From Candidatus Zixiibacteriota bacterium (GTDB lineage Bacteria; Zixibacteria; MSB-5A5; UBA10806; 4484-95), in contig JBBIRK010000006.1 of assembly GCA_037441845.1 (NCBI GenBank), positions 148,880 through 212,879 of the forward strand: a stretch of 64,000 nucleotides of DNA, given 5' to 3'. The notes beneath the pieces are model-generated. The model saw nothing but the letters and a program-made list of their open reading frames with translations. It was not told where the DNA came from and made no database searches. Both the position numbers and the translations under genes were made by a program. Below, in pieces: positions 1 through 64,000 of the stretch. Within the stretch, counting starts at the first letter, position 1; each line of letters starts with the position of its first letter.

Positions 1-8048: not shown

Positions 8049-9327
8049 ATAGAACCGCGAACCTTTCGAACGCCCGCAGCGTTTGTTTCAGTTGCGCCGC
8101 ACCGTGCGCCGTGCTTACGAACCAGGCCTCGTACCCCGAGGGCGGTATGAAGACGCCGTTATCGAGCATGACGCCGAACAACCCCGCATAAAGTTTCATA
8201 TCCGTACGTTGAGCCGCCGCGAAATCGTCGATATTTTCCCTCGAAAAGTATAACGTGAACAGACTGGCCGCGCGGTTGATTACCAACGGAATCCCCCGAC
8301 AGCCGGCGATAGTCTTCAGCGATTCCGTCAGCTCTATCGCATAATCTTCGAGTTGCCGATAAATCCGCTTGTTTAGACGCTTAAGCAAAGCCGCTCCGCA
8401 TGCTGCGGAAATAGGGTTCCCCGACAGGGTGCCGGCCTGATACACAGGCCCGATCGGTGCAAGCATCTCCATTATCGCCTGCTTGCCGGCGACCGCGCCT
8501 ATGGGCATACCGCCGCCCAGAATTTTTCCATAACATGCAATATCGGGGATGATTCCATATAGCTCCGCCGCTCCTCCCGGCGCTACCCTGAATCCGGTTA
8601 TTACTTCGTCGAAAATGAGCACCGACCCGCTTTCTGCGGTTTTCGTCCGCAACAATTCGAGAAATCCTTCGGCTGGAGGAATCACTCCCATATTTCCCGC
8701 CGCCGGTTCCACGATCACCGCCGCTATATCTTCACCATGTCGGTCAAAACAATTTTTCACCGCCTCCAAATCGTTATAGGGGATTGAAATGGTTAACGTC
8801 GAAATTTCCGAAGGCACTCCGGCGCTTGCGGGGATGCCGCCGGTGGCCAGGCCGGAGCCCGCCCGGACGAGAAACGAATCCGAGTGGCCGTGGTAACCGC
8901 CGTCGAATTTGACGATGAGCTTCCTGCCGGTGAATCCACGCGCAAGCCTTATCGCCGTCATGCAGGCCTCGGTTCCCGAGCTCACCAGCCGCACCATATC
9001 GATCCAGGTAATGTGTTTTTTCACCAGATTGCAAAGCTCGAATTCCCCCCTCGATACCGTCCCGAACGAGAGGCCGTGTCTTGCCGTCCGGGTGATCGCT
9101 TCGATCGACTTCGAAAACGCATGTCCAAACGGGAGAGGCCCCCAGGACATCACGTAATCCACGTAGCGGTTTCCATCGATATCGTAGATATATGCCCCTT
9201 TTGCCTTGGTCGTCACGAACGGTTTCCTGCCGACCGCCCCGAACGCTCTGACCGGAGAATTGACTCCACCGGGAATCAAGCGCTTCATTTTCTCAAATAG
9301 CGCATTCGATTTTATCGATCTTCGCAT
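8038..9327 (-). CDS. hemL: Glutamate-1-semialdehyde 2,1-aminomutase.
   Basis: 429-aa class-III aminotransferase. Motifs: GGVNSPVRAF, YVDYVMSWGPL, FDEVITGFR. Confidence 0.9.
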   Translation of the reverse strand: MRRSIKSNALFEKMKRLIPGGVNSPVRAFGAVGRKPFVTTKAKGAYIYDIDGNRYVDYVMSWGPLPFGHAFSKSIEAITRTARHGLSFGTVSRGEFELCNLVKKHITWIDMVRLVSSGTEACMTAIRLARGFTGRKLIVKFDGGYHGHSDSFLVRAGSGLATGGIPASAGVPSEISTLTISIPYNDLEAVKNCFDRHGEDIAAVIVEPAAGNMGVIPPAEGFLELLRTKTAESGSVLIFDEVITGFRVAPGGAAELYGIIPDIACYGKILGGGMPIGAVAGKQAIMEMLAPIGPVYQAGTLSGNPISAACGAALLKRLNKRIYRQLEDYAIELTESLKTIAGCRGIPLVINRAASLFTLYFSRENIDDFAAAQRTDMKLYAGLFGVMLDNGVFIPPSGYEAWFVSTAHGAAQLKQTLRAFERFAVLYGK

Positions 9328-9345
9328 GCCGCTTTACCGTGCTTA

Positions 9346-10326
9346 TTATCCGCCGGCGATCCAGCGGGCGATATCGAGCGCATGATAGGTGATTATGATG
9401 TCGGCGCCCGCCCTCTTGATGGCATGGATTATTTCCATCACCAATTGCTTTTCGTCCGCAGCACCTGATTCCGCCAATAACTTGGCCATCGTATATTCGC
9501 CGCTGGTATTGTAGGCCGCCAGGGGAATCCCGATCCCCGAGTTTTTCGCCCTCCATATAATATCCAGATAAGCCAAAGCCGGCTTGACCATGACTATATC
9601 GGCCCCCTCTTCGATATCCAATTCGATTTCCCTAAGTGCATCTCCCGGCCGACGATAGTCGAGTTGATAACCGCATCTGTCGCCGAACTTGGGGCTCGAT
9701 TTCGCCGCCTCTCGAAACGGCCCATAAAAAGCCGAGGCAAATTTGGATGAATAAGACATGATCGCCGTTCCCGTGAAACCGGCCTCGTCGAGCGCCCGAC
9801 GTATCGCCGCCACCTGTCCGTCCATCATCGCCGATGGCGCCACGATATCGGCGCCGCACCGGGCGTGACTTTCCGCTTGTCGGGCAAGCATTTTCAAGGT
9901 GGCGTCGTTATCGACCTCGCGTCTTTTCACTATCCCGCATTGCCCGTGATCGGTATATTGGCAAAGGCAGACATCGGTAATTGTAATCATTTCCGGACAA
10001 ACGTACTTGACTCTGCGGATCGCCTTTTGCACGATACCATCTGCCCTGATCGACGAGCTTCCCATGGCATCTTTCTTGCGCGGAATACCGAATAGCAACA
10101 CCGCGCCGATCCCCAGATCCGCCGCAGCTTTAACCTCGGCGCCGATGCTGTCAATAGTATTTGTCTTTATTCCGGGCAGTCCCTTGATAGATTGGGGCTT
10201 GCCGATAGTTTCGCTGACGAATAACGGATAGACAAGATTGGCGGGGGAGAGGTCGATTTCTTTGCACAGGTCGCGCAGAGATTTATTTTTCCGTAACCGC
10301 CGCGGCCGAATCCTTAGATCGCTCAT
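9346..10326 (-). CDS. hemB: Porphobilinogen synthase (delta-aminolevulinate dehydratase).
   Basis: RPRRLRKNKSLRDL at the N-terminus, the active-site region VKPALAYLDII, and YHALDIARW at the C-terminus. Confidence 0.9.
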   Translation of the reverse strand: MSDLRIRPRRLRKNKSLRDLCKEIDLSPANLVYPLFVSETIGKPQSIKGLPGIKTNTIDSIGAEVKAAADLGIGAVLLFGIPRKKDAMGSSSIRADGIVQKAIRRVKYVCPEMITITDVCLCQYTDHGQCGIVKRREVDNDATLKMLARQAESHARCGADIVAPSAMMDGQVAAIRRALDEAGFTGTAIMSYSSKFASAFYGPFREAAKSSPKFGDRCGYQLDYRRPGDALREIELDIEEGADIVMVKPALAYLDIIWRAKNSGIGIPLAAYNTSGEYTMAKLLAESGAADEKQLVMEIIHAIKRAGADIIITYHALDIARWIAGG

Positions 10327-11885
10327 TTTTCCGATTCTCCCGTTTTTCCGCTGAACGCCGCCAACAGTTCCTTAATCATTCCCTCGATCGAATGATTTTC
10401 GCATTCGCGTGCCACCGTCAATCCCCTTTGTCTTATCCGCTGCGATGTCGATGGTCCGATAGAGAATATCATGGCTCCACGGGTGAACGATTGGATCTCC
10501 TTTTCGCTCAATATTTCGAACATTCCATCGACCGTCGAACCGCTGGTGAATATAATCGCATTGGGCGGCGTTTCCAGCAGTTTTTCCTTGAATCCAGCCG
10601 GCCAACGGGGAACCGATACCGAGTATGTTCGCAGCGGCGACACTTTCGCCCCCGCTGCCGTCAAGACATCTTCAAGCATGGCGTCCCCCAGATTGCCCTT
10701 TACCCTTATCACCACCGCTCCGCGCAAGTCGAATTTTTCGGTTAGTTGCGTTGCCAAATTGGCCACAGTCGCCTTACTGGGGATGAAATCAGGATGAAGC
10801 CCCGTTTCGCGTAATTCCGCCGCAGTGCCCTCGCCCACGGCTGCCACTTTCAAACCGCCCAAAAGTTTGATATCGCTTTTTGCTTTCAACTGCCCGATAA
10901 AATGCCGAACGCCGGCTTGGCTGGTGAAAACGAGCCATCCGTCGCGATCGCCTCTCCTGTTGTTAAGCAAAATTAACATTCTGTTCCAGGCTTCTTCGTC
11001 GCGATGTTCCGATACGGCGATCGTGGGGCAGGGGAGAACCTCGGCGCCGAGTTTCCTTAGCCGCCGGTATAATGGAAAAGCCAATTCTACGGGCCGGGTA
11101 ACCATAATCCTAACGCCGAAAAGCGGTGCTTTTTCGAACCAAGCCAGCATCGGTCGCAGCTCCACCACTTTTCCGATTACCACCAACGACGGCGGCCTGA
11201 TTTTCTTTTCGATTGCTTTCACGGCCAATCTTCCCAATGGTGCGCCGACGATATGCTGCGTCGGCTCCGTTCCGCGCTCGATAATAACCGCAGGAGTATC
11301 GGGGTCAAGGCCGCTTTTTATCAGCCTCCCGCTTAACGATTCAAGTTCCTCCACGCCCATATAAATAATCAGGGTTCCGTTTCTCAACTTCGCCAGCGAT
11401 TCCCATGGAACATCCGATATTTCCTTCGTTTTCGATTTGTGCCCGGTGGCGAGAACGGCATACGAGGAATATCTTCTATCGGTGATCGGGATTCCGGCAT
11501 ATCCGGGGACCGCCGTTCCCGCCGTGATGCCGGGAATCACCTCGAAATCAATCCCGTTTCGGCATAGATATTCGGCTTCTTCACCGCCCCGGCCGAATAT
11601 AAAAGGATCGCCGCCTTTCAGCCGAGCCACGTTTTTCCCCTCGGTTGCGAGTTTAACCATCAATTCGTTTATTTCGTTCTGCTCCGTGGAAAAATGTCCT
11701 CCGCGCTTGCCCGCAAAATATATTTCGCAGTTTTGTGAAACCCCGATAATGAGTTCCAGGGGCGTAAGGTAATCGTAAATCAACGCATCGCATTGCTCGA
11801 GGATCGCTTTACCTTTGACCGAAATCAAATCCGGATCGCCCGGTCCTGCGCCTATCAGGTAAACTTTTCCTTTTCCTTCAGCCAT
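10323..11885 (-). CDS. cobA/hemD: Bifunctional uroporphyrinogen-III C-methyltransferase / uroporphyrinogen-III synthase (CobA/HemD fusion).
   Basis: The N-terminal SUMT motifs are VYLIGAGPGDPDLISVKG and RLKGGDPFIFGRGGEE. The C-terminal roughly 250 aa are a HemD-like domain. The total is 520 aa. Confidence 0.85.
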   Translation of the reverse strand: MAEGKGKVYLIGAGPGDPDLISVKGKAILEQCDALIYDYLTPLELIIGVSQNCEIYFAGKRGGHFSTEQNEINELMVKLATEGKNVARLKGGDPFIFGRGGEEAEYLCRNGIDFEVIPGITAGTAVPGYAGIPITDRRYSSYAVLATGHKSKTKEISDVPWESLAKLRNGTLIIYMGVEELESLSGRLIKSGLDPDTPAVIIERGTEPTQHIVGAPLGRLAVKAIEKKIRPPSLVVIGKVVELRPMLAWFEKAPLFGVRIMVTRPVELAFPLYRRLRKLGAEVLPCPTIAVSEHRDEEAWNRMLILLNNRRGDRDGWLVFTSQAGVRHFIGQLKAKSDIKLLGGLKVAAVGEGTAAELRETGLHPDFIPSKATVANLATQLTEKFDLRGAVVIRVKGNLGDAMLEDVLTAAGAKVSPLRTYSVSVPRWPAGFKEKLLETPPNAIIFTSGSTVDGMFEILSEKEIQSFTRGAMIFSIGPSTSQRIRQRGLTVARECENHSIEGMIKELLAAFSGKTGESEK

Positions 11886-12804
11886 CGATATCGCCCAGTA
11901 ATGATTTCACGTTATTTGATTCCAATTTGGCCGCGATCTTATCCAATAAAATCGAGTCTTGTTCATGCAAAGGAATTCTTTCCTCCAGATCGATCCGCTT
12001 TCGGCCGTCGCGGGCCAGCGCCGCAATCGTGACCGCGAATTCGCCGCCCATTGGCCGCGCGTAAACGCCGATCGCCGCCCCGCAACCGACGGAAAGCAGG
12101 TTGAGAACCGCCTTTTCCAACGAGACTGCCCTTCGCGAGATCGGATCATCGATCGCCGCCAGCATCTCCATCAACCGATTGTCGTCCCGGCGCACCTGAA
12201 TCGCCAGAGCCCCCTGGCCGGCGGCAGGCACCAAATCCGTCGGCTCGAATACTTGGGTGATTTCATCGGCCAACCCGAGCCGCTCGAGTCCGATTCGGGA
12301 AAGGACGATCGCCTGTAATCGGTCGTAATGCAGTTTTTTTAATCTGGTCTCTACATTTCCCCGCAAATTTTCGATCGATAAATCCGGCCGGCGGTTGAGC
12401 AGCATGGCTTTCCGTCTCACCGAACCGGTGCCGATGCGGCTTCCCGGCGGAAGCCGTTCCAGCGTCAACCCTGATTTGCTGACCAACACGTCCTCGCAAT
12501 TATCCCTGGGGGGTACTGCCGCGATAACAAGTTCCGGAATTTCTCGAGAAGGCAGATCTTTGGCCGAATGAACCGCCATATCTATCATGCCGGCGATCAG
12601 TTGCCTTTCTATATTCTTGGTGAACACGCCCGGCTCTGGCATTTTATCCAGCGGTGTCCCCGTATCCGAATCGCCCGTGGTCGTAATACGCACGATCTCC
12701 CAAATCGCTTCATTACATTTATCTTTGAGCAAGGCGATGACTTGATTGGTTTGGGCCATGGCCAGCTTACTGGCGCGCGTTCCAACCCTGATGTGGGAAT
12801 TCAT
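11878..12804 (-). CDS. hemC: Porphobilinogen deaminase (hydroxymethylbilane synthase).
   Basis: IRVGTRASKLAMAQTNQV at the N-terminus, then GDSDTGTPLDKMPEPGVFTKNIE and GCGAAIGVYA. Confidence 0.9.
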   Translation of the reverse strand: MNSHIRVGTRASKLAMAQTNQVIALLKDKCNEAIWEIVRITTTGDSDTGTPLDKMPEPGVFTKNIERQLIAGMIDMAVHSAKDLPSREIPELVIAAVPPRDNCEDVLVSKSGLTLERLPPGSRIGTGSVRRKAMLLNRRPDLSIENLRGNVETRLKKLHYDRLQAIVLSRIGLERLGLADEITQVFEPTDLVPAAGQGALAIQVRRDDNRLMEMLAAIDDPISRRAVSLEKAVLNLLSVGCGAAIGVYARPMGGEFAVTIAALARDGRKRIDLEERIPLHEQDSILLDKIAAKLESNNVKSLLGDIDG

Positions 12805-13463
12805 TCCGTGGTTTCGCCGGTTTTTGTGGGTTCGAGCATCTCGACGAGCATGTTTTCGATTCTACGATCATCGCCCGATTCCAGAGCCGATTTCCAGTCG
12901 GCCATGAGAAATCTTTCGTAACAGGCGGTTTTATTGGCCAGATCGTCTCCCCATCTTTCTCTGGTCATCGTCCTGAAATGCGCCGCCAGAGCCGCGATTT
13001 TCGACCAGTGCGGCTTGAACATGCCGTCGAGGACCATTTTCAGATGGCCGGCCAGAAACGGCGCCTGACCATCGGTGGAAATGGCTATCGACAGGTTATC
13101 TCGCCTTAATGTCGCCGGGAATATGATGTCGCATTGATCGGGGTTGTCCACGGCGTTGACCGGAACCCCGGCTTTCCGGCAGTCGTCGCTGACAGCCCTA
13201 TTGATTTCGGGATCCTGGCTGGCGGCGATCACGAATCCATAAGCCGCCGCCTCCGGCGATATATAACTTCGCCTGATCAATTTCACCTTTTCCTTGTCGG
13301 CGAACCATTCGATTTTATCGACGAAAGCCGGTGATATCACGGTTATATCGGCGTGGTAATCGATCAAAATTTCGATTTTGCGAAGCGCCACTTGCCCGCC
13401 GCCGATTATCAACACCGGCCTGTTTTCCAACGAGATCCCCACCGGCATGAATTTATGAGCCAT
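12801..13463 (-). CDS. sirC: Precorrin-2 dehydrogenase / sirohydrochlorin ferrochelatase (SirC / CysG N-terminal domain type).
   Basis: Rossmann motif LIIGGGQVALRKIEIL, 220 aa. It sits between hemA and hemC. Confidence 0.75.
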   Translation of the reverse strand: MAHKFMPVGISLENRPVLIIGGGQVALRKIEILIDYHADITVISPAFVDKIEWFADKEKVKLIRRSYISPEAAAYGFVIAASQDPEINRAVSDDCRKAGVPVNAVDNPDQCDIIFPATLRRDNLSIAISTDGQAPFLAGHLKMVLDGMFKPHWSKIAALAAHFRTMTRERWGDDLANKTACYERFLMADWKSALESGDDRRIENMLVEMLEPTKTGETTE

Positions 13464-13484
13464 AGTTTTTTTCCCTTTTGTCGA

Positions 13485-14684
13485 TCAGGTTTCGGCGTTC
13501 GACTTGAGCTTGAGCAGTTTCTGCGTATATTTCTTGATCGCTTCTTCGAGCTCGATTCGCGAATGCTCCGGCAATCCGGAAATGATCGGCGACAGCTCGC
13601 TGTTCATCAGCTCATCCGCTTGCCGGGCCAGGCCGTTATAAGCCGGTTCGAGACGCGCGTGATCATACCAGTAGATAAACTCGTCCAATCTCCTTTCTAT
13701 TATCTCCTCGGCTTTGATCACCGCCTGCTGCTTTGCCTGGTTGGCCGCTTTGATAGATTCTCTCACGTCGTCGAGATCGAGCACTTCGACCTGCCGCGCA
13801 TAATTTTTGGGAACGTCTATATCGCGCGGCACGGCCATGTCCAACATGATCAGCTTCCTGCCGCCGCGGGATGATATTAATCGGTCTATCATTTTTTTAT
13901 TTATCAACGGCTCTCTCGCAGAGGTGCAGCTGATAACCACATCCGCTTGGCGAATCAGGTTTTCGAGCTCTTCCAGCGGATATCCGGTTCCCTGGTATCG
14001 CCCGGCGAGTTCTTCAGCTTTTGATTTGGTTCGATTGACGAAGCTGAGCTTGGAATAACCCAGACGGTTCAACGCGGAGGCCGCCAGCGCTATCATCTGA
14101 TTGACGCCGATCAGTACGATCACCGGATTCTCCAATTCTGCAAGCCTGCTTTTCAGCAACTCGATCGAGGCGCTGCTGACCGAACAGGCTCCCCGTCCAA
14201 GTTCCGTATCCGTACGTGTCTGTTTGCCGACACGAAAGGCCTGATGAAAAAGTCGGTGCAGTATTTTCCCCGCGGCTTTGACGTTGCAGGCCGAGGTGTA
14301 CGCCTCGCGGACCTGTCCCTGTATATGATTTTCTCCCAGCACCATCGAATCGACTCCGGCGGCGACCCGGAAGAGGTGATCAGCCGCATGCCGATCCTTT
14401 TTTATATAAAAATGCTCTTTCCACCTGTCGATTGAAACGGCGGAAAAATCGGCATAGAAATGCTCGATAATCGAGAATGGATTTTGTCTGTTTTCGGTTA
14501 CCAGATAAAATTCAATCCTGTTGCAGGTGGCCACGATCGCCGATTCCAAAACGCCGTCCTGCCTGCTTAATATCATATTCGCTTTGGCCAGTTCCTCCCG
14601 CGTTATTTGGAGTGGTTGGCGGATCTCCACGCTACCGGTGCGGTGATTTATTCCGCATACTATCAAGCTGACTCTACCGGACAT
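13485..14684 (-). CDS. hemA: Glutamyl-tRNA reductase.
   Basis: VCGINHRTGSVEIRQ, ATCNRIEFY, and the NADP-binding VLIGVNQMIALAASAL. Confidence 0.85.
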   Translation of the reverse strand: MSGRVSLIVCGINHRTGSVEIRQPLQITREELAKANMILSRQDGVLESAIVATCNRIEFYLVTENRQNPFSIIEHFYADFSAVSIDRWKEHFYIKKDRHAADHLFRVAAGVDSMVLGENHIQGQVREAYTSACNVKAAGKILHRLFHQAFRVGKQTRTDTELGRGACSVSSASIELLKSRLAELENPVIVLIGVNQMIALAASALNRLGYSKLSFVNRTKSKAEELAGRYQGTGYPLEELENLIRQADVVISCTSAREPLINKKMIDRLISSRGGRKLIMLDMAVPRDIDVPKNYARQVEVLDLDDVRESIKAANQAKQQAVIKAEEIIERRLDEFIYWYDHARLEPAYNGLARQADELMNSELSPIISGLPEHSRIELEEAIKKYTQKLLKLKSNAET

Positions 14685-14714
14685 AAATTTCCTCGGATCG
14701 TGCCCTTTGATATA

Positions 14715-16403
14715 TCAATCTAATGCCGCTTGGACTCCGCCGCCAATGATTTTCAGACTGCTGAATCCTTTTTCCCGAAGAATATGGACAGCTTGGTAGG
14801 CTCTCGAACCGCGCTTGCATATAATCGAAATCGGGGTGGATCGATCGAACTTGAGCTCGGCGTTTTTCAACTGGCTTAACGGTAAACGGATAATTTCCCG
14901 ATTTTGCCGTTCGGGAATAGGCTGACCGGAACTTTCCGATTTTTCCCGCACGTCCAGCAGCACTATCGCCGAATCGGCCTCCAGATCTCCGGGATCGGCG
15001 ATCGAAATTCCGCGGTTTCTTGATAGCGCCAACGTCGCCAATTGATACAGCGGATCGAGCGCCTCGGCGAATGGCGGGGCATAGGCATGTTCGAAAGCCA
15101 ATAGATCATGGATTGTCGAATATTTACGAAGCAGTGCCGAAAATACGTCGAGACGGCGGCATATATCTCCGTTGCCGGCCGCCTGCAACCCCAGCAGTCT
15201 GCCCTCGGTTTTGCCGAAGATCATCTTGAGAACGAAACTCTTTTTCTCCGGATAATAATCCGGTCTATCGACGAACGAGCCCCAAACACAATCCGGATTC
15301 AATCCGGCCGCGGCCGCCTTTTTGAAACTTACACCGACCGCACCGGCATTCAAATCGAATATCTTCACAATCATATTGCCCAATACCGGCGGATTTTCGG
15401 CATTTCCACCGGCAAAATTTTCCGCGATAATCCAGCCATGCTTATTGGCAAGCGAACCCATCGGCAAATAACATGGTTCGCCGGTTATCAGGTGCACGGA
15501 CTCGATGCAGTCGCCGCCGGCGTAGATATCGGGATCCGACGTGGCCAATCGGCTGTCCACCTTTATCGCCCCCGACTTTCCGAGAGTCAACCCGGCTTGG
15601 GTAGCAAGTGCCGTATTCGGCTGAACCCCAAGCGCCAGAAAAAGATAATCGGCTGAGATTTCGTCTCCGCCGGCAATTGAAACGGCCGGTCTTCCGTCCC
15701 TGTCGAAAACACTGCCGATATTCGCTCCCTTTACGACTCTCACCTTTTTCCGTTCGAGCTCGCGCTCGACAACGGCTGCCATCTCCGGATCGAACATCGC
15801 CGGCAGCAATTGATCGGCCTTTTCTATCAGCGTCGTTTGGATACCCCAAAGGCCTCCTACAGCCTCGGCCAACTCACAACCGATAAGACCGCCGCCTATT
15901 ATTATGGCCGATTCTATTTTCCCGGATTCGGCCTTAGCTCGAAATTTTATCGCATCTTCCGGTCTGGTGAAATACGAAATCGTCTCCACATCAGGGACCG
16001 GAAAGGGGGAAGGTATCGGCACGCCGCCGGTGGCCAAAACAAGTTTACCATAGCGATGACAAGTCGGTTTATCTTGATTTTTCGAACGCAGGGTTACCGT
16101 TTTCGCGGTCCGATCGATAGCGGTCACTTCGGTATCGGTATAAACATCGAACCCTTTGACGTCTCTGAAAAACGCCGTATCTCTTTCCACTCCATACGGA
16201 GTCATCTGCAGTTCTTTGAATGTTCCTACATCGCCCGAGGCGAAATAGGGCAGGCCGCACGAGGCGAACGATATGTAGTCGGATTTTTCGAAAAGAGTGA
16301 TCTTTGCTTTGGGCAAACGTCTGGCCAGCGCCGAGGCGGTTTTCATTCCTGCTGCTGCTCCACCGACAATTACGAAATCCGAGTACTGATTATCAATAAG
16401 CAT
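14715..16403 (-). CDS. CoA-disulfide reductase-family flavoprotein with a C-terminal rhodanese domain (NAD(P)H-dependent persulfide/polysulfide reductase-like).
   Basis: FAD motif VIVGGAAAGMKTA and redox Cys SFASCGLPY, as in CoADR. The C-terminal rhodanese active-site loop is CKRGSRAY. The start was moved to the ATG at 16403, which is preceded by GAAGGAGG 7 nt upstream; the track ORF starts at 16448. Confidence 0.75.
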   Translation of the reverse strand: MLIDNQYSDFVIVGGAAAGMKTASALARRLPKAKITLFEKSDYISFASCGLPYFASGDVGTFKELQMTPYGVERDTAFFRDVKGFDVYTDTEVTAIDRTAKTVTLRSKNQDKPTCHRYGKLVLATGGVPIPSPFPVPDVETISYFTRPEDAIKFRAKAESGKIESAIIIGGGLIGCELAEAVGGLWGIQTTLIEKADQLLPAMFDPEMAAVVERELERKKVRVVKGANIGSVFDRDGRPAVSIAGGDEISADYLFLALGVQPNTALATQAGLTLGKSGAIKVDSRLATSDPDIYAGGDCIESVHLITGEPCYLPMGSLANKHGWIIAENFAGGNAENPPVLGNMIVKIFDLNAGAVGVSFKKAAAAGLNPDCVWGSFVDRPDYYPEKKSFVLKMIFGKTEGRLLGLQAAGNGDICRRLDVFSALLRKYSTIHDLLAFEHAYAPPFAEALDPLYQLATLALSRNRGISIADPGDLEADSAIVLLDVREKSESSGQPIPERQNREIIRLPLSQLKNAELKFDRSTPISIICKRGSRAYQAVHILREKGFSSLKIIGGGVQAALD

Positions 16404-16437
16404 CACCGCGTCCTCCTTCAAACGACCTCCGGCCGGC

Positions 16438-16470
16438 AATAAACGCAAAAGGGTCCGGCATGCCAGACCC
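16438..16470 (-). terminator. Stem-loop (GGGTCcGGCATGCCaGACCC) followed on the - strand by a T-rich tract (TTTTGCGTTTATT). Putative terminator or attenuator between dsrP and the CoADR-rhodanese gene.
   Basis: Inverted repeat at 16451-16470. The complement of AATAAACGCAAAA (16438-16450) supplies the U-tract for a - strand transcript. It lies in a 126-nt gap after the dsrP stop. Confidence 0.35.
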
Positions 16471-16529
16471 TCCTGTTTTATTCCGCTTGTTTCCTCTGGC
16501 GGATCACCGGAATGACCTCGCTGTCATCT

Positions 16530-17687
16530 TCAAGCCATCGCCTCTTCCTTATACGACAGAGCTATTTTGTAGAAGATAGTAACCAAGAAGAAGCCGATCG
16601 CATAGACGCCCAACGATATCAGCAATTCCGGAATAGTGGGGGAATATTCCGTCACATGTCCGATAGGCGAGGGCACGAATCCGGCTACCACCATCCCCAG
16701 CCCTTTGTCGATCCAAATGGAGCCGAAAACCATCAAACACGCCGCAATCAGCAGCCCGTTCACACGCCGCAATTTCGGCACTATCAATATCACCAGCGAC
16801 AGCACCGCCAGAAACACCGAGGTCCACATCCATGGCACCAACCGCGATTTCCCCTCGAGGCCGAAATACAGATACCGGAAATGCTCCAGATGTTCCGGAA
16901 TATTGCTGTAAAACGCGGTGAAAATCTCCATTAGGATAAAGAATACATTGATACACATGGCATAAGTTACAATCTGCGTCAGCTTGCCTATCGCCTCCTG
17001 CCCGGCGTCGAATTTGGTTAGCTTACGGATAATAAAACACATCAGTATCAACAGGGCCGGCCCCGAGGCAAAAGCGGAGGCGAGAAAACGCGGGGCCAAT
17101 ATCGCGGTCAACCAAAACGGTCGAGCGGCCAAGCCCGAATACAGGAAAGCGGTAACCGTATGGATACTTATCGCCCACGGAATGGACAAAATTATTATCG
17201 GTTTTATCCAGCCCGGAGGGGCGATCGCCTTGCGCTCGGCGTTTAATGTCACTCTGCTGATTATCACGTTCAATAATAGGTAGCCGCCCAGGGCTATCGA
17301 ATCCCAGAACATCAACGAATGGGGCGTCGGATACAACATGACGTTGGGAACGCGGGTCGGCTGTCCCATATCGACGAAAATGAACAACATGCACATCATC
17401 ACCGCGGCGATAGCCAAAAATTCGCCCAGAATAGTTATTTTCCCGAACGCCTTGTAATTATGCAGATAATAGGGCAATACCACCATCACCGCCGAGGCGG
17501 CCACACCGACCAAGAAAGTGAATTGCGCGATATAAAATCCCCAGGTGACGTCGCGGCTCAATCCGGTGATACCCAGGCCGTAGGCAAGCTGTTTCAAATA
17601 AAACAAGAAGCCGATGAAAATCACAATTCCCAGCAACGTTATCCACAGCCAATATCTTCGATCTCCGATTAGCGCTCTTTCCAGCAT
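16530..17687 (-). CDS. dsrP: DsrP, NrfD/PsrC-family integral membrane quinone-interacting subunit of the DsrMKJOP complex.
   Basis: 385-aa polytopic membrane protein (about 10 TM helices). It is the last gene of the dsrMKJOP array. Confidence 0.8.
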   Translation of the reverse strand: MLERALIGDRRYWLWITLLGIVIFIGFLFYLKQLAYGLGITGLSRDVTWGFYIAQFTFLVGVAASAVMVVLPYYLHNYKAFGKITILGEFLAIAAVMMCMLFIFVDMGQPTRVPNVMLYPTPHSLMFWDSIALGGYLLLNVIISRVTLNAERKAIAPPGWIKPIIILSIPWAISIHTVTAFLYSGLAARPFWLTAILAPRFLASAFASGPALLILMCFIIRKLTKFDAGQEAIGKLTQIVTYAMCINVFFILMEIFTAFYSNIPEHLEHFRYLYFGLEGKSRLVPWMWTSVFLAVLSLVILIVPKLRRVNGLLIAACLMVFGSIWIDKGLGMVVAGFVPSPIGHVTEYSPTIPELLISLGVYAIGFFLVTIFYKIALSYKEEAMA

Positions 17688-17694
17688 ATTTACC

Positions 17695-18477
17695 TCAAAC
17701 TATGTAATAGATTTGCGGTTTGGTGCCGAGTCCGGCCTTGCGGCGGATAGTGAAATTTTCGCTGAGGATCCGCCTTACCTCCGAATCCGGATTTTCCAGG
17801 TCGCCGAAATGCAGCGCCTTATGTTTGCAGGCTTCGACACAGGCGGGAAGCAATCCCTTGGCCAGCCGCTCCTCGCAGAAAGTGCACTTTTCGACCACGC
17901 CGCGGCTGCGCGTCGGAAATTCCGGGCGCAGTTCTTTTATGAAAGGACGGGGATCGCGCCAGTTGAAACTGCGCGAACCGTAAGGACAGGCGGCCACGCA
18001 ATAGCGGCAGCCGATACACCTGTGCCAATCCATCATGACGATTCCGTCTTTGCGGCGCCAGGTAGCCTTCGTCGGGCAGACTCCCACGCAGGGGGGATTG
18101 TCGCAATGGTTGCAAAGCACCAATACCGGCTTTTCGAGCACCTCATGAACCAAATGCTCATGTTCTAAATCCGGAAACGCCCCCTCGAATTTTTCTTTCC
18201 ATATCCATTTGATTTCGTCTTTCGGATTATCGAACCGGGGCACATTATGGGTCAGATGACAGGCCTCGATACAATCGCGGCAATTATCAACCTCACGGCA
18301 TTTCCGAAAATCGACCACCATAGCCCAGCGGGCGGCGGTCAGCGGACCGCTGGTTTGCGGCGGATTGACGATCAGCGAATCCTCGCCGGCTATAGCCCGC
18401 AAAGGGAAATTGATTGCGCAGCCGAACGCCGCCGCTGAACCGGCCAAACGCAAAAATTCCCGCCTATTTACTGACAT
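17695..18477 (-). CDS. dsrO: DsrO, periplasmic ferredoxin-like 4Fe-4S protein with a Tat signal.
   Basis: The twin-arginine signal is MSVNRREFLRLAGSAAAFGCA. There are multiple Cys clusters (CRDCIEACH, CNHCDNPPCVGVCP, CIGCRYCVAACPYG, CTFCEERLAKGLLPACVEAC). Confidence 0.85.
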   Translation of the reverse strand: MSVNRREFLRLAGSAAAFGCAINFPLRAIAGEDSLIVNPPQTSGPLTAARWAMVVDFRKCREVDNCRDCIEACHLTHNVPRFDNPKDEIKWIWKEKFEGAFPDLEHEHLVHEVLEKPVLVLCNHCDNPPCVGVCPTKATWRRKDGIVMMDWHRCIGCRYCVAACPYGSRSFNWRDPRPFIKELRPEFPTRSRGVVEKCTFCEERLAKGLLPACVEACKHKALHFGDLENPDSEVRRILSENFTIRRKAGLGTKPQIYYIV

Positions 18478-18862
18478 TGCGCACCTCCTGCGGTTCCAGA
18501 TGGCAGTCCCAGCAATAAGGGCTGACGCCCACGAAGGTATGGCATTTGTCGCAAAAATCGGATTTGTTGGAATGGCAGTTCATACAAGTATTGGTCAGGC
18601 TCATTTCGATCTCTTTTCCCGTAAATGTCGTGTAAGTCCTGATTCCCCGACGAACTACCGAGTCGCGCCACTGATTGAGGAAATCCATGTGTGCGGCAGT
18701 CATATAATCTGTCGGAGCCACACATTGTTTTTCCGCTGTCACCAATTTCGGTTCCGGACGATAATCCGCTTGGCCGCTTATTAGAGCGTTATACCAGAAC
18801 GGCACCGTGATTATCGCCAGAAATATGATCAGTCCCGTCAAAATTTTACCAGCATCGTACAT
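18464..18862 (-). CDS. dsrJ: DsrJ, small trihaem cytochrome c.
   Basis: There are three CXXCH motifs (CMNCH, CDKCH, CWDCH), an N-terminal signal anchor, and the conserved extra Cys (EKQCVAP). The protein is 132 aa. Confidence 0.85.
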   Translation of the reverse strand: MYDAGKILTGLIIFLAIITVPFWYNALISGQADYRPEPKLVTAEKQCVAPTDYMTAAHMDFLNQWRDSVVRRGIRTYTTFTGKEIEMSLTNTCMNCHSNKSDFCDKCHTFVGVSPYCWDCHLEPQEVRNVSK

Positions 18863-18864
18863 AA

Positions 18865-20475
18865 TTACCGTTCCTCCCCCGGTGAAAACGGAGTTCCCCG
18901 CAGATCGACCTCCCGCTTTTTTTCGCCTTTCATTACCAACGCATTGCCGACCAGCTCATGCACGCCGGCAACCTCGACACCCGGCACCCAATATTCGAGC
19001 AGCGGCGGTAGCGTTGCTTTATCGATAGCGCAAATACAAGCCAGCAGATTGACGCCGTGCTTTTCACTGACGAACTTCACAGCGTTGGCTCGCGGCAAGC
19101 CTCCCCGAAGCCGCATTTCGAGATTTTCGTCGGTGCCCAATCCCGATCCGGAACCGCAGCAGAAAGTTTGCTCTCTGATAGTGTTTTCCGGCATCTCGTG
19201 GAAACGATTGCAGACGTTTTTCAATATATACCGCGGTTCCTCGAGCAACCCCATCGCCCTTGAGGGATTGCACGAATCGTGAAATGTCACGTTCCAATGG
19301 TCGTTGCGGCTCGGATCAAGTTTCAACTTTCCGTGCTTAATCAGGTCGGCGGTGAATTCGCAAATATGCACCATCTTGGTCGATTTGGCGTTTTCGAATC
19401 TGGTTCCCGTAATCGGCGAAACCGGCGGCTCGAGAAAATCGGCCGGACCGTTTATGGTGTCCATATATTGGTGAAGCACCCGCCACATATGCCCGCATTC
19501 GCCTCCGATTATCCATTTCACTTTCAGGCGGCGCGCTTCGGCGTAGATTTTGTTGTTCAGCCTTTTCATCATCTCGGCTGAATGGAACAGGCCGAAATTG
19601 CCCCCTTCGGAGGCATAAGCGCTGAAAGTATAGCTCAATCCGATTTCGTGGAACAGCGCCAGATAACCCAAGAGCGTGTAATAATGAGGCGTGCCGAAAT
19701 AATCCGCCGACGGCACCACGAATAAGATGTCTTTACCTTTCTCGTTGATCGGAGCGTTCACTCGTATTCCGGTCAATTCCTCAAGTTCGTCGACCGCGAA
19801 TTCGATACTGTCTTTGAATCCGTGGGGTTGAATTCCGAGATGATTGCCGGTGCGGAAACAATTGGCCGCCGGAGTGGTAATCCAGTCGATCCCGCAGCCG
19901 ATCAGATTCAACAGCTCGCGCACCATCATCGTAATTTCCGCCGTGTCTATTCCATAAGGGCAAAAAACCGAGCAGCGGCGGCACTCGGTGCATTGATAGA
20001 AATAATAGAACCACTCCTTCACGACTTGCTCGGTCAATTCTCTGGCGCCGGCCATCCTGCCCATTATCTTGCCCGCCAAAGTGAAATCGTTGCGATAAAC
20101 CGAACGGAGCAGCTCGGCGCGCAAGACCGGCATGTTTTTGGGATCGCCCGAACCGATGAAAAAATGACACTTGTCGGCGCAAGCTCCGCAGCGCACGCAT
20201 ATATCCATAAAAATTTTCAACGAACGGTATCGGTTCAGACGTTCTCGCAGCCCGTTCAAAATGATTTCTTTCCAATTTTCCGGCAACTTCCAGTCGGCGT
20301 CGGTCGGTTGCCATTTGCGGACATGGGGCAAGCCGAGATATTCAGCGCGCTCGGGAACCGCCGCATAATTGTATGTTCCGTGGCGGAATTCGACCGCCGG
20401 ATCCATCCAGCTTTTTTTCGGAGGATTATAATCTATGCGCCCGAGCTCTTCGGGTTTAGGTGTCTTTTCAGCCAT
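18865..20475 (-). CDS. dsrK: DsrK, HdrD-like catalytic subunit (4Fe-4S plus CCG domains).
   Basis: Motifs: CVRCGACADKCH, CTECRRCSVFCPYG, HDSCNPSRAMG, TFCCGSGSGLG. The start was moved to the ATG at 20475 (MAEKTPKPEELG). That ATG overlaps the dsrM TGA stop as ATGA. Confidence 0.85.
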   Translation of the reverse strand: MAEKTPKPEELGRIDYNPPKKSWMDPAVEFRHGTYNYAAVPERAEYLGLPHVRKWQPTDADWKLPENWKEIILNGLRERLNRYRSLKIFMDICVRCGACADKCHFFIGSGDPKNMPVLRAELLRSVYRNDFTLAGKIMGRMAGARELTEQVVKEWFYYFYQCTECRRCSVFCPYGIDTAEITMMVRELLNLIGCGIDWITTPAANCFRTGNHLGIQPHGFKDSIEFAVDELEELTGIRVNAPINEKGKDILFVVPSADYFGTPHYYTLLGYLALFHEIGLSYTFSAYASEGGNFGLFHSAEMMKRLNNKIYAEARRLKVKWIIGGECGHMWRVLHQYMDTINGPADFLEPPVSPITGTRFENAKSTKMVHICEFTADLIKHGKLKLDPSRNDHWNVTFHDSCNPSRAMGLLEEPRYILKNVCNRFHEMPENTIREQTFCCGSGSGLGTDENLEMRLRGGLPRANAVKFVSEKHGVNLLACICAIDKATLPPLLEYWVPGVEVAGVHELVGNALVMKGEKKREVDLRGTPFSPGEER

Positions 20476-21470
20476 CACTTGTCCTTTTCCATAGGCAATC
20501 CAGAGGCCTTGATCTTGTCGGCGAATTCTTCTTCCCACTCCTCGTAAGTGTGCACTTTAACCGGATAATCCCACGGATTGATATGCCGCCGGCTTCGGCT
20601 GTCATTGGGCATATTGCGCGTAGGGGATAAGAATACTCCGCCCATATGCATCAGTTTGCCATAAGGGAAATACGCCACCAATACACAAACCAAAAACAGG
20701 TGCAAGTAAAATAAAACTCCCAACCCGTCCGGCACGACCGGATTGAAACTGACAAGCCCCATCGCCAACTCTTTGACCGCCACGATATCGGTCTTGAAAA
20801 AATACCTCATCAACACTCCGGTCACCGCGATCGATCCGATCAGAAGCAAGGGAAAATAATCCGCGAAAAGGGAAAAATACCGCAGTTGAGCCGAAAACAA
20901 CCGCCGCAAAAACAAAAAAGTCAATGCCGCCAGCAGCGTGATATTAGTGATATATATAATCGGCACCCCGATCTGGAAAAAGCCGTCGATACTTTGCAAC
21001 AGTTTGACGAATCCCGGCACGGGCTCGGCGAAATAACGGTAATGACGCAGAAAGACGATTAAAAACGACCAATGAAAAACGAGTCCGCCCAACCATAACC
21101 ACTTGTTGGCGCTGTAGGTCAATTTCGGTCCCGTCCTCAATTCGGCTTTGGTGTTCCGAAACAGCGAACGGAACAGCAGCACTTCGAGCGCCATGCGGAC
21201 TATTACTCCCAACTTGGAACTCGGGTTGTCGATTTTATTCGATTTTATCCAGGGAAGGGAGGTCTGCTGGCCGCAAGTGGTTGTGATTTTGAACGGCACC
21301 GGCGATTTAGACCAGCCGATCACCCGATAGACCACACCGGCAAAAAACGCCGCAATCGCCGCATAAGGGATTACCACCCCGAACAGTGATTGCAATCGCA
21401 GCATTCCCGACCCGATCAAAGCAATCGCTATCAAACCACCGGCCGCCAGAAAAGATACGAAGGCATTCAT
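20475..21470 (-). CDS. dsrM: DsrM, NarI-family dihaem cytochrome b membrane subunit.
   Basis: 331 aa, 5-6 TM helices, C-terminal YFPYGKLMHMGGVF, and a position upstream of dsrK. Confidence 0.8.
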   Translation of the reverse strand: MNAFVSFLAAGGLIAIALIGSGMLRLQSLFGVVIPYAAIAAFFAGVVYRVIGWSKSPVPFKITTTCGQQTSLPWIKSNKIDNPSSKLGVIVRMALEVLLFRSLFRNTKAELRTGPKLTYSANKWLWLGGLVFHWSFLIVFLRHYRYFAEPVPGFVKLLQSIDGFFQIGVPIIYITNITLLAALTFLFLRRLFSAQLRYFSLFADYFPLLLIGSIAVTGVLMRYFFKTDIVAVKELAMGLVSFNPVVPDGLGVLFYLHLFLVCVLVAYFPYGKLMHMGGVFLSPTRNMPNDSRSRRHINPWDYPVKVHTYEEWEEEFADKIKASGLPMEKDK

Positions 21471-21518
21471 GGTCCGACGACCTTTCTTCTGGGGCGATTT
21501 GGAATTTCAGCCATACGC

Positions 21519-22037
21519 TTATACCTCGTCTTGAATATCGTTGCTTTCGAGAAGACACGCTCTATCGAGCAGTTTCTGATATCTGCGCTTGAATTCGTTT
21601 ATTTTAATCCGACCCAGCTGTTCCCGGCATTCCATGTAAATATCGAAACAATTCAGCGCGATTTCGTCGATCTTTTCGGATATGCGGGCATATTCCTTCC
21701 GGGTTTCGTGATCCTCCAGATCGACCGCAAGTTCCTCGCTTATTATTTTTTTCAATTGAAATATGAAACCGAGCGCCCGCGATGGATCGAAATCCTGCAC
21801 CGCCCTGATCTTGATCAGCTCGATCGGCAATTTCCCGTCGTGATCGCCGCTGTCCAACAACCGGTCGTAAATGCAGGCCAAGTTTTCTTTCATGGTGTGA
21901 CCGACCGGATTCAGAAATCGATCGCGTTGATTTTTAAGGTGCGCCCTGGCGCGCGGCTCATAAGTGGCCACGACACTGTCGGTCCATTTGTCGAGAATCC
22001 CTTCTCGGCGTTGCCGCAGCAGATTCAAAAGCGACAT
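21519..22037 (-). CDS. dsrT: DsrT-like protein (RsbRD-N-like domain protein commonly encoded between dsrC and dsrMKJOP).
   Basis: 172-aa soluble helical protein with no cofactor motifs. The call rests mainly on its position between dsrC and dsrM and on general similarity to DsrT/RsbRD_N proteins. It was not verified by alignment. Confidence 0.4.
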   Translation of the reverse strand: MSLLNLLRQRREGILDKWTDSVVATYEPRARAHLKNQRDRFLNPVGHTMKENLACIYDRLLDSGDHDGKLPIELIKIRAVQDFDPSRALGFIFQLKKIISEELAVDLEDHETRKEYARISEKIDEIALNCFDIYMECREQLGRIKINEFKRRYQKLLDRACLLESNDIQDEV

Positions 22038-22081
22038 CGCTCAAACACCGCCCTTTCGGCCCGATATCGACCTGTTAAAAT

Positions 22082-22119
22082 GGGGTTTCCGGGAAACTCC
22101 ATTTTAACCCGAAAACCCC
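22082..22119 (-). terminator. Imperfect stem-loop (GGGGTTTCCGGG...CCCGAAAACCCC) followed on the - strand by AUUUUAAC. Possible partial terminator downstream of dsrC.
   Basis: Inverted repeat with one mismatch and a 14-nt loop, in the 101-nt dsrC-dsrT gap. Confidence 0.3.
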
Positions 22120-22138
22120 GCGAAATTACAAGCAGCGA

Positions 22139-22456
22139 TTAAACGCAGCCGGTCGGTTTCGCCAATCCGGCGACCTTGCAGGCTCCCTTGGCCGGTCCCG
22201 AGGGAAACAGCTCGTAGATCTCTTTCAGCGAAAATCCGGTTTCCTTGCAGAGCTTGCGGATCATCGGCGCGATACCGAATTTCTGATAATAATCGCGCAG
22301 ATAGTTGACTACCTTCCAGTGCTTTTCCGTCATTTCGGTTACGCCCTCGGCACCGGCGAGCGCTCTGGCTACATCCTCATTCCATTTATCCATTTCCTGG
22401 ATAAACCCGTCCTCATCAACCTCGATTCTCACGTTTCCTGCTTCGAAAATCGGCAT
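22139..22456 (-). CDS. dsrC: DsrC, with the conserved C-terminal swinging arm carrying both cysteines.
   Basis: 105 aa ending ...FPSGPAKGACKVAGLAKPTGCV. This is the GAC(K)...PTGCV DsrC signature. Confidence 0.9.
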   Translation of the reverse strand: MPIFEAGNVRIEVDEDGFIQEMDKWNEDVARALAGAEGVTEMTEKHWKVVNYLRDYYQKFGIAPMIRKLCKETGFSLKEIYELFPSGPAKGACKVAGLAKPTGCV

Positions 22457-22497
22457 TTCATTCCTCCATTCTTTTTATTTTTTATCTTGATTGTTGG

Positions 22498-24180
22498 CTA
22501 ATGCATCTCGATATATCCACAGGGACAATTCTCCGCGCATTTCTTGCAGCCGTTGCAAAACTCGAGTTTGAATTTATACTCCTGCCCCCGCACTAAAGGC
22601 TTAACGATCGCGTTGTCCTGGCATAGACTCCAGCAGGTTCCGCAATCGAAACAAAGGCCGCAGCTCATGCAACGCTTCGATTCTGCCACCGCCTCCTCGA
22701 ACGTCAACGTGCTGGTGATCTCGGCGTCGAGGCTTTTCAGCCTTTCTTCAACCGGAAGCTGTTTCGCTTTGACCGGGTGCGCCTCGGGGAAATAAGTATG
22801 AGCCATCTTGTCCAACGTTATCAAATCCAGCTTTTCCGGCACGCGGATCGGGTTATTCGAAATCAATTCGTCGATCGCCAGCGCCGCCATCCGCCCGTGA
22901 TAAATCGCGGTGATCACCAACCCCAGTTCGATATCGTCTCCGCCGGAATAAGTCCCAGCGTCCCTGGTCTGACCCTTTTCGTCAACCTTGATCCAATCTT
23001 TTCCATCTATCAATTTGTCCAACCCGGTGAAATCCGGCTCCTGGCTTATCGCCGCTATAAGAGTGGAAAATTTCAAGTCGAACGTGTCACCTTCGATTGG
23101 AACCGGCCGCCTTCTTCCCGATGAGTCAGGTTCACCCAATTGCATCCTCTGACATTTGGCGCCGACCGCTTTGCCGTTTTCCTGATAAATTTCTATCGGA
23201 GCCGCAAGATATTCGATAGCCACGCCCTCTTCCTCGGCGCCATCGATTTCCTCGCAGATCGCCGGCATCTCCGCTCTGGTGCGGCGGTATAAAATCGTGG
23301 CTTTGGCGCCCAATCTGCGGGCTACACGAGCGGCATCTATAGCGGTGTCACCGCCGCCGATCACCACCACATGATCTCCGACATCGAGCTTTTCGCCGGT
23401 GTTTATCCGGTGAAGAAACGCCGTTCCCGTAAAAACGTTGGGGGCATCTTCACCCTTAATCCGAAGTTTAATCCCTTGATGCGCTCCGATCCCCACGAAA
23501 ATCGCCTTGTAATCTTGTTTCAGCTTATCGTAGGCGATATCTTTGCCGACGATGGTGTTCGTTTTGAGTTCCACTCCCAGGTCGACTATCCGCTGTATTT
23601 CGGCGTCGAGAACATGCTGCGGCAGGCGATAGTCCGGTATCCCGTAGCGAAGCATACCGCCCGTCTTCGGAAACGCCTCGAATACCGTAACCGGATAACC
23701 GCGGCGGGCAAGCTGGTAAGCGCAAGACATACCGGCGGGGCCGGAACCGATTACCGCTATTTTCTCGGCCTTTTTCGTTTCGCTGATCAGTCTGGGCTTG
23801 AGGTTTTTGGATAATCCATAGTCGCCTATAAATCTCTCGATATTATTGATCCCGACCGCGCCTTCTTTATCCTTGCGATTACACTGGCTTTCGCATGGGT
23901 GTGGGCAAACCCGGCCGCATACCGAAGGGAACGGGGTCGTTTCGAGAAATATGTAGAACGCTTTCGCCAGGGTTTCATCGTAACTCTGACCGAAATCCTC
24001 GGTTCTCGAAATCGCCGTGATCATCTCCCGAATTCTGTTGTGATTCGGACAGGTATTTATGCATGGCGGCATCTTTTCCACCAGCTTGGGGCGCAATGGG
24101 GAGGTCTCTACGCTCGAGCCCCCCGACGATCGCGAAAGACTTCGCAAACCGGTTTTGGTTTTTTTGACTATTTTAGCCAT
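22498..24180 (-). CDS. dsrL: DsrL-like NAD(P)H:acceptor oxidoreductase. It is GltD-like with an extra C-terminal 2x[4Fe-4S] ferredoxin domain, probably the short DsrL-2 type.
   Basis: GltD-like N-terminal Cys cluster (CINTCPNH...CGRVCPHPCESQC). FAD site VIGSGPAGMSCAYQLARRG. NAD(P) site VVVIGGGDTAIDAARVARRLG. C-terminal ferredoxin CMSCGLCFDCGTCWSLCQ...CNGCKKCAENCPCG, which GltD, NfnB and SudA lack. It sits between dsrN and dsrC. Confidence 0.65.
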   Translation of the reverse strand: MAKIVKKTKTGLRSLSRSSGGSSVETSPLRPKLVEKMPPCINTCPNHNRIREMITAISRTEDFGQSYDETLAKAFYIFLETTPFPSVCGRVCPHPCESQCNRKDKEGAVGINNIERFIGDYGLSKNLKPRLISETKKAEKIAVIGSGPAGMSCAYQLARRGYPVTVFEAFPKTGGMLRYGIPDYRLPQHVLDAEIQRIVDLGVELKTNTIVGKDIAYDKLKQDYKAIFVGIGAHQGIKLRIKGEDAPNVFTGTAFLHRINTGEKLDVGDHVVVIGGGDTAIDAARVARRLGAKATILYRRTRAEMPAICEEIDGAEEEGVAIEYLAAPIEIYQENGKAVGAKCQRMQLGEPDSSGRRRPVPIEGDTFDLKFSTLIAAISQEPDFTGLDKLIDGKDWIKVDEKGQTRDAGTYSGGDDIELGLVITAIYHGRMAALAIDELISNNPIRVPEKLDLITLDKMAHTYFPEAHPVKAKQLPVEERLKSLDAEITSTLTFEEAVAESKRCMSCGLCFDCGTCWSLCQDNAIVKPLVRGQEYKFKLEFCNGCKKCAENCPCGYIEMH

Positions 24181-24195
24181 GATCGACTCTCTTTA

Positions 24196-25647
24196 TTATA
24201 ATGCTTTTTTTAACGCAGGTTTATTTTCACTGTTCAGGCGGTTCGCAGCAGCTGCCTTCTGCTTATATTCAATCGCCTTTTGCACGAATGCGGGCGCCCA
24301 CGATTTGACACCTTCGGCATGGATATGCAGATAACTTGCCATCGAGTTTTTGAAGACGATGCCGTCGCGTTTTCCCCCCAAGCCGGTTCCGATCTTCAGC
24401 CCCAGGCAGGTTGTATACTCATTATTCGAAAAATCCAGCGGATATGTATAATGAAATTCATGTCCCTTGATTATAGTGCCCCGCTCGTAATAAGGATTAT
24501 CTTTATCTACGACAGCCACCTCATAGCCGTGGCCGGCCGGTTTATCGCCGATACCGAGTCTTAAATTCAAAATCGAGGCCATCGGGTAACTCGCATGGTC
24601 CAATTCCAAGCTTTTTGATAGATAAATAAGGCCGCCGCATTCGGCGTAGATCGGCATGCCGCTTTCCGCCGCCTGTCGCACCGATTCCATCATGCTTTTA
24701 TTCGAGGCCAACCGCGCGGCGTGCGTTTCGGGGAATCCTCCCCCGATATAGAGGCCGTCCAGCTCCGGCAGACGGGGCTCGTCCAAAGGCGAAACCGCAA
24801 TGAGTTCGGCTCCAAAACGCCTTAAAGCCTCCAGATTTTCAGGATAATAAAAGGTGAAAGAAGAATCCGCGAAATAACCGATTCTTGCTTTTTTCGGAAT
24901 ATCTTCCGGAATTTCCGCGAAAACGTTGTGTTTGATCTCCATCGCCGGCGCCTGCGCAGCCACCTTGATCAATTCATCGATCTCTATGAATTCGCCGCCG
25001 ATTTGCATTGTTTTTTCTTCCAGTTTTTCCATCTTCCCGAATTCGTCCGGAGGTATCAGCCCGAGGTGCCGCTGAGGAATCAAATGATCGTGTTCGGTAA
25101 ATGACGGGATCGCTCCCAGAACGGGGATTCCGCAATACTTGGCTATCGATTCCTGGATTACCTTACGGTGTCTGGCGCCGGCCACTTTATTGAGGATAAC
25201 CCCTTTAATCTGCAGTTTTTTGTCGAAATCGAGACACCCTTTCAGCAGTGCGGCGATGGTTCTCGTGGTTTTGGCGGCATTGATCACCAGAACCACCGGC
25301 GACTGAATCAGTTTGGCCAGCTCGGCCGTGCTGTTTACCCCCGATTCATCTCTGCCGTCGAAAATTCCCCGGTTGCCCTCGACAACCGCGATATCGCAAT
25401 CGCTTGATCTCGAAACGAACGATCTCCATACCAATTCGGGTTCTGCCATGAAGGTGTCGAGGTTGTAGCAGCTTCGCCCGGCGATTTTACCCAGCCAGGC
25501 TGAATCGATATAATCCGGCCCCTTTTTGAATACCGCCGTCCTCAGGCCGCGGCGACGCAGAGCCGCCACGGCGCTGAGACAAACTATCGTCTTGCCGGAA
25601 TCGCCGGACAAACCGGCGATCACCAGCCGGGGCAATTCAAACCGCAT
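24196..25647 (-). CDS. dsrN: DsrN, cobyrinic acid a,c-diamide synthase homologue (sirohaem amidase).
   Basis: The CbiA/CobB N-terminal ATPase motif is VIAGLSGDSGKTIVCLSA. The C-terminal glutamine amidotransferase domain has an active-site Cys (YAECGGLIYL). It lies directly downstream of dsrABD. Confidence 0.8.
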   Translation of the reverse strand: MRFELPRLVIAGLSGDSGKTIVCLSAVAALRRRGLRTAVFKKGPDYIDSAWLGKIAGRSCYNLDTFMAEPELVWRSFVSRSSDCDIAVVEGNRGIFDGRDESGVNSTAELAKLIQSPVVLVINAAKTTRTIAALLKGCLDFDKKLQIKGVILNKVAGARHRKVIQESIAKYCGIPVLGAIPSFTEHDHLIPQRHLGLIPPDEFGKMEKLEEKTMQIGGEFIEIDELIKVAAQAPAMEIKHNVFAEIPEDIPKKARIGYFADSSFTFYYPENLEALRRFGAELIAVSPLDEPRLPELDGLYIGGGFPETHAARLASNKSMMESVRQAAESGMPIYAECGGLIYLSKSLELDHASYPMASILNLRLGIGDKPAGHGYEVAVVDKDNPYYERGTIIKGHEFHYTYPLDFSNNEYTTCLGLKIGTGLGGKRDGIVFKNSMASYLHIHAEGVKSWAPAFVQKAIEYKQKAAAANRLNSENKPALKKAL

Positions 25648-25675
25648 CGAGGAAATCCTCCGGAACGATCCGGAT

Positions 25676-25921
25676 TTAATCGTTGGCCGCGCCTTCTTTA
25701 TGCGGCAATTCGATAAAACTGCCGCCGAAATAAGTGTAAACGCAGCGGCCGGAATTCATCAGCTCTTTAATGGCTTCTTTGCAGAGCTGTTTGTCGACCT
25801 CGTCGCCGTAGAGCTCGATCATGGCCTTGGTCAGATCGGTCGCTTTCAGCTTCTTTTGACCGGTCGATTCCTTGACCAATTTGTACATCGCATCGGCGAT
25901 TTCACTTACGGTTTTAGCCAC
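25676..25921 (-). CDS. dsrD: DsrD, small winged-helix protein of reductive dsr operons.
   Basis: 81 aa, Lys-rich. Its C-terminal ...SGRCVYTYFGGSFIELPHKEG resembles the DsrD ...EYWSSGSTTMYGLKG end. It is positioned immediately after dsrB. Confidence 0.7.
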   Translation of the reverse strand: MAKTVSEIADAMYKLVKESTGQKKLKATDLTKAMIELYGDEVDKQLCKEAIKELMNSGRCVYTYFGGSFIELPHKEGAAND

Positions 25922-25933
25922 TTAAATTACTCC

Positions 25934-27016
25934 TCAAAAGGTTAAATGCGTCGAACGCTTAAAGGTCAGGCCGGCATGCTTGAAATCATCGATATGCTCT
26001 TTGCGGAATTCTATTCCGGCCATCCTGAAAAAGCGCGGCCAGCCGATACGCTCGATCCATTCGCCCATGCGTTCGTATTTCTTGGCATTCTTGGCCCAGA
26101 GCTCGACGATGTTCTTGACTGCGCTGGTAACCTCGGGCCAACGCGGCGGATTGTTGGGCAAGAACGGTATCGCCAGCTTCGAAAACATCGGCTCATGTCT
26201 GGCATTGGACACTTTGCCGCCTACCCAGATAGATACGCCGTCGTTGAGCGGATCGTTCAATTTCATGGCCGGGCAGACGGTATAGCAGTTGGCGCAGAAC
26301 ATGCAGCGCTCTTCGATAACCTCAACCGATGGCTTGCCGTTCACCGTCGCCGGTCTGATCGCCGCCGTCGGGCAGGAGGCGCTGACATTGGGAATTTCGC
26401 AGATGTTTTTCAAATTGTCATGGTCTATTTTCGGCGGCCTGCGATGTATCCCGAGAATCGCGATATCCGAACAATGCACCGCGCCGCACATATTGAGGCA
26501 GCAGGCGAGCGCGATCCGTAGTTTGCCGGGCAGCTTCATGTTCTCGAAATAGTCGATCAATTCGTCCATCACCGATTTGACGATGCCCGAAGCGTCGGTG
26601 GCGGCCGAGTGGCAATGGATCCACCCCTGGGTGTGCACGATACTCGAAATCGAGTTCTGAATTCCGCCGACCGGATGGCCGAGCGCTTTTACTTCTTTGA
26701 TCAATGGCTCGATATTTTCCGGCTTGGTGAGCAGAAATTCCACGTTATGCCGGCTGGTGAAACGCAGATAGCCGTCGCAGTATTTATCCGCCAGATCGGC
26801 ATACATCCTGATTTTCTGAATGCTCAGCAACCGCGGCGACCCCACCCGAACTGAGTAAAGTTTATCGCCGCTTTCGGCCACATGGACCATCACCCCGGGT
26901 TTTATGACCTCATGATATCTCCATTTGCCGTAATTCTTCTTGATAATGGGCGGCAAAAATTTCTCGTAATGCGGCGGACCAATATCGGTTTTTCTTGCCT
27001 GTGCTGTTTCTGCCAT
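25934..27016 (-). CDS. dsrB: Dissimilatory sulfite reductase beta subunit.
   Basis: [18 protein letters not shown], sirohaem/FeS Cys clusters ([13 protein letters not shown]), and the ferredoxin insert CPTAAIRP...[12 protein letters not shown]. Confidence 0.9.
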
Positions 27017-27053
27017 GGTTTACCTCTATTTTTATCGCTTTCCTTCCTGTTTA

Positions 27054-28259
27054 TTACTTCTCTTCTTCGCTCTCGTCCTCTTCGAAATACTCCTCATAGA
27101 ACACATAGGGGTTTTCGCGTGGATGAGCGACCATTTCGGGGATCGGTTCCACCCCTATGGCCTCGAGGAAATTCCCCATACCGACGCGTTGGATGAATTC
27201 CCCGACACGCTCCCGGTTTTTCCCTTCCTCACTCCAGATCTCCCAGATTTTGGCCAGAAGTTCCTTGATCTCGGTGTAGGGCGGCTCGATCTTTATAAAG
27301 GGGACTATCACCGATGACAACAGCGCGCCTTCGATAATGGGTGCCTTGGAACCGAGCAACAGCGCCGCGCCTCTGTCTTTTCCCGGCCGAAGCGCTTTGG
27401 GCATGACATTTATGCAGTGCATGCAGCGGCGGCAGTAGCTGTTATCGATATGGAGCTCCTTGCCGTCCCAATCCATGCACTTGGCGGGGCAATTATCGAC
27501 CACTTCCGAGCGGATATCCATTCCTTTGGCGGCATATTCTTTAACCGCTTCCTTATCGACCTGAATGCTGTCGCGCCAAATCCCGATCACCGACAAATCG
27601 GCTCGGGCGATCGATGCCACGCAATCGTTCGGACAACCCGACATTTTAAGTTTGAACTTATAGGGAAACGCCGGCCGGTGAAGCTCATCCTGAAAAGCCA
27701 TCGTTAGGTCGTAAGTCAACGCCAGCGTGTCGTAACAAGCCCATTCGCAGCGGGCGGGACCGACACAGCAACTCGGCGTCCTTACATCTGACCCGGAGCC
27801 GCCCAAATCGAATCCGGCCTGAGTCAATTCGGAAAATATCGGTTCCAACTCGGCCGTCTGGGTGCCCAGGAAAATAATATCGCCGGTGGAGCCGTGCATG
27901 TTGGTCAATCCCGAGCCGTGTTTTTCCCATATATTGCAAAGCGTGCGCAGCGCCTCGGAGGTGTAAAACCAACCCGACGGCTGATTTATACGGATCGTAT
28001 GGAAATGTGAGATGTGGGGGAACTTATCCGGCAGATCGGAATAGCGGCCTATGACTCCGCCGCCGTATCCCATCACGCCCACGATCCCTCCGTGTTTCCA
28101 GTGCCCGATTCGCTCGTTGTATGATTGCTCGAGCTGGCCGAGAAGATCGGTCGCCATCGGGCTTTTCTGGGAGGCAAGCTTGATTTCCTTGACGAAACTC
28201 GGCCATCGGCCTTTCTCGAGTTCGTCAAGCTTGGGTGTCTTGTAATGATTATCGGCCAT
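27054..28259 (-). CDS. dsrA: Dissimilatory sulfite reductase alpha subunit.
   Basis: [21 protein letters not shown]-terminal signature. [17 protein letters not shown] sirohaem-[4Fe-4S] coupling Cys. Ferredoxin domain [10 protein letters not shown]...[12 protein letters not shown]. Acidic C-terminal tail. Confidence 0.9.
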
Positions 28260-28411
28260 CGTTTCTCCTTACACCATTATGGTTGATTCTTTATTATCTT
28301 CCGATTTCTTCGAACAGCGCCCGGCAGCGGCCATGTTCGCCTCCTCGGGCATAAATTGCAGATTTCATCCTGTCCGCTCCGCTCTCCGACCGGCCAACCG
28401 CCTTCCAATCA

Positions 28412-28440
28412 TAGATAGTTAACCCGACGCCGCCAGTCAA
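28412..28440 (-). promoter_or_regulatory. Sigma-70-like promoter candidate upstream of dsrA. On the - strand: TTGACT, 17 nt, TATCTA.
   Basis: The + strand AGTCAA lies at 28435-28440 and TAGATA at 28412-17. The site is roughly 155 nt upstream of the dsrA ATG. A second candidate (TTGATT, 16 nt, TATAAT) lies at 28536-28563 on the - strand. Confidence 0.25.
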
Positions 28441-28621
28441 GAACTATTTGTGAAATTTTTCATTATCTTATTTCGGCTGCGACCCCTTTTCTCATTCATA
28501 AGATTCGCTATTTTTGGCTTCAACGTTTCAGCCAGATTATAGCATCTAAACATGGACAATCAAACTTATTTTTATCCCGATACGACCGCCGATCACCATT
28601 TGCGTTGACTTTCCATCGTAA

Positions 28622-30859
28622 CTACATGCCTTTATATGGATTAGGCCCGATCTTGTCAATCTCCTCGAGAAATCCGTCGAAAATCTCCGGGATTTTCCGA
28701 TAGTCGCTTATAGCCAACTCATGCAGCCTGACCCGTTCCTCCTCCAGCACCAACTGCTTCAATTTCTCCCGTACGTTCGACATCCGCGTTGCCGCCAGCT
28801 CGCTTCCCCTGATAAAGTGGCATTGGTAATCATCGCCCTTTTTGCAACCGATAAGCAGCACGCCGTCGAATCCGCTGGCCAAAGCATCGCTGACCCAGAC
28901 GGTATTCATCGAACCCAGGCATCGCAAAGGGATTAATCGAATCATCGCATTGTAACGCAATCGCATCAATCCGGCCATATCCACCGATGGCAAAGCGTCG
29001 TTTTCGCAGATAAAAGCCAAAATCCGCGGTTTTTCCTCGAACTCGTCGGGAATGTGGATCGATTTGATCATCTGCGACATCATGTTCACGTTGTAGTTCT
29101 TGAACGAGATTATCCGCTCGGGACAGGCGCCCATGCAGACGCCGCAGCGCCGGCAACGGAATGGATTGGGAAGCGGTGTTCCTTTTTCGTCCTCGTCGAG
29201 AGTCCCAAAAGGGCACTCCTCAGTGCACCGCTTGCACTGGGTGCATCGCTGCATGAAAAATTCCGGAAAACTTGCATCTCCCGACCGCGGATGCACGGCC
29301 AGCCCCCGGGATACCGCCTCGACCGCCTGAATCGCTTTCAACGCCGCCCCGTAGGCATCATCGCGGCTCTCGGCGAATCCCATCGGGGCCCGCACCGCCC
29401 CGCAGGCGTAGATCGCCGTCCGCCTGGTTTCATAGGGAAAACAGATATAATGGGAATCGGGAAAGCCGTATTTGAGGGTGGGGAGATCTGTTCCTTGACG
29501 GTAAGTCAAATTGATTATTTTCGCCCCCTTCTCGGCGCCTGCCGCTTCCTTTTTGCCATCGGCGGTGGTGGCTGTTTGATCGCCTGCGGTATCGCCGACG
29601 GATTCCTCCTCGAGCGTCTCGACTTTCGTGGCTGGAACCATCCCCGTGGCCAGGACTACCAAATCCGCCTTGATAGAAATGCTTTCCCCCAAGAGCGTGT
29701 CAGTCGCTGTAACCAGTATTTTCCCCGAATTATCTTTGGCGACTTCCTTGATTTCGCCTTTGGTGAAAAATACGGCGTCATCGTCCTGAACCTGCGCATA
29801 AAACAGCTCTTGCTGGGCAGGAGTCCGCATATCCTTGTAAATAATATAGATTTTTGTGTCGGGATAGCTTCGCCTTATATACAGGGCCTGTTTCAAGGTG
29901 ACCAAACAACAAACCGACGAACAATAGGGGAGATGGTTCTCGTCGCGTGAGCCGGCGCACTGAATGAAAACCACGCTTTCAGGTTTCTTGCCGTCCGATG
30001 GCCGTTTTATTCCCCCGTTGCCCATCATCCGCTCGATATCGACGTTGGTCACGACGTCCGGGGAAATTCCGTAACCCAGATGCGTCAGTTTGCCGGGGTC
30101 GTAGGCGCGCCAGCCGGCCGCCAAAATTATCGCTCCGACCTCGATCTGTTTGCCGCCGGATTCGTTTTTCAAAGTAACGGCGAATTTGCCGGGCTGCCCG
30201 CTGGTTTTTTCGACGACGGTTGACGTGTAAACTTGAATGTTTTTGTTTGAATTCACCTTTTGCAGAAGGTCTTGCAGCCCGGTATCATCGAGGTTCGAAT
30301 AAGGGGAAATACGAGGGTATGATTTCGTAGTTTTCGCCGCCCAGCCGCCGAGCTCTTTTTCTTTTTCGATCAGCACCGCCTGATAACCGGCCTCGGCCAC
30401 GGCCAGAGCCGCCTGTAAACCGCTCATTCCGCCGCCGATCACCATGATCGATTTGCTGGTCGGTTCGATATACGGCTCGGGCGGTTCCGAATTCTGCAGC
30501 CTGGCTATTCCCATTCTGATATAATCCTCGGCCAGCATCTGCGTATCTTCGTCGTTGGGTGCATGAGACCAGGCTACCTGTTCGCGCAAACTGATTCTAT
30601 CGGTTAAGACATCCTTACCGAAATCAAACAGTTCCGTAAATACGCGGCCCGAACAGGCGGCGATCGCCACCCGGTTGAGATTCTCGGCCTTGATATCGTC
30701 CTTTATCGATTCGACCGTTTCTTTGGCGCACAGAACGGCGTGCGATTTGCAAACGGCGGCTTTTCCACCCTTGGCCGCCTCAGCGACGAGTTTTTCGATA
30801 TCGATTGCTTTTTCGATATCACAGCCACGGCAAATATAAACTCCAATTTTCGTGTCCAT
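28622..30859 (-). CDS. qmoB: QmoB, HdrA-like flavoprotein with a C-terminal MvhD-like domain.
   Basis: 745 aa. FAD site IMVIGGGMSGLQAALAVAEAG. Several 4Fe-4S Cys motifs. C-terminal MvhD-like ILAFICENDALPSV...LIGCKKGDDYQCHF. Confidence 0.8.
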   Translation of the reverse strand: MDTKIGVYICRGCDIEKAIDIEKLVAEAAKGGKAAVCKSHAVLCAKETVESIKDDIKAENLNRVAIAACSGRVFTELFDFGKDVLTDRISLREQVAWSHAPNDEDTQMLAEDYIRMGIARLQNSEPPEPYIEPTSKSIMVIGGGMSGLQAALAVAEAGYQAVLIEKEKELGGWAAKTTKSYPRISPYSNLDDTGLQDLLQKVNSNKNIQVYTSTVVEKTSGQPGKFAVTLKNESGGKQIEVGAIILAAGWRAYDPGKLTHLGYGISPDVVTNVDIERMMGNGGIKRPSDGKKPESVVFIQCAGSRDENHLPYCSSVCCLVTLKQALYIRRSYPDTKIYIIYKDMRTPAQQELFYAQVQDDDAVFFTKGEIKEVAKDNSGKILVTATDTLLGESISIKADLVVLATGMVPATKVETLEEESVGDTAGDQTATTADGKKEAAGAEKGAKIINLTYRQGTDLPTLKYGFPDSHYICFPYETRRTAIYACGAVRAPMGFAESRDDAYGAALKAIQAVEAVSRGLAVHPRSGDASFPEFFMQRCTQCKRCTEECPFGTLDEDEKGTPLPNPFRCRRCGVCMGACPERIISFKNYNVNMMSQMIKSIHIPDEFEEKPRILAFICENDALPSVDMAGLMRLRYNAMIRLIPLRCLGSMNTVWVSDALASGFDGVLLIGCKKGDDYQCHFIRGSELAATRMSNVREKLKQLVLEEERVRLHELAISDYRKIPEIFDGFLEEIDKIGPNPYKGM

Positions 30860-30860
30860 C

Positions 30861-32156
30861 TTAATTCCTCCCCGCAGTCACATTTATCGCTTTGAGCGCC
30901 GCTCCGGTGGCATCTCTTACCGAATCGGCTACGTCCGCCGGCCTCAAAGCCGTCCCGGCGCCGATTATCCCCGACTTTTGCTGGGGCACGAAAAATCCAT
31001 ACGGGTCGATTTGCAGATTAAGCGCCGGTGCATCTGCGGCGGTATTAGGAACCATGCCGACCGCCAACACGGCCATCTCGACCTCGTAATCGCAGGTACT
31101 GCCGGTTAGTGTGTCTTCTGCCGTCAGCACCAGATTTCCGTTGGCATCGTTGCGGGTGATTTTGCCCACCTTGCCGCGGTGAAAATGCAATTTCGGATCC
31201 TGTTTCGCCTTGGAGTAGAAATCCTCAAGACGTCCCGGAGATCTTATATCTATGTAAAAGATATGAATATCCGCTTCCGGATACCGGGCTCTTACGTACG
31301 ATGCCTGTTTCATCGAGGCCAAGCAGCAGACGGCCGAACAATAGGGGAGATGATTCTCATCGCGGGAACCGGCGCATTGCACGAAACCGATGCTCGAAAT
31401 CTCCTTGCCGTCCGATGGCTTTACGATTTTACCGCCGTAGGGACCGTTTTCCGAGGCAATTCTTTCCATCATCACGTTGGTGATGACATCGGGATATTTG
31501 CCGAATCCGAGATTGTCCAGCCGTTTGGCGTCATATGGCCTCCAGCCGGTCGCCCAAACTATCGCTTTGGCATTGACCGTTATCTGAATCGGCCGCATGT
31601 CGAAATCGATCGCGCCGTATTCGCATACTTCGGCGCATTTCCTCACTCGGGGATCATTGACATAATTGCCGTCGATAACATACCTGAACGGATAAGCCAT
31701 CAAGTGCGGCAGATAAATCGCCTTGGTTTGATCGAGGCCGTAATTGAAAGTGTTGGGAATGCTTACTTCGCAGGCCTCGGCGCACTTGCCGCAGGCGGTG
31801 CATTTTTCATTAATATAGCGTGGATTTATTTTGATCGACGCCTTGTACGAGCCCGGTGCACCCTCGACCGATTGAATCTCCGTCAATGTCAGGACCTTGA
31901 TGTAGTTGCTGTTTTTGATCCTTTTCAGATTGATCTCCAATCCGCAGGTGGGGGGGCACATTTTCGGAAAGTACTGATTGGTGGCGGCAACCCGACCGCC
32001 CAGCGAGGGCTGCGATTCGATCAACAGCGCGTGATGAAACGTCTCCGCCAACTCGATCGCCGCGGTGATCCCCGCAATGCCGCCCCCGACTATCAACGCG
32101 TCGGTGTTGATTGTTGAGCCTGATTTTAGTTGATTTTCATGGATAATTTGGGTCAT
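30861..32156 (-). CDS. qmoA: QmoA, HdrA-like FAD/FeS flavoprotein.
   Basis: 431 aa. FAD site ALIVGGGIAGITAAIELAE. Ferredoxin Cys motif CTACGKCAEAC. It lies directly upstream of qmoB, 1 nt apart. Confidence 0.8.
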   Translation of the reverse strand: MTQIIHENQLKSGSTINTDALIVGGGIAGITAAIELAETFHHALLIESQPSLGGRVAATNQYFPKMCPPTCGLEINLKRIKNSNYIKVLTLTEIQSVEGAPGSYKASIKINPRYINEKCTACGKCAEACEVSIPNTFNYGLDQTKAIYLPHLMAYPFRYVIDGNYVNDPRVRKCAEVCEYGAIDFDMRPIQITVNAKAIVWATGWRPYDAKRLDNLGFGKYPDVITNVMMERIASENGPYGGKIVKPSDGKEISSIGFVQCAGSRDENHLPYCSAVCCLASMKQASYVRARYPEADIHIFYIDIRSPGRLEDFYSKAKQDPKLHFHRGKVGKITRNDANGNLVLTAEDTLTGSTCDYEVEMAVLAVGMVPNTAADAPALNLQIDPYGFFVPQQKSGIIGAGTALRPADVADSVRDATGAALKAINVTAGRN

Positions 32157-32618
32157 ATAATTCTCCTTAAACCCTTATTCCCGCAACAAATGCTGGTATT
32201 CTCCAAACCCGAAGACTATACCGCAATTTGTGAAATAATTAACAATACCGGGCAAAAAAATCACCGTAAGGTTCTGCAGATTTTCCATAGCCGCTTCAAA
32301 TTAACAATCGCTAATTTCATATGTCAAGCAATAATCCGATTTTTTATCCCGATCATGGTCAACTTATATCATATTAGGAGATTCATTTTTTTTCTTGACA
32401 GGCTTTGTGAAAAAAAATACATTTCCCCCAAGAAATGAAATTTTGGGGAAATCGGCGCCGAGCTGGATTTTTTTGGTGATACATTGTGAAAAAAATAACA
32501 AGAATATTGGCCGCTCAATCTTTCTTTTCCCCGGTTTTCACGCCGATCCGCTTGCTCGATCAATCGAATTTATTCCATCGATATTAATCGAAACAACTAA
32601 AAGGTGACAGGAAGGCCT

Positions 32619-33845
32619 ATGCAAAAAACAAAATTAATATCCCCTCACGGAAGCAAGACGCTGAAAACGCTTCTGCTCGAGGGCAAGGCCAGAGAGGATG
32701 AACTTAAAAAAGCGCAAAAACTGCCGAAAGTAACCATCACCTCGCGGGAAACCGGTGATCTGATAATGCTCGGTATCGGCGGTTTCACCCCTCTCGATGG
32801 CTTCATGGGATATGACGACTGGAAAGGCGTCTGCCAAGACATGAAAATGACCAACGGCATTTTCTGGCCGATCCCGATTACCATGTCCCATTCGGAAAAA
32901 ATCAGTCCCGGAACCGAAATCTGCCTGATTTCCGAAGAAACCAAGGAAATCATGGGCACCATGAAAGTCACCGAATCCTACAAAATCGATAAGGACTTCG
33001 AGTGCAAAAACGTCTTCCGCACCAACGATCCCGAACATCCGGGCGTGAAGATGGTGGCCGAGCAGAAAGAATGGAATATCGCCGGACCGGTGAAAGTTCT
33101 ATCTGAAAGCTATTTCCCCACCGAGTTCGCCGGTATCTACCAAAGACCGGCCGAAAGCCGGAAAATCTTCGAGGAAAAGGGATGGAAAACCATCGCCGCC
33201 CTCCAGCTCCGCAATCCGATGCATCGCTCCCATGAATACCTCGCCAAAATCGCCATCGAGGTTTCCGACGGCCTTTACATTCACCAACTGGTCGGCAAAC
33301 TGAAACCGGGCGATATACCGGCGGATGTCAGGGTCAAATGCATAGATACCCTCGTAAATCTTTACTTCGTTAAAGAACGCGTGGTTTGCGGCGGTTACCC
33401 GCTGGATATGCGTTACGCCGGTCCGCGCGAGGGATTGCTTCATGCCGTTTTCAGACAGAATTTCGGCTGCACTCACATGATTATCGGCCGCGATCATGCC
33501 GGCGTCGGCAATTATTACGGCCCATTCGATGCCCAAGAGATATTCTACCAGCTCTGGGACGGCGCTCTCGAATGCAAAATGCTCCCGATCGACTGGACTT
33601 TCTGGTGCTACAAATGCGGCGGAATGGCTTCGATGAAAACCTGCCCGCACGGCAAAGAAGATCGGCTGCTTTTGAGCGGCACCGCGCTGAGAAAAGGCCT
33701 ATCCGAGGGCGGCGACATTCCGCCCGAATTCAGCCGCAAGGAAGTGCTGGATATCCTCCGCGAATATTATGCCGGGCTGACCGAAAAAGTCGAAATCAAA
33801 CTTCACGGCCATGCCACCGGAGAAGCGGATACGAAGAGAAAATAA
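32619..33845 (+). CDS. sat: Sulfate adenylyltransferase (ATP sulfurylase).
   Basis: [13 protein letters not shown] (the Q-x-R-N...H-x-x-H motif) and [12 protein letters not shown]. The start was set at the ATG at 32619 ([12 protein letters not shown]), which has a GGAAGG RBS; the track ORF begins at a GTG at 32604. Confidence 0.9.
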
Positions 33846-33876
33846 ATCGATAGCTTAAACGATACAGGAGGTTTGA

Positions 33877-34317
33877 ATGCCGAGTTATGTGATTTTCGAC
33901 AAATGTGATGGTTGCAAGGCGCTCGATAAAACGGCCTGCCAGTATATTTGTCCGAATGACTTGATGGTGCTTAACAAAGAAAAAATGAAAGCCTACAATC
34001 AAGAGCCGGAAATGTGCTGGGAGTGCTATAGCTGCGTGAAGATCTGCCCCGTCCAGGCGATCGAAATCCGCGGCTATGCCGATTTCGTGCCGTTGGGTGC
34101 CAGTGTCACCCCCATGAGAAGCAGCGATTCGATCATGTGGACCGTCAAGTTCCGCAACGGAATGCTGAAAAGATTCAAATTCCCGATTCGCACTACTCCG
34201 GAGGGTCAGGCCAAACCGGACGGCGGCTTTGCCACCGCTCACGACGATCTGAACAGCCAAGTCCTGGCCCAAGAGCCCGAGGCGCTGAGAACCAACGAAG
34301 TTTACACCATTAAGTAA
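33877..34317 (+). CDS. aprB: Adenylylsulfate (APS) reductase beta subunit.
   Basis: MPSYVIFDKCDGCKALDKTACQYICPNDLM...CWECYSCVKICPVQAI gives two 4Fe-4S clusters, followed by the AprB C-terminal tail. The RBS is CAGGAGG. Confidence 0.9.
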   Translation: MPSYVIFDKCDGCKALDKTACQYICPNDLMVLNKEKMKAYNQEPEMCWECYSCVKICPVQAIEIRGYADFVPLGASVTPMRSSDSIMWTVKFRNGMLKRFKFPIRTTPEGQAKPDGGFATAHDDLNSQVLAQEPEALRTNEVYTIK

Positions 34318-34337
34318 TAAGTCGGAGGAAGCTGAAT

Positions 34338-36263
34338 ATGTCTCAAAAATTTGAAACCGTAAAAGTAACGACAGATCTGCTTATTCTTGGTGGTGGCATG
34401 GCGGCATGCGGCGCTGCGGTCGAGGCCTCATACTGGGCCAAGAAAAAGGGCTTGAAAGTAACGCTTGTCGACAAGGCGGCCATGGATCGTTCCGGCGCAG
34501 TCGCCATGGGCTTGTCGGCGCTCAATCAATATGTCGGCCTCCACGAGGGCAAAAATACGGTCAAGGATTACGTGGATTACGTGCGTATGGACTTGATGGG
34601 CGTAGTCAGGGAAGACCTCGTCGCCAATATCGCCCGCCACGTCGATTCGACCGTCCACCTCTTCGAAAAATGGGGTCTGCCGATCTGGAAAGACGAAAAA
34701 GGCGGCTATGTCCATGAAGGACGTTGGCAGTTGATGATCAACGGCGAATCCTACAAGGTCGTTATCGCCGAGGCGGCCAAAAACGCGCTTGCCCAAGCCG
34801 GCGGCCAGTATTTCGAACGCATCTTCATCACCGAACCGCTGTTGGATGGCGATCGCATTGCCGGCGCCATCGGTTTCAGTGTCCGCGAAAACAAATTCTA
34901 CGTGTTCAATGCCAAGGCGACAATAGTGGCCATGGGCGGCGCCGTGCATGTGTTCAAACCACGCAGCACCGGCGAGGGTCTCGGGCGCGCCTGGTATCCA
35001 CCCTGGAATTCGGGTTCGAGCGCTTACTTCACCATCAAAGCCGGCGCCGAAATGACCAGCCAGGAAGTCCGCTTCATCCCCGTTCGTTTCAAAGACGCAT
35101 ACGGACCGGTCGGTGCCTGGTTCCTGCTCTTCAAGTCGAGAGCGACCAATGCAATGGGCGGCGACTATATGGTCGAGCGGGTTGACGAATTGCAAAGATG
35201 GAAACCTTACGGCCTGGTGAAACCTATCCCGGCCAACCTGCGCAATTGGCTCGGCATGATGGATACCATGGAAGGCAAAGGCCCGATCTACATGCGCACC
35301 GAAGAAGCGATCAACAAGATAGCCAAGGCTGCCGGCGATGAAAAAGAAGCCAAGAAAAAACTCAAAGAGCTGGAAGCCGAAGCTTGGGAAGACTTCCTCG
35401 ACATGACCATTTCGCAGGCGATCCTCTGGGCTTCAACCAATGTCGAGCCCGAGGTGAAGTCATCCGAAATCGCCGCCGCCGAACCGTATTTCATCGGTTC
35501 CCATTCCGGCGCATCCGGCGCCTGGGTCAGCGGTCCCGAGGATCTCCAGACTCCCGAAACCAAGAAGGAATACTTCTGGGGCTACAGCCACATGTCCACC
35601 GTCAAGGGTATGTTCTGCGCCGGCGATGCTTCGGGTGCCTCGTCGCATAAATTTTCCTCCGGTTCGCATGCCGAGGGCAGAATCGTGGGCAAAGCGGCAA
35701 TCAAGTTCATCGTCGAAAACAACACCCTGCCCAAAATCAACGACGCTGAGGTCGAAGCATTGAAGGCCGCGGTTTACAAGCCGCTGGAGAATTTCGAAAA
35801 ATTCAAAGGCGCCACCACCGATCCCGATATCAACCCCAATTACATCCGGCCGAAGATGTTCATGTTCCGCCTGCAAAAAATAATGGATGAATATGTTGGC
35901 GGCGTCTCGGCTCAGTTCTCCACCAATAAGGCTTGCCTCGATCGGGCGCTCGAATTGATCGGCTATCTCAAGGAAGACAGCGAAAAACTGGCGGCCAAAG
36001 ACCTTCACGAACTCATGCGTTGCTGGGAAAACGTCCAGAGGATGTGGCAGGCGGAAGCTCACGCTCGCACCATTCAGTTCCGCGAGGAAACAAGATGGCC
36101 GGGCTATTACCGCCGCGCCGATTTCCCCACCATGGACGAGAAAAACTGGCATTGCTTCGCCAACTGCCGCTGGGACCGCAACAAAAAGAGCTGGGAAATG
36201 ATCAAACGGCCGATGCTTCATATCTATCCCCAGCCACAAGAACACGAGTTGCTTGGCGGTTAG
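34338..36263 (+). CDS. aprA: Adenylylsulfate (APS) reductase alpha subunit (FAD).
   Basis: The N-terminal FAD motif is DLLILGGGMAACGAAVEAS. The 641-aa fumarate-reductase-family flavoprotein follows aprB. Confidence 0.9.
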   Translation: MSQKFETVKVTTDLLILGGGMAACGAAVEASYWAKKKGLKVTLVDKAAMDRSGAVAMGLSALNQYVGLHEGKNTVKDYVDYVRMDLMGVVREDLVANIARHVDSTVHLFEKWGLPIWKDEKGGYVHEGRWQLMINGESYKVVIAEAAKNALAQAGGQYFERIFITEPLLDGDRIAGAIGFSVRENKFYVFNAKATIVAMGGAVHVFKPRSTGEGLGRAWYPPWNSGSSAYFTIKAGAEMTSQEVRFIPVRFKDAYGPVGAWFLLFKSRATNAMGGDYMVERVDELQRWKPYGLVKPIPANLRNWLGMMDTMEGKGPIYMRTEEAINKIAKAAGDEKEAKKKLKELEAEAWEDFLDMTISQAILWASTNVEPEVKSSEIAAAEPYFIGSHSGASGAWVSGPEDLQTPETKKEYFWGYSHMSTVKGMFCAGDASGASSHKFSSGSHAEGRIVGKAAIKFIVENNTLPKINDAEVEALKAAVYKPLENFEKFKGATTDPDINPNYIRPKMFMFRLQKIMDEYVGGVSAQFSTNKACLDRALELIGYLKEDSEKLAAKDLHELMRCWENVQRMWQAEAHARTIQFREETRWPGYYRRADFPTMDEKNWHCFANCRWDRNKKSWEMIKRPMLHIYPQPQEHELLGG

Positions 36264-36305
36264 ATTTACGGTGCTTGGAAGGGAATCATTCCCTTGGTGA
36301 ATGGA

Positions 36306-36342
36306 GAATCCTCCGGTGGATGCCGGAGGATTCTTGATTTTT
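36306..36342 (+). terminator. Rho-independent terminator after aprA.
   Basis: Perfect 11-bp stem GAATCCTCCGG / CCGGAGGATTC with a 6-nt loop (36306-36333), followed by TTGATTTTT. Confidence 0.6.
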
Positions 36343-36569
36343 AGGCGGACCTTCATCGGAGGCCGAATCGCCGGTTGGCGGAAATGCCTTTGGCTGAAAT
36401 GAGCGGCGATTCCCGATTGTCTTAGGTGGGCCTGAAAGGCGATGTTCGGTGTTTTTTCGAATCGGTTTCAAGACCGATGATTGACTTTGACCGCCGATTG
36501 ACTATATTGTTTACGATCGCCCCGGACTTAAATTACGATGCCTTGATTTAGGGCCGATACCGGAGGAAG

Positions 36570-36839
36570 ATGATGACGAACGATAGCAAATTGAATTGCC
36601 CGCACTGCGGAAAATCGTTGAACAAATGGATGCCGCCCATTGAATCATCTTGGGGTCAAAACCCCCAGTACGTATGTTTCAACGACGAATGCCCTTATTA
36701 TGTCCGCGGCTGGGAGTGGATGAAGAATCAATTTCAACAACATGCCTCTTACCGTCACCGCTATAATCCGGCCAACGGGGAGGAGGGGCCGCTGCCCGTC
36801 TGGTCGCCCGAGGCATTGAAAGACGGAATCATCAAATAA
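36570..36839 (+). CDS. Small zinc-ribbon-like hypothetical protein.
   Basis: CPHCGKS...[10 protein letters not shown] gives two CxxC pairs. The protein is 89 aa. A TTGACT/TATATT promoter-like pair lies about 50 nt upstream. Confidence 0.35.
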
Positions 36840-36850
36840 ATGGATAGAAC

Positions 36851-37663
36851 ATGGAAGAAATCGAAAAACTGAAAAAAACGATACTCGCCGAGTATCCGAG
36901 ATTGAATCGCGCAAACGAGTTTTCTTTCAAATGCCATCCCGGGGTCAGCTGTTTCAACGTTTGCTGCGCCGATGTCAATATCTTTCTGACCCCTTACGAT
37001 ATCCTGAGGTTGAAACATAATTTGGGCATCTCCTCCGAAAAGTTCCTTTCGGACTATACGATCTCTCCTTTCGACGAAAAGCTGAAATATCCTATCGTGA
37101 TGTTGAAAATGGAGGATGACGAACGCAAGAGCTGTCCCTTCGTCGGCCCGGATGGCTGCCGAGTATATGCCGATCGACCCTGGGCCTGCCGCATGTATCC
37201 TTTGGGTCTTGCCTCGCCGAAAGAAAACAGCGGAATAGCGGACGATGAGTTTTATTTCTTATTGCAGGAGGATATCTGTCGGGGATTCGAGGAAAATCGC
37301 CGTTTAAGCGTGGCTGAATGGATCGACGAACAGGGAATCGCCGAATACGACGAGATGGGTAAATATCATAAAGAGCTTACCCTTCATGATTTTTTCCAAA
37401 AAGAAGGAAACAACCTCACTCCGGCCAAAATAGAAATGTTTTTCCTGACTTGCTACAATCTCGACCAATTCCGGGAATTCGTTTTCGGCAGCAGTTTTCT
37501 GGAAAAGTTCGATATCGACACGGAGACCCAAACCACCATCAAAGACAATGACGTCGAGCTGCTGAAATTCGGATACCGTTGGCTGAAATTCGCTCTATTC
37601 GGCGAAAAAACCATGAAAATAAAAGATGAAATAATTTCAAAGATAAAGTCGGGGAATTCATGA
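36851..37663 (+). CDS. YkgJ/UPF0153-family putative Fe-S or zinc-binding protein.
   Basis: CHPGVSCFNVCCAD and CPFVGPDGCRVYADRPWACRMYP match the YkgJ CxxxCC...C...YxxRPxxCRxYP pattern. Confidence 0.55.
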   Translation: MEEIEKLKKTILAEYPRLNRANEFSFKCHPGVSCFNVCCADVNIFLTPYDILRLKHNLGISSEKFLSDYTISPFDEKLKYPIVMLKMEDDERKSCPFVGPDGCRVYADRPWACRMYPLGLASPKENSGIADDEFYFLLQEDICRGFEENRRLSVAEWIDEQGIAEYDEMGKYHKELTLHDFFQKEGNNLTPAKIEMFFLTCYNLDQFREFVFGSSFLEKFDIDTETQTTIKDNDVELLKFGYRWLKFALFGEKTMKIKDEIISKIKSGNS

Positions 37664-37711
37664 TTTCCGGCGGTTCTAAGTTAGGTGATTAGATAACGCC
37701 ATCGGCCCTTG

Positions 37712-38389
37712 CTATCTGACCCGCAATCCCGCTATTTTCACCGCACCTCTATGATAACCGTCGGGGAACAACCTTTCCATATCCGCCAAATCGATCTTAT
37801 TATCCTTACACGTTTCATAAATCGTCGGCACGGTTTTATTTTCGGCGTATTTCTGCCTTAAGTAGGTTATCACTTTCCAATGTTCCTTGGTGAGAGGGAC
37901 TTTCATCTCATAAGCGCGGTTGACCGCGAACACCTCGTCCCAATCTTTCGGGTTGACCAAAAATCCCCGGGAATCGATCCGATAAGTTTTGGAATCGTAT
38001 TCCGATTCGAAACGTTTGTAGTTTTCTTTCAGCCAGAAATGTTGAATATAGGCTTCCCGATAAGTGATGCCGGCCAGCCTGCAGGCTCCGCGCAAATAAC
38101 CGGTGGGAAATAATTGCTGCAGTTCCCCCAGACCGAGATTGTTTTTTTTGCAGGCGACATATACCAGCGGGCAGCTGTTCATCGTGGCGAATGAATTCCG
38201 GATAAAGTGGATCACTTTCCAATGGCTGTCCGTCAAACCGACCGTGATTTTAACCGCCGGCGCAAGGGCTCTGGCGAAATCCTCATCCCATTTGGAGGGG
38301 TCGATCAGATAACCTTGCGCATCGATCGGATACCTCTTCGACTTGAAATAAAGATATTTGGGTTTGGCCGATTTCTTTCGAACGCTCAT
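37712..38389 (-). CDS. Tandem DsrC/TusE-like fusion (two DsrC-family domains, both lacking the C-terminal catalytic Cys arm).
   Basis: Domain 1 reads ...WDEDFARALAPAV...HWKVIHFIRNSF...LFPTGYLRGACRLAGI. Domain 2 reads ...WDEVFAVNRAYEM...HWKVITYLRQKY...LFPDGYHRGAVKIAGLRVR. Compare the window's own DsrC, ...HWKVVNYLRDYY...LFPSGPAKGACKVAGLAKPTGCV. Confidence 0.65.
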   Translation of the reverse strand: MSVRKKSAKPKYLYFKSKRYPIDAQGYLIDPSKWDEDFARALAPAVKITVGLTDSHWKVIHFIRNSFATMNSCPLVYVACKKNNLGLGELQQLFPTGYLRGACRLAGITYREAYIQHFWLKENYKRFESEYDSKTYRIDSRGFLVNPKDWDEVFAVNRAYEMKVPLTKEHWKVITYLRQKYAENKTVPTIYETCKDNKIDLADMERLFPDGYHRGAVKIAGLRVR

Positions 38390-38483
38390 ACACCGATTCC
38401 ACGAAACCCCGTCGCCTTTTCACCGCAGGCCTATTCCGAAAACGCTTTTCCACCGCTTCACAAGTAAGGCCGCACATTCGAAA

Positions 38484-38921
38484 TCAAGCGTAGGGATACA
38501 TCCCCTTCTTGATCTGCTCGAGATTTTTCAAAATCTCGCTGTGCTTTCTTTCGTCGATCAATAGGTAATCCAGAAGATATTCCTGAACCAGCATCTTTTT
38601 ACCGCGCAGTGCGGATAGGGCTTCCTCGGCGAGCTTGATCGTCTGGCTTTCGAGTTCGATATGATGCGCGATCATGCTCCATACTTTGGCGACTTCGTCG
38701 GGAGAAAGCGCCACCGCCTTGCCCTCAAGCGTCGAGGCGATGAACTCCTGCACTCGGTAATGCATCTGCGAATCCCGCTGGATAATTTCCATGATTAACC
38801 TGACGATCGGGTTGTCCGTTTTTTCGATAATGTTGCCGGTCGAGGCTATCGAGGCGTTCTCGATTTTCTGCCAGCGTTTCATGTTGTCAAGAATTTGCTG
38901 TTGCACTTCTTTGGTTGACAT
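38484..38921 (-). CDS. Hypothetical helical protein, possibly a ferritin-like four-helix bundle. The start is set at the internal ATG with an AAGGAAAGGA RBS.
   Basis: Recurrent E...H/ExxH pairs (MHYRVQE, IAHHIELE, ERKHSE). The track ORF, extended to 39062, would overlap the upstream gene by 90 nt. Confidence 0.35.
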   Translation of the reverse strand: MSTKEVQQQILDNMKRWQKIENASIASTGNIIEKTDNPIVRLIMEIIQRDSQMHYRVQEFIASTLEGKAVALSPDEVAKVWSMIAHHIELESQTIKLAEEALSALRGKKMLVQEYLLDYLLIDERKHSEILKNLEQIKKGMYPYA

Positions 38922-38971
38922 ATTTGAGTCCTTTCCTTGAGATTGCTTTGATAAAAGATTTCCTATTCGGT

Positions 38972-40588
38972 TTAATGCCATTCCCAGGTGAGGAACGGCT
39001 CCTTTATATCGGTCATGGCGTTGACTATCAATTCCACCAGCCCGCCGTATAAGATGTTGCACTTTTCGAACACCCCGTATGCGGAGAACAACTCACGAAT
39101 CTGTCCTTTGCAATTTGAGCACGGCGCACAAACGTATTTTTTATGCTCGGGGCCGATTATATCCTGGAACACATCCAAAACTTGCTTCAACTTCGCCCTT
39201 CCCGCAACGCTGTGCCGCCAGTCCGGGAAATTGGAATTGGGCATGATCGCAAATCCGCTGCCGCCGCCGCAGCAATAATTATATACTCCATGCGGCGTCA
39301 TCTCCCTGAAATTGGGGCAAATCGCCCGCAGTATCTCTCTTTGCGGCTCCACGATTCCCATCAAGCGGACCACGTTGCAGGGGTCGTGTAAGGTGACGTG
39401 AAAATCGGCGTTCCGCTGCGGATCGAGTTTCAATTTGCCGCTCAAAACGATATCTCTCAACAAGGTCAGCGAGCTTTCGCGGGGGATATTCAAATCGCCG
39501 GCGAATACTCTGTCGGCGACCACCGTCATCGCCTTGTGCGAATGGCCGCATTCACCTATCACGATCTTTTTGACTCCCAGCTTCTTGGCCACTTGGGCGT
39601 GCCGGATCGCCACTCTCGAAAACTGCACATCGTCATACCAGACGCCGTAATTGACACCGTCGTAACCCAAAAGATCGCTCGACAAAGTGTAGCTTATACC
39701 GGCGGCCTCCAAAATTATGGCGAAAGCCTCCGGATTCTCCGGCCAGGCGAGAAGTTCGCCGGCATTGTGGATTAAAAGCAGCTCCGCTCCCTCTTTATCT
39801 ATCGGCCACTTGAAATCCATGCCGGTTTTTTCGCGAATCTCGTCTTCCATGAATTCGATATTGTCTTTGAACGCCACTGGCGTCATGCCGGTCGATGATC
39901 CTTTGTCGAGATGCTGAACCGTTCCCAACTCGTGTACCTGCTTCGGCGCTATCCCCATCTCCTGGCTGAATATTTTGCGCAGTTCATGAGTAACCAAGCC
40001 GTTGTCGGCGCCTATCGGGCAGGTCTGGGCGCAACGGCGACATAGCGTGCAGCGATACGACAGCTCGATCAATCGAGCGATCATTTCCCACGATGCCTCG
40101 ATATAATCTCCGCTCAATCGGGAAAGAAATGCACCGCCTTGTTTGACATACCGCTTGTAAAGCTGCCTTAAAATCTGCGCCCTGAATGTGGGTCTATAGA
40201 TTTCTATCTCTCCGGATTGTTGAAATATCGGGCAGGCCTGCGAACAGGTCTGACAGCGCGCGCAATACTCGACTGTCAAAAGCAGCGGCTGTAAAAACGT
40301 CCAGTTGTTCTCTTTGGAAAACAGCTTGGACAAACCCGAAAGGAATTTCTCTACCAGCTGCCGTTTCTCGTTTTCGTCTTTCGGTTTGGGCAGCAACACA
40401 GCCGACACGCCATCCAGACCGCATTCGTATTTGCTCATCTGGTCTGCGGATAATTTTTTGATCTTCGGCTCGAGCTCGAGCTTGTTATAGGGGGGAGGAA
40501 GCGGGATGAATCCGGCCGGATCGAGTTCGACCAATTGCTCCACCGGACTATTCATGTCCTTCGGTGTGATATTCCTGTTGTCTTTCAT
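38972..40588 (-). CDS. DsrK/HdrD-like CCG-domain iron-sulfur protein (second paralogue).
   Basis: CARCQTCSQACPIF, CTLCRRCAQTCPIG, HDPCNVVRLMG and YNYCCGGGSGFAI are CCG motifs. The start was moved to the ATG at 40588, which overlaps the upstream stop as ATGA. Confidence 0.75.
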   Translation of the reverse strand: MKDNRNITPKDMNSPVEQLVELDPAGFIPLPPPYNKLELEPKIKKLSADQMSKYECGLDGVSAVLLPKPKDENEKRQLVEKFLSGLSKLFSKENNWTFLQPLLLTVEYCARCQTCSQACPIFQQSGEIEIYRPTFRAQILRQLYKRYVKQGGAFLSRLSGDYIEASWEMIARLIELSYRCTLCRRCAQTCPIGADNGLVTHELRKIFSQEMGIAPKQVHELGTVQHLDKGSSTGMTPVAFKDNIEFMEDEIREKTGMDFKWPIDKEGAELLLIHNAGELLAWPENPEAFAIILEAAGISYTLSSDLLGYDGVNYGVWYDDVQFSRVAIRHAQVAKKLGVKKIVIGECGHSHKAMTVVADRVFAGDLNIPRESSLTLLRDIVLSGKLKLDPQRNADFHVTLHDPCNVVRLMGIVEPQREILRAICPNFREMTPHGVYNYCCGGGSGFAIMPNSNFPDWRHSVAGRAKLKQVLDVFQDIIGPEHKKYVCAPCSNCKGQIRELFSAYGVFEKCNILYGGLVELIVNAMTDIKEPFLTWEWH

Positions 40589-41526
40589 TTCCCGTTGTCC
40601 TTTTTGTCCTGACCTGCGGCTTCGGTGGCCGCCTGCGCCCAGGTCTTGTTTTGCCCTATATGCGGGGCCGCCCAAGTCAATTTATAGCCGAGCGCCCGGG
40701 TGACCTCCGCTTCTATTTTACTGCCTCTAATATTAGGTTCGTCTTCCCATCTGACGGTGTGATAAGTGAAATACTTGCCGATAAAGTGAGTCATGTGGGT
40801 GAACGGCAGATAAACGAAAAACAAGGTCGTCAATATCAGGTGAAGTTGGGTGATCGTCGGCAAAGAGGGCGTGGCTTTCAAAGTAATCATGCCGCCGGCG
40901 AAAGAACGCAGATGCCCCAGCGATGAATCGGCCGTAAGCCACGACAAAAATCCGGTGACGAAAATCGCCAATAAAAGCAGCAAGTTGAAATAATCCGCTC
41001 TTACCGAAAATTTCCTCAGCTCCGCTCGAAAGATGCGACTTAAAAACAATCCGAACGCGCCGATCGCACCCAATACCCAGCCTGCCACCCCCGTAATGAT
41101 CGTGAAACCGTTAAGCAACCTTCCCCAGGTGCTTTCCGATGCGCCGGAAATCTCGATTCCCATGGTCTGCAGGACCCCTCCGATAAGCAACAAAAAGATC
41201 GTAGCCGTCAGCAAATAAAGACCGAAATGAAACGGAAACGAAAAATACCAGAGCTTGCGATTATTGCGATACAGCGATTGAATCGCCAAAATCTCGCGCC
41301 CCATTTCCGCTATTTCGCTTCCCACGGCGATCTGACGGGGCTTGGTCCACCAGTTTATCTCCTCGAAATACGAACCGCCGTAATGTTCCTTGCCCTTTTC
41401 GTGGGGAATAGGATAGAGCTCCCATCTCACGTGCAAAGGCATTCTGGCGATCCGGATCGCTCTAATAAGACATCCTACCACCAAAACAATCACCGCAAAG
41501 TAGAACACGAATTGTAACCAATTCAT
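40585..41526 (-). CDS. DsrM/NarI-family dihaem cytochrome b membrane subunit (paralogue).
   Basis: 313 aa with 5-6 TM helices, and VYLPFTHMTHFIGKYFTYH at the C-terminus. It is translationally coupled to the HdrD-like gene. Confidence 0.7.
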   Translation of the reverse strand: MNWLQFVFYFAVIVLVVGCLIRAIRIARMPLHVRWELYPIPHEKGKEHYGGSYFEEINWWTKPRQIAVGSEIAEMGREILAIQSLYRNNRKLWYFSFPFHFGLYLLTATIFLLLIGGVLQTMGIEISGASESTWGRLLNGFTIITGVAGWVLGAIGAFGLFLSRIFRAELRKFSVRADYFNLLLLLAIFVTGFLSWLTADSSLGHLRSFAGGMITLKATPSLPTITQLHLILTTLFFVYLPFTHMTHFIGKYFTYHTVRWEDEPNIRGSKIEAEVTRALGYKLTWAAPHIGQNKTWAQAATEAAGQDKKDNGK

Positions 41527-42003
41527 TCACTTACTCCCTTGCCCTTTCGCCGGTTTCCGGCTTGCGTTCGATTGCATAAGCGAAACGGCTGATATTTTCG
41601 CCGCGCCCGATGGCCGCAGTTCCGATTGATCGCAGGCGATCGATTTCCATAAAATATATTGTTCAGTAGATGATATTCTATCCGAGATTGAGAAAAATTT
41701 CTCTAAGTTTTCCATAAAAATCGGGTCTGAGTATTGAATCGACCCTTAAACTTATCGACAAAATATATATATGTATTTTATGCAATTCAAGTAATATTTC
41801 GCTTGTTGTTTCAAGATTTTATGTGATTTCATTCACATGATCGTCCGGTTTTGATTTTCGTTGCAAGACAACCTTGCCGGCACCGCTTTCAAATCCGATT
41901 CGCTTTGCGGTATCCTGCGCAATTATATTTTTTGCAACAGCTTGCGATAGTGGATAAATCACCCGCCGTTAGCTTTTCTGATCGCCGCCCGAGCGCATTG
42001 ATC

Positions 42004-42033
42004 TTGACTGCATTGTTCGTTTTAGGCTATATT
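42004..42033 (+). promoter_or_regulatory. Sigma-70-like promoter candidate (TTGACT, 17-18 nt, TATATT) for the PEP-utilising enzyme gene.
   Basis: Read directly from the 545-bp AT-rich intergenic region. It lies about 40 nt upstream of the ATG at 42072. Confidence 0.25.
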
Positions 42034-42071
42034 TTTTGATTAAATTGGTGTTGGGTCAAGGAATGGTATAG

Positions 42072-44621
42072 ATGCTTCAATGGTTTGATCATTCGAAACG
42101 CGAAAGCCGACAAGATCCAGCTTTTTTACTTAAAAAATTCCAGGGAAACTTCCAGCAATTCATCAGTCTGCTCGAAAAAAACTACCAGGTCCTGAAGACC
42201 ATGACCGAAATGGAGGAAAGGGCACAGGGGAATGCCCATTTCGATCTCAATTACGTTCGCAATTCGATATCCTCGATCCGCAGCGGACTCGTGGAGATGA
42301 TCGACCTGTTGATCTCCATCGGGGGGGAAAAATACTCACCGCTGTGGAATCGCCTTCGCCTTATCGAATCGGAAATCGAAACTCTTCTGCCGTCGATTCA
42401 AACTATCGAGGCCGACGATTATGTGATCGAAATGACCGATATCGATCGCTTCCGCTCCGGCAGCGTCGGCAACAAGATGGCTCAACTCGGCGAAATCCGT
42501 TCGCGGATAGGGTTGCCCGCACCCGATGGGTTCGCCATTTCCGCCTGGGCCTACAAGTATTTCATGGATGCCAACAATCTCGGCGATAAAATAGCGTCGA
42601 TGTTAGGCAAGCTTAACCTGAGGTCGTTCTCCGAACTCGAACGAACCAGCGCCGAAATAACCGACCTGATCGTATCCGCACCGCTGCCGAGCGACCTCCA
42701 CGAGGCGATACTCGTCGGCAGCGCTAGGCTGCTCAATCGGCATCCGGGAGCGAGATTGGCCATTCGTTCGAGCGCCACCGGTGAGGATTCGTTTTTCAGT
42801 TTCGCCGGTCAATATGCCACGTTTCTTAACGCCGGCCACGAGGAAATCGTCGATTGTTATAAGAAAATCATCGCCAGCAAATTCAGTCCGCGGGCGATCT
42901 ACTACTGCCTCAGCCACTCCTTGTCCGAACTCGACATGGCCATGGCCATCTGTTGCGTGGTGACGATCGACGCCAAAGCGGCAGGCGTGATTTATACCCG
43001 GGATCCGATCAGTCCGAGCGCCGATTGCCTGTTGATAAACTCGATCAACGGATTGGGCAAACTGCTGGTGGACGGTCTCATCACACCCGATTGTTTTCGC
43101 GTTTCCAGGTTGGACCGTTCGATTAAAGAAACGAGGATCTCGACGAAAAACAAATATCTGACCTTGTCCCCCGAAGGCGGTATAGAAGAACGTGTTGCCG
43201 ATAAGGAACAAGCCGAATCGCCCTCCATCAACGCCGAGGAAATAGCGCGCCTGGCGGACTTTGCCCTTAGGATCGAGGATCATTATAAATGCCCCCAGGA
43301 CATCGAATGGGCCATCGATAAGTCGGGGGAAATATACTTTCTGCAAACCCGGCCGCTCCGACTTTCCTTTCAGCCGGACGAGCCCGCGTTGCCGGATTTA
43401 TCCGATCGCAAAATTATCGTCAAAGGGGGGACGACCATCTGCCGGGGTATCGGATGCGGCCCGGTTTTTTTCGCATCGTCGGTGGCCGATCTGGAAAAAA
43501 TGCCCCACGGAGCGGTGCTTGTGGCCGCCAATCCTTTCCCGGGGCTGGTCAGCGTTTTCAAAAACGCGAACGCTCTGATAACCCGTTTCGCCAGCGTGGC
43601 CAGTCATATGGCGACTCTGACACGGGAATACCGAATTCCCACTCTCGGCGGAATCGAATCTTTCGACGGATTCAAACCCAACGAAACGATCACGGTCGAC
43701 GCCGGCAGCCGGATGGTGTATTCCGGGCCTTGCCCGGAAACGCTCAAAGAAAAGCAAACGAGCCGCGGCCTGTTCGACGGTTCCGACAGCGTTATCCTGC
43801 TTCGCAATATAATGAAATTCATTTCCCCGCTTAATATGCTGCACCCGAACGATCCCGATTTCAATACGGACAACATAAAAACGTTTCATGACATAATCCG
43901 ATTCGTTCATCAAAAAGGAATCGAGGAGATATTCGCAGGAGCTCAGAACCTGCACGGCCGGGAGAGGATCAGCGCGAATCTGAAAAGCCATATTCCCCTC
44001 CAGATCAGCATCATCTATATCGATCGGGAAATCACTGGAACGCCGGAGCAGCCCGCCGAGATCGACGACCGGGTCATCGGTTCGAAGCCGATGCAGGCTT
44101 TATGGAACGGCATCCTGACCGTGGGCTGGCCGCATCCCGTCAGTCCGGCCAAACGGTCCCCAAACGATGAATTGATCTCGACCTCGGTCGCCGGCCTGGA
44201 AAACAGCGAGTATTCCGAAAAAAGCTTTGCAATAGTGGGAAAAGAATATATGTTGCTCGGGTTGAGGATGGGTTACCACTTGACCACTATCGAAACCATG
44301 TGCACGCAAATCCCAAACAAAAATCATATCAGGATGCAATACAAAGACGGCGGCGCCGCGCTCGACAGGCGAATCAGACGGGTCAAGCTGATCGAATACA
44401 TATTGGGCAGGCTCGGTTTCGAAAATAAGAGCCGCGGCGATTTTCTCGATTCGAGTTTCGACGGAGCCGAGGAAACCGTAACCCTGCACACTCTTTTCCT
44501 GCTGGGCAAGTTAATAATGATGACCAAGCAGCTTGATATGGCCCTCTCCAACGACGCCGTCGCCGAGTGGTATCGAGATGAGATTCTCGAAAAACTCGGC
44601 CTGAAACCGGATAGGAAATGA
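42072..44621 (+). CDS. PEP-utilising-enzyme family phosphotransferase (PpsA-like ATP-grasp N-domain plus phosphohistidine swivel domain) with an unrecognised roughly 290-aa C-terminal domain.
   Basis: GNKMAQLGEIRSRIGLPAPDGFAISA matches the PPDK_N nucleotide-binding region. The mobile His domain is GGTTICRGIGCGPVF...ASVASHMATLTREYRIPTLGG. The C-terminal third shows no PEP-binding TIM-barrel motifs. Confidence 0.55.
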   Translation: MLQWFDHSKRESRQDPAFLLKKFQGNFQQFISLLEKNYQVLKTMTEMEERAQGNAHFDLNYVRNSISSIRSGLVEMIDLLISIGGEKYSPLWNRLRLIESEIETLLPSIQTIEADDYVIEMTDIDRFRSGSVGNKMAQLGEIRSRIGLPAPDGFAISAWAYKYFMDANNLGDKIASMLGKLNLRSFSELERTSAEITDLIVSAPLPSDLHEAILVGSARLLNRHPGARLAIRSSATGEDSFFSFAGQYATFLNAGHEEIVDCYKKIIASKFSPRAIYYCLSHSLSELDMAMAICCVVTIDAKAAGVIYTRDPISPSADCLLINSINGLGKLLVDGLITPDCFRVSRLDRSIKETRISTKNKYLTLSPEGGIEERVADKEQAESPSINAEEIARLADFALRIEDHYKCPQDIEWAIDKSGEIYFLQTRPLRLSFQPDEPALPDLSDRKIIVKGGTTICRGIGCGPVFFASSVADLEKMPHGAVLVAANPFPGLVSVFKNANALITRFASVASHMATLTREYRIPTLGGIESFDGFKPNETITVDAGSRMVYSGPCPETLKEKQTSRGLFDGSDSVILLRNIMKFISPLNMLHPNDPDFNTDNIKTFHDIIRFVHQKGIEEIFAGAQNLHGRERISANLKSHIPLQISIIYIDREITGTPEQPAEIDDRVIGSKPMQALWNGILTVGWPHPVSPAKRSPNDELISTSVAGLENSEYSEKSFAIVGKEYMLLGLRMGYHLTTIETMCTQIPNKNHIRMQYKDGGAALDRRIRRVKLIEYILGRLGFENKSRGDFLDSSFDGAEETVTLHTLFLLGKLIMMTKQLDMALSNDAVAEWYRDEILEKLGLKPDRK

Positions 44622-44732
44622 ACGACCATGGACCACCGGCCTAAATCGTCTGCAAAATGAACCGTAACTGTCGCGAGCTCGGCGATCTCTTGTAATCGGC
44701 CGCATTCGCGCTTTTTGATCAAGGAGAGACCG

Positions 44733-45257
44733 ATGGAAAAACTAACTGCAGCCGACATAATGATACCGCTGGATAAGTACCCCCATATTCCTTATTGGTA
44801 CACCCTGCGGCGCGCTATAGTGGAGATGGAAAAATCCGAAATCGATATCGGCGGAAAAAAATCTCTTCCCCGGGTCGTCTTGATTTTCGACGAGAAATAC
44901 CAACTTTTGGGGATGGCGCGCCGCCGCGATATCCTCAGAGGCCTCGAGGCCGAATTTTTGGATACCGGCTCGGCCGAATCGAAAGGACATGCTTTCGGGG
45001 TCAAGACCGATCCCAACCTACTGGAGATCTTCTCCGAAAAATGGATTCACGGCCTGAAAGAGCGCGCCGAACGACCGGTCAGCGACATAATGCTGCCCAT
45101 AACCGCCACCGTCGAACACGACGACCATATTCTGAAAATCATCTATAACATGGTGGATAAAAATCTGAGCCTGATCCCGGTTGTCAAAGACAAACGCATC
45201 GTCGGTGTGGTACGATCGGTCGATGTTTTCCATGAAGTCGCCAAGTTGCTTATGTGA
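44733..45257 (+). CDS. CBS-domain pair protein.
   Basis: Two CBS-like repeats (DIMIPL...VVLIFDE and DIMLPI...LIPVVKDKRIVGVVRSVDVFHE). The start was set at the ATG at 44733, which has an AAGGAGAG RBS. Confidence 0.65.
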   Translation: MEKLTAADIMIPLDKYPHIPYWYTLRRAIVEMEKSEIDIGGKKSLPRVVLIFDEKYQLLGMARRRDILRGLEAEFLDTGSAESKGHAFGVKTDPNLLEIFSEKWIHGLKERAERPVSDIMLPITATVEHDDHILKIIYNMVDKNLSLIPVVKDKRIVGVVRSVDVFHEVAKLLM

Positions 45258-45286
45258 TGACGTCTATAGCGAAGTTAAGGAATTGA

Positions 45287-46825
45287 ATGGTGTTTGGGAA
45301 AAAGAAAAAAACCGGACAGAAAATGTCCGGCAAAGGTGATTTGCCGCCGCTTCCAAGCGAAGTCTATCTTGCACCGCAATCCGAACGATTCAACTGGAAT
45401 CGCCTGATTTTTATCCTTCTCGGCCTCTTTTTATTCGCCGTTGTCTATCTGGCGCCGCCCATGCCCAATGCGGTCGATCCCGCAGGAAAACATTTCGCCC
45501 TTATGCGCGAGGGGAAAGCGGCGATCGCCCTGTTTCTCCTGGCGGGAACTTGGTGGGTGTTCGAAGTCATTCCGATCGGTGTCACCGGAATCGCCATCGG
45601 CGTCATTCAGGCGCTGTTTCTGATCCGACCCGCCAAGGCCGCATTCACCGATTTCATGGACCCTTCGGTTTGGTTCATCTTCGGCGCCCTGGTTATCGGA
45701 AGAGTCTTCACCAAGACCGGTCTTACTCAACGTATGGCTTATCGCATGCTGTTGATGGTCGGAGAGCGAACCAGCATGATCTCATTCGGCTGTATCGCAA
45801 TGACCGCTCTGCTTACGCTCATCATGGCTCACACTGCAGTGGCCGCGACCATTTTCCCGCTTTTAATGGCGGTTTATGGACTTTATGATGAAACCGGAAA
45901 ACCCTCGAAATTCGGCAAGGGCCTTTTTATCGGCATGGCTTATGTGGCCGGCGCGGGAAGTATTGTAACTTTGTTGGGTGCCGCGCGTGCCCCCGTCGCC
46001 ATCGGATTCTTCAAAGACATGGCAGGAAGGGAAATTTCGTTTTTCGAATTGACATACTTCATGTTGCCGCTCGGCTGGGTCATGGTGGTTCTGATATGGG
46101 TCTTGCTGAGATTGATTTATAAACCCGAGAAGGCGAAAATCGAAGGCTTAAGGGAAAGGGTGGCGATGCTTAACGACAGGCTGGGGCCGATGTCAAGAAA
46201 TGAAAAAATCTCGCTCTTGATCGTCTTCGGGGCGATCTCGATTCTCGCGCTCAGGTCGTTTATACCCGCGCTCGCCCCGCTCGATAAGAGCGCCATCATT
46301 CTGTTATCTACGGTTTTATTTTACCTTTTCGGAATTCTCGACATTAAGGATCTCGAAGAATTGCCTTGGAATATCGCGCTTCTTTTCGGCGGCGCCATGA
46401 GCATCGGTTTCTGTCTGTGGCAGACCGGTGCCGCCAGTTGGCTCGCGGTGAATTGGCTCGTGCTGTTCCAGAATGCGCACTGGCTGGTTTTCGTCCTCGG
46501 AATCGCGGTCTTCGTTATGCTGATGACCAACTTTATCATGAACGTGGCGGCCATAGCGATCAGCCTGCCCGTAGCTCTGGTAATCGCCCAATATCTGGGA
46601 GTTGCCCCGGAAGTCGTATTCTATTCAGCCCTGGCCACGGCTGGAATGCCCTTCTTGCTGTTGGTTGGAGCAGCCCCCAACGCCATCGCCTACGAAAGCA
46701 GGCAATTCACCTCCGGCGAGTTCTTGTTCACCGGTATCCCCGCCAGCATTATTTTGACCGGGGTACTTGCTCTTTTCATTCTGGTCGTATGGCCTTTGAT
46801 GGGGATGCCGATTCTCGTCCGTTGA
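45287..46825 (+). CDS. DASS/SLC13-family (ArsB/NhaD superfamily) anion permease. Candidate sulfate or di/tricarboxylate transporter.
   Basis: 512 aa with roughly 12-14 TM helices and two repeated halves with hairpin-loop-like motifs. It is adjacent to the CBS protein. Confidence 0.6.
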   Translation: MVFGKKKKTGQKMSGKGDLPPLPSEVYLAPQSERFNWNRLIFILLGLFLFAVVYLAPPMPNAVDPAGKHFALMREGKAAIALFLLAGTWWVFEVIPIGVTGIAIGVIQALFLIRPAKAAFTDFMDPSVWFIFGALVIGRVFTKTGLTQRMAYRMLLMVGERTSMISFGCIAMTALLTLIMAHTAVAATIFPLLMAVYGLYDETGKPSKFGKGLFIGMAYVAGAGSIVTLLGAARAPVAIGFFKDMAGREISFFELTYFMLPLGWVMVVLIWVLLRLIYKPEKAKIEGLRERVAMLNDRLGPMSRNEKISLLIVFGAISILALRSFIPALAPLDKSAIILLSTVLFYLFGILDIKDLEELPWNIALLFGGAMSIGFCLWQTGAASWLAVNWLVLFQNAHWLVFVLGIAVFVMLMTNFIMNVAAIAISLPVALVIAQYLGVAPEVVFYSALATAGMPFLLLVGAAPNAIAYESRQFTSGEFLFTGIPASIILTGVLALFILVVWPLMGMPILVR

Positions 46826-46872
46826 TTTCGGCGCGACAGATGCGTCCGGACTACTCAAGCATGAAATTCGGC

Positions 46873-49485
46873 TTAGTTGTTTTTTAAAAACTGAATGAGG
46901 TTCGTACCCTTATTCGCGATACCGAGTTTCTTGCGGATCATTTCCCGATGTTTACTGACCGTTCCCAGCGTCAGCGACAGCGAACGGCTGATCTCTTTGG
47001 ATGTATAACCGCTCTTGATCAGGCTGCAGATTTCCGCCTCGCGCGGAGTCAATTTCGAATATAATCTGCCCACGCCGCCCGCCGAAGAGGCCATCTCCTG
47101 CAATTGATTCTGGAGCAGCTTGTAATTGGCCATGTTTACGCTGCCGTCGTTGTTCAAAATCCTTTTCAGCGTGGGCAGCAATACCCGATCGATATCGTCG
47201 GCGAGCTGCTTTTTAATTTCCTTCTTTTCTTTCTCGATAAACGACAGCACCTCTTTCAAGGCTATATTGGCCTCTATCAGCGCCTCGTGTTCTCTCGCCA
47301 ATCTTTCCCTGCTGATAATCTCACGTGTTTTCTTGCAGACTATATCGATCACTTCCTCGAGAAATTCGGCCGCCGCCCGATCGGGACGAGTCCCGTCGAA
47401 TGGATCATCCACCGAAAGCCACCCCTCGATATGTCCGCTGTCGTCGAGTATCGGCGAAAAGAATTCATCACCGGAACGCCATGAATTCTCTTTGCCTGCC
47501 GGATTTACCGCCTGCGGTATGAACCTGCCCGTTGCCTTGAAGTCGAAACCGGCCTCCTCAGGAATGAAGTATGATCGGCTTATCTTGAAACGTGCATCGG
47601 TTATCGCTTTCGAAATAGAAAGATCGGGCGCCGGTGCTCTCCTTGCCCTTTCCACGACCTCCTTATCGAGCCCGACTTGGCCCAAATTCGTAATTTCCCG
47701 CTTTTCGTTATGGAATGTCATCACGGCGCGGCGAAATTGTCGGCCCTCGTAGATCGCCCGACAACCCAACTCGAGACAATCATCGATAGTCTTGGCGGAA
47801 CGCAGATTATTCAATAGATTCAATCGCGCCTGACCGATAATCCTGCCCTTCACCAAACCGGTGATGTCGAGAATCGCGCCGAAAGCGCCGGCATAACGGC
47901 CGTCGGAGGCGATCCTCGGCGAGGCGGATACCAGAATGGTCTTGCGGTTGCCCTTAGCCGTCTTTATCGATAATTCGTATTGTGAATTGATCCCTTTTCG
48001 ACGCACCGCCGTTTGCTGTCTTATCAATTCGAATTGGTCTTCGTCCAGATATTCCATCAGCGATTTTCCCACCATTGCCTCGGGGCTGTTTTCCTCGAAA
48101 ATTCCGGCGAATGCGGGGTTGCAAAAGCTTATCACTTCGCGGTCATCGACTACGCCGAGCCCTTCGAGCACCGAATTGAATAACATGTTATAACGATGTT
48201 CGGATTCGGTGATCGCCCGCACTCCCTGCTTCTGCCGGGTGATATCGTCGGTATAAACGACGACCATATCCTCCGGCGCGTAAACATACGTGACCGCCAA
48301 GTCCTTTACCTTTCCAGTCGATTTATAGCGGTGTTCGTATTCGCGTTTTACCGGCGATTTCTTATTGTAACATTCCCACAGATCGGCCACTATATTGGGC
48401 GAATCGCGGTATAACTCGTTTAAGGAAATTCCCAGATAATCGGAGATTTTTCCCTCGGTGATGTTCACCGCGGCATCATTGAAATCGATAAGATAAAAAT
48501 CATCACACTTGAACTGCCAAGTATAAGTCGCCATCGGGAAAGCCTTGTAATGCGCCCGCAATCTTTCTTCGCTTTCCCGCAAACTTCGCTCCGCCGCGAT
48601 ACGCTCGGTGGCGTCGATTCCCACAATCCAGTTGGCCCAGCCCGGTATTTGTTGAAAACCCGAGATATTCCACCACTCGATAACTCTTTTCGAACCGTCC
48701 TTCTTGCTGATCGGGCAATACCCCACCCGATAAGCGTGATCCTCGCCGCATTTTCCTCTCAGCACCTGTTCTCGATGATCGGCTTCGACAAAGAGCATCC
48801 TCAACGCTCCTTTATTGCCGATTATTTCGTCGGCCGCATAACCGGTTATTCGATGACAGGCTTCGTTCCAGGCGATTATGTATTCCTCCCGATCGAACGC
48901 CATGATTAAAATCGGCAGATTATTGAATATCCGCCCCAGTTTTTCCTGAAATGCGTGGTGGGATTTTTCCAGCTCCTTGCGCCGGGTTAGGTCGCGGGTC
49001 ACCCCTGCGATCTCCTTTATCGTTCCGTCGGGTTCCCTGATTATAGTCAACTTTATTTCACATTCCACCAGATGCCCGCGCTTATGCTTCAACTTATACT
49101 CGAGAGTCCTGATCGTATTTTGCGCCGGGCCGTCCGCAAAAGAGCGGCTTTTCTCGTTCTCGAGTTCTCGCAAGGCGTCCGCGTATGACTCCGGCGAAAG
49201 CAGTTCCGCGATTTCCATCGCGCAGGCTTCTTCGGAAGTATAGCCGAGTAAACTATAGACCGAAGGGCTTACGAACGTGAGCCGCAAATCCGGACTTATG
49301 GTCCACAACACATCGGATAGGAATTCCAGCAGTATCGGATCGAAATTACGCCGGTCACGCGAATCGATGCCGCCTCCGTTCCAATCGCCCTTTGTCGCCT
49401 TGCCGGCATTTTCGGCTTCGTCGTTATATGGAATGTTTTTCATTTTGCGCTCCATGTATGCGCCCGCCGGCACGGCTTGAGACAA
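46873..49485 (-). CDS. Multi-PAS-domain transcriptional regulator with a C-terminal LuxR/GerE-type helix-turn-helix.
   Basis: The C-terminus LTPREAEICSLIKSGYTSKEISRSLSLTLGTVSKHREMIRKKLG is a GerE helix-turn-helix. Several PAS/GAF-like repeats lie upstream. Confidence 0.65.
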   Translation of the reverse strand: MSQAVPAGAYMERKMKNIPYNDEAENAGKATKGDWNGGGIDSRDRRNFDPILLEFLSDVLWTISPDLRLTFVSPSVYSLLGYTSEEACAMEIAELLSPESYADALRELENEKSRSFADGPAQNTIRTLEYKLKHKRGHLVECEIKLTIIREPDGTIKEIAGVTRDLTRRKELEKSHHAFQEKLGRIFNNLPILIMAFDREEYIIAWNEACHRITGYAADEIIGNKGALRMLFVEADHREQVLRGKCGEDHAYRVGYCPISKKDGSKRVIEWWNISGFQQIPGWANWIVGIDATERIAAERSLRESEERLRAHYKAFPMATYTWQFKCDDFYLIDFNDAAVNITEGKISDYLGISLNELYRDSPNIVADLWECYNKKSPVKREYEHRYKSTGKVKDLAVTYVYAPEDMVVVYTDDITRQKQGVRAITESEHRYNMLFNSVLEGLGVVDDREVISFCNPAFAGIFEENSPEAMVGKSLMEYLDEDQFELIRQQTAVRRKGINSQYELSIKTAKGNRKTILVSASPRIASDGRYAGAFGAILDITGLVKGRIIGQARLNLLNNLRSAKTIDDCLELGCRAIYEGRQFRRAVMTFHNEKREITNLGQVGLDKEVVERARRAPAPDLSISKAITDARFKISRSYFIPEEAGFDFKATGRFIPQAVNPAGKENSWRSGDEFFSPILDDSGHIEGWLSVDDPFDGTRPDRAAAEFLEEVIDIVCKKTREIISRERLAREHEALIEANIALKEVLSFIEKEKKEIKKQLADDIDRVLLPTLKRILNNDGSVNMANYKLLQNQLQEMASSAGGVGRLYSKLTPREAEICSLIKSGYTSKEISRSLSLTLGTVSKHREMIRKKLGIANKGTNLIQFLKNN

Positions 49486-49670
49486 GTCAACCCAAGGATC
49501 GCCTTGCTGCGATATATCACAATTAAGATAATCGCTTTTCTTCGTTTTACAACTCTAAAATTCGGCGGCTTGCGGTCAAGCATTGTGCCCTGTATCATGT
49601 GCCCATGTCTTGGCTTGCCCGAATCATGCCTCCGCTTCAGCTGCCAGCCGAACGATGATACATCGTACGT

Positions 49671-50897
49671 TTGAAATTTCGCTTGTCTAAACGATTTCTA
49701 ACCCCTAATTACCCCCTGATGCGATTGCAACCCGCCATGATGGGCATAGCCATTGGAGTGTTCGCGATTATGTCATGCGCCGAGCGTAATGTGCACAGCC
49801 TCCACCAGCGGGCGATCGTGGCCGATATGCACTGCGATACCGCTTTGAGGCTTTTGCGCGGTCACGAACTTGCCCAAGCCGATTCTGTCGGCCACGTCGA
49901 TCTCGATAAACTGAAAAAAGGCGGGATTGATTTACAGGTCTTTGCCTGCTGGATTCCCACCGATACTCCGGCCGACAGCTGCAGATCCAGAGTCGATGAA
50001 ATGCTGGATACGCTTTACCGCCAGATCGAAAAAAACGCCGACCGAATTGCTGTCTGCAAAAACGCCGCGGAGGCTTCCGCCATTATCGCCGGCGGAAAAG
50101 TGGCGGCGTTGCCCGCTATCGAAAACGGGGTGGCAATTGAAAATAATCTCGATAATCTGGATCACTTCTATCGCCGCGGCGTTCGCTGCATGACATTGAC
50201 CCATACTTCGTCGAACGATTGGTGTATATCGTCGGCCGACACGAATCCTTCTTTCGACGGCCTTACGCCGTTCGGCCGCCGGGTCATCGAGAGGATGAAC
50301 GAACTGGGGATGATAATCGACGTCTCTCATGCTCATCCTTCGGCCGTGCGCGAGGTTTTGCGGCTGTCGCGGCATCCGATAATCGCTTCCCACTCCTGCG
50401 CCCGCGGTATCTGCGACCACGACCGCAATCTCACCGACGATCAGATAAAAGCGATCGCCGCCGCCGGCGGGGTCATCGGCGTCAATTTCTTTTGCGGCTA
50501 TCTTTCGCAACAATGGAGCCAGGTCGTCGATTCGTTCACCGCGGCTCATAAGGCGGAAATCGATTCGATTAGGGAACGTTATAAAAACGATCGCCGCGAG
50601 CGGCACCGGGCTATGGCCGGAATTTTCGCGGCGATGGATTCCGCCGTGGCCGGTATAAAAGTCGATGTGGCTTTAGTGGTCGATCATATCGATTATATGG
50701 TCAAACTTGTCGGCGCCGATCATGTCGGCCTGGGTTCCGATTTCGACGGTGTATACAGATTACCGCAGGGGCTTTCCGATTGCTCGATGATGCCCAACAT
50801 CACCGCCGAACTTATGCGGCGCGGATATTCGGATACCGATATCGAGAAAATCCTCGGCGGCAATTTTATTCGCGTATTTACGGCCGTCTGCCGGTGA
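49671..50897 (+). CDS. Membrane dipeptidase (peptidase family M19) with an N-terminal signal peptide.
   Basis: HCDTALRL, GGIDLQVFACW, MIIDVSHA and HVGLGSDFDG are renal-dipeptidase-family metal-ligand motifs. Confidence 0.8.
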   Translation: MKFRLSKRFLTPNYPLMRLQPAMMGIAIGVFAIMSCAERNVHSLHQRAIVADMHCDTALRLLRGHELAQADSVGHVDLDKLKKGGIDLQVFACWIPTDTPADSCRSRVDEMLDTLYRQIEKNADRIAVCKNAAEASAIIAGGKVAALPAIENGVAIENNLDNLDHFYRRGVRCMTLTHTSSNDWCISSADTNPSFDGLTPFGRRVIERMNELGMIIDVSHAHPSAVREVLRLSRHPIIASHSCARGICDHDRNLTDDQIKAIAAAGGVIGVNFFCGYLSQQWSQVVDSFTAAHKAEIDSIRERYKNDRRERHRAMAGIFAAMDSAVAGIKVDVALVVDHIDYMVKLVGADHVGLGSDFDGVYRLPQGLSDCSMMPNITAELMRRGYSDTDIEKILGGNFIRVFTAVCR

Positions 50898-50921
50898 TTG
50901 CAGCCGCACTCTTGTCGATAA

Positions 50922-51632
50922 TCAGGCTTCGCCCAGGTAGGCTTTACGCACTTCCGGGTTTATGGCTATCTCGGCGGCTGTTCCTTCCAGCCGGATGAGT
51001 CCGGTTTCGAGAACATAAGCATAATCGGCGATACTCAAAGCCATATGCGCGTTCTGTTCCACCAGCAGAATTGTGGCCTCAAGGCGGGAATTGATCTCCA
51101 CTATCTTCTGGAAAATGGTCTTGACCAAAATCGGGGCGATTCCCAGCGACGGTTCGTCGAGCAGCAGCAGTTTCGGACGGGCAAGCATCGCCCGCCCCAG
51201 GCAAAGCATCTGCTGTTCTCCGCCCGATAGCTTGCCTCCCGGCTGTTTCAGGCGCTCTTTCAGACGCGGAAACATGCCAAACACGAATTCCATGTCTTTT
51301 TCGATTTCGCCTTTGTCTCTGCGCAGATAAGCGCCCATCGCCAGATTCTCTTTTACCGATAGATTGGCGAAAATCATCCGCCCCTCGGGACCATGTGAAA
51401 TCCCCATCGCTACTATCTCGTGCGCCGGGCGATTGGTGATATCTTTGTCGCCGAAAATGATTCTTCCCTCGGCCACTTTTACCAACCCGGAAATCGCCCG
51501 TAGCGAGGTCGATTTGCCCGCCCCGTTGGCCCCAATCAGAGCGACTATTTTCTTGCGAGGGACATCGATCGAAATTCCTTTCAAGGCCTCGATCGCTCCG
51601 TAACGGACGCGGACATTTTTCAATTTCAACAT
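50922..51632 (-). CDS. livF: Branched-chain amino acid ABC transporter ATP-binding protein.
   Basis: Walker A GANGAGKST, ABC signature LSGGEQQML, Walker B LLLLDEPS. Confidence 0.8.
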   Translation of the reverse strand: MLKLKNVRVRYGAIEALKGISIDVPRKKIVALIGANGAGKSTSLRAISGLVKVAEGRIIFGDKDITNRPAHEIVAMGISHGPEGRMIFANLSVKENLAMGAYLRRDKGEIEKDMEFVFGMFPRLKERLKQPGGKLSGGEQQMLCLGRAMLARPKLLLLDEPSLGIAPILVKTIFQKIVEINSRLEATILLVEQNAHMALSIADYAYVLETGLIRLEGTAAEIAINPEVRKAYLGEA

Positions 51633-52405
51633 CAGTTTTCGACTCTTTCGCCGAGATATGCTTCGAGCACCGCCGGATTATTCTGAATCTCCCGCGGGCT
51701 TCCCTCGGCGATTTTGATACCGTAATCCAACACGGCGATTCTTTCGCAGATTCCCATCACCACGCTCATGTCATGTTCGATCAACAAGATTCCGCAGCCA
51801 TAGAACCCCCGCGCCCGGCGTATCAAATTCATCAACTGATTTTTCTCGGATTGATTCATTCCCGCCGCCGGTTCGTCGAGCAATACCAGGCGCGGTCGGG
51901 AAACCATCGCCCTGACTAATTCCACTCTTCGCTGCAGGCCATAGGGAAGCGATAGAGCGGGTTCGTTCATTATCTCGCGAAGGCCAAAAAAATCGAGCGC
52001 CTCTTTTATTTCGCCGTCGATCCGCTTTTCGTACCTGTGGAATTTAGGCCCCTGAATCGTCGCCCCCATCAGGCCGTAACCCGCCTGATAATGGATTGCA
52101 GCTTGCACCGTTTGGTAAACGGTGAGCGATTTGAACAATCTTATATTCTGGAAGGTCCTCGATATCCCCAGTCGGGCGATCTGGGGAATTTTCAGCCCCA
52201 AAAGCGATTTCCCTTCGAATACGATCGATCCCGCCGAGGGTTTATAGACTCCCGTGATCAAATTGAAAACGGTCGTTTTGCCGGCACCGTTCGGTCCGAT
52301 CATGCCTACTAAACATCCTCTCTCGAGTTCGAGATCGAGCTCCGATACGGCCGCCAGGCCGCCGAAATGAATGGAGCATTTTTTTATCGAAAGCAGCGTT
52401 TCCAT
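51632..52405 (-). CDS. livG: Branched-chain amino acid ABC transporter ATP-binding protein.
   Basis: [33 protein letters not shown]. Confidence 0.8.
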
Positions 52406-52406
52406 G

Positions 52407-53375
52407 TTATCTCGCCGCGCTTGCCGTCGCTTTTTTCCTCCCGGATCCGAACGCGAATAAACCTCCGGGACGGGCGATCATGATAACCACCAGCAAGAGC
52501 GCATAAATCACCATCCGATACATCGCCACCGCCCGTAATGCCTCCGGAAGTATGGTGAGAATCAACGCCGAGAAAATCACCCCGGTTATGCTTCCCATAC
52601 CGCCGATCACCACCATGACCACGATCTCGAAAGAGCGCAAAAAGCCGAATTGCGCCGGATTGATATATGTTACGAAATGAGCATAAAGCCCGCCGGCGAT
52701 TCCCGCGAAAAACGCCCCGATAATGAACGCGCTGACCTTTATCCTGGTGGCGCTTATTCCGGCGGATTCCGCCGCGATCTCGTCGTCGCGCACGGCCAAA
52801 TAGCCGATACCGTATGTCGAGTGCAGCAAATTATAAAGCAGATAAATCAGCAGCGCCGCGATCGAGTAAACCCAGAAAAAATCGGTCATCTTGGCGATTC
52901 CGGTGAATCCCCGGGCGCCGCCCAGAAAATCGAGATTCTGGATTATCACTCGGATTATTTCACCCATGCCGAGAGTCGTAATGGCCAGATAATCCCCTTT
53001 CAATCGAAGCGTGGGGATACCTACCAACAGCCCGCACACCGAGGCGGCCGCACCGCCTCCTGCCAGCGCCGGTAAAAAAACAAGCGGCGTAGGTAATCCG
53101 CCTCCGGCGCCGATTAAGCTCGTTATCAAAGCCGAAGTGTAAGCTCCAATCGCCATGAAGCCCGCATGTCCCAGCGAAAATTGACCGGCGAAACCGTTTA
53201 TCAGGTTCAAGCTCGAAGCCAGAATGATATTGATTCCTATGTAGATAATGATCTGATAATAGTAGGGGCTTATGCTGCCTTGTAGCTTTCCCAACAGCCA
53301 GAATACCGGCAAACTCAGAATCAAAACCGCTTTCGGTTTGTGATCCCGAATCATATTCCAGACGATACCGGCCAA
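52407..53375 (-). CDS. livM: Branched-chain amino acid ABC transporter permease.
   Basis: 322-aa polytopic membrane protein of the LivM type, adjacent to livH. Confidence 0.75.
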   Translation of the reverse strand: MAGIVWNMIRDHKPKAVLILSLPVFWLLGKLQGSISPYYYQIIIYIGINIILASSLNLINGFAGQFSLGHAGFMAIGAYTSALITSLIGAGGGLPTPLVFLPALAGGGAAASVCGLLVGIPTLRLKGDYLAITTLGMGEIIRVIIQNLDFLGGARGFTGIAKMTDFFWVYSIAALLIYLLYNLLHSTYGIGYLAVRDDEIAAESAGISATRIKVSAFIIGAFFAGIAGGLYAHFVTYINPAQFGFLRSFEIVVMVVIGGMGSITGVIFSALILTILPEALRAVAMYRMVIYALLLVVIMIARPGGLFAFGSGRKKATASAAR

Positions 53376-53432
53376 TTACCTTACCCCGAAATGCGAATTC
53401 TTCCGCCGTTTCCCCATCGTTTCAATCGAGGC

Positions 53433-54338
53433 CTATACTTTCTCGGTTTCATGTCTGCGCAGTATCCCCGACGGCCGGAAAAGCAGGATCAGAATCAGTA
53501 TTCCGAATGCTATCGCATCCCTGAACGCGGGGGAGATGTAACCGGTTACGAAAGTCTCCGTTAAGCCGATTATCATCCCTCCGATCGCCGCCCCGGTCAG
53601 ATTGCCGATACCACCAAGCACCGCCGCGATAAACGCCTTCAATCCCGGAAATATCCCCATAAGCGGATTTATACTCGGATAAACCGAGGCATATAATATC
53701 GCCGCCGCCGCCGCCAGGCTCGAACCCAAGACGAATGTCAACGAAATCACCCTGTCGATATTTATCCCCATCAATCCGGCCGTTTGATGATTGAATGCGA
53801 CCGCTCTTATGGCGGTGCCCATGCGCGTGCCGAAAACGATGAATCGCAATATCAGCATTAACGCCAAGGCGGTCGTTATGACTATTATCGAGTTGGTGTT
53901 TATCACCAGATCGCTCGAGTCGATTATGGCCGCCGAGGGAATCAACTCGGGGAACAACTTCGGATCGGGTCCGAAGACCAATTGGCCGCCGTATTCGAGA
54001 AAAAGCGACACGCCGATTGCCGTTATCAGAATGGTCAGTTTCGGCCGCGAACGCAGCGGGCGATAGGCTATCTTTTCGATCGTCACCCCGAGCGCCGAAC
54101 AGACGATCATCGCCGCGAGCATCACGGCCAGCCCGGCTGGAATCGTCGCCTCGCCGGTCAGAGGCATTATCAGCGGCCCCAGATAATACCCGACGAATGC
54201 GCCCACCATGAATACGTCTCCGTGCGCGAAATTGATGAAACCGAGGACACCGTAAATCATGGTGTAACCCAGGGCGATAAGGGCGTAGATACTCCCCAAC
54301 GACACCCCGTTTATCACCTGTTGGAAAAATTCACTCAT
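53433..54338 (-). CDS. livH: Branched-chain amino acid ABC transporter permease.
   Basis: 301-aa membrane protein with a LivH-like N-terminus (QQVINGVSLGSIYALIALGYTMIYG). Confidence 0.75.
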   Translation of the reverse strand: MSEFFQQVINGVSLGSIYALIALGYTMIYGVLGFINFAHGDVFMVGAFVGYYLGPLIMPLTGEATIPAGLAVMLAAMIVCSALGVTIEKIAYRPLRSRPKLTILITAIGVSLFLEYGGQLVFGPDPKLFPELIPSAAIIDSSDLVINTNSIIVITTALALMLILRFIVFGTRMGTAIRAVAFNHQTAGLMGINIDRVISLTFVLGSSLAAAAAILYASVYPSINPLMGIFPGLKAFIAAVLGGIGNLTGAAIGGMIIGLTETFVTGYISPAFRDAIAFGILILILLFRPSGILRRHETEKV

Positions 54339-54348
54339 CGGATCAGGA

Positions 54349-55488
54349 TCAGGGCTGAATGATCTCCCGCAGGCTCATTTTATTGTCGTTGACCGCAATT
54401 ATCACCGCCGGCTTGCGCGCGTTGCGATCGGGCCCGATCGTGATCGTTCCGGTCACCCCCCGGAAATTCTCGGTCTTGGCCAAAGCGTCGCGGATACATT
54501 CGGGCTGGGTGTTTCCGCAACGCTCGATCGCATCGAATAGTATCCGCCCGGCATCGTAGCCCAGCGCGGCCATGGCATCCGGCGTCTCCCCGAAAGAATT
54601 GCGATATCTGGCGACGAATTTCTGAACCATGGTGTCGGGATCATCGGCCGTATAAGCGGTGCTGAAAAAGGTATTGTCCATCGCTTTCCCGCCGATTTCT
54701 ATAAGTTTCGACGAATCCCAGCCGTCGCCGCCGATAATCGGCATGTTCATGTTCAATTCCCTGGCTTGCTTTGCTATCAGGGCGGCCTCGGTGTAGTAGC
54801 CGGGCAGAATTATCGCCTGAGGATCGGCCGCTTTCAACGCCGTCAGCTGCGCCTTGAAATCGACGTCCCCCTCGCTGTAGGCCTGGGTGGCCATGACTTC
54901 CCCTCCGAGTCGCTTGAATGCGATTTCGAAAAACTGTGCCAGGCCGATACTGTAATCGTTGCGAATATCCTTGAGCAGCGCCACCTTTCGCAGTCCAAGC
55001 GAATTGAAAGCGAACCTGGCCATCACCTCGCCCTGAAAAGGATCGATATAACAGACACGGAAAATGAAATCTCCTTTTTCGGTCACCGCCGGGTTGGTCG
55101 ATGCCGGACTGACCATGGGGATACGATTCTGTTGGCATATCGGCGCTGCCGCCAGGCTGCGCGAGGAGGACACCTCGCCGATAATCGCCACCACGCGATC
55201 GCGGGTGATTAGTTTGGTTACCGCGGTGGCGGCCTCTTCCGGTTTCGATTGGGTATCCTCGGTGAGAAGTTTAATCGGTCTTCCGAGGATTCCTCCCGAC
55301 CCGTTGACGTCTTCCACGGCCAAAAGCAGGCCGCGATGGGTCGATAGACCGAAGGTGGCGGTTGTGCCGGTCAACGAAGAGTATTCGCCGATTAAAATTT
55401 CGTCGCTTTTTTGTGATCCGCCGCATGCGGAAAGGATGGCCAAACCGAGAATGGTCAACGAAATCATTAATTTCCCGCGATTATTCAT
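54349..55488 (-). CDS. livK: Periplasmic branched-chain amino acid / Leu-Ile-Val binding lipoprotein.
   Basis: Lipoprotein signal LAILSACGG and the type-I periplasmic binding fold. It is the first gene of the livKHMGF array. Confidence 0.75.
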   Translation of the reverse strand: MNNRGKLMISLTILGLAILSACGGSQKSDEILIGEYSSLTGTTATFGLSTHRGLLLAVEDVNGSGGILGRPIKLLTEDTQSKPEEAATAVTKLITRDRVVAIIGEVSSSRSLAAAPICQQNRIPMVSPASTNPAVTEKGDFIFRVCYIDPFQGEVMARFAFNSLGLRKVALLKDIRNDYSIGLAQFFEIAFKRLGGEVMATQAYSEGDVDFKAQLTALKAADPQAIILPGYYTEAALIAKQARELNMNMPIIGGDGWDSSKLIEIGGKAMDNTFFSTAYTADDPDTMVQKFVARYRNSFGETPDAMAALGYDAGRILFDAIERCGNTQPECIRDALAKTENFRGVTGTITIGPDRNARKPAVIIAVNDNKMSLREIIQP

Positions 55489-55645
55489 GGTGTTCTCCTT
55501 TTCCTTTTTCCCTATGATAGAAGCAATTCAGCGACATTGTCAAGGAATGTATGATCACCGCAGATTCCGCGCCCTCGGCCGGCGACAGAAAAGCCGACGC
55601 GGTGAAAGTCCCGCATCGGCCGTCGATCCTTCGTTGCCTCAATAT

Positions 55646-57535
55646 CTACTGCAAATGTTTTTCCAGGAATTTTTCCATCGCCTCGTAAAAATCGAATCGG
55701 TTTTCTTCGTTGGCGAATCCGTGGCCTTCATTGTCTTTTACCATATATTCGACTTCTACGCCGCGCTTTCTCAAAGCCTCCACTATCTGATTTGATTCGT
55801 CGATCTTCACCCGCGGATCGTTTGCCCCCTGGGCCACCAGAAGCGGTGCCTTTATTTTTTCCGCATGAAATACTGGCGATCTTTCAACGAAACGGGCGCT
55901 GTCCTCGGTCGGATTGCCCACCATTTCATACATCATGTCGAGGTAAGGTTTCCAGTAAGGGGGAATCGTTTTCAAGAACGTGAACAGGTTCGATACCCCT
56001 ACGTAATCGACTCCGCAGGCGTATAACTCCGGTGAAAACGCCAGCCCGGCCAGCGTGGCGTAACCGCCGTAGCTGCCTCCATAAATAGCGATTCTTTTAG
56101 GATCGGCGATCCCCTCCGCGATCAACCACTTCACGCCGTCGGTTATATCATCCTGCATCGCGCCGCCCCACTGCTTGAACGACTTCATCCAAAATTCCCG
56201 GCCGTATCCGGTCGAGCCCCGGAAATTGATCTGCAAAACCGCATAGCCGCGATTGGCCAAGAATTGCACTTCGGGATTGAATCCCCAGGTGTCGCGATAC
56301 CAGGGGCCTCCATGAGGATTCACCACCACCGGCAGATTTTTTGGTTCCTTTCCCAGCGGCAAGGTCAGATAACCATGTATCAACAGCCCATCGCGCGCCT
56401 TGTAGCTTATCGGCTTCATCGGAGCCAGCTCGTTTTCGTTGAGCCAGGGATTGCGTTCGGCCAGCTTCGTCAAATTGCCGCTCTCTTTTTCGTATAAGTA
56501 GTAGGCGCCCAAGGTGCGGTCGCTGAAAGTCCTGACTATGAGTATATCTTCTTCCTTATTGTTGAACGTAACCGCCACCTCATAGCCGGGGAGTCTTTTC
56601 CTCAGATCGCCGTAAATCATTTCCGTTTCCTTATCCAGAAACTTTTCTTCGGGTTTCCAGGTGGTGTAATTGATCTGGGTCAAGACTTTTCTCTTGCGGG
56701 AATAAGCCATCGACTCTACGTCCACCTCCGGATGCTCGAATATGACTTCGATTTCCTTTCCCGAGGCTACATCGTATTTGACGATCGCCATCTTGTCCCT
56801 GCCCAAATTCGAGGTGGCGTAGATGTTCTTGTTGTCGAACGTGAAAAACAACGGCGAAAAAGAATCTTTGAAATTGGTTTGCATCAACGTCCGGAACGGT
56901 TCGGCGGAATTGTCTCGATAAAGTATCGACACATTGACACCGTCCGTCGCCGTCGCTATACGGATATTGCCGTCGTGGTCGGTCATCCAGCTGACTATAT
57001 TGCCGGGATTTTCGGCTTCCATCCGTAGCTCGCCGCTGGCGGTGTTCAACCGATAAGCATCGAAAATCTGGGGGTTGCGCTTGTTCATCCCGATTAGCAC
57101 GTCCGTCGGATGATCGATCAAGTCGTCTATCAAGCGTACCTGAACCGAATCGAACGGCGTCAAATCCACTTCACGGGTTCCATCGATATTGACCGCGAAC
57201 AGATGGTAATTCTCGTCTCCGCCGAAATCTTTCAGGTAGAGAATCCGGTCGTTCCCTTTCCAGAAATAAGCTGATATATCCCTATCGGTCACCGAGGTGA
57301 CCCTCGTCGCCTTATCCGTTCCCCGCCGCTGAACGAAAACGTTCATTCTGTTTTCGTAAGGTTGGGTGAACGATATATGATTGCCGTCCGGAGAAATCTG
57401 AAAATACGCCTTCTCCGGGTTCCTGAAAAAATCCCGCAACGGAATCCGCCGCGGCGTCTGCGCCGACAAATGAGTTGCCGCCATCATGAATAGCATGATA
57501 CACAGCCCCGAGGCCAACAATTGATTTTTCACCAT
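55646..57535 (-). CDS. Secreted S9-family serine peptidase (prolyl oligopeptidase / dipeptidyl aminopeptidase family) with an N-terminal beta-propeller.
   Basis: Signal peptide. Catalytic GGSYGGY, and Asp/His in GANDPRV and GHGF. Confidence 0.75.
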   Translation of the reverse strand: MVKNQLLASGLCIMLFMMAATHLSAQTPRRIPLRDFFRNPEKAYFQISPDGNHISFTQPYENRMNVFVQRRGTDKATRVTSVTDRDISAYFWKGNDRILYLKDFGGDENYHLFAVNIDGTREVDLTPFDSVQVRLIDDLIDHPTDVLIGMNKRNPQIFDAYRLNTASGELRMEAENPGNIVSWMTDHDGNIRIATATDGVNVSILYRDNSAEPFRTLMQTNFKDSFSPLFFTFDNKNIYATSNLGRDKMAIVKYDVASGKEIEVIFEHPEVDVESMAYSRKRKVLTQINYTTWKPEEKFLDKETEMIYGDLRKRLPGYEVAVTFNNKEEDILIVRTFSDRTLGAYYLYEKESGNLTKLAERNPWLNENELAPMKPISYKARDGLLIHGYLTLPLGKEPKNLPVVVNPHGGPWYRDTWGFNPEVQFLANRGYAVLQINFRGSTGYGREFWMKSFKQWGGAMQDDITDGVKWLIAEGIADPKRIAIYGGSYGGYATLAGLAFSPELYACGVDYVGVSNLFTFLKTIPPYWKPYLDMMYEMVGNPTEDSARFVERSPVFHAEKIKAPLLVAQGANDPRVKIDESNQIVEALRKRGVEVEYMVKDNEGHGFANEENRFDFYEAMEKFLEKHLQ

Positions 57536-57688
57536 CGCATTTTCCTTTCCGAAAAACGATTATTGAATATCTTCAAATAAGCGCATGATCACCGGGGCGA
57601 CCTGCATCTTCTTCGCAATAAGCCGTCCGGCGCAGTCGTTGTGTAGTTTGAGAATCTGCGGCGGAAAGTCGCCTGCGCGCCGCCGATA

Positions 57689-58330
57689 TCATTCTATCAG
57701 TCCCAGCTCCCGAAGTTCTTTTTCGTAGCGCACCCTGACCATGTAGGGTATCGTCTCCGTATATTTGCCAACCGAAGTATGCTGGAATTTCCCCTCTTTT
57801 TTGCATTCGTAATAATGTTCTTTGCTCCGATAGCCGATAATTTCCGCCGGATTGCCGAGAATTATGGCCAAGGGCGGAATGTTCTTCGTCACCACCGATC
57901 CCATTCCGATTATCGCCCCCTCGCCGATCTCCACGCCCGGCATTATCATCACTCCCGCTCCGATCCAGACGAATTCGCGGATTATCACCGGTTTGAGCTC
58001 GATGATTTCATCGAACGGAATCGCCTTGGCGTTGCGGTAGTGATGTTGAACCGTGAATATCGTGCAGTTGTAACCTATACCGGTGTTCTCACCGACATAT
58101 AGACCGCCGCTCGAATTGATCATCGTGCCGTCGTGGATAAGAACCCGGTCTTTCAAAATAACCCGCTGGGGCATGTTGATTGAAACCGAACGGCCTATGC
58201 AAACGTCTTTGCCGTACTCGCGGAATTGCTCGGGAATGTACGTTCGCCGCATTTCCTCCCGATAGCATCTGCGCAGCCACGATATGAATCGTATCGGCGC
58301 CCAATCCTTAATCAGCCGTTTCAGCTCCAT
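57689..58330 (-). CDS. Hexapeptide-repeat (left-handed beta-helix) acetyltransferase.
   Basis: IGYNCTIFTV, VWIGAGVMIMPGVEIGEGAIIGMGSVV. Confidence 0.65.
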   Translation of the reverse strand: MELKRLIKDWAPIRFISWLRRCYREEMRRTYIPEQFREYGKDVCIGRSVSINMPQRVILKDRVLIHDGTMINSSGGLYVGENTGIGYNCTIFTVQHHYRNAKAIPFDEIIELKPVIIREFVWIGAGVMIMPGVEIGEGAIIGMGSVVTKNIPPLAIILGNPAEIIGYRSKEHYYECKKEGKFQHTSVGKYTETIPYMVRVRYEKELRELGLIE

Positions 58331-58727
58331 ACTTTCCCAACCAGCAATCTTGACCGTCCCACGAGTCGATATGATACGATAACCGATACCCGGTTACAAC
58401 CGCAAAATCAAATCAACAATTCTATGAATTTTCATAATTATCGGTAGCCCGGGTGGGATAATAACAATAAACCGCCCCTTCCTAAGTATCCGTAAACGCC
58501 GACTTTCCAGTAAAATATATGTTTTTGTCGCCGTTTGCAATATTTCTTGATATCCCTTAATTGGTAGATTATCCTGATCCGCACGAACAGGTTGCTTTCT
58601 TTTGTCAAAAATGACGTTTACAATCATCGCGGATTTGCAAGACCGCTGGAAAAAGCAGATCAAGCATCCAGGTATCGCTTATCGCGAGCGGGCGTTCGGA
58701 CGCACTCCCTATTGAGGAACTTGCTGC

Positions 58728-59087
58728 GTGCACGAACTGGGAATAGCGGAATCGATCCTCGACACGATCCGCCTAAAAAGCAAAGAGCTGAACGGGGCCT
58801 CCATAAAATCGGTAGGCCTCAGGATCGGCGCTCTTTCGAATATCGTCGATGATGCCCTGCATTTTGCTTTCACGGTGATCGCCAAAGACACCGAATTCGC
58901 CTATGTCGAACTCGAAATCGAGCGTTGTCCGGTGCAGATCGAATGCCTCGATTGCGGCAGGCGTTCAGCGGTCGCCGATTTGCATTTCAGGTGCGACAAA
59001 TGCGGTTCCGGCAGAGTGGAAGTAATTCAAGGGTACGAATTGGAGATATCTCATCTGGAGATCGAATCCAATAGCGCCGAAAAGTGA
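58728..59087 (+). CDS. hypA: Hydrogenase nickel-insertion zinc-finger protein HypA.
   Basis: MHELGIAESIL at the N-terminus, then CLDCGRR...CDKCGS. Confidence 0.8.
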   Translation: MHELGIAESILDTIRLKSKELNGASIKSVGLRIGALSNIVDDALHFAFTVIAKDTEFAYVELEIERCPVQIECLDCGRRSAVADLHFRCDKCGSGRVEVIQGYELEISHLEIESNSAEK

Positions 59088-59137
59088 TCAAAAAACATTC
59101 ACTCAGGATATTTACTTTGCCATAAAGGAAAAGACCC

Positions 59138-59806
59138 ATGACCGAAAAGATCCCGGTAAATCAAAAACTCCTCTCGGAAAACGACCTGATCGCCGCCAGA
59201 CTCAGGGAACAATTCGATCTGAGGGGAATTGTGGCCCTTAATCTAATCAGTTCGCCGGGTTCCGGCAAGACCACCCTCCTTGAAAAAACCATCGGGGCGC
59301 TTAAAGATAAATACAGGTTGGCCCTGATAGCCGGCGACGTGCAGACCGAAAACGATGCAAACCGCCTTATCCGCGCCGGCGGCTCGATCGTCCGGCCGAT
59401 TGTAACCCGCGGCGCATGCCATCTCGATGCCCGCATGGTCGAGCGTGCCGTAGATAGCATCGACCTCGACGAAATCGACCTGCTTTTCATCGAAAACGTC
59501 GGTAATCTCGTTTGTCCCGCCGGATTCGACCTCGGCGAAAAAATGAAAGTGGTTTTAATGAGTACGACCGAGGGGCATGACAAACCGCTGAAATATCCCG
59601 CCGTTTTCCGAAGGGCCTCGGTTGTCGTCATCAATAAAATCGATCTTCTCGGCCTTTCCGATTTCGACCTCGATTGCGCCCGCCGCAATGCGCAGGAGGT
59701 AAATGCAGATCTAACGATTTTCGAAATCTCTTGCCGCGACGGCCGCGGTCTCGAAAAATGGTATGGCTGGCTGACGACGCTGATCGAAAGCGGACGCAAT
59801 CGCTGA
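59138..59806 (+). CDS. hypB: Hydrogenase accessory GTPase HypB.
   Basis: P-loop SSPGSGKTTLLEK, and ENVGNLVCPAGFDLGE. Confidence 0.8.
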   Translation: MTEKIPVNQKLLSENDLIAARLREQFDLRGIVALNLISSPGSGKTTLLEKTIGALKDKYRLALIAGDVQTENDANRLIRAGGSIVRPIVTRGACHLDARMVERAVDSIDLDEIDLLFIENVGNLVCPAGFDLGEKMKVVLMSTTEGHDKPLKYPAVFRRASVVVINKIDLLGLSDFDLDCARRNAQEVNADLTIFEISCRDGRGLEKWYGWLTTLIESGRNR

Positions 59807-60066
59807 TCCGACGAATCGATTGTGATCGATTTCCATTCGGCCGCCGCAAGCCCGACTTCGGCTCGATAATGATTCGAAACGAAAGGAGGAAAGGCGGTGC
59901 CCCGCCGTGGCGCCGATTCTTTTCCCGCCTTCAATCATGGTTTATGCCCGCCGCTTTACCGCATTAATAAGTCAATAGTCGCTTGACAATTTCGTGAACT
60001 TGACTCTATAATTCAAAGGCGGATTTCACCCGGGATTTCTTGGAGAGAGGACTCGCAGTTAAGAAT

Positions 60067-61443
60067 ATGAAAATCGCTATCGGCGCGGATCATGCCGGTT
60101 TCGCCTTAAAAGAAGAACTCAAGAAACAACTAAGCGGAAAAGGTTTTACGATCGACGATTGCGGAACCTACTCCTCCGATCCGGTCGATTATCCGATCTA
60201 TGCCCACGCCGTCGCCGTTCGCGTGGGACGGAACCAATGCGACCGAGGGATCATCATCGACGGTGCCGGAATCGGCTCATGTATCGTGGCCAATAAAATC
60301 AACGGCGTGAGAGCCGCCTCCTGCCACGACTTGTCATCGGCAAGAAACAGCCGCGAACACAACGACACCAACGTCCTCACCCTCGGCGCCGGATTAATCG
60401 GCCTCGAGCTTGCCCGCCAAATAACCGATCTCTGGCTGTCGACCGAATGCACCGCGGAAAGACATAAAAAACGGGTGGCCATGATCACCGAAATCGAAAA
60501 AGGCAACCCCCCGGCTGTGATCGCTCAGGCGGCATCGCCTGCCATACCCGAGCTCGGTCAGGAAGATATCCGGAAAATAGCCGAGAAAATCCAATCGCTC
60601 ATAGGCGGTAGTTGTCGGGTCGTCGATAATGACATCGTCTGTTCTTCCGGACAGAACATTTTCATTCATTACGGCCACCCTACCAAGATCGATCCCGATT
60701 CGGTCAAGCATATGATAGACGCCGGCGCCGGAAGAATCGGCTATACTCCCGATGGCAACGATGTGCCGTCCGGAATCACCGAGCTGATCGACCACACGCT
60801 GCTCAGCCCTCAGGCGACACCCGACCAGATCAAAAAGCTCTGCGAAGAGGCCGTCGCTTACAAGTTCGCCACCGTTTGCGTGAATCCCTGTCATGTCAAG
60901 TTATGCTCACAGTTGCTGCGCGGCACTCCGGTCAAGGTATGCTCGGTGGTGGGCTTTCCGTTCGGGGCGAACACCTCCGAGATCAAGGCGATGGAGGCGC
61001 GCCGGGCGATTCGCGACGGCGCCCGTGAGATCGACATGGTGATCAATATCGGAGCCCTCAAAGCCGGCGATGACGAAACCGTGCTGAAAGATATCATGGC
61101 CGTCACCGAGGCCTGTCGTGACGGCGGCGCGTTGTCGAAAGTTATTATCGAAACCGCCATGCTCACCGATGACGAAAAAATACGCGCCTGCAAACTCGCC
61201 AAAAAAGCCCGCGCCGATTTCGTAAAAACCTCCACCGGCTACGGCCCGGGAGGCGCCACCGTGCACGACGTGGCCCTGATGAGCGAGGCCGTCAAAGGAA
61301 CCAAGATGGGTGTCAAAGCCTCAGGAGGAATAAGAAGTTTCGCGGATGCCAAAAAAATGATCCTGGCCGGTGCCACCAGAATCGGCGCCTCGGCAGGGGT
61401 CAAAATCACCCAGGAGGCCAGGGAGATCACCGTCTCCGAATAG
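60067..61443 (+). CDS. rpiB-deoC: Fusion of ribose-5-phosphate isomerase B (RpiB/LacAB family) and deoxyribose-phosphate aldolase (DeoC).
   Basis: The N-terminal roughly 150 aa read [22 protein letters not shown]...[17 protein letters not shown] (RpiB). The C-terminal roughly 220 aa read [15 protein letters not shown]...ATVCVNP...[12 protein letters not shown]...VKTSTGYG...GVKASGGIR (class-I aldolase, Lys in VKTST). The start was set at the ATG at 60067. Confidence 0.8.
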
Positions 61444-61477
61444 AAACGCATCAAATTACCCAAGCCAGGAGAACACT

Positions 61478-62101
61478 TTGCCCGATTTAAGAGCTTACGT
61501 CTTTCTCGATAGCATCCAGCCCCAATATGCCGCATTTCTCGGAACCGTGGCTCAGGGGTTTTTGCCGATAGCCGGCATGGCCTCGCTTTACGTGGAGATT
61601 TCCCCGGGGATTGAAATCAACCGCATCACCGACATCGCCTTGAAATCCACCAAGGTCACCCCCGGTATGCAAATCGTCGAAAGGCTCTATGGTTTGCTGG
61701 AAATCCACTCGGAGTCCCAGGCCGATGTCCGCCAGGCGGGCAAGGCGATTCTCGATGCTTTGGGATTGCGCGAGGAAGACCGCTGGAAACCGAGAACGCT
61801 GTCAAGCCAGGTGATCAGACGTTTGGATGATCATCAGACGCAGCTGATCAATCGCATGCGCCACGGAAACATGATAATCGCCGGACAAACCCTTTACGTC
61901 ATGGAGGTGGAACCCGCGGCTTATGCCGCATTGGCCGCCAATGAGGCTGAAAAAGCCGCCGAAATCAATATTCTCGAAGTAAGAGCTTTCGGTTCGTTCG
62001 GCAGAATCTACTTGGGCGGTGAAGAAAAAGATATCGATGTGGGACATCGGGCGGCGATCAAGGCTATCGAGGGCATCTCCGGGCGGACCATGACGAAATG
62101 A
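61478..62101 (+). CDS. BMC-T shell protein (two divergent BMC domains in tandem). Probable TTG start with an AGGAG RBS.
   Basis: The two halves ([30 protein letters not shown]...[23 protein letters not shown] and [22 protein letters not shown]...[28 protein letters not shown]) follow the BMC-domain pattern of the adjacent BMC-H. Confidence 0.5.
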
Positions 62102-62194
62102 AATCGGCTGAATCCGAAATGGTTCGCCGGGAAAACGCAAGGTCAATTTCGAATGCAATGGCAAGTTACTTTTATCCTTATGGAGGTTGATTAA

Positions 62195-62512
<318 letters not shown>

Positions 62513-62647
62513 CCGCCCGGTTCGGGCCGATGGCGCGGCGTAAACCGCAATTGTCTTGATCGTGAGCTTTCGGGTTCAATACCGCCTGCGGCCGCCTGGC
62601 CGCCCGGCCGAACCCGATCGACCGAACCGGTCGCAGGAGAGGATAAC

Positions 62648-62965
62648 ATGCTTCTGGCAAAAGTGATTGGAACCGTCGTTTCCACTCGAAAAGAAAAAAG
62701 CCTCGAAGGCGTCAAATTCCTGTTGCTGCGACCGGTTGACCTCGACGGCAAAGAAAGCGGTGCCGGTGTCGTGGCTATCGATGCCGTCGGCGCCGGAATC
62801 GGCGAAATCGTGATGTTCGCCACCGGTTCATCGGCCCGCCAGACCGTCATAACCGACAAACGCCCCTGCGATGCGGTGGTGATGGCGATTGTGGATAGCT
62901 GGGAAATCGAAGGTGCCACCAAATATAAAAAAACCCAAAAAGAACCGAACGTGGATGAAATTTAG
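62648..62965 (+). CDS. BMC-P pentameric vertex protein (EutN/PduN/CcmL family).
   Basis: MLLAKVIGTVVSTRKEKSLEGVKFLLLRPVD...AIDAVGAGIGEIVMFATGSSAR. Confidence 0.8.
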   Translation: MLLAKVIGTVVSTRKEKSLEGVKFLLLRPVDLDGKESGAGVVAIDAVGAGIGEIVMFATGSSARQTVITDKRPCDAVVMAIVDSWEIEGATKYKKTQKEPNVDEI

Positions 62966-62999
62966 GCCGCTCCGATCGTAATCAGGCGGAAAAATCATC

Positions 63000-64000
63000 A
63001 TGGCCGAACTGGATGAAAGACAAATCGAGGCGATAGCCCGCAGGATCGTAGAGCATCTTTCGCTTGCCCGTAAAATGGAATCGCCCGGGCCGATCGTCCC
63101 CGATTTGGGTGACGGGATATTCGCCGATATCGATTCGGCAGTTCAGGCCGTAACCGCCGCCCAGCGCCAATTTTGCAATATGCCCCTGGCCAAACGCGAT
63201 GAAATAATCTCCGCCATTCGCAAATCGATGCTGGAAAACGCCGAAATCCTGGCAGAGGCCGCTCACGCCGAAACCGGCCTGGGACGCGTCGAAGATAAAA
63301 TCCGCAAGAACAAACTGGTAACCGAAAAAACGCCGGGCACCGAAGATCTCTATCCGACCGCCCGCACCGGCGACCGTGGTTTGTCCCTTTTCGAAGCGGC
63401 TCCTTTTGGAGTCATCGCCGCAATCACGCCTATCACCAACCCGACCTCGACAATAATCTGCAACACTATCGGAATGATCGCCGCCGGCAACGGGGTCGTT
63501 TTCAATGTTCATCCGGGTGCGCGCAAGGTGTCCATTCAAAACGTTATTTTGCTGAACAAGGCGATAACCGGAGTCGGCGGCCCGCCCAATCTGGTGGCGG
63601 CGATCGCCGAACCTACCGTCGAAAGCGCTCAACGACTGATGCAACATCCCGGGATAAGGCTGATCGTGGTCACCGGCGGCGAGGCGGTCGTGCATTTCGC
63701 CATGCACAGCGGCAAAAGGGCGATCTGCGCCGGTCCCGGCAACCCGCCTGTGGTCGTCGATGAAACCGCCGATATCCCCAAAGCCGGAAAAGATATCGTT
63801 CAAGGCGCTTCGTTCGATAACAATATAATCTGCACCGATGAAAAAACGACTTTCGCAGTCGAATCGATCGCCGTCGACCTGCTCCACGCAATGTCCGACA
63901 ACGGCGCCTTGGTCTTGAATACCTCTCAGGCCGCCCAGCTCGAACGATTGATTTTCGAAAAAAACAACGGCCCCGGGAAACCGGCGGTCATGAATAAATC
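63000..64000 (+). CDS. CoA-acylating aldehyde dehydrogenase (EutE/PduP family) with an N-terminal amphipathic encapsulation-peptide-like helix. Partial: the 3' end lies beyond the window.
   Basis: Manual translation from the ATG at 63000: MAELDERQIEAIARRIVEHL...FGVIAAITPITNPTSTIICNTIGMIAAGNGVVFNVHP...GASFDNNIICTDEKT (catalytic Cys). It is not in the ORF track because there is no in-window stop. Confidence 0.75.
   Translation, partial: MAELDERQIEAIARRIVEHLSLARKMESPGPIVPDLGDGIFADIDSAVQAVTAAQRQFCNMPLAKRDEIISAIRKSMLENAEILAEAAHAETGLGRVEDKIRKNKLVTEKTPGTEDLYPTARTGDRGLSLFEAAPFGVIAAITPITNPTSTIICNTIGMIAAGNGVVFNVHPGARKVSIQNVILLNKAITGVGGPPNLVAAIAEPTVESAQRLMQHPGIRLIVVTGGEAVVHFAMHSGKRAICAGPGNPPVVVDETADIPKAGKDIVQGASFDNNIICTDEKTTFAVESIAVDLLHAMSDNGALVLNTSQAAQLERLIFEKNNGPGKPAVMNK

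Follow-up and report, generated by a model that had tools for sequence, protein, structure and literature searches.

A CoADR/Npsr-type flavoprotein with a rhodanese domain beside the dsr genes of a Zixibacteria bacterium

Background

The closest characterized relative of the protein described here is AfNpsr of Archaeoglobus fulgidus (NoxA-3, structure 6PFZ). This enzyme has neither CoA-disulfide activity nor any activity with NADPH, which is excluded by Glu183 at the end of beta-2 of the NADH fold (PMC7969121). Its loop 60-66 closes over a narrow CoA pocket, which points to small substrates (PMC7969121). Persulfides and polysulfides, and not disulfides, are what homologues of our protein reduce (PMC7969121). 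No physiological role is established for AfNpsr in its host, a sulfate reducer, and the authors of that study call its presence there a puzzle (PMC7969121).

In bacterial enzymes of this kind, no loop covers the CoA and the pocket is more open; NADH oxidase activity, which AfNpsr shows, is absent in them (PMC7969121). For the CoA-persulfide reductase CoAPR of Enterococcus faecalis (8A56), the rhodanese Cys carries a persulfide in vivo, and a "swinging pantetheine arm" mechanism was proposed (PMC9405070). In this family, sequence is a notoriously poor guide to substrate specificity (PMC6026696).

We analysed a 64,000-nt stretch of Candidatus Zixiibacteriota DNA (the window), in which a gene of this family, here called X, lies between a dsr cluster and a set of tetrapyrrole genes. 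The features are listed in Table 1.

Table 1. Coordinates of X, its parts and its neighbours in the window
Feature	Position	Strand	Basis
X (CoADR/Npsr-type flavoprotein with C-terminal rhodanese domain)	14715..16403	minus	ORF and translation, 562 aa
X ribosome-binding site, Shine-Dalgarno-like AAGGAGGA	16411..16418	minus	7 nt 5' of the ATG, read from sequence
FAD- and NAD(P)H-binding Rossmann domains, residues 9-304	15492..16379	minus	Pfam
Redox-active Cys motif SFASCGLPY, residues 45-53	16245..16271	minus	Cys49 codon 16257-16259
CoA-covering loop TPYGVER, residues 67-73	16185..16205	minus	Alignment to 6pfz
Dimerisation domain, residues 346-450	15054..15368	minus	Pyr_redox_dim, 34.7 bits (cut-off 25.3)
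Rhodanese domain, residues 477-559	14727..14975	minus	Pfam Rhodanese, 29.6 bits (gathering cut-off 22.2)
Motif CKRGSRAY, residues 529-536	14796..14819	minus	Cys529 codon 14817-14819
hemA (glutamyl-tRNA reductase), first tetrapyrrole/sirohaem gene	13485..14684	minus	Pfam GlutR_N, Shikimate_DH, GlutR_dimer
Terminator-like hairpin in the dsrP/X spacer	16446..16475	minus	13-bp stem with 7 G-C pairs, then TTTTGCGTTT; terminator scan
dsrP (NrfD family), last gene of dsrMKJOP, directly upstream of X	16530..17687	minus	Pfam NrfD, E 8.8e-39; synteny with dsrO, J, K, M
Rest of dsr cluster	17695..28259	minus	Pfam, translations, called genes in the syntenic locus L001
dsrO	17695-18477	minus	
dsrJ	18464-18862	minus	
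dsrK	18865-20538	minus	
dsrM	20475-21470	minus	
dsrT	21519-22037	minus	
dsrC	22139-22456	minus	
dsrL, type 2, YRR motif	22498-24180	minus	
dsrN	24196-25647	minus	
dsrD	25676-25921	minus	
dsrB	25934-27016	minus	
dsrA	27054-28259	minus	

Results and discussion

Domains and conserved residues

X is a pyridine-nucleotide-disulfide oxidoreductase of the CoADR/Npsr type that carries a rhodanese domain, and is otherwise a conventional member of its family. Its reading frame runs from an ATG at 16403 to a TGA at 14717-14715. We prefer this start to a TTG at 16448 because it has a strong ribosome-binding site and homologues start at the same position. The longer version was rejected, as it would overlap the hairpin upstream and homologues have no such N-terminal extension.

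The first-pass annotation had recognized a CoADR-type flavoprotein with its redox Cys in SFASCGLPY, and this is borne out by the domains Pyr_redox_2 (residues 9-304, E 8.8e-55) and Pyr_redox (residues 166-233, E 1.9e-18). Ser45, Cys49 and Gly50 are invariant in 88 of 88 family sequences, and Cys49 is aligned with Cys42 of both AfNpsr and E. faecalis CoAPR. The motif fits the pattern S-x-x-x-C-G/A-L-P-Y of single-cysteine enzymes of this type. Two nucleotide-binding motifs are also present in the translation: VIVGGAAAG for FAD and IIGGGLIGCE for NADH. The second is followed by Glu194, which is likewise invariant (88/88) and is aligned with the NADPH-excluding Glu183 of AfNpsr; by this residue, X is predicted to be an NADH-type enzyme. 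Within the dimerisation domain, which in these enzymes supplies residues to the active site of the partner subunit, DYYP and YAPP motifs are conserved in comparison with 6pfz and 8a56; we take them to be the equivalents of Tyr361 and Tyr419 of Staphylococcus aureus CoADR.

A C-terminal rhodanese domain around CKRGSRAY had also been claimed. It scores above the Pfam threshold and its fold is present in a structural superposition (see below). The active-site loop has six residues (C529-K-R-G-S-R534), within which Cys529 and Arg534 occur without exception in the 86 family sequences with a rhodanese domain. Cys529 is aligned with Cys519 of AfNpsr and with the rhodanese active-site Cys of E. faecalis CoAPR (Cys508 in the numbering of PMC9405070).

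Comparison with known enzymes

The proposed architecture, that of NADH-dependent persulfide/polysulfide reductases, agrees with full-length matches in both sequence and fold to Npsr, CoAPR and CoADR-RHD proteins. AfNpsr is the closest solved relative in a sequence search of the PDB (6pfz, E 2.7e-113), and is followed by the full-length matches 8a56 (E 2.2e-85), 3nta (E 1e-75) and 3icr (E 3.5e-74). An AlphaFold model of X (pLDDT 86.9, pTM 0.85) was superposed by Foldseek on 6pfz over 551 columns, rhodanese domain included (E 1.9e-60, TM 0.91/0.95, rmsd 2.2 Å); the next matches were 8a56, 3nt6 and 3icr.

AfNpsr has the length of X and the same order of domains (FAD/NADH, dimerisation, rhodanese), and both hosts are Dsr-type sulfate reducers. 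Unlike X, it is archaeal and hyperthermophilic, and its gene presumably does not adjoin dsr. Identity to X is 38% over 539 aligned positions. That even the nearest characterized enzyme is only this similar counts against the function that we propose below.

The Shewanella loihica PV-4 Npsr (3NTA) and the Bacillus anthracis CoADR-RHD (3ICR) have the same two-cysteine, CoA-assisted architecture as X, with identities of about 30% and TM values of about 0.87. The former was reportedly characterized by Warner et al. 2011 and the latter by Wallen et al. 2009. E. faecalis CoAPR also has the same fold (34% identity, TM 0.86/0.90), but it is encoded in a CstR-regulated operon for sulfide stress (cst) and not in a respiratory sulfur cluster, and it has deletions around residues 60-80. 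Two further groups share the flavoprotein core of X and lack the rhodanese domain: an FAD-dependent oxidoreductase of the sulfate reducer Desulfovibrio vulgaris (3IWA, E 8e-91), which has the CoA-covering loop, and the pyrococcal CoADR/polysulfide reductases (4FX9, E 3.9e-66).

The CoA-covering loop of X aligns without gaps to TTYGAVR of AfNpsr (residues 60-66), and is deleted in E. faecalis CoAPR. This loop, in combination with the NADH-determining Glu, indicates that X is of the AfNpsr subtype.

These comparisons bear on two other functions. X could be a housekeeping CoA-disulfide reductase that serves the CoA thiol pool and in which the rhodanese domain is incidental. Its best NCBIfam models are indeed CoA-disulfide reductase equivalogs, and its structural homologue 3icr is a CoA-disulfide reductase by PDB entry name. 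However, the scores of X fall far short of every curated cut-off for these equivalogs (TIGR03385, 328.5 bits against 578.8; NF007123, 294.2 against 458; NF010037, 183.4 against 394), and the result for TIGR03385 argues that X is not a bona fide CoA-disulfide reductase. The lack of CoA-disulfide activity in AfNpsr (PMC7969121), the loop restricting CoA access that X shares with it, and the invariant rhodanese Cys also speak against this function, which we regard as quite improbable.

The other function is that of an NADH oxidase, by which an anaerobe would defend itself against oxygen. Nox and Npx enzymes are among the relatives of X, and AfNpsr carries a NoxA-3 annotation and acts as an NADH oxidase in air. 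However, that activity is out-competed by persulfides and is absent under anaerobic conditions (PMC7969121), and X reaches only 197.9 bits with the model for H2O-forming NADH oxidase (NF046103), whose cut-off is 600. Moreover, the dsr context and the conservation of the rhodanese Cys would both go unexplained by oxygen chemistry. We therefore consider an oxidase function highly improbable.

Gene context and transcription

As the first-pass annotation had stated, X lies behind a hairpin between dsrP and haem/sirohaem genes. We find it separated by 126 nt from dsrP and by 30 nt from hemA. All neighbours are on the same strand. Upstream of X, the dsr genes occur in the order dsrA, B, D, N, L, C, T, M, K, J, O and P. 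Downstream, hemA is followed by genes for precorrin-2 dehydrogenase, hemC, cobA/hemD, hemB and hemL, and the tetrapyrrole/sirohaem genes run to position 8038.

The hairpin in the dsrP/X spacer recurs in related loci. Stems of 9 bp or more without interruption are present in 32 of 42 loci, as compared with about 6.3 bp in control windows, and the distance from the hairpin to the start of X is 0-16 nt in most loci. No sigma-70-like site was found in the dsrP/X spacer. Since the conserved hairpin leaves X no room for a promoter of its own in most loci, we infer that read-through from the dsr operon, at a reduced level, is the most likely source of its transcripts. Together with the short (30-nt) distance to hemA, this hairpin suggests that, in terms of transcription, X heads the tetrapyrrole genes and is not a plain extension of dsrMKJOP. 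If the hairpin is a real terminator, as it could be, X would be tied to the tetrapyrrole genes and not to dsr expression.

Given this position at the head of a hemA operon, X might serve sirohaem or haem biosynthesis. Consistent with such a role, X and hemA are closely spaced in relatives as well (-13 to 76 nt, positive in all but one locus), and cobA directly follows X in two loci (L022 and L055). Moreover, X stays with the hem genes in two loci (L027 and L004) where dsrMKJO are absent upstream. In L027, however, an IS21 IstB fragment is located directly upstream of X and forms the break there, and where X is linked to dsr in the arrangements labelled C and D, hem genes are absent from the vicinity. 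We know of no step in sirohaem or haem synthesis that needs a persulfide or disulfide reductase. A tetrapyrrole function is thus exceedingly improbable in our estimation, and the hem genes are probably at this locus because sirohaem is the cofactor of DsrAB.

Recurrence of the dsr linkage

The order dsrP, hairpin, X, hemA is found in about 40 Zixibacteria-like loci, where the relatives of X are 44-74% identical to it. This synteny may largely reflect vertical inheritance within Zixibacteria. Relatives of X also occur in at least four further arrangements with dsr genes, among them dsrC-X-cobA, X-dsrT-MKJOP, X-dsrL-dsrABDNC and dsrAB-MK-C...X-cobA. The bins that hold these further arrangements carry the labels Spirochaetes or Leptospirales, Omnitrophota and Nitrospirota. 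Two more links are qmoABC-X and dsrTMKJOP-Tmc-X. Relatives of X lie directly beside dsrC (L022), dsrL (L053, L073 and L075) or dsrT (L031-L044).

In a neighbour-joining tree, the dsr-linked X genes fall into at least three separate clades. Because the clade labelled Spirochaetes is nested within that of Zixibacteria, its arrangement need not have arisen independently. As a background control, we used metagenome-contig matches to three clade D proteins; because they are only 42-59% identical, these matches were treated as a broad sample of the family and not as an enlargement of clade D. Only two of the 80 sampled members are near dsr or apr genes.

The linkage has exceptions. Within 10 kb of one close relative (L046, 50% identity), dsr genes are lacking, and family members away from dsr are present in many sulfate reducers. 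One locus (L011) has flanking sequence that is too short for the order of dsrP and X to be judged. We found no published mention of a recurrent dsr-Npsr linkage in the literature that we searched on Npsr/CoADR-RHD enzymes with dsr clusters or Zixibacteria. X itself is a typical representative of an enzyme family already known, and its recurrent dsr linkage is the only point of moderate interest.

The first-pass annotation had further suggested that X deals with zero-valent sulfur or persulfides during sulfite reduction. This idea gains real support, short of proof, from a dsr linkage that appears to be both conserved and repeatedly re-invented. That the clade of X is kept beside dsrMKJOP, dsrC, dsrL or dsrT in several lineages argues for a role in concert with the Dsr pathway, as opposed to one in general stress.

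The linkage also raises the possibility that X is a dedicated Dsr accessory whose substrate is protein-bound sulfur. The rhodanese domain would swap sulfane sulfur with DsrC (as trisulfide or persulfide) or with a carrier of the TusA/DsrE type, and X would provide a soluble, NADH-linked route to H2S in parallel with membrane-bound DsrMKJOP, complementing the NADPH-specific DsrL-2 of the same cluster. If it operated near equilibrium, such an enzyme could instead load sulfur in sulfur disproportionation. The recurrence of the linkage in independent arrangements beside dsrC, dsrL and dsrT, set against its low background, is consistent with this role. So is the YRR motif of the cluster's DsrL, which signifies NADPH (PMC7596348), when compared with the NADH-type Glu194 of X. 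DsrE-Npsr-TusA fusions are known elsewhere (PMC7887784), and DsrK/HdrD-like CCG proteins adjoin X in two loci (L055 and L085) and are near it in a third (L160), where two Tmc-like genes lie between.

However, a protein substrate has been shown for no known Npsr, and the narrow CoA pocket of AfNpsr suits small substrates (PMC7969121). The conserved hairpin also parts X from dsrP. Most dsr-containing organisms do not have the linkage, so X is not a core Dsr component. On balance, we think a dedicated accessory role rather unlikely. We give equally low odds to a related reading, in which the Npsr of Zixibacteria type would be an accessory of DsrL-2-containing Dsr systems that had so far gone unrecognised, i.e., an NADH-linked reductase or sulfur relay for zero-valent sulfur that is bound to DsrC or derived from DsrAB. 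If true, a soluble branch coupled to pyridine nucleotides would exist beside DsrMKJOP, which may matter for sulfur disproportionation.

Proposed function

We consider it likely that X is a homodimeric, FAD-containing and CoA-assisted NADH-dependent persulfide/polysulfide reductase of the AfNpsr subtype, which is expressed with the Dsr and sirohaem genes and converts sulfane sulfur to H2S. By analogy with its characterized relatives, Cys529 on the surface of the rhodanese domain would take sulfane sulfur from persulfides, polysulfides or a carrier protein. Judging by homology, X would have a tightly bound CoA, as a Cys-S-S-CoA species, whose pantetheine arm would bring the sulfur as CoA-SSH to the flavin-adjacent Cys49. 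There, the sulfur would be reduced by NADH via FAD, and H2S would be released.

For a Zixibacteria-like sulfate or sulfite reducer, such an enzyme would spend NADH to keep zero-valent sulfur reduced to H2S. This sulfur might arise around DsrAB and DsrC or from the sulfide product, and its removal would keep CoA and other thiols free of persulfides. A variant in which X is an NADH-dependent thiosulfate reductase, with sulfane sulfur being taken up by the rhodanese domain and sulfite being set free for DsrAB, was rejected; it has no supporting data and would be uphill with NADH under standard conditions, and we retain it only as a sub-case.

The dsr linkage bears on the puzzle of what Npsr-type enzymes do in sulfate reducers (PMC7969121). 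It raises the possibility that two pyridine nucleotides serve sulfur respiration in uncultured Zixibacteria-type organisms, namely NADPH via DsrL-2 and NADH via X. It also makes the role of X testable with DsrC-trisulfide, polysulfide or CoA-persulfide as substrates.

One additional feature distinguishes X from AfNpsr. Its NADH motif contains an extra cysteine, Cys176, which is present in 48 of the 88 family sequences and is invariant among the 20 that comprise X and its closest relatives.

Identity of the flavoprotein

In PDB sequence searches, the flavoprotein has full-length matches to the NADH-dependent persulfide reductase of Archaeoglobus fulgidus (AfNpsr, 6pfz; E 2.7e-113), the CoA-persulfide reductase (CoAPR) of E. 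faecalis (8a56; E 2.2e-85), Npsr of Shewanella loihica (3nta; E 1e-75) and the B. anthracis CoADR-RHD (3icr; E 3.5e-74). A further match, 3iwa (E 8e-91), is a D. vulgaris homologue that lacks the rhodanese domain. The flavoprotein and AfNpsr are 38.6% identical across 539 aligned positions. An AlphaFold2 model built with 20 homologues (mean pLDDT 86.9, pTM 0.85) has 6pfz as its best Foldseek match (TM 0.91/0.95, rmsd 2.2 Å, 551 columns), in a superposition that takes in the rhodanese domain; the remaining Npsr, CoAPR and CoADR-RHD structures rank after it. The comparison with Npsr and CoADR-RHD proteins proposed in the first-pass annotation is thus borne out in both sequence and fold.

NCBIfam equivalog models rank at the top for this protein, yet all score far under their curated cut-offs: 328.5 against 578.8 and 294.2 against 458 for CoA-disulfide reductase models, and 197.9 against 600 for the H2O-forming NADH oxidase. 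We therefore did not file the protein under either name, and it is unlikely to be a generic CoA-disulfide reductase or an NADH oxidase.

The redox-cysteine motif and the C-terminal rhodanese domain that had been read from the sequence are both present (see table). In a family alignment of 88 sequences, S45, C49, G50 and E194 are invariant, as are C529 and R534 wherever the rhodanese domain exists, so the expected conservation of the active-site cysteines holds. A mechanical ORF list prolongs the gene to TTG 16448. We rejected this start because it runs through the hairpin upstream; homologues begin at the ATG, which AAGGAGGA precedes, and the gene coordinates first proposed are therefore right.

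According to its authors, AfNpsr is distinguished from the bacterial enzymes by two features, a loop covering CoA (residues 60-66) and Glu183, which forms a hydrogen bond with the ribose of NADH but repels the 2′-phosphate of NADPH (PMC7969121). Both occur in the aligned flavoprotein, as TPYGVER (residues 67-73) and Glu194. Given this correspondence, we predict that the flavoprotein is specific for NADH and favours small substrates carrying sulfane sulfur. Every feature of sequence and structure that could be checked for Npsr/CoADR-RHD proteins, and for the AfNpsr subtype, was found, and the protein belongs to this already known family.

Features of the flavoprotein, its gene and the neighbouring genes (window positions unless residues are stated)
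Feature	Position	Strand	Details
Flavoprotein ORF	14715-16403	-	ATG 16403 to TGA stop 14717-14715; 562 aa
Ribosome-binding-site-like sequence	16411-16418	-	AAGGAGGA; precedes ATG 16403
Pyr_redox_2	residues 9-304		Pfam E 8.8e-55
Pyr_redox	residues 166-233		Pfam
Pyr_redox_dim	residues 346-450		Pfam 34.7 bits
Rhodanese	residues 477-559		Pfam 29.6 bits; gathering score 22.2
SFASCGLPY	residues 45-53	-	Cys49 codon 16257-16259
CKRGSRAY	residues 529-536	-	Cys529 codon 14817-14819
Terminator-like hairpin	16446-16475	-	in 126-nt spacer between dsrP and flavoprotein gene; 13 pairs, 7 G-C, then TTTTGCGTTT
dsrP	16530-17687	-	directly upstream of flavoprotein gene
dsrA, dsrB, dsrD, dsrN, dsrL, dsrC, dsrT, dsrM, dsrK, dsrJ, dsrO, dsrP		-	upstream of flavoprotein gene
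dsrC (canonical)	22139-22456	-	product ends ...PTGCV
dsrL	22498-24180	-	YRR motif, ILYRRTRAEMP
hemA	13485-14684	-	starts 30 nt past flavoprotein stop
Precorrin-2-dehydrogenase-like gene, hemC, cobA/hemD, hemB, hemL		-	downstream of hemA

Gene order in Zixibacteria

The genes flanking the flavoprotein gene all share its strand, and its position after dsrP, with a hairpin between, had been described correctly in every detail. Farther upstream lie QmoA/QmoB-like HdrA-family genes, again on this strand, and sat-aprBA, on the opposite one; together with the dsr genes, they mean that the window holds most of the dissimilatory sulfate-reduction pathway. It is unlikely that the flavoprotein serves tetrapyrrole synthesis.

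A search of 5.8 billion proteins returned one identical entry, one at 74% identity and many at ~50-55%, the last labelled Zixibacteria wherever named. The order dsrN-L-C-T-MKJOP, flavoprotein gene, hemA-... occurs on contigs of three relatives, at 74% and 55% identity. We also scanned one genome per GTDB species and mapped the Dsr and Hem proteins of the window onto 84 loci by tblastn. Among 50 loci at 44-74% identity to the flavoprotein, nearly all that are sufficiently flanked place the gene straight after dsrP and ahead of hemA or sirC. At one exception, L022, the order is dsrC, flavoprotein gene, cobA, hemB; at another, L027, the usual place of dsrP, directly upstream, is taken by the C-terminal part of an IstB helper protein of the IS21 type (457-762, -). 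The upstream flank at L011 spans only 247 nt, and dsr genes are absent within 10 kb of L046. In the closed Zixibacteria genome CP070766, a dsrP-like NrfD gene, the flavoprotein gene and hemA remain together, with no dsrMKJO upstream (L004, CP070766.1 5790-9903). Short gene fragments nearby (HypD, 102 aa; Sod_Fe_N, 38 aa) suggest that this region is rearranged or decayed, or that the assembly is rich in frameshifts.

The hairpin upstream

Of the 42 loci where dsrP and the flavoprotein gene adjoin, 38 have a spacer with an unbroken stem of 7 bp or more, and in 32 the stem reaches at least 9 bp; same-length control windows within the flavoprotein gene average ~6.3 bp. The stem ends 0-16 nt before the approximate gene start in most of these loci (42 nt in the window), and the distance from the flavoprotein gene to hemA is short (-13 to 76 nt), positive in all except one. 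The hairpin is thus a conserved punctuation mark. In the window, no sigma-70-like site was found within the 126-nt spacer. Since the hairpin seldom leaves space for a promoter, we infer that it acts in partial termination or in stabilising the transcript end. Read-through would then express the flavoprotein and tetrapyrrole genes less strongly than dsr.

Many of the conserved hairpins share the stem GGGGTTG...CAACCCC (L002, L004-L006, L010, L012, L013, L016-L018, L020, L029, L032, L035, L037, L040, L043 and other loci), even though the surrounding spacer sequence cannot be aligned. The shared stem may represent either a form of terminator typical of the phylum or an RNA element that is recognised.

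Linkage to dsr genes in other lineages

More distant relatives, at 36-37% identity, precede dsrL-dsrA-B-D-N-C-T-M-K at three loci (L053, L073 and, in Omnitrophota SURF_12, L075), and on a Nitrospirota chromosome (L055) the order is dsrAB-dsrMK-dsrC, three genes, flavoprotein gene, cobA/hemD. In five bins labelled Spirochaetes or Leptospirales, which belong to the exceptions among the 50 loci at 44-74% identity, the gene is followed by dsrT-dsrMKJOP; at L034, the only such locus examined upstream, an unrelated MFS transporter precedes it. A neighbour-joining tree places dsr-linked genes in at least three separate clades, with the Spirochaetes-labelled group nested inside the Zixibacteria clade.

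As a control, we sampled 80 metagenome loci with a different seed, encoding proteins 33-39% identical to the flavoprotein. Only two have any link to sulfate-reduction genes: L085 (sat-aprBA-qmoABC, flavoprotein gene, HdrD-like gene) and L160 (dsrTMKJOP, Tmc-like complex, flavoprotein gene). The family at large thus does not share the link to dsr, which typifies the clade studied here and has emerged anew in a few other clades.

That Zixibacteria carry a complete Dsr pathway, including DsrD and DsrL-2, was already known (PMC10591310; PMC7596348; PMC6018805). Within the limited literature searched, we saw no report of dsr clusters containing an Npsr-type gene, whether in the global dsrAB survey, the DsrL paper, the Npsr papers or the synteny study by Neukirchen et al. 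(PMC10504309). The recurrent linkage of this clade to dsr genes, in multiple arrangements, is the sole point beyond the ordinary, and it makes the role of Npsr in sulfate-reducing organisms a concrete, testable question.

Proposed mechanism and role

If the flavoprotein works like those homologues that have been solved and assayed (PMC7969121; PMC9405070), rhodanese Cys529 would accept sulfane sulfur. The swinging pantetheine arm of bound CoA would carry it, in the form of CoA-SSH, along a tunnel to the partner subunit's Cys49. FAD, reduced by NADH, would then reduce Cys49-S-S-CoA or a persulfide species, and H2S would be released. Every sequence element that this mechanism requires is conserved, as is the fold; cofactor content, substrate and reaction direction are inferred from the homologues. 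The initial interpretation is supported, and the flavoprotein probably removes zero-valent sulfur (candidate forms are polysulfide, CoA persulfide and other thiol persulfides) arising around sulfite reduction or from its sulfide product.

A more specific reading, in which it exchanges sulfur with DsrC or a TusA/DsrE-type carrier, is rather doubtful. The gene does adjoin dsrC, dsrL or dsrT in different lineages, and DsrE-Npsr-TusA fusions have been reported (PMC7887784). If true, such exchange would form an NADH-linked soluble branch beside DsrMKJOP and the NADPH-specific DsrL-2.

The YRR motif of DsrL was associated with DsrL-2 and NADPH specificity by Loffler et al. (PMC7596348). Since this DsrL carries the NADPH-type motif and the neighbouring flavoprotein the NADH-type Glu194, the cluster may draw on both pyridine nucleotides.

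Additional observations

DsrK/HdrD-like CCG-domain proteins recur near the flavoprotein gene or dsrP in unrelated lineages (L160, 5484-8202; L085, 8483-13314; L055, 8146-9870; L034, 18635-20002). At L160 the protein belongs to a TmcBCA-like set; at L085 the flavoprotein gene comes after qmoABC. Two further loci carry two tandem CoADR-like genes (L119, 10004-13400; L130, 2204-5600), the second copy being 28-30% identical to the flavoprotein.

In the window, the mechanical dsrK ORF (18865-20538, -; GTG start, 557 aa) overlaps dsrM (20475-21470, -) by 64 nt. The dsrK orthologue at L001 is called at 536 aa and begins where dsrM ends, so the true start is probably ~20 codons downstream of the GTG. 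Distinct from the canonical dsrC, a 225-aa tandem DsrC with two DsrC-like stretches is encoded at 37712-38389 (-; Pfam DsrC E 5.7e-45). An HdrD/DsrK-like iron-sulfur protein (Fer4_8 and CCG domain; 2086-3825, -) is fused to a response-regulator receiver domain and adjoins a PAS histidine kinase (637-2058, -); it is unusual for a catalytic module of the heterodisulfide-reductase type to be coupled to two-component signalling.

Follow-up and report, generated by a model that had tools for sequence, protein, structure and literature searches.

Introduction

Clusters of the kind reported here have already been published (Anantharaman 2018, PMC6018805; Hausmann 2018, PMC6018796; Neukirchen 2023, PMC10504309; Diao 2023, PMC10591310). 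The DsrAB of Zixibacteria is called reductive-type (PMC6018805, PMC10591310); ours is compared with its neighbours only. A YRR motif defines DsrL-2, and in organisms with this protein the direction of the pathway is not assignable from sequence alone (PMC7596348). Lateral transfer of dsrAB has been inferred (PMC6018805), and concomitant transfer is argued there and by Mussmann 2005 as cited in that paper. According to the works quoted in PMC7531388 (Christensen 2015, Ravcheev 2012), Rex represses sat in D. vulgaris; the Rex operator consensus is that of PMC2883068.

We describe a 64-kb stretch of DNA (“the window”), most likely from a Zixibacteria MAG, which we read from its sequence as the dissimilatory sulfate-reduction supercluster on the chromosome of a bacterium of the Zixibacteria type, lineage-typical and of the known “reductive DsrAB + DsrD + DsrL-2” kind (probability about 0.75). 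The cluster order itself is already published; the new part is the set of Rex-type operator boxes.

Results

The window contains a complete and intact gene set for sulfate respiration. On the plus strand is sat-aprBA; qmoAB diverges from it on the minus strand and precedes dsrA-B-(D-like)-N-L-C-T-M-K-J-O-P on that strand. The core calls (Sat, AprB, AprA, DsrA, DsrB, DsrM, DsrK, DsrJ, DsrO and DsrP) are matches to NCBIfam equivalog models with scores above the curated cut-offs.

16530–28259, minus: dsrA-to-dsrP block with a predicted type 2 dsrL (model matches and conserved order)
16530–17687, minus: DsrP (NCBIfam equivalog)
17695–18477, minus: DsrO (NCBIfam equivalog)
18464–18862, minus: DsrJ (NCBIfam equivalog)
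18865–20538, minus: DsrK (NCBIfam equivalog)
20475–21470, minus: DsrM (NCBIfam equivalog)
21519–22037, minus: DsrT (RsbRD_N protein)
22139–22456, minus: DsrC (TIGR03342 match)
22498–24180, minus: DsrL (PRK12771 match, YRR motif)
24196–25647, minus: DsrN (CobB-like)
25676–25921, minus: DsrD-like protein of 81 aa (position, size and winged-helix fold only)
25934–27016, minus: DsrB (NCBIfam equivalog)
27054–28259, minus: DsrA (NCBIfam equivalog)
28622–32156, minus: qmoAB, with QmoB at 28622–30859 and QmoA at 30861–32156 (HdrA-type matches and synteny)
32619–36263, plus: sat, aprB, aprA unit
32619 (ATG)–33845, plus: Sat (NCBIfam equivalog)
33877–34317, plus: AprB (NCBIfam equivalog)
34338–36263, plus: AprA (NCBIfam equivalog)
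6234–7358, plus: qmoC (NCBIfam qmoC equivalog, 432 bits against a cut-off of 300; five hydrophobic segments)

The gene calls and the order proposed in the earlier note hold, with the exception of DsrD at the sequence level and with QmoA and QmoB as putative assignments. Its 362-bp dsrA leader is exact (28260–28621), while the divergent gap between qmoA and sat is real and measures 462 bp (32157–32618), not 460; the remaining gaps within 16530–36263 are all at most 101 bp. The tight clustering also holds; however, an island of about 20 kb (16.5–36.3 kb) is too small and misses qmoC, which is not adjacent to qmoAB and lies 25 kb apart. The pathway-related block extends from about 0.6 to 46.8 kb, so that about 46 kb is given to the pathway.

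Several subunits deserve a comment. The C-terminus of DsrC is ...GACKVAGLAKPTGCV, with both conserved C-terminal cysteines. QmoA and QmoB match HdrA-type models only, below the cut-offs of those models, and no match to a Qmo-specific model was found for either; the window qmoAB is 60–71% identical to the qmoAB preceding dsrA in Zixibacteria-type loci, and we make the assignment, as a putative one, by synteny with aprBA and dsrA. The YRR motif of DsrL occupies residues 298–300 in the NAD(P)-binding domain, by which the protein would be classed as type 2 in the sense of PMC7596348. The 81-aa protein encoded directly after dsrB is a DsrD candidate to which only position, size and winged-helix fold fit. 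It gave no match to Pfam DsrD, NCBIfam or PDB 1UCR, nor in a phmmer search of PDB or a profile search, and none of the 120 listed of its 1921 homologues carries a Pfam domain. Its AF2 model (pLDDT 85) is a small winged-helix protein, for which the fold search returned 1ucr_A with TM 0.65/0.71, a non-specific match at rank 21 among generic winged-helix proteins. The position of the gene is kept in nearly all compared loci.

The genes on both sides of this core are as follows.

637–2058, minus: histidine kinase (Pfam, NCBIfam)
2086–3825, minus: HmcF/TmcB/DsrK-like CCG protein fused to a receiver domain (Pfam, NCBIfam)
3828–4517, minus: HmcE/TmcC-like membrane protein (Pfam, NCBIfam, TM scan)
4581–5411: excisionase-family HTH domain protein
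7689–14684, minus: siroheme route, with the genes that follow
7689–8048, minus: MazG-like, in the siroheme gene run
8038–9327, minus: hemL
9346–10326, minus: hemB
10323–11885, minus: cobA-hemD fusion
11878–12804, minus: hemC
12801–13463, minus: sirC/cysG-N
13485–14684, minus: hemA
14715–16448, minus: CoADR-rhodanese, CoA-persulfide/NADH-persulfide reductase-like (PDB matches 6pfz, 8a56, 3nta)
36570–37663, plus: Ogr/Delta-like zinc-finger protein (89 aa) and CxxCxxCC protein (270 aa) (Pfam)
37712–41526, minus: dsrM2K2/DsrC-like module, with the genes that follow
37712–38389, minus: tandem DsrC-like protein
38484–39062, minus: conserved protein of 145–192 aa
38972 to about 40591, minus: DsrK-like (dsrK2)
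40585–41526, minus: dsrM2-like
42072–46825, plus: PEP-synthase-like (PPDK-like) gene, CBS protein and DASS sodium:sulfate-type symporter (45287–46825)

The three genes at 637–4517 may be counted to the pathway by inference. Siroheme synthesis and the CoA-persulfide-reductase-like gene lie downstream of dsrP, and the siroheme-route genes are found after dsrP in the relatives as well. The CoADR-rhodanese protein has both active-site Cys motifs; its true start is probably near 16403. The zinc-finger/CxxCxxCC pair adjoins aprA in 19 of 21 loci and also in most loci of a second comparison of relatives. The tandem DsrC-like protein keeps one conserved Cys and lacks the penultimate C-terminal Cys. 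The dsrM2-like ORF has a 91-nt overlap with another ORF. In two relatives (L082, L083) the PPDK-like/CBS/DASS module is directly upstream of qmoA.

Gene order was compared with relatives, whose MAG taxon labels are submitter-given and in part conflicting (L005 versus L006). Of 80 related loci, spread over many phyla with 70–82% DsrA identity, most have the order dsrABDN-L-C-T-MKJOP; the B+L+C+M+K set with its order is kept in 42 of 52 loci, and dsrL is downstream of dsrAB in 58 of 59. Another Zixibacteria genome (CP070766.1) has dsrABDN alone. Close relatives show the arrangements DASS-qmoAB-dsr... and ...dsrJOP-CoADR-hem...<-qmoC|sat->aprBA-zinc finger-CxxC, and among about 160 loci none has sat divergent from qmoA. 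Judged by gene order, a rearrangement specific to the lineage produced the sat|qmoA junction: the sat-aprBA-zinc-finger-CxxC block would have moved from its usual qmoC side to the qmoA side. Since sat adjoins qmoC in the closest relatives, translocation fits better than the alternative that was considered and rejected, in which an ancestor with collinear sat-aprBA-qmoAB-dsr had its sat block inverted in one step.

The earlier note proposed a candidate horizontally transferable island. A recent acquisition would agree with the compactness of the pathway, with the recurrence of the cluster type in many phyla, with the published transfer of dsrAB and with the excisionase-family HTH domain, the only mobile-element trace in the window. 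However, the composition check against the flanks revealed no deviation: GC does not differ, tetranucleotide r is 0.91–0.96 in the cluster and 0.92–0.95 in the flanks, and pooled codon usage correlates at r = 0.984 (sat GC3 is 0.636). The tRNA and Rfam scans of the window were empty, the Pfam scan found no integrase or transposase gene in it, and flanking repeats were not found in it either. DsrAB falls into a Zixibacteria-dominated clade, and the best named matches of one unrelated flank gene are from Zixibacteria (ribosomal markers are absent from the window). In addition, the operators described below are clade-specific and the neighbouring genes are common to close relatives. We consider recent acquisition very improbable; the locus appears to have been resident in the chromosome for a long time.

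The note was on firmer ground in holding such clustering typical of organisms that acquired or retained the pathway as a unit, considering the spread of the type over phyla and a literature that attributes it partly to lateral transfer (PMC6018805). An ancient inter-phylum transfer as a unit, into or out of Zixibacteria and followed by vertical inheritance, is a serious contender, which we put somewhat below even odds. It would explain why the DsrAB tree mixes Zixibacteria, Ignavibacteria, Elusimicrobia, Spirochaetes and Planctomycetes labels and why gene order is common across phyla, and it accords with the concomitant transfer argued in PMC6018805 and, through it, by Mussmann 2005. Yet large DsrAB clades follow phylum labels (Acidobacteria, Gemmatimonadota), and errors in binning or labelling may account for some of the mixing; L005 and L006 are nearly identical.

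Rex-type boxes of the form TTGTGAA-N4-TTCACAA were found upstream of qmoC, dsrA, qmoA, sat and the DsrC-like gene, and also where dsrM2 and the PPDK-like gene diverge.

6116–6133: Rex-type box 100 nt upstream of qmoC (same position boxed in 13 of 14 relatives)
16446–16475, minus: strong terminator-like hairpin after dsrP (13-bp stem)
28412–28465, minus: conserved dsrA promoter block (alignment of leaders)
28412–28417: candidate dsrA -10, TATCTA (weak in the window)
28435–28440: dsrA -35, TTGACT, in this block
28448–28465: dsrA Rex-type box, in this block
32228–32245: Rex-type box with 1 mismatch, 71 nt upstream of qmoA (ortholog in 10 of 11 Zixibacteria-type loci)
32395–32501, plus: sat promoter region, TTGACA-17-TACATT and a half-site, repeat family D4
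32484–32501: sat Rex-type box, in this region
36304–36335, plus: strong intrinsic terminator after aprA (14-bp stem and T run)
38446–38463: Rex-type box at the DsrC-like gene
41688–41838: two Rex-type boxes with 3 mismatches each, between divergent dsrM2 and the PPDK-like gene

Eight boxes were observed in the window against 2.2 expected (four of the eight need 3 mismatches). Seven of them fall into the 6.4 kb of intergenic sequence, where 0.30 would be expected, and 0 of 2000 simulations reach this count. Their positions are fixed across the Zixibacteria-type clade, and the boxes track gene phylogeny. This excess and conservation suggest a single predicted regulon, of either the Rex type (NADH/NAD-sensing) or the CRP/FNR type, whose sites share the same geometry. 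No rex gene was found within the 64-kb window, which covers part of a 257-kb contig.

A conserved operator and a -35 box in its leader make it very probable that dsrA is transcribed from a regulated promoter of its own, as predicted from the alignment. When the leader and the 3' region of qmoB were folded, the z-scores were near 0, and a riboswitch or terminator there was rejected for this reason. The earlier note rightly saw no terminator after qmoB: neither the terminator scan nor folding recognised one, or a stable structure, in the window. The read-through from qmoAB into dsr that it raised may therefore occur, and would be at most additive to the promoter of dsrA. That qmoAB and dsr form one long read-through operon seems rather doubtful to us; the two run in one direction and qmoB adjoins dsrA in 16 of 60 loci, but the conserved operator and -35 block stands 150–205 nt upstream of dsrA, and a canonical terminator follows qmoB in at least one relative (L012), with hairpins visible in others.

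We would divide the locus into about eight transcription units, most of them with a TTGTGAA-N4-TTCACAA operator: sat-aprBA, ended by the strong terminator; the zinc-finger and CxxCxxCC pair; qmoAB; dsrA to dsrP, ended by the hairpin; CoADR-rhodanese with the heme genes; qmoC alone; dsrM2K2 with the DsrC-like gene; and PPDK-like, CBS and DASS.

Discussion

Going by known family roles, sulfate would enter through the DASS symporter and be converted by Sat to APS, which AprBA would reduce with electrons from QmoABC. DsrAB and DsrC would then reduce sulfite, DsrMKJOP would recycle the DsrC trisulfide, and DsrL-2, given its YRR motif, could pass NADPH electrons to DsrAB; DsrN would amidate siroheme supplied by the adjacent hem/sirC genes.

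In our view, a pathway working mainly as sulfur oxidation (in reverse) or as disproportionation is unlikely. The presence of DsrL speaks for it, as DsrL-2 organisms go either way (PMC7596348, PMC6018796), and so does the CoA-persulfide-reductase-like enzyme with its rhodanese domain after dsrP. Against this, DsrT and a gene at the DsrD position are present, dsrEFH and aprM were not seen among the scanned ORFs, a sulfate symporter is encoded alongside the cluster, and derepression of the NADH type would presumably suit an electron-sink pathway.

We believe that sulfate respiration in a lineage-typical supercluster remains the better reading, and the locus offers a clean, complete DsrL-2/DsrD-type example from an uncultured phylum. 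The picture of how sulfate reduction spread is unchanged by it. The main added value concerns regulation: how the pathway is switched on can now be put as a testable hypothesis built on the conserved Rex-type boxes, which can also serve as a sequence marker of the Zixibacteria-type clade. Candidates for missing pathway components are the conserved genes of unknown function beside aprA and dsrL. A bolder and quite tentative proposal is that throughout this clade the whole apparatus (uptake, activation, APS and sulfite reduction, and the DsrM2K2/DsrC-like module) forms one redox-sensing regulon under a single Rex-like operator, and that the zinc-finger and CxxCxxCC proteins, encoded after aprA in nearly every locus, are undescribed accessory components at the APS reductase/Qmo step.

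Among known systems, the peatland Acidobacteria SbA1-7 (Hausmann 2018, PMC6018796) likewise combine sat, aprBA, qmoABC, dsrAB, D, N, L, C, T, MKJOP and dsrM2K2; syntenic genes of unknown function are conserved with them, and DsrL stands beside reductive-type DsrAB. In SbA2 all pathway genes are on one scaffold, as here. They belong, however, to another phylum, with DsrA only 70–73% identical, their order differs (aprBA-x-x-qmoAB-dsrAB collinear, dsrL before dsrN), and their loci have no Rex-type boxes upstream of qmoA and dsrA. The dsr operons of Zixibacteria and candidate phyla (Anantharaman 2018, PMC6018805; Diao 2023, PMC10591310) likewise have the full Dsr set with dsrD, for which the window has a candidate, and dsrL-2, often with the entire pathway within one genomic region; unlike the published Zixibacteria operons, the window has sat-aprBA beside qmoA, and qmoC 25 kb off.

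The Wadden Sea fosmids (Mussmann 2005, as cited in PMC6018805 and PMC6338057) gave rise to the same idea of clustered dsr/apr genes as a transferable unit, and their DsrAB is quoted in PMC6338057 among the closest matches to Ignavibacteria/Zixibacteria DsrAB; in the window no transfer signature was seen. Like Desulfurella amilsii DsrL-2 (PMC7596348), our DsrL, a predicted type 2 protein, has the YRR motif and a ferredoxin domain at either end, and its DsrAB partner is presumably of the reductive type. Finally, an operator of the TTGTGAA-N4-TTCACAA type is present in the sat promoter of D. vulgaris, as related in PMC7531388; in comparison with that account, the boxes here precede at least six units, in a different phylum and under a putative regulator.

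Gene content

Every gene that the earlier note had named between 16530 and 36263, together with the order in which it placed them, was borne out by an ORF listing and curated HMMs.

Core genes of the locus (window coordinates)
30861-32156, minus strand, qmoA
28622-30859, minus strand, qmoB
27054-28259, minus strand, dsrA
25934-27016, minus strand, dsrB
25676-25921, minus strand, 81-aa gene at the dsrD position
24196-25647, minus strand, dsrN
22498-24180, minus strand, dsrL
22139-22456, minus strand, dsrC
21519-22037, minus strand, dsrT
21470-16530, minus strand, dsrMKJOP
ATG at 32619, plus strand, sat
33877-34317, plus strand, aprB
34338-36263, plus strand, aprA

The gap between qmoB and dsrA again measured 362 bp; the divergent gap between qmoA and sat is real, at 462 bp instead of 460, and all remaining gaps within this interval are at most 101 bp. 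DsrL carries YRR at residues 298-300, the signature of DsrL-2 (PMC7596348), DsrC keeps both C-terminal cysteines, and DsrJ has three CxxCH motifs. The 81-aa protein is not detectable as DsrD by sequence; its AF2 model (pLDDT 85) is a winged helix, and the likeness of this model to DsrD 1UCR (TM 0.65/0.71) is no better than that to many other winged helices.

What had been overlooked is qmoC and a series of further linked genes on both sides.

Flanking genes and structures (window coordinates)
637-4517, left flank, HmcF/TmcB-like CCG iron-sulfur protein fused to a response-regulator receiver domain, HmcE/TmcC-like membrane protein and PAS histidine kinase
6234-7358, qmoC (score 432 bits, model cut-off 300; five hydrophobic segments)
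14715-16448, CoADR-rhodanese (persulfide-reductase-like), between dsrP and hemA
16475-16446, strong hairpin after dsrP
36304-36335, strong terminator right of aprA
36570-37663, right of aprA, Ogr/Delta-like zinc-finger gene and CxxCxxCC (PF03692) gene

The genes at 637-4517 could form a phosphorylation-controlled redox module. The CoADR-rhodanese gene, directly beyond the post-dsrP hairpin, occupies the same dsrP/hemA interval in three related loci (L093, L094 and L100), and the nearest solved structures are NoxA-3 (6pfz), CoA-persulfide reductase (8a56) and Npsr (3nta); the gene hints at Dsr-linked persulfide or polysulfide handling. It is followed by the full route from glutamyl-tRNA to siroheme (hemA, sirC, hemC, cobA-hemD, hemB, hemL). 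Right of aprA, the opposite strand carries a dsrM2-like/DsrK-like pair, a conserved gene without assignment and a tandem DsrC-like gene, and still further right lies a PEP-synthase-like/CBS/DASS symporter module.

The CxxCxxCC gene adjoins aprA in 19 of 21 loci. The zinc-finger and CxxCxxCC pair likewise follows aprA in 19/21 loci across phyla, often in the aprA/qmoA interval, and both genes probably belong to the "syntenic genes of unknown function" of Hausmann 2018. The tandem double DsrC-like protein (37712-38389) keeps one conserved Cys and lacks the penultimate C-terminal Cys. A conserved helical protein at 38484-39062 (likely start M48, giving 145 aa) had no family match; its homologues lie mostly between dsrN or dsrD and dsrL in related loci, and in the window it follows the DsrK-like gene. 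Far to the right (60040-62101), an RpiB-DeoC fusion protein adjoins an ORF with a weak BMC-domain match, which could be a sugar-phosphate microcompartment locus.

Predicted operators and the qmoB-dsrA junction

The dsrA leaders of ten loci have a single conserved block in common, TAATGAAnnnnTTCACAA followed by TTGACT, which fits the Rex operator consensus TTGTGAA-W4-TTCACAA (PMC2883068).

Conserved dsrA leader block in the window
28448-28465, TAATGAAnnnnTTCACAA box
28435-28440, TTGACT

Allowing up to three mismatches, the window holds eight such boxes (2.2 expected), seven of them in the intergenic DNA, which totals 6.4 kb and would be expected to contain 0.30 (in 2000 simulations seven was never reached). 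They lie upstream of qmoC, dsrA, qmoA, sat and the DsrC-like gene (box at 38446-38463), with two more in the divergent region between the dsrM2-like and PPDK-like genes. In relatives the boxes recur at set spacings, roughly 55-70 nt upstream of qmoA, roughly 130-210 nt upstream of dsrA, roughly 100 nt upstream of qmoC, and 40-170 nt upstream of sat; among the loci compared they are confined to the Zixibacteria-type clade. In D. vulgaris, sat is under repression by Rex (PMC7531388). The geometry of the boxes is also compatible with factors of the CRP/FNR type; no regulator gene is visible within the 64-kb window.

The earlier note recognised no terminator after qmoB and raised the possibility of read-through into dsr. 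Indeed, neither a terminator nor a stable structure is found there in the window; the related locus L012 has a terminator at this point. Given the conserved leader block, we consider that dsrA most likely has its own predicted regulated promoter, read-through being a possible addition. The leader also contains a 21-codon upstream ORF (28269-28334, minus strand) with a strong GAGGAGG ribosome-binding site, ending 10 nt before the dsrA ATG; it is probably due to chance, because relatives show little conservation of this stretch.

Comparison with related loci

A protein encoded on a 257-kb NCBI contig matches DsrA at 100% identity. The closest named relatives of DsrA are Zixibacteria MAGs (82%), followed at 70-80% by MAGs labelled Ignavibacteria, Elusimicrobia, Calditrichaeota, Planctomycetes, Acidobacteria, Gemmatimonadota and myxobacteria. 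In an NJ tree of DsrAB the window groups with loci L082 and L083 within a Zixibacteria-dominated clade, and a peptidase from the flank, which has no connection with sulfur metabolism, likewise has its best named matches in Zixibacteria (74%). Loci L005 and L006 share their flanks and have nearly identical DsrAB, yet their MAGs are labelled Zixibacteria and Ignavibacteriales, suggesting a conflict in labelling or binning or else a very recent transfer.

The succession dsrAB-dsrL is found in 58/59 loci and the set dsrB, L, C, M and K in 42/52; qmoB is immediately 5' of dsrA in 16/60, and aprA is within 10 kb in 19/53. Clustering is not universal among Zixibacteria, since in the complete genome L002 (CP070766.1) dsrABDN stands by itself, and qmo, dsrL and dsrMKJOP are all missing within 10 kb of it. 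Close relatives carry the order DASS-qmoAB-dsrABDNLCTMKJOP, and dsrJOP-CoADR-hemA-sirC-hemC-cobA/hemD-hemB-hemL followed by qmoC divergent from sat-aprBA-zinc finger-CxxC. The divergence of sat from qmoA was seen in no sampled locus other than the window; we therefore regard this junction as derived, the product of a translocation in which qmoC stayed in place. The upstream regions of qmoC and sat in the window still have a repeat family (D4) in common.

Discussion

The proposal of a recent or mobile island was not upheld: the features that the earlier note had named as speaking against it were found, as far as the window allows. GC is flat along the window, tetranucleotide correlations to the flank reference span 0.91-0.96 in windows from the cluster and 0.92-0.95 in windows from the flanks, and pooled codon usage of core versus flanks correlates at r = 0.984, above flank versus flank (sat GC3 is 0.636, with the frame taken from the ATG at 32619). 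A scan of the window for tRNAs, Rfam matches, long repeats and mobility genes returned none, and DsrAB falls within the Zixibacteria-dominated clade. Deep inter-phylum transfer of the cluster type is plausible, and such transfer is already in print (PMC6018805).

The locus is an intact, ordinary member of the published cluster type, and its local rearrangement is lineage-specific. The novelty is modest: the cluster type was known, and what we add to it is the predicted shared operator.

Follow-up and report, generated by a model that had tools for sequence, protein, structure and literature searches.

A type-2 DsrL in a reductive-type dsr operon of Zixibacteria-like affiliation, predicted to carry NADPH electrons to DsrAB

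The dsr operon and its surroundings

The window (the whole 64-kb stretch of DNA analysed here) contains a compact dsr cluster in the order dsrA-B-(81-aa dsrD-like gene)-N-L-C-T-MKJOP, with qmoAB, sat and aprBA adjoining. On the minus strand, dsrA of the reductive bacterial type (27054..28259; TIGR02064, 588 bits) is followed by dsrB (25934..27016; TIGR02066, 515 bits), by a gene for an 81-aa dsrD-like winged-helix protein recognized by position, size and AF2 fold (25676..25921), and by dsrN, encoding a CobB-like siroheme amidase (24196..25647; NF002204, 417 bits; Pfam GATase_3 and CbiA). Next on this strand come dsrL (22498..24180) and dsrC (22139..22456; PF04358, 133 bits), whose product has both C-terminal cysteines (…GACKVAGLAKPTGCV), then dsrT with its RsbRD_N domain (21519..22037; PF14361, 60 bits) and the dsrMKJOP membrane complex genes (16530..21470; NF038037 for DsrM, NF045796 for DsrK, NF038038 for DsrJ, Fer4_11 for DsrO and NrfD for DsrP). 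A CoA-disulfide-reductase/rhodanese gene comes after dsrP. Intergenic gaps from dsrA to dsrP range from -64 to 101 nt, and dsrL, four genes downstream of dsrA, is separated by 15 nt from dsrN upstream and by 41 nt from dsrC downstream, the placement that the preliminary description had given. Directly upstream of dsrA, and also on the minus strand, lie qmoA and a qmoB-FlpD fusion (28622..32156; Pfam), while sat, aprB and aprA (32604..36263, plus strand; ATP-sulfurylase, APS-reductase_C and FAD_binding_2) are divergent from qmoAB-dsr. With the operon beside qmoAB and sat-aprBA, the window thus holds a complete dissimilatory sulfate-reduction island. No dsrEFH is found within the 64 kb, so the absence of these genes claimed earlier holds for the window only, and the dsr operon contains no partner ferredoxin gene. 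Scans for promoters and terminators give no more hits than shuffled sequences do, so that the candidate operon bounds at 28563-28536 and 16475-16446 are suggestive at most.

The gene order is kept in locus L083, whose DsrL is 94% identical, and in the Ignavibacteria MAG loci L001 and L002; in L045 it is the same up to dsrL, where the contig ends, and it is partly kept in the Zixibacteria chromosome CP070824.1. The placement of dsrL with dsrAB/dsrC is also kept in L084, and qmoA/qmoB-FlpD followed by dsrA is common to L001, L045 and L083. Across the Zixibacteria and Ignavibacteria loci compared, the dsrN-dsrL-dsrC position is strictly conserved. In the Chlorobium limicola cluster, a gene with a weak RsbRD_N match occupies the place equivalent to dsrT, before dsrM. 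Our contig scan with the DsrL alignment used the generic motif G[SA]GP[AGC]G[LM]S[CAF]A, and the matches listed are mostly GltD/NfnB relatives; among them, a dsr context is present only in L001, L002, L003 and L045, and no Allochromatium, Chlorobaculum or Desulfurella locus appears.

The 81-aa protein starts 12 nt after dsrB, and AF2 models it as a winged helix (H-b-H-H-b-b, pLDDT 82.8). Its ORF has no sequence match in Pfam, NCBIfam or the PDB (phmmer), and the Pfam DsrD model PF08679 fails to match it even at E<=10, although Desulfovibrio vulgaris DsrD, taken as a control, scores 118 bits against the same library. An hhalign comparison of its alignment A1 with the D. vulgaris protein gives a probability of 0.2%. 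PF08679 likewise misses the homologues from L001, L002, L003 and L045, and the 120 homologues listed are 78-100% identical. By Foldseek, the DsrD structure 1ucr_A ranks 36th (76 columns, TM 0.63/0.67), with generic winged helices in the better ranks. We therefore use the weaker term DsrD-like rather than DsrD, as position, size and fold match but the Pfam model fails; the co-occurrence with dsrD described earlier stands to that extent. Ferreira and colleagues are said to have found in 2022 that DsrAB is allosterically activated by DsrD. DsrD of the canonical kind activates sulfite reduction and is missing from sulfur oxidizers (PMC8794893), and the literature does name proteins such as this one DsrD (Hausmann 2018, PMC6018796; Diao 2023 Table S1, PMC10591310).

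Domain architecture and fold of DsrL

The dsrL ORF begins with ATG, fills exactly 22498..24180 of the minus strand and encodes 560 aa. NCBIfam NF009410 (PRK12771) matches the protein end to end: residues 25-559 cover positions 35-562 of the 566-position profile, and the score is 575.7 bits (cut-off 516). An NfnB/GltD-like Fe-S domain occupies residues 37-125 (23806..24072, minus strand; PF14691 Fer4_20, 60.6 bits); alignment A2 shows no variation at its cysteines 40, 44, 92, 96 and 100, but does at Cys88. The FAD and NAD(P) Rossmann folds follow at residues 140-429 (22894..23763, minus strand; Pyr_redox_2 PF07992, 97.4 bits; PF00070, 51.2 bits; PF13450, 40.6 bits), and the translation contains the GSGPAG and GGGDTA motifs. 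The motif Y298-R299-R300 (23281..23289, minus strand), a predicted determinant of NADP(H) specificity, aligns with the YRR of Thermotoga maritima NfnB and Pyrococcus furiosus NfnI-L. Near the N-terminus, residues 26-44 (TSPLRPKLVEKMPPCINTC; 24049..24105, minus strand) carry an S-x-x-R-P motif in which Arg30 occupies the Cys site of oxidative-context DsrL.

The 'RCMSCG' motif and a 2x[4Fe-4S] ferredoxin domain lie at residues 503-556 (22513..22674, minus strand). Ten C-terminal cysteines are invariant in an alignment of 18 diverse DsrL-like sequences, eight of them in the two CxxCxxCxxxC motifs C510-x2-C513-x2-C516-x3-C520 and C542-x2-C545-x2-C548-x3-C552-P. Pfam Fer4_7 scores 22.9 bits on residues 510-555, under its 27-bit cut-off. 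The AF2 model (pLDDT 88.3, pTM 0.87) matches the part of NfnA/StnC that comprises NfnL and the ferredoxin, over some 600 columns at TM 0.80-0.81 by Foldseek, but plain NfnB/NfnL over only about 430, so that the former match is some 170 columns longer. The C-terminal ferredoxin domain is thus real, on Cys motifs and fold, despite the sub-threshold Fer4_7 score. The DsrL architecture proposed at the outset (GltD-like Fe-S N-terminus, FAD and NAD(P) sites, C-terminal ferredoxin) is borne out by Pfam, NF009410, the ten invariant cysteines and AF2. Identity as NfnB, SudA or GltD is ruled out, since plain GltD/NfnB-like proteins lack residues ~441-560 and fall in the outgroup of our tree.

DsrL appears to be circularly permuted relative to NfnB. 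An HMM of its residues 472-511 matches the N-terminal 'EA.RC..C' of GltD/NfnB-like proteins.

Since the closest solved relatives, by sequence and by fold, are NfnL-type modules of the bifurcating NfnABC, StnABC and NfnSL enzymes, DsrL could be pictured as a flavin-based bifurcating or confurcating module that splits NADPH electrons between DsrAB/DsrC at high potential and ferredoxin at low potential. Its FAD lies between two Fe-S branches, as in NfnB, and the extra ferredoxin domain would offer a second exit route. However, the bifurcation site of NfnABC has been assigned to B1-FMN-C1 rather than to the NfnL-like FAD (PMC11829005), the operon lacks a gene for a partner ferredoxin, and the kinetics reported for DsrL fit a simple NAD(P)H:acceptor oxidoreductase (PMC7596348). 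We regard bifurcation as highly improbable.

Type assignment and predicted electron transfer

Within DsrL, type 2 is marked by the YRR motif and, relative to DsrL-1A, by a missing NAD(P)-domain insertion of ~32 aa and a linker shorter by ~30 aa (Loffler 2020, PMC7596348). At the insertion site, the DsrL of this window has 12 residues, compared with 42-64 in four of five insertion-clade proteins; the exception, P0423, also has 12. The linker is 63 residues long, a length compared with DsrL groups other than A. vinosum DsrL-1A. YRR is not found in Chlorobium or SAR324 DsrL-1B, but it is ancestral in NfnB/GltD relatives too and hence splits type 2 from type 1 only inside DsrL. An Arg at the position aligned with NfnB Cys42 characterizes DsrL-2 of organisms with reductive DsrA (Loffler 2020, PMC7596348); the window protein reads 'TSPLRP' there, with Arg30, whereas all 12 DsrL proteins of two oxidative-context groups read 'S-x-K-C-P' or 'G-M-C-P'. 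Desulfurella amilsii DsrL-2 works with NADP(H) exclusively (Loffler 2020, PMC7596348). The YRR residues at 298-300 predict NADPH, not NADH, as the substrate; the link from NAD(P)H to DsrAB put forward in the preliminary description is supported, as a prediction, by domains, motifs, synteny and clade, with NADPH alone as the expected cofactor.

In a neighbor-joining tree, the window DsrL falls in a clade with Zixibacteria and Ignavibacteria proteins of the same operon (87% bootstrap), apart from the GltD/NfnB outgroup and from the Chlorobium DsrL-1B clade (90%). The insertion clade is separate too (86%) and includes P0412, which has an rdsrAB-L context. The deep nodes have 7% support, and labelled references such as DsrL-1A of A. 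vinosum, DsrL-2 of D. amilsii and others from the published trees are not among the sequences; the '2C' assignment accordingly draws on motifs, on gene context and on the trees in the literature. The DsrL of L003 is frameshifted (257-aa ORF) and was left out. The Sulfurisoma protein of L015, considered as a DsrL-1A anchor, was dropped, as it has no dsr neighbors and a PorD-type N-terminus.

YRR and the same architecture also occur in DsrL-like proteins outside any dsr context (L012, L015, L016 and L024), so architecture alone is not diagnostic. Such proteins, among them those of the non-sulfur organisms Succinivibrio (L012) and Propionibacterium (L016), and the bare name 'NAD(P)-binding protein' that NCBI gives the NF009410/PRK12771 family would suit a generic NADPH oxidoreductase that merely travels with dsr genes and serves an acceptor other than DsrAB, in cofactor maturation with DsrN or in redox homeostasis. 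Yet the clade of the window DsrL is distinct from these context-free relatives, the dsrN-dsrC placement does not vary over the Zixibacteria and Ignavibacteria loci, Acidobacteria carry a dsrL-dsrC pair downstream of dsrAB (Hausmann 2018, PMC6018796), and A. vinosum DsrL co-purifies with rDsrAB and hands electrons to it (PMC7596348; PMC6018796). A generic role of this kind is, in our judgment, extremely improbable.

The window DsrA scores 565 and 530 bits against the DsrA of Archaeoglobus fulgidus and D. vulgaris, respectively, compared with 405-410 bits against two rDsrA from oxidative contexts, which supports its being closer to reductive than to oxidative DsrA. Together with YRR, the missing insertion, Arg30, synteny and the 87% clade, these scores agree with the earlier view of a short, DsrL-2 kind of protein in a reductive-type operon. 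The combination of DsrL-2C, dsrD and reductive dsrAB has been proposed as an indicator of reductive metabolism (Diao 2023, PMC10591310), and sulfate reduction has been demonstrated in a related acidobacterium (PMC10564751).

As the preliminary description hinted, the DsrL-2/DsrAB set might still work, at least part-time, in the oxidative or disproportionating direction, converting DsrC-bound sulfur to sulfite and passing the electrons via DsrL to NADP+, so that the island would be reversible. DsrL-2 also occurs in two Chlorobi that are proven sulfur oxidizers, the D. amilsii enzyme uses both NADPH and NADP+, and HGW-Zixibacteria-1 was first proposed as a sulfur oxidizer (Loffler 2020 Table S1, PMC7596348); reversal has been proposed for Acidobacteria with the same gene set (Hausmann 2018, PMC6018796), and the CoA-disulfide-reductase/rhodanese gene after dsrP would fit. 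Set against this are the reductive type of DsrA, the absence of dsrEFH from the window, and Arg30, the reductive-DsrA state, in place of the Cys seen in every DsrL examined from an oxidative context. The operon includes a DsrD-like gene, whereas canonical DsrD is missing from sulfur oxidizers (PMC8794893); the gene combination is the proposed reductive indicator (PMC10591310), and the related acidobacterium is a sulfate reducer (PMC10564751). Oxidative or disproportionating operation thus seems unlikely. A more elaborate version, which we consider decidedly unlikely, would have Zixibacteria run one reductive-type DsrAB set reversibly, with DsrL-2 as an NADP(H) valve and the unusually conserved, Cys-bearing DsrD-like protein setting the direction: the valve would give NADPH electrons in sulfate/sulfite reduction and reduce NADP+ in sulfide/sulfur oxidation or disproportionation. 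The evidence leans against such a valve: DsrA is reductive, residue 30 is Arg, the window has no dsrEFH, and the gene combination is the one proposed in print to indicate reductive metabolism.

We consider it highly probable that the ORF encodes a Zixibacteria-like (FCB group) type-2 DsrL of the reductive subcluster DsrL-2C (Diao 2023), co-transcribed with the reductive dsrAB operon and acting as NADPH donor to DsrAB. The putative co-transcribed set would comprise dsrAB, the DsrD-like activator candidate, dsrN, dsrL, dsrC, dsrT and dsrMKJOP. DsrL biochemistry exists for the A. vinosum, Chlorobaculum tepidum and D. amilsii enzymes only (Loffler 2020, PMC7596348), and A. vinosum DsrL co-purifies with rDsrAB and passes electrons to it (Loffler 2020, PMC7596348; Hausmann 2018, PMC6018796). 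By analogy with A. vinosum DsrL-1A/rDsrAB and D. amilsii DsrL-2, we infer that the enzyme is specific for NADPH, that it pairs physically with DsrAB and which way the electrons flow. As a plausible mechanism, NADPH bound at the YRR site would reduce FAD, and the electrons would travel to DsrAB through two pairs of [4Fe-4S] clusters, first the pair in the NfnB-like domain and then the pair in the C-terminal ferredoxin domain. DsrAB with DsrC would convert sulfite to the DsrC trisulfide, which DsrMKJOP would reduce with menaquinol-derived electrons. DsrL-2 would thereby be all or part of the soluble source from which DsrAB draws electrons, supplementing DsrMKJOP rather than replacing it. If DsrL-2 does feed NADPH electrons to DsrAB, this would settle for these lineages the long-standing question of which soluble protein supplies dissimilatory sulfite reductase with electrons; fewer electrons would cross the membrane route, which bears on the energy conserved. 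For metagenomes, it means that dsrL is no longer usable as a marker of sulfur oxidation.

Relation to known systems

Each of these implications has been put forward before, in published work on Acidobacteria, Zixibacteria and other groups. DsrL-2 with dsrD and reductive dsrAB in the absence of dsrEFH is already in the literature of 2005-2023, for Zixibacteria (Loffler 2020, PMC7596348; Diao 2023, PMC10591310) and for Acidobacteria (Hausmann 2018, PMC6018796). The novelty implied in the preliminary description therefore does not hold: a 2018 paper on Acidobacteria voiced the same surprise and hypothesized the same reversibility, and papers of 2020 and 2023 explicitly list Zixibacteria as having the genotype. 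The window adds no new concept; it is a further well-assembled case in which a single contig carries the entire pathway, and a handy cloning template.

Among solved structures, the best matches are the NfnL-like module of NfnA/StnC (9bov_A, 9n5u_A, 8oh5_C) and NfnB/NfnI-L (4ylf_B, 5jca_L), at 313-365 bits by sequence and TM 0.80-0.81. They share the YRR NADPH site, and NfnA/StnC also have the 'EA.RC..CG' motif after the FAD/NAD module, but such modules belong to large bifurcating enzymes of several subunits that are not linked to sulfite reductase; NfnB/NfnI-L differ in having no C-terminal ferredoxin domain and an N-terminal RC..C motif. The DsrL-1B of C. limicola (P0439, locus L081), at ~38% identity, has the same domain order and the ten C-terminal cysteines and adjoins dsrAB and dsrC. 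However, it lacks YRR ('SGVPRD'), is predicted to be NAD(H)-specific and has Cys where the window protein has Arg30, and its cluster, dsrNCABL-EFH-TMKJOP, encodes an oxidative rDsrAB, contains dsrEFH and lacks a dsrD-like gene.

Acidobacteria (Ca. Sulfopaludibacter and others; Hausmann 2018; Dyksma & Pester 2023) share DsrL-2, dsrD, dsrN, dsrT, dsrMKJOP, sat, aprBA and qmo, and in the Acidobacteriaceae locus L003 the DsrL is ~60% and the DsrD-like protein 55% identical to those of the window. They differ in arrangement, with dsrD-dsrN as a separate pair and dsrL-dsrC after dsrAB, whereas the window has the single string dsrABD-N-L-C. D. amilsii DsrL-2, by its published description, has the same YRR, short NAD(P) domain and short linker, the same association with reductive-type DsrAB and the same predicted strict NADP(H) dependence; that organism reduces sulfur and thiosulfate, whereas the window carries the full sulfate-activation set (sat, aprBA, qmoAB).

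The closest named homologues, at 68-73% identity, are Zixibacteria proteins, and the nearest public protein is P0001 (ENA metagenome), 94% identical. Zixibacteria have been placed in the DsrL-2 branch, and the catalogue lists SURF_9 RJP73754, HyVt-29 HDL03316, SpSt-1246, KS3-K099 and HGW-Zixibacteria-1, as well as the Wadden Sea fosmid protein CAJ31166 (Loffler 2020, PMC7596348); Zixibacteria MAGs have been scored dsrD=1, dsrEFH=0 and dsrL=1 (Diao 2023 Table S1, PMC10591310). Zixibacteria DsrL-2 (Loffler 2020), or DsrL-2C (Diao 2023), likewise has ~560 aa, YRR, the Arg of the N-terminal motif and no insertion. The loci share the dsrA-B-D-N-L order, as implied by accession spacing, and the MAG genotype is the same (sat, aprAB, qmo, dsrABCD, dsrL, dsrT and dsrMKJOP, without dsrEFH). 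We find no difference of kind: the window DsrL is a different species-level sequence of the Zixibacteria DsrL-2.

Setting of dsrL and the protein at the dsrD position

The gene of the 560-aa DsrL occupies 22498-24180 on the minus strand with an ATG start, as the preliminary description had placed it. In minus-strand order, the genes begin with qmoA (32156-30861) and a qmoB-FlpD fusion (30859-28622; Pfam) and continue with dsrA (28259-27054), dsrB (27016-25934), an 81-aa ORF (25921-25676), dsrN (25647-24196), dsrL (24180-22498), dsrC (22456-22139), dsrT (22037-21519) and dsrM, K, J, O and P (21470-16530), which bears out the position of dsrL between dsrN and dsrC. The genes sat, aprB and aprA (32604-36263, plus strand) diverge from qmoAB-dsr. 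Intergenic gaps from dsrA to dsrP measure -64 to 101 nt. In a promoter/terminator scan of the window, in which the number of sites was not above chance, the 362-nt gap upstream of dsrA contains the best promoter-like site of that strand (28563-28536), and the strongest terminator-like hairpin (16475-16446) lies just past dsrP, before a 577-aa oxidoreductase gene. DsrC retains both C-terminal cysteines, and the reported absence of dsrEFH holds within the 64-kb window, where DsrE, DsrF and DsrH of Chlorobium limicola had no match by tblastn (best E 0.067).

The window DsrA scores 565 bits against A. fulgidus DsrA and 530 bits against D. vulgaris DsrA, but only 405-410 bits against two rDsrA sequences from oxidative contexts. 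These scores and the neighbouring sat-aprBA-qmoAB support a reductive-type assignment of DsrAB at the level of sequence. Beside this evidence, operation of the DsrL-2/DsrAB set in reverse, a direction raised in the preliminary description, seems unlikely.

The claim that the 81-aa ORF is dsrD is the weakest of the preliminary description: its position and its winged-helix model stood, while the Pfam DsrD model fails on it. The protein matches nothing in Pfam, NCBIfam or PDB sequences, whereas D. vulgaris DsrD, a control sequence checked against 1UCR, scores 118 bits with the same Pfam model. Homologues from Ignavibacteria and Acidobacteriaceae do not match that model either, and a profile of 27 homologues aligns with D. 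vulgaris DsrD at an hhalign probability of 0.2%. The family is conserved above any neighbour (identity 78-100% among 120 matches listed of 1921). Its predicted structure is a clean winged helix that aligns over 76 columns with DsrD 1ucr_A (TM 0.63/0.67), although 1ucr_A comes no higher than rank 36 in a list of generic winged helices. The wing motif reads 'VYTYFGGS' as against 'YWSSGSTT' in Desulfobacterota DsrD, and a conserved cysteine pair (C46 invariant, C59 in at least 90%) contrasts with the zero cysteines of canonical DsrD. The same family is counted as dsrD in the field (Hausmann 2018, PMC6018796; Diao 2023 Table S1, PMC10591310). Judged by sequence and model, we call the protein DsrD-like and withhold the label DsrD.

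Several neighbouring features were also observed. QmoB (28622-30859, minus strand) carries a C-terminal FlpD/MvhD-like domain and is followed not by qmoC but, at 362 nt, by dsrA, a layout common to L083 and to loci L001 and L045 from the profile search of genome contigs. Directly 3' of dsrP, the 577-aa protein (14715-16448, minus strand) is a pyridine-nucleotide-disulfide oxidoreductase that ends in a rhodanese domain and resembles CoA-disulfide or persulfide reductases, and L083 has a Pyr_redox gene at the equivalent place. Downstream of the operon, hemA, a sirC-like NAD_binding_7 gene, hemC, cobA-hemD, hemB and hemL (8038-14684, minus strand) fit a local supply of siroheme for DsrN amidation; the dsr cluster of C. 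limicola has a similar end. A 225-aa protein (37712-38389, minus strand) consists of two tandem DsrC-like domains, both without the C-terminal cysteine arm of DsrC, the second terminating in '…GAVKIAGLRVR' and the first in other sequence; its gene adjoins a second pair of DsrM-like (NarI) and DsrK-like (CCG/Fer4_8) genes (38972-41526, minus strand).

Domain order and fold of DsrL

Pfam picks out three parts of DsrL: an NfnB/GltD-type Fe-S domain at residues 37-125 (Fer4_20, 60.6 bits), an FAD/NAD(P) fold at residues 140-429 (Pyr_redox_2, 97.4 bits) and, below threshold, a dicluster ferredoxin at residues 510-555 (Fer4_7, 22.9 bits). An alignment artefact as the source of this last domain is excluded by ten C-terminal cysteines invariant in 18 of 18 DsrL-like proteins (identity down to 36%), two CxxCxxCxxxC motifs among them; the claimed C-terminal 2x[4Fe-4S] ferredoxin domain thus survives proper alignment. 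The NCBIfam model NF009410 (PRK12771, 'NAD(P)-binding protein') spans DsrL end to end (575.7 bits, cut-off 516), and a PRK12771-type function unrelated to DsrAB is, in our judgement, extremely improbable.

The AlphaFold2 model (pLDDT 88.3, pTM 0.87) aligns over ~600 columns with the NfnL-plus-ferredoxin portion of NfnA/StnC, chains of the NfnABC and StnABC transhydrogenases (TM 0.80-0.81), but over only ~430 columns with plain NfnB/NfnI-L (TM 0.67). Electron bifurcation by DsrL might be proposed by analogy with these Nfn relatives, which match it in sequence and fold, yet we hold it to be very unlikely.

DsrL residues 472-511 (window 22648-22765) include '…EEAVAESKRCMSCG', with 'RCMSCG' at residues 503-508 (window 22657-22674). 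An HMM of this segment matches the N-terminal 'EA.RC..C' in 22 of 23 plain GltD/NfnB-like proteins (E 1e-4 to 1e-7), where it sits directly ahead of their 'C…CP' motif; in the solved NfnA and StnC (9bov_A, 8oh5_C, 9n5u_A) the motif lies past the FAD/NAD module, as in DsrL. On this evidence, DsrL appears to be a circular permutation of the NfnB/GltD arrangement. Cys504 and Cys507, both invariant, are probably homologous to Cys39 and Cys42 of NfnB and may be the 'missing' distal [4Fe-4S] ligands in place of Ser27 and Arg30; for this role, Loffler 2020 (PMC7596348) had put forward Ser/Thr and Arg. The modelled 'linker' has a pLDDT of 81-93, which argues against a floppy tether.

Motifs and phylogeny of the DsrL type

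DsrL-1A is marked by a ~32-aa insertion in the NAD domain, a longer linker and the lack of YRR; DsrL-1B also lacks YRR, and DsrL-2 has it, the D. amilsii enzyme being NADP(H)-specific; in DsrL-2 of organisms with reductive DsrA, the cysteine of the N-terminal motif is replaced by arginine (Loffler 2020, PMC7596348). Inspection of the NADH-versus-NADPH specificity residues of the window protein revealed the DsrL-2 marker, Y298-R299-R300, with no insertion, a 63-residue linker and Arg30 in the N-terminal motif 'TSPLRP' (residues 26-31, window 24088-24105). Our anchors were P0439, named Chlorobium limicola, from a classical dsrN-C-A-B-L-(orf)-E-F-H-(T)-M-K-J-O-P cluster (L081), and P0412, from an rdsrAB-L locus (L082). 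YRR is missing from the Chlorobium/SAR324 group, in which a cysteine takes the place of Arg30; the P0412 group combines YRR with cysteine and, P0423 excepted, carries 42-64 residues at the insertion site. 'TSPLRP' aligns with the 'GSWRxxRP' start of non-DsrL relatives (P0253, P0267, L004, L015), so the arginine of reductive DsrL-2 may be ancestral and the cysteine of oxidative-context DsrL derived. Non-DsrL relatives with 'DYDYCKGCGIC..ECPR' C-termini resemble PorD-type ferredoxins.

In a neighbour-joining tree (64 sequences, 545 columns, 100 bootstraps), the window DsrL falls not with plain GltD/NfnB-like proteins but in a clade (87%) of NCBI-named Zixibacteria/Zixiibacteriota proteins, one named Latescibacterota and three from Ignavibacteria MAGs. 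Two of these three (L001, L002) share the qmoAB-dsrAB-81aa-N-L-C-T-MKJOP string, L002 without detected qmoAB, and the third (L045) shares it up to dsrL, the contig end. The nearest relative, P0001 (94% identical), comes from L083, whose gene order matches the window throughout its extent, including the Pyr_redox gene after dsrP and, beyond it, hemA, the sirC-like gene and hemC. Chlorobium DsrL-1B (90%) and an insertion clade (86%) form separate groups, and PorD-type relatives and plain GltD/NfnB-like proteins lie outside. Since deep nodes have 7% support and neither A. vinosum nor D. amilsii is represented by a labelled sequence, the label '2C' is based on motifs, on context and on published phylogenies that place Zixibacteria in DsrL-2 (Loffler 2020, PMC7596348). 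Five loci (L012, L015, L016, L024, L041) from Succinivibrio, Sulfurisoma, Propionibacterium and Gemmatimonadota genomes encode the full DsrL-like architecture, most with YRR, with no dsr genes within 10 kb, and fall inside the DsrL-like radiation; DsrL is thus not identifiable by architecture alone.

Proposed electron path and published Zixibacteria systems

The published reading, from NADPH to DsrAB, is the best supported. NADPH would reduce the FAD of DsrL, from which electrons would reach DsrAB by way of four clusters, first two in the NfnB-like domain and then two in the ferredoxin domain. DsrAB would reduce sulfite with DsrC, and the DsrC trisulfide would then be reduced by DsrMKJOP. The sequence-level steps come from the present analysis, and specificity, DsrAB partnership and direction would carry over by analogy from other DsrL enzymes (PMC7596348).

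The finding in this window is correct and already known. In 2005, environmental fosmids had already shown genes related to dsrL beside reductive dsrAB (Mussmann et al., cited in Loffler 2020, PMC7596348), and the fosmid protein clusters with Zixibacteria in the trees of Loffler 2020, which include several Zixibacteria DsrL-2 whose accession spacing implies an A-B-D-N-L order. For Acidobacteria, both the surprise over DsrL and the reversal hypothesis had been published (Hausmann 2018, PMC6018796). Diao 2023 (PMC10591310) proposed DsrL-2C, a 'reductive' DsrL-2 subcluster, as a reductive indicator, described a full Dsr set including dsrD and type 2 dsrL in Zixibacteria, and scored two Zixibacteria MAGs as dsrD=1, dsrEFH=0, dsrL=1 (Table S1).

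Follow-up and report, generated by a model that had tools for sequence, protein, structure and literature searches.

An alternative DsrMK gene pair adjoining a tandem DsrC-like gene in a Zixibacteria-like lineage

Does a bacterium with a genuine DsrMKJOP complex also encode a second DsrMK-type unit that has a DsrC-like partner of its own? This question is raised by four consecutive minus-strand genes at positions 37712–41526 of a 64,000-nt stretch of DNA from Candidatus Zixiibacteriota (GCA_037441845.1, JBBIRK010000006.1:148880-212879), hereafter the window. The membrane pair in this block is nearest to DsrM and DsrK, yet falls under both equivalog cutoffs. The best explanation as a whole, which we favor tentatively, is that the pair is a dsrM2K2 module with genuine DsrC as its usual partner, and that the tandem DsrC-like protein (tDsrC) is an accessory on DsrK2. 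The part of the initial annotation that tied a DsrK-type module to the DsrC family stands, whereas tDsrC as a dedicated and co-conserved carrier does not.

Gene order and surrounding sulfur genes

An ORF check found all four genes as annotated. The DsrM2 gene (40585–41526, minus strand) encodes a NarI/DsrM-like membrane cytochrome b of 313 aa that belongs to the "alternative DsrMK" family, and the DsrK2 gene (38972–40588, minus strand) encodes an HdrD/DsrK-like catalytic subunit of 538 aa with Fer4_8 and CCG domains in Pfam. These are followed by the gene for p145 (38484–38921, minus strand), a protein of 145 aa with four long helices, and the tDsrC gene (37712–38389, minus strand), which encodes 225 aa with two PF04358 DsrC domains. 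The intergenic gaps are -4, 50, and 94 nt, respectively, and the ATG of dsrK2 shares an ATGA with the TGA of the upstream dsrM2. The same ATGA coupling had been ascribed to the genuine dsrM/dsrK pair, but that junction reads aagTGATGg, where the genes share a single nucleotide as TGATG, or overlap as GTGA when translation begins at the in-frame GTG. Given these gaps and the finding of no terminator-like site between the four genes on the minus strand, a single transcript is plausible. Counts of promoters and terminators in the region are no higher than expected by chance.

Several other sulfur genes are present in the window, whose genome is of the sulfate-reducer type. The genuine dsrMKJOP cluster (16530–21470, minus strand) has NCBIfam scores of 534.5 bits for DsrM and 740 bits for DsrK. 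For dsrJ, dsrO, and dsrP, the ORF sizes fit and homologs are present in the dsr clusters of other loci. The genuine dsrC (22139–22456, minus strand; 105 aa, ending in GACKVAGLAKPTGCV) is located between dsrL and dsrT-dsrMKJOP, 16 kb from the DsrM2K2 block, and its product is likely the canonical partner of DsrK-type enzymes. Convergent with the four-gene block is a cluster of sat, aprB, aprA, and genes for an Ogr-like zinc finger and a CxxCxxCC protein (32604–37663, plus strand; the last two assigned by Pfam), which matches a published "sat-aprBA-hyp-hyp" order (PMC6338057). This cluster also adjoins DsrM2K2 in four other Zixibacteria loci (L017, L019, L021, and L094). Compared with L019, L021, and L094, the DsrM2K2 pair of the window is inverted relative to the cluster, indicating that a rearrangement did occur here.

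The earlier count of three DsrMK-type modules in the window holds loosely. The third module consists of genes for a MerR-type regulator (5411–4581), an HdrD-like protein that carries a fused receiver domain (3825–2086), a 229-aa membrane protein, and a PAS histidine kinase; the membrane protein resembles DsrM2 weakly.

The DsrM2K2 pair and its family

Among the NCBIfam models, DsrK2 scores best with DsrK (325.4 bits), followed by TmcB (181), HmcF (179), LdhH (40), LutB (22), and GlpC (15–19). The DsrK score is below the equivalog cutoff of 400 bits (NF045796), and DsrK2 is 29% identical to the true DsrK of the window. The protein was correctly annotated as a DsrK-type paralog: its best match is not a CCG subunit of lactate utilization or of glycerol-3-phosphate dehydrogenase, and its neighbors are dsr/apr genes. 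A LutA/GlpC-type identity was rejected on the scores above.

DsrK2 has two CxxCxxCxxxC motifs for [4Fe-4S] clusters and one CCG motif for a non-cubane cluster. Both features are common to DsrK and DsrK2, as is the ECGH (C347 and H349 in DsrK2), which aligns with the ECGH of true DsrK and is kept in 118 of 120 DsrK2 homologs. In the DsrK of A. fulgidus, the corresponding Cys329/His331 combine a conserved but non-ligating Cys with a His two residues later (bioRxiv 10.64898/2026.08.25.746951). HDPC-x34-CC-x46-CxxC is kept in all 120 homologs and CxxCxxCKG in 119. A hallmark position of DsrK is different in DsrK2. In DsrK, Asp500 stands in for the supernumerary Cys that ligates the proximal cluster (bioRxiv 10.64898/2026.08.25.746951) and is found as C.CAID in all six true DsrKs compared, whereas DsrK2 has C493 (CAPCSNC) at this position, with a Cys also in 119 of the 120 homologs.

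DsrM2 matches Pfam Nitrate_red_gam (1e-10), scores 44.5 bits with the NCBIfam DsrM model (NF038037; equivalog cutoff 300 bits), and is about 28% identical to the DsrM of the same genome. Among 50 family members, the invariant His residues are H32, H100, H247, and H289, with no others. A dihaem cytochrome b of the DsrM/NarI type is expected to have four heme-ligand His residues, two in TM2 and two in TM5. Of the four in true DsrM, two align with H100 (TM2) and H247 (TM5) of DsrM2; the second TM2 His is missing, and H229 is conserved in only 60% of the family. DsrM2 thus probably carries one heme, an assignment that is provisional at an alignment identity of about 25%. Conserved N- and C-terminal extensions further distinguish DsrM2 from DsrM.

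Several known systems are close to the pair. As in the DsrMK of DsrMKJOP, which serves sulfate reducers as menaquinol:DsrC-trisulfide oxidoreductase, the gene for a NarI-type cytochrome b is translationally coupled to that for an HdrD-like subunit, and the genes of both types often adjoin dsrC and dsrAB. However, DsrM2K2 has no dsrJOP attached; in the window these genes are found only behind the true dsrMK (18862–16530), and p145 and tDsrC follow dsrK2 instead. HdrED of methanogens and HdrBC also combine a membrane cytochrome b with a CCG-domain catalytic subunit, and share with DsrK2 a proximal non-cubane cluster with the full set of Cys ligands, including the "supernumerary" Cys. Unlike these, DsrK2 has one complete CCG motif, has a Cys-x-His at the distal-cluster site as in DsrK, lacks a methanogen context, and likely acts on a protein thiol rather than on CoM-S-S-CoB. 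HmcEF and TmcBC have the same two-subunit architecture, but the DsrK2 scores with these models are far below their cutoffs (735–750 bits), and genes for cytochrome c partners are absent nearby.

Homologs with 60–80% identity to DsrK2 are found in at least 562 species genomes from many phyla, and among 80 species loci, about 75 have a DsrM2 homolog immediately 5' of DsrK2, again across many phyla. Sulfur genes (dsr/apr/sat/qmo) are present within 7 kb in 34 of these loci and absent within that distance in the other 46. The commonest specific neighbor is a DsrC-family gene. In 17 of the 80 loci, a genuine two-cysteine dsrC with the ending ...GAC.(I/V/L)AGL..PTGC(V/L) is directly upstream of dsrM2, and the usual order is dsrA-dsrB-dsrN-dsrC-dsrM2-dsrK2, with dsrT-dsrMKJOP often coming next. 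Because of this neighbor and because the homologs occur in dissimilatory sulfur clusters, a functional tie between the module and DsrC-family proteins, as initially proposed, is well founded.

The idea that a second DsrMK is novel is not upheld, as dsrM2/dsrK2 genes were mentioned previously (PMC6018796; PMC6338057; PMC8477390). As dsrM-2/dsrK-2 or an "alternative DsrMK type", such genes were noted in Acidobacteria, Desulfosporosinus, and Ca. Thermonerobacter (PMC6018796; PMC6372793; PMC6338057; PMC8477390). The Acidobacteria and Desulfosporosinus genes are equated with those of the window by shared name and paralog status only. For Ca. Thermonerobacter, the published order is dsrAB-dsrD-dsrN-hyp-dsrL-dsrC-dsrM2-dsrK2, with transcripts (PMC6338057), and is also that of L056-type loci, whose DsrK2 proteins are 61–62% identical to that of the window. 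More broadly, 61–63% identity is observed with the DsrK2 of six loci (L036, L051, L056, L059, L060, and L065) in which dsrM2K2 is located between dsrC and dsrT-dsrMKJOP. On homology and gene order, the window pair is a member of the dsrM2K2 or alternative DsrMK family. Unlike the published examples, it is detached from dsrC, inverted beside sat-aprBA, and followed by p145 and tDsrC; no mention of this arrangement was found in the four papers cited above. In this Zixibacteria-like lineage, the module appears to have been joined to two lineage-restricted genes.

The tandem DsrC-like protein

The two PF04358 domains of tDsrC (5.7e-45 in Pfam) each align over the full length with the DsrC of the same genome (33–34% identity). 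An AlphaFold2 model (pLDDT 85.6, pTM 0.53) matches the DsrC chains of DsrAB-DsrC crystal structures (Foldseek TM 0.86–0.90), and the two DsrC folds are predicted to be joined by a flexible helical linker (pLDDT 53–58). There are 1311 homologs, mostly of about 218 aa, and all named family members are from Zixibacteria or GN15. Four cysteines (C73, C80, C103, and C194) are 98–100% conserved. C103 is at the CysB position of domain 1 (GACRLAGI), whereas domain 2 has Val there; C80 and C194 align with DsrC C70. Differences from the DsrC/TusE/RspA family include C73 as an extra invariant Cys and, in each of the two domains, a Cys of the helix-turn-helix-like region that is likewise invariant.

In a DsrC that works as a sulfur carrier, CysA is the penultimate residue of a flexible C-terminal arm (PTGC[VA]), and CysB (GAC.xAGL) precedes it by ten residues. 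In the alignment with DsrC, CysA and the C-terminal arm are absent from both domains, and the AGLPKPTGC motif is lacking. Domain 1 leads into the linker, domain 2 ends in AGLRVR, and a Cys occurs among the last 12 residues in only 5 of 121 family members. The DsrC/TusE/RspA division of the family is recognized (PMC8477390). A TusE identity was rejected, as tDsrC scores 82.7 bits (NF008562; cutoff 191) and has neither a C-terminal Cys nor a CysA-equivalent persulfide acceptor.

The initial annotation suggested that tDsrC may be the dedicated substrate of the DsrMK paralog, i.e., an alternative persulfide or trisulfide carrier that is cycled in parallel to DsrC. In the window, as in L005 and L095 of its clade, the genes share a strand and are separated by short gaps, and in a sister clade (L092 and L093; 79% identity for DsrK2 and 60% for tDsrC), which lacks the 145-aa gene, tDsrC starts about 30 nt after dsrK2. 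Moreover, the four invariant Cys, including that at the CysB position, suggest that the protein performs thiol chemistry and is not purely structural, and the two or three paralogs found in tandem in L001–L004, L102, and L106 are more typical of a carrier than of a regulator. However, the sulfur-carrying residue in DsrC and TusE is CysA, and tDsrC, being without the CysA arm, cannot serve as a DsrC- or TusE-type carrier of a trisulfide or persulfide. Linkage to DsrM2K2 is seen in these two clades only: DsrM2K2 is present in 1 of 80 metagenomic tandem-DsrC loci, and in two complete Zixibacteria genomes more than 1 Mb separates the genes, so the expected co-conservation with the module is not seen. 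Elsewhere, tDsrC is mostly found alone or behind Mvh/HdrA-type hydrogenase genes (HdrA-like/MvhD/MvhG/MvhA/HycI/HypAB), with hydrogenase genes being the commonest recognizable neighbors (14 of 80 loci). A dedicated carrier is therefore quite improbable.

A regulatory role is another explanation, although an unlikely one. RspA-type proteins are DsrC-family members that lack the catalytic C-terminal cysteines and keep a helix-turn-helix-like motif, and were reportedly thought by Venceslau and colleagues in 2014 to be regulatory. As such a regulator, tDsrC would use its fused domains as a pseudo-dimer, and the expression of genes for sulfur or hydrogen metabolism would depend on its thiol state, which DsrK2 or Hdr/Mvh-type enzymes may set. 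The loss of CysA with retention of the DsrC fold in both halves is consistent with this role, as is the regulator-typical position at the end of varied operons or alone. Nevertheless, two or three tandem paralogs in an operon are unusual for regulators, and DNA binding alone leaves the four invariant Cys unexplained; tDsrC lacks CysA, but is a fused dimer that retains CysB and three more invariant Cys.

Proposed roles of the four genes

The genes present, their families, the state of their motifs, and the statistics of their neighborhoods are observations; beyond these, a route for electrons may be proposed. DsrM2, as a NarI-type cytochrome b with probably one heme, would exchange electrons with the menaquinone pool, in a direction that the proposal assumes. 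Electrons would pass through the two cubane [4Fe-4S] clusters of DsrK2 to its single non-cubane cluster, which may reduce a cytoplasmic sulfur-sulfur bond on a DsrC-family protein. DsrM2K2 would ancestrally, and still usually, partner with the genuine two-cysteine DsrC. Because DsrK2 retains the Hdr-type Cys at the position of the DsrK Asp, a two-electron, Hdr-like reduction of a disulfide or persulfide is more likely for it than the DsrK-type reduction of a trisulfide-derived perthiosulfenate. Most likely, tDsrC would dock on DsrK2 as an accessory, either as a thiol/disulfide partner through the domain-1 cysteines or as a modulator. CysA-less DsrC-family genes that keep CysB are found beside DsrM2K2 in two unrelated settings, namely tDsrC and a single-domain protein encoded upstream of DsrM2K2 in one Dehalococcoidia locus.

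In true DsrK, the cluster is deep in a cavity that only the extended C-terminal arm of DsrC reaches, and the DsrC residue that enters is CysA (bioRxiv 10.64898/2026.08.25.746951). By this geometry, the armless tDsrC could not reach the cluster of a DsrK-type cavity, which runs counter to docking as an accessory.

p145 has no domain match in Pfam or NCBIfam. AlphaFold predicted four long helices (pLDDT 89.7), and the protein may tentatively be regarded as a member of the ferritin-like superfamily, membership of which is judged by a four-helix bundle with E/ExxH metal ligands together with a significant match in profile or fold. It is conserved, and its gene seems to be an insertion, specific to the lineage, that separates dsrK2 from the tDsrC gene.

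Because most genomes carry the tDsrC gene away from DsrM2K2, the adjacency in the window may also be incidental, resulting from local rearrangement beside sat-aprBA. DsrM2K2 would then pair with genuine DsrC, p145 would be a ferritin-like protein of oxidative stress, and tDsrC would belong to the Mvh/HdrA hydrogenase system. The inversion and the hydrogenase neighbors described above agree with this explanation, as do the FUR-AhpC-rubrerythrin clusters in which p145 homologs are found elsewhere and the poorly conserved spacer between p145 and tDsrC. However, linkage of DsrK2 and tDsrC recurs in the sister clade in another arrangement, p145 homologs are also found beside dsrM2K2 within the dsr clusters of other phyla (L056 and L058), and a CysB-only gene precedes DsrM2K2 in Dehalococcoidia. 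Mere coincidence thus has a low probability.

Finally, regulatory genes are frequent around the module that we propose to act with genuine DsrC. A stand-alone receiver domain gene follows dsrK2 in 26 of the 80 loci, and MerR- or Rrf2-type regulators are often encoded upstream of DsrM2K2. These neighbors are as compatible with a function in sensing or stress as with one in respiration.

The four-gene stretch and its surroundings

Four co-oriented open reading frames occupy the minus strand from 41526 to 37712, in the gene order that the initial annotation had claimed. The first two encode the DsrMK paralogue studied here (DsrM2K2), namely DsrM2 (41526..40585, 313 aa; Pfam Nitrate_red_gam, 1e-10) and DsrK2 (40588..38972, 538 aa), which contains a 4Fe-4S dicluster domain and a CCG domain. 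They are followed by p145 (38921..38484), a 145-aa protein with no domain match, and tDsrC (38389..37712), a 225-aa protein with two DsrC domains (5.7e-45). The dsrM2 stop and the dsrK2 start overlap as ATGA, and the following gaps are 50 nt and 94 nt. The same coupling had been claimed for the genuine dsrM/dsrK pair; however, that junction reads TGATG, or GTGA if translation begins at a GTG. None of the intergenic regions on the minus strand of this stretch showed a terminator-like site, promoter and terminator scans of it gave counts no higher than chance, and an Rfam scan of 36000-43000 returned no match. Co-transcription of the four genes is plausible.

Among the NCBIfam models, DsrK2 is best matched by DsrK (325 bits), followed by TmcB (181), HmcF (179), LdhH (40), LutB (22), and GlpC (15). 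These scores rule out a LutA/GlpC-type enzyme, the alternative named in the initial annotation. The DsrK2 score is under the 400-bit cutoff of the DsrK model, and DsrM2 matches the DsrM model weakly (44.5 bits; cutoff 300). The genuine DsrM and DsrK of the window (21470..18865) score 534 and 740 bits, respectively.

The window holds a complete gene set for dissimilatory sulfate reduction. The minus strand carries qmoA, qmoB, dsrA, dsrB, dsrN, a DsrL-type flavoprotein gene, the genuine dsrC (22456..22139; C-terminal end GACKVAGLAKPTGCV), dsrT, and dsrMKJOP, after which come a CoA-disulfide-reductase/rhodanese fusion and haem/sirohaem genes. The plus strand carries sat, aprB, aprA, and genes for an Ogr-like zinc-finger protein and a CxxCxxCC protein; together they are convergent with the tDsrC gene and end 49 nt away from it. 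The closest relatives of Sat, AprA, p145, and tDsrC are all proteins of Zixibacteria MAGs, a similarity that makes the source organism probably a Zixibacterium.

Several of these neighbors recur elsewhere. The Ogr/Delta-like zinc-finger and CxxCxxCC (YkgJ-type) genes (36570-37663, plus strand) directly follow aprA, are kept in four compared loci of other genomes (L017, L019, L021, and L094), and are probably what the published sat-aprBA-hyp-hyp-qmoC order lists as its two 'hyp' genes. The qmoAB genes have no adjoining qmoC; about 21 kb from them (6234-7358, plus strand) is the gene for a QmoC-like protein of 374 aa, which combines an N-terminal 4Fe-4S dicluster domain with a C-terminal membrane part of weak similarity to DsrM/DsrM2. 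The fusion of a CoA-disulfide-reductase-like flavoprotein with a rhodanese domain (14715-16448, minus strand) is encoded after dsrP, likewise in L051, L060, and L094 (35-50% identity), and may be one more gene with a conserved dsr association.

The window was also said to contain three DsrMK-type modules. A third set is present in a loose sense (5411..637, minus strand), consisting of genes for a MerR-type regulator, a 229-aa membrane protein, the HdrD-like CCG protein HdrD-REC, and a PAS histidine kinase, but the 229-aa protein resembles DsrM2 only marginally. The three DsrK-like proteins of the window share 27-29% pairwise identity. HdrD-REC has 579 aa, with a C-terminal receiver domain, and its gene is found together with that of the PAS kinase again in the Zixibacteria loci L021 and L043. 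The set resembles a two-component system that senses thiol or quinone redox state.

Residues that distinguish DsrM2K2 from DsrMK

The link between sulfite reduction and the membrane is made by DsrMK, a step held, to our knowledge, to be universal among organisms that use DsrAB. The residues of its paralogue are given here in relation to the DsrK catalytic site, for which a cryo-EM preprint describes three hallmarks, including a Cys329 that is strictly conserved and non-ligating, with His331, and Asp500 where HdrB has a 'supernumerary' cysteine ligand; the authors propose that Asp500 adapts the cluster to a harder, oxygenated, trisulfide-derived substrate (bioRxiv 10.64898/2026.08.25.746951). 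A PDB sequence search with DsrK2 and DsrM2 returned no match, and DsrK2 positions were mapped via the true DsrK sequences of the window and other loci. The alignment comprised the window DsrK2 with 11 family members, the true DsrK of the window, five true DsrKs of dsrMKJOP operons, and HdrD-REC. All of these share the ECGH and HDxC...CC motifs. At the Asp500 column, however, DsrK2 reads CAPCSNC whereas the true DsrKs read C.CAID, such that DsrK2, like Hdr and HdrD-REC but unlike true DsrK, keeps a cysteine. This cysteine is present in 119 of 120 independent DsrK2 homologs. Its occurrence in place of Asp suggests Hdr-like two-electron S-S cleavage. DsrK2 and true DsrK thus differ at the very position that, by the preprint's proposal, adapts the cluster to trisulfide-derived substrates.

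In a 50-sequence alignment, DsrM2 has only four invariant histidines. H100 (TM2) and H247 (TM5) align with haem ligands of DsrM, whereas TM2 lacks the second histidine, the TM5 partner of which (H229) is conserved in only 60% of the sequences. DsrM2 therefore likely has one haem rather than two, although the alignment is of low identity. DsrM2 further carries N-terminal (PxHLRWELYPxPHE...YGGSY) and C-terminal segments of high conservation, both absent from DsrM. DsrM2K2 falls outside several of the bounds that define DsrMK membership, yet its sequence plainly predicts an enzyme of the DsrMK/HdrED type. The Cys-for-Asp and reduced-histidine signatures of this family are new, and the former, together with the probable single haem, leads to the testable prediction of disulfide rather than trisulfide chemistry.

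Distribution and gene neighborhoods of the DsrM2K2 family

DsrK2 has thousands of homologs, the best 120 of which are 65-92% identical. When one genome per species was scanned, at least 562 species had a DsrK2 relative, and the best 80 of these are 60-76% identical. The best 80 include Zixibacteria, Ignavibacteria, Gemmatimonadota, Acidobacteriota, Chloroflexota/Dehalococcoidia, Planctomycetota, Syntrophorhabdus, Smithella, Desulfomonile, KSB1, Methylomirabilis, Fibrobacteres, and Spirochaetes. A DsrM2-like gene is immediately upstream in about 75 of the 80 loci, and the exceptions are mostly contigs that end at the gene.

Neighbors at these loci were counted by neighbor clustering and by tblastn with the sulfur proteins of the window. 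Genes of the dsr, apr, sat, or qmo groups are found within 7 kb in 34 of the best 80 loci, and in 17 of the 80 a genuine dsrC, with both C-terminal cysteines, lies immediately 5' of dsrM2. The usual order is dsrA-dsrB-dsrN-dsrC-dsrM2-dsrK2, often followed by dsrT and a second, true dsrMKJOP. In the Zixibacteria loci L017, L019, L021, and L094, DsrM2K2 is placed after sat-aprBA-Ogr-CxxCxxCC; the window has the same neighborhood, but with DsrM2K2 inverted. The interpretation given in the initial annotation is supported in part: DsrM2K2 is a DsrMK-type paralogue tied to DsrC-family proteins, in line with both the best-matching DsrK model and the upstream dsrC genes.

This second DsrMK-like module is real but not new because the family is already in the literature. 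Paralogs of dsrMK (dsrM2, dsrK2) were described as 'not uncommon in SRM' (PMC6018796), a second DsrMK set was reported in Desulfosporosinus (PMC6372793), the family was recorded in Thermonerobacter with transcript data (PMC6338057), and DiSCo recognises 'an alternative DsrMK type' (PMC8477390). What is new is the very wide spread of the family and its neighborhood statistics: a second, more strongly conserved DsrMK-type module occurs in hundreds of species of many phyla, often between dsrC and dsrMKJOP.

Regulatory genes are frequent at these loci. A stand-alone receiver-domain gene is located 5-160 nt after dsrK2 in 26 of the best 80 (including L011, L012, L017-L022, L032, L033, and L037). 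Upstream of the module are genes for MerR-type regulators with a Cys-rich tail (nine loci) or Rrf2-type regulators (five loci), and its surroundings commonly include PAS kinases and sigma-54 activators. The receiver gene of the window, 65% identical to that of L011, is located at 5572-5949 (plus strand), far from DsrM2K2. One neighbor cluster (c9) was rejected as a gene family, being an antisense reading frame of the receiver-domain gene. Another (c16; about 111-164 aa; L030, L031, L042, L058, and L059) comprises small proteins encoded directly after dsrK2 and frequent in loci of the dsr-cluster type; these have no Pfam match, and by eye their sequences resemble DsrE/TusD-type proteins. An HEAT-like protein of about 222 aa (L094 6066-6734, minus strand; L021 13943-14575; L022 2541-3200; L091 10254-10925) is common to DsrM2K2 neighborhoods and an oxidative-stress cluster containing FUR and p145 genes.

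The tandem DsrC-like protein and p145

The tDsrC family has 1311 detectable members, mostly of about 218 aa, and the named ones all belong to Zixibacteria or GN15. Four cysteines are 98-100% conserved, three in domain 1 (C73, C80, and C103) and one in domain 2 (C194), while the last 12 residues lack cysteine in 116 of 121 members. Compared with the DsrC of the same genome, C103 is at the position of CysB (the upstream of the two C-terminal cysteines), and C80 and C194 align with C70. In place of the AGL-PKPTGCV arm of DsrC, domain 1 has a helical linker and domain 2 a truncated AGLRVR. In the AlphaFold model the domains are confident (mean pLDDT 85.6) but their mutual orientation is not (pTM 0.53; linker pLDDT 53-58), and each domain superposes on the DsrC of DsrAB-DsrC crystal structures. 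The PDB holds no tandem relative, a literature search for tandem or fused DsrC, or for RspA, found nothing relevant, and NCBIfam scoring ruled out TusE. This armless tandem DsrC family, most often near hydrogenase genes, is newly described here.

In DsrMKJOP-DsrC structures, the arm extends more than 17 Å and brings CysA, the penultimate cysteine, into a deep DsrK pocket, while CysB remains about 22 Å from the cluster (bioRxiv 10.64898/2026.08.25.746951). tDsrC has no arm and therefore cannot be a trisulfide or persulfide substrate of the DsrC type. The proposed role as a carrier of that kind does not hold, given that the CysA site is absent and that the pocket is reached by the arm only.

The four-gene arrangement of the window is also found in L005 and L095 (tDsrC 78 and 88% identical, respectively). 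In a second clade (L092 and L093), dsrM2-dsrK2 (79%) is followed about 30 nt on by a tDsrC that is 60% identical; p145 is absent from these loci and thus is not required for the linkage of DsrK2 and tDsrC. However, tDsrC is mostly not co-conserved with DsrM2K2. Of 80 metagenomic tandem-DsrC loci, L095 alone carries DsrM2K2, and in two complete Zixibacteria genomes DsrM2K2 is over 1 Mb away from the tDsrC paralogues, of which two or three stand in a row behind an Mvh-type NiFe hydrogenase. Neighbor clustering found HdrA-like, MvhD, MvhG, MvhA, HycI, HypA, HypB, or HypE genes adjoining tDsrC in 14 of the 80 loci and no recurrent neighbor in the others. The pairing of DsrM2K2 with tDsrC is lineage-specific.

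At the hydrogenase-linked loci of Zixibacteria (L001 3967-9365, L002 4542-10140, L099-L101, L105, L110, and L161), one to three tDsrC paralogues directly follow genes for an HdrA-like/MvhD/MvhG/MvhA NiFe hydrogenase with HycI, HypA, and HypB. HdrBC genes are absent nearby, and a sulfhydrogenase-like cluster lies downstream at some of these loci.

In a Dehalococcoidia genome (L082), dsrM2K2 is present in two copies. Immediately 5' of the second (11264-12220 and 9593-11263) is a single-domain DsrC-like gene (12354-12761, minus strand) whose sole cysteine is at the CysB position (…RGPCRIAGIPRHIIRPSFLYP). Armless, CysB-keeping DsrC relatives have been recruited beside DsrM2K2 at least twice, so a functional link between the two remains plausible.

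The p145 family (1566 matches) is tightly conserved, nearly all members having exactly 145 aa. The predicted model consists of four long helices (pLDDT 89.7), and its best Foldseek matches, although weak, are ferritin-like diiron proteins. Below-threshold matches to the Pfam Ferritin and ribonucleotide-reductase small-chain models were found in 18 and 14 of 41 members, respectively. The invariant residues (E21, E45, H54, E91, and E124xxH127) would be consistent with a degenerate diiron site. The p145 gene of other Zixibacteria is located in FUR-p145-peroxiredoxin clusters, which may extend to rubrerythrin, desulfoferrodoxin, and ferritin (L090 6523-8121; L091 6545-10925). Homologs also adjoin dsrA in L058 and lie between dsrN and dsrL in L056 (about 3155-3583), a dsr cluster of another lineage; the latter is probably the 'hyp' of the published Thermonerobacter order.

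Rather than a spare DsrMK, DsrM2K2 could be a separate disulfide reductase or sensor of the Hdr type, linked to quinone and acting on the CysB-containing body of DsrC-family proteins in a redox-stress or regulatory circuit, with tDsrC as a new thiol redox carrier common to the module and to HdrA/Mvh-type hydrogenases in Zixibacteria; we consider this combined proposal rather unlikely. Its targets would be oxidised DsrC, CysB-only DsrC-like proteins, and tDsrC. A role in redox sensing or stress is suggested by the MerR- or Rrf2-type regulators upstream and the receiver-domain gene downstream, as well as by p145 and the HEAT-like protein that are common to FUR/peroxiredoxin clusters. The overall picture of sulfate respiration is unchanged unless biochemistry bears these roles of DsrM2K2 and tDsrC out. 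The tDsrC family, linked to DsrM2K2 or to Hdr/Mvh-type hydrogenases, widens the range of DsrC-family candidates for protein 'heterodisulfides' or redox regulators. A longer relative of tDsrC (P0003, 359 aa; L006 10001-11080; 54% identity over 98% of the query) is of sufficient length for three DsrC-like domains, and its neighbors are unrelated housekeeping genes.
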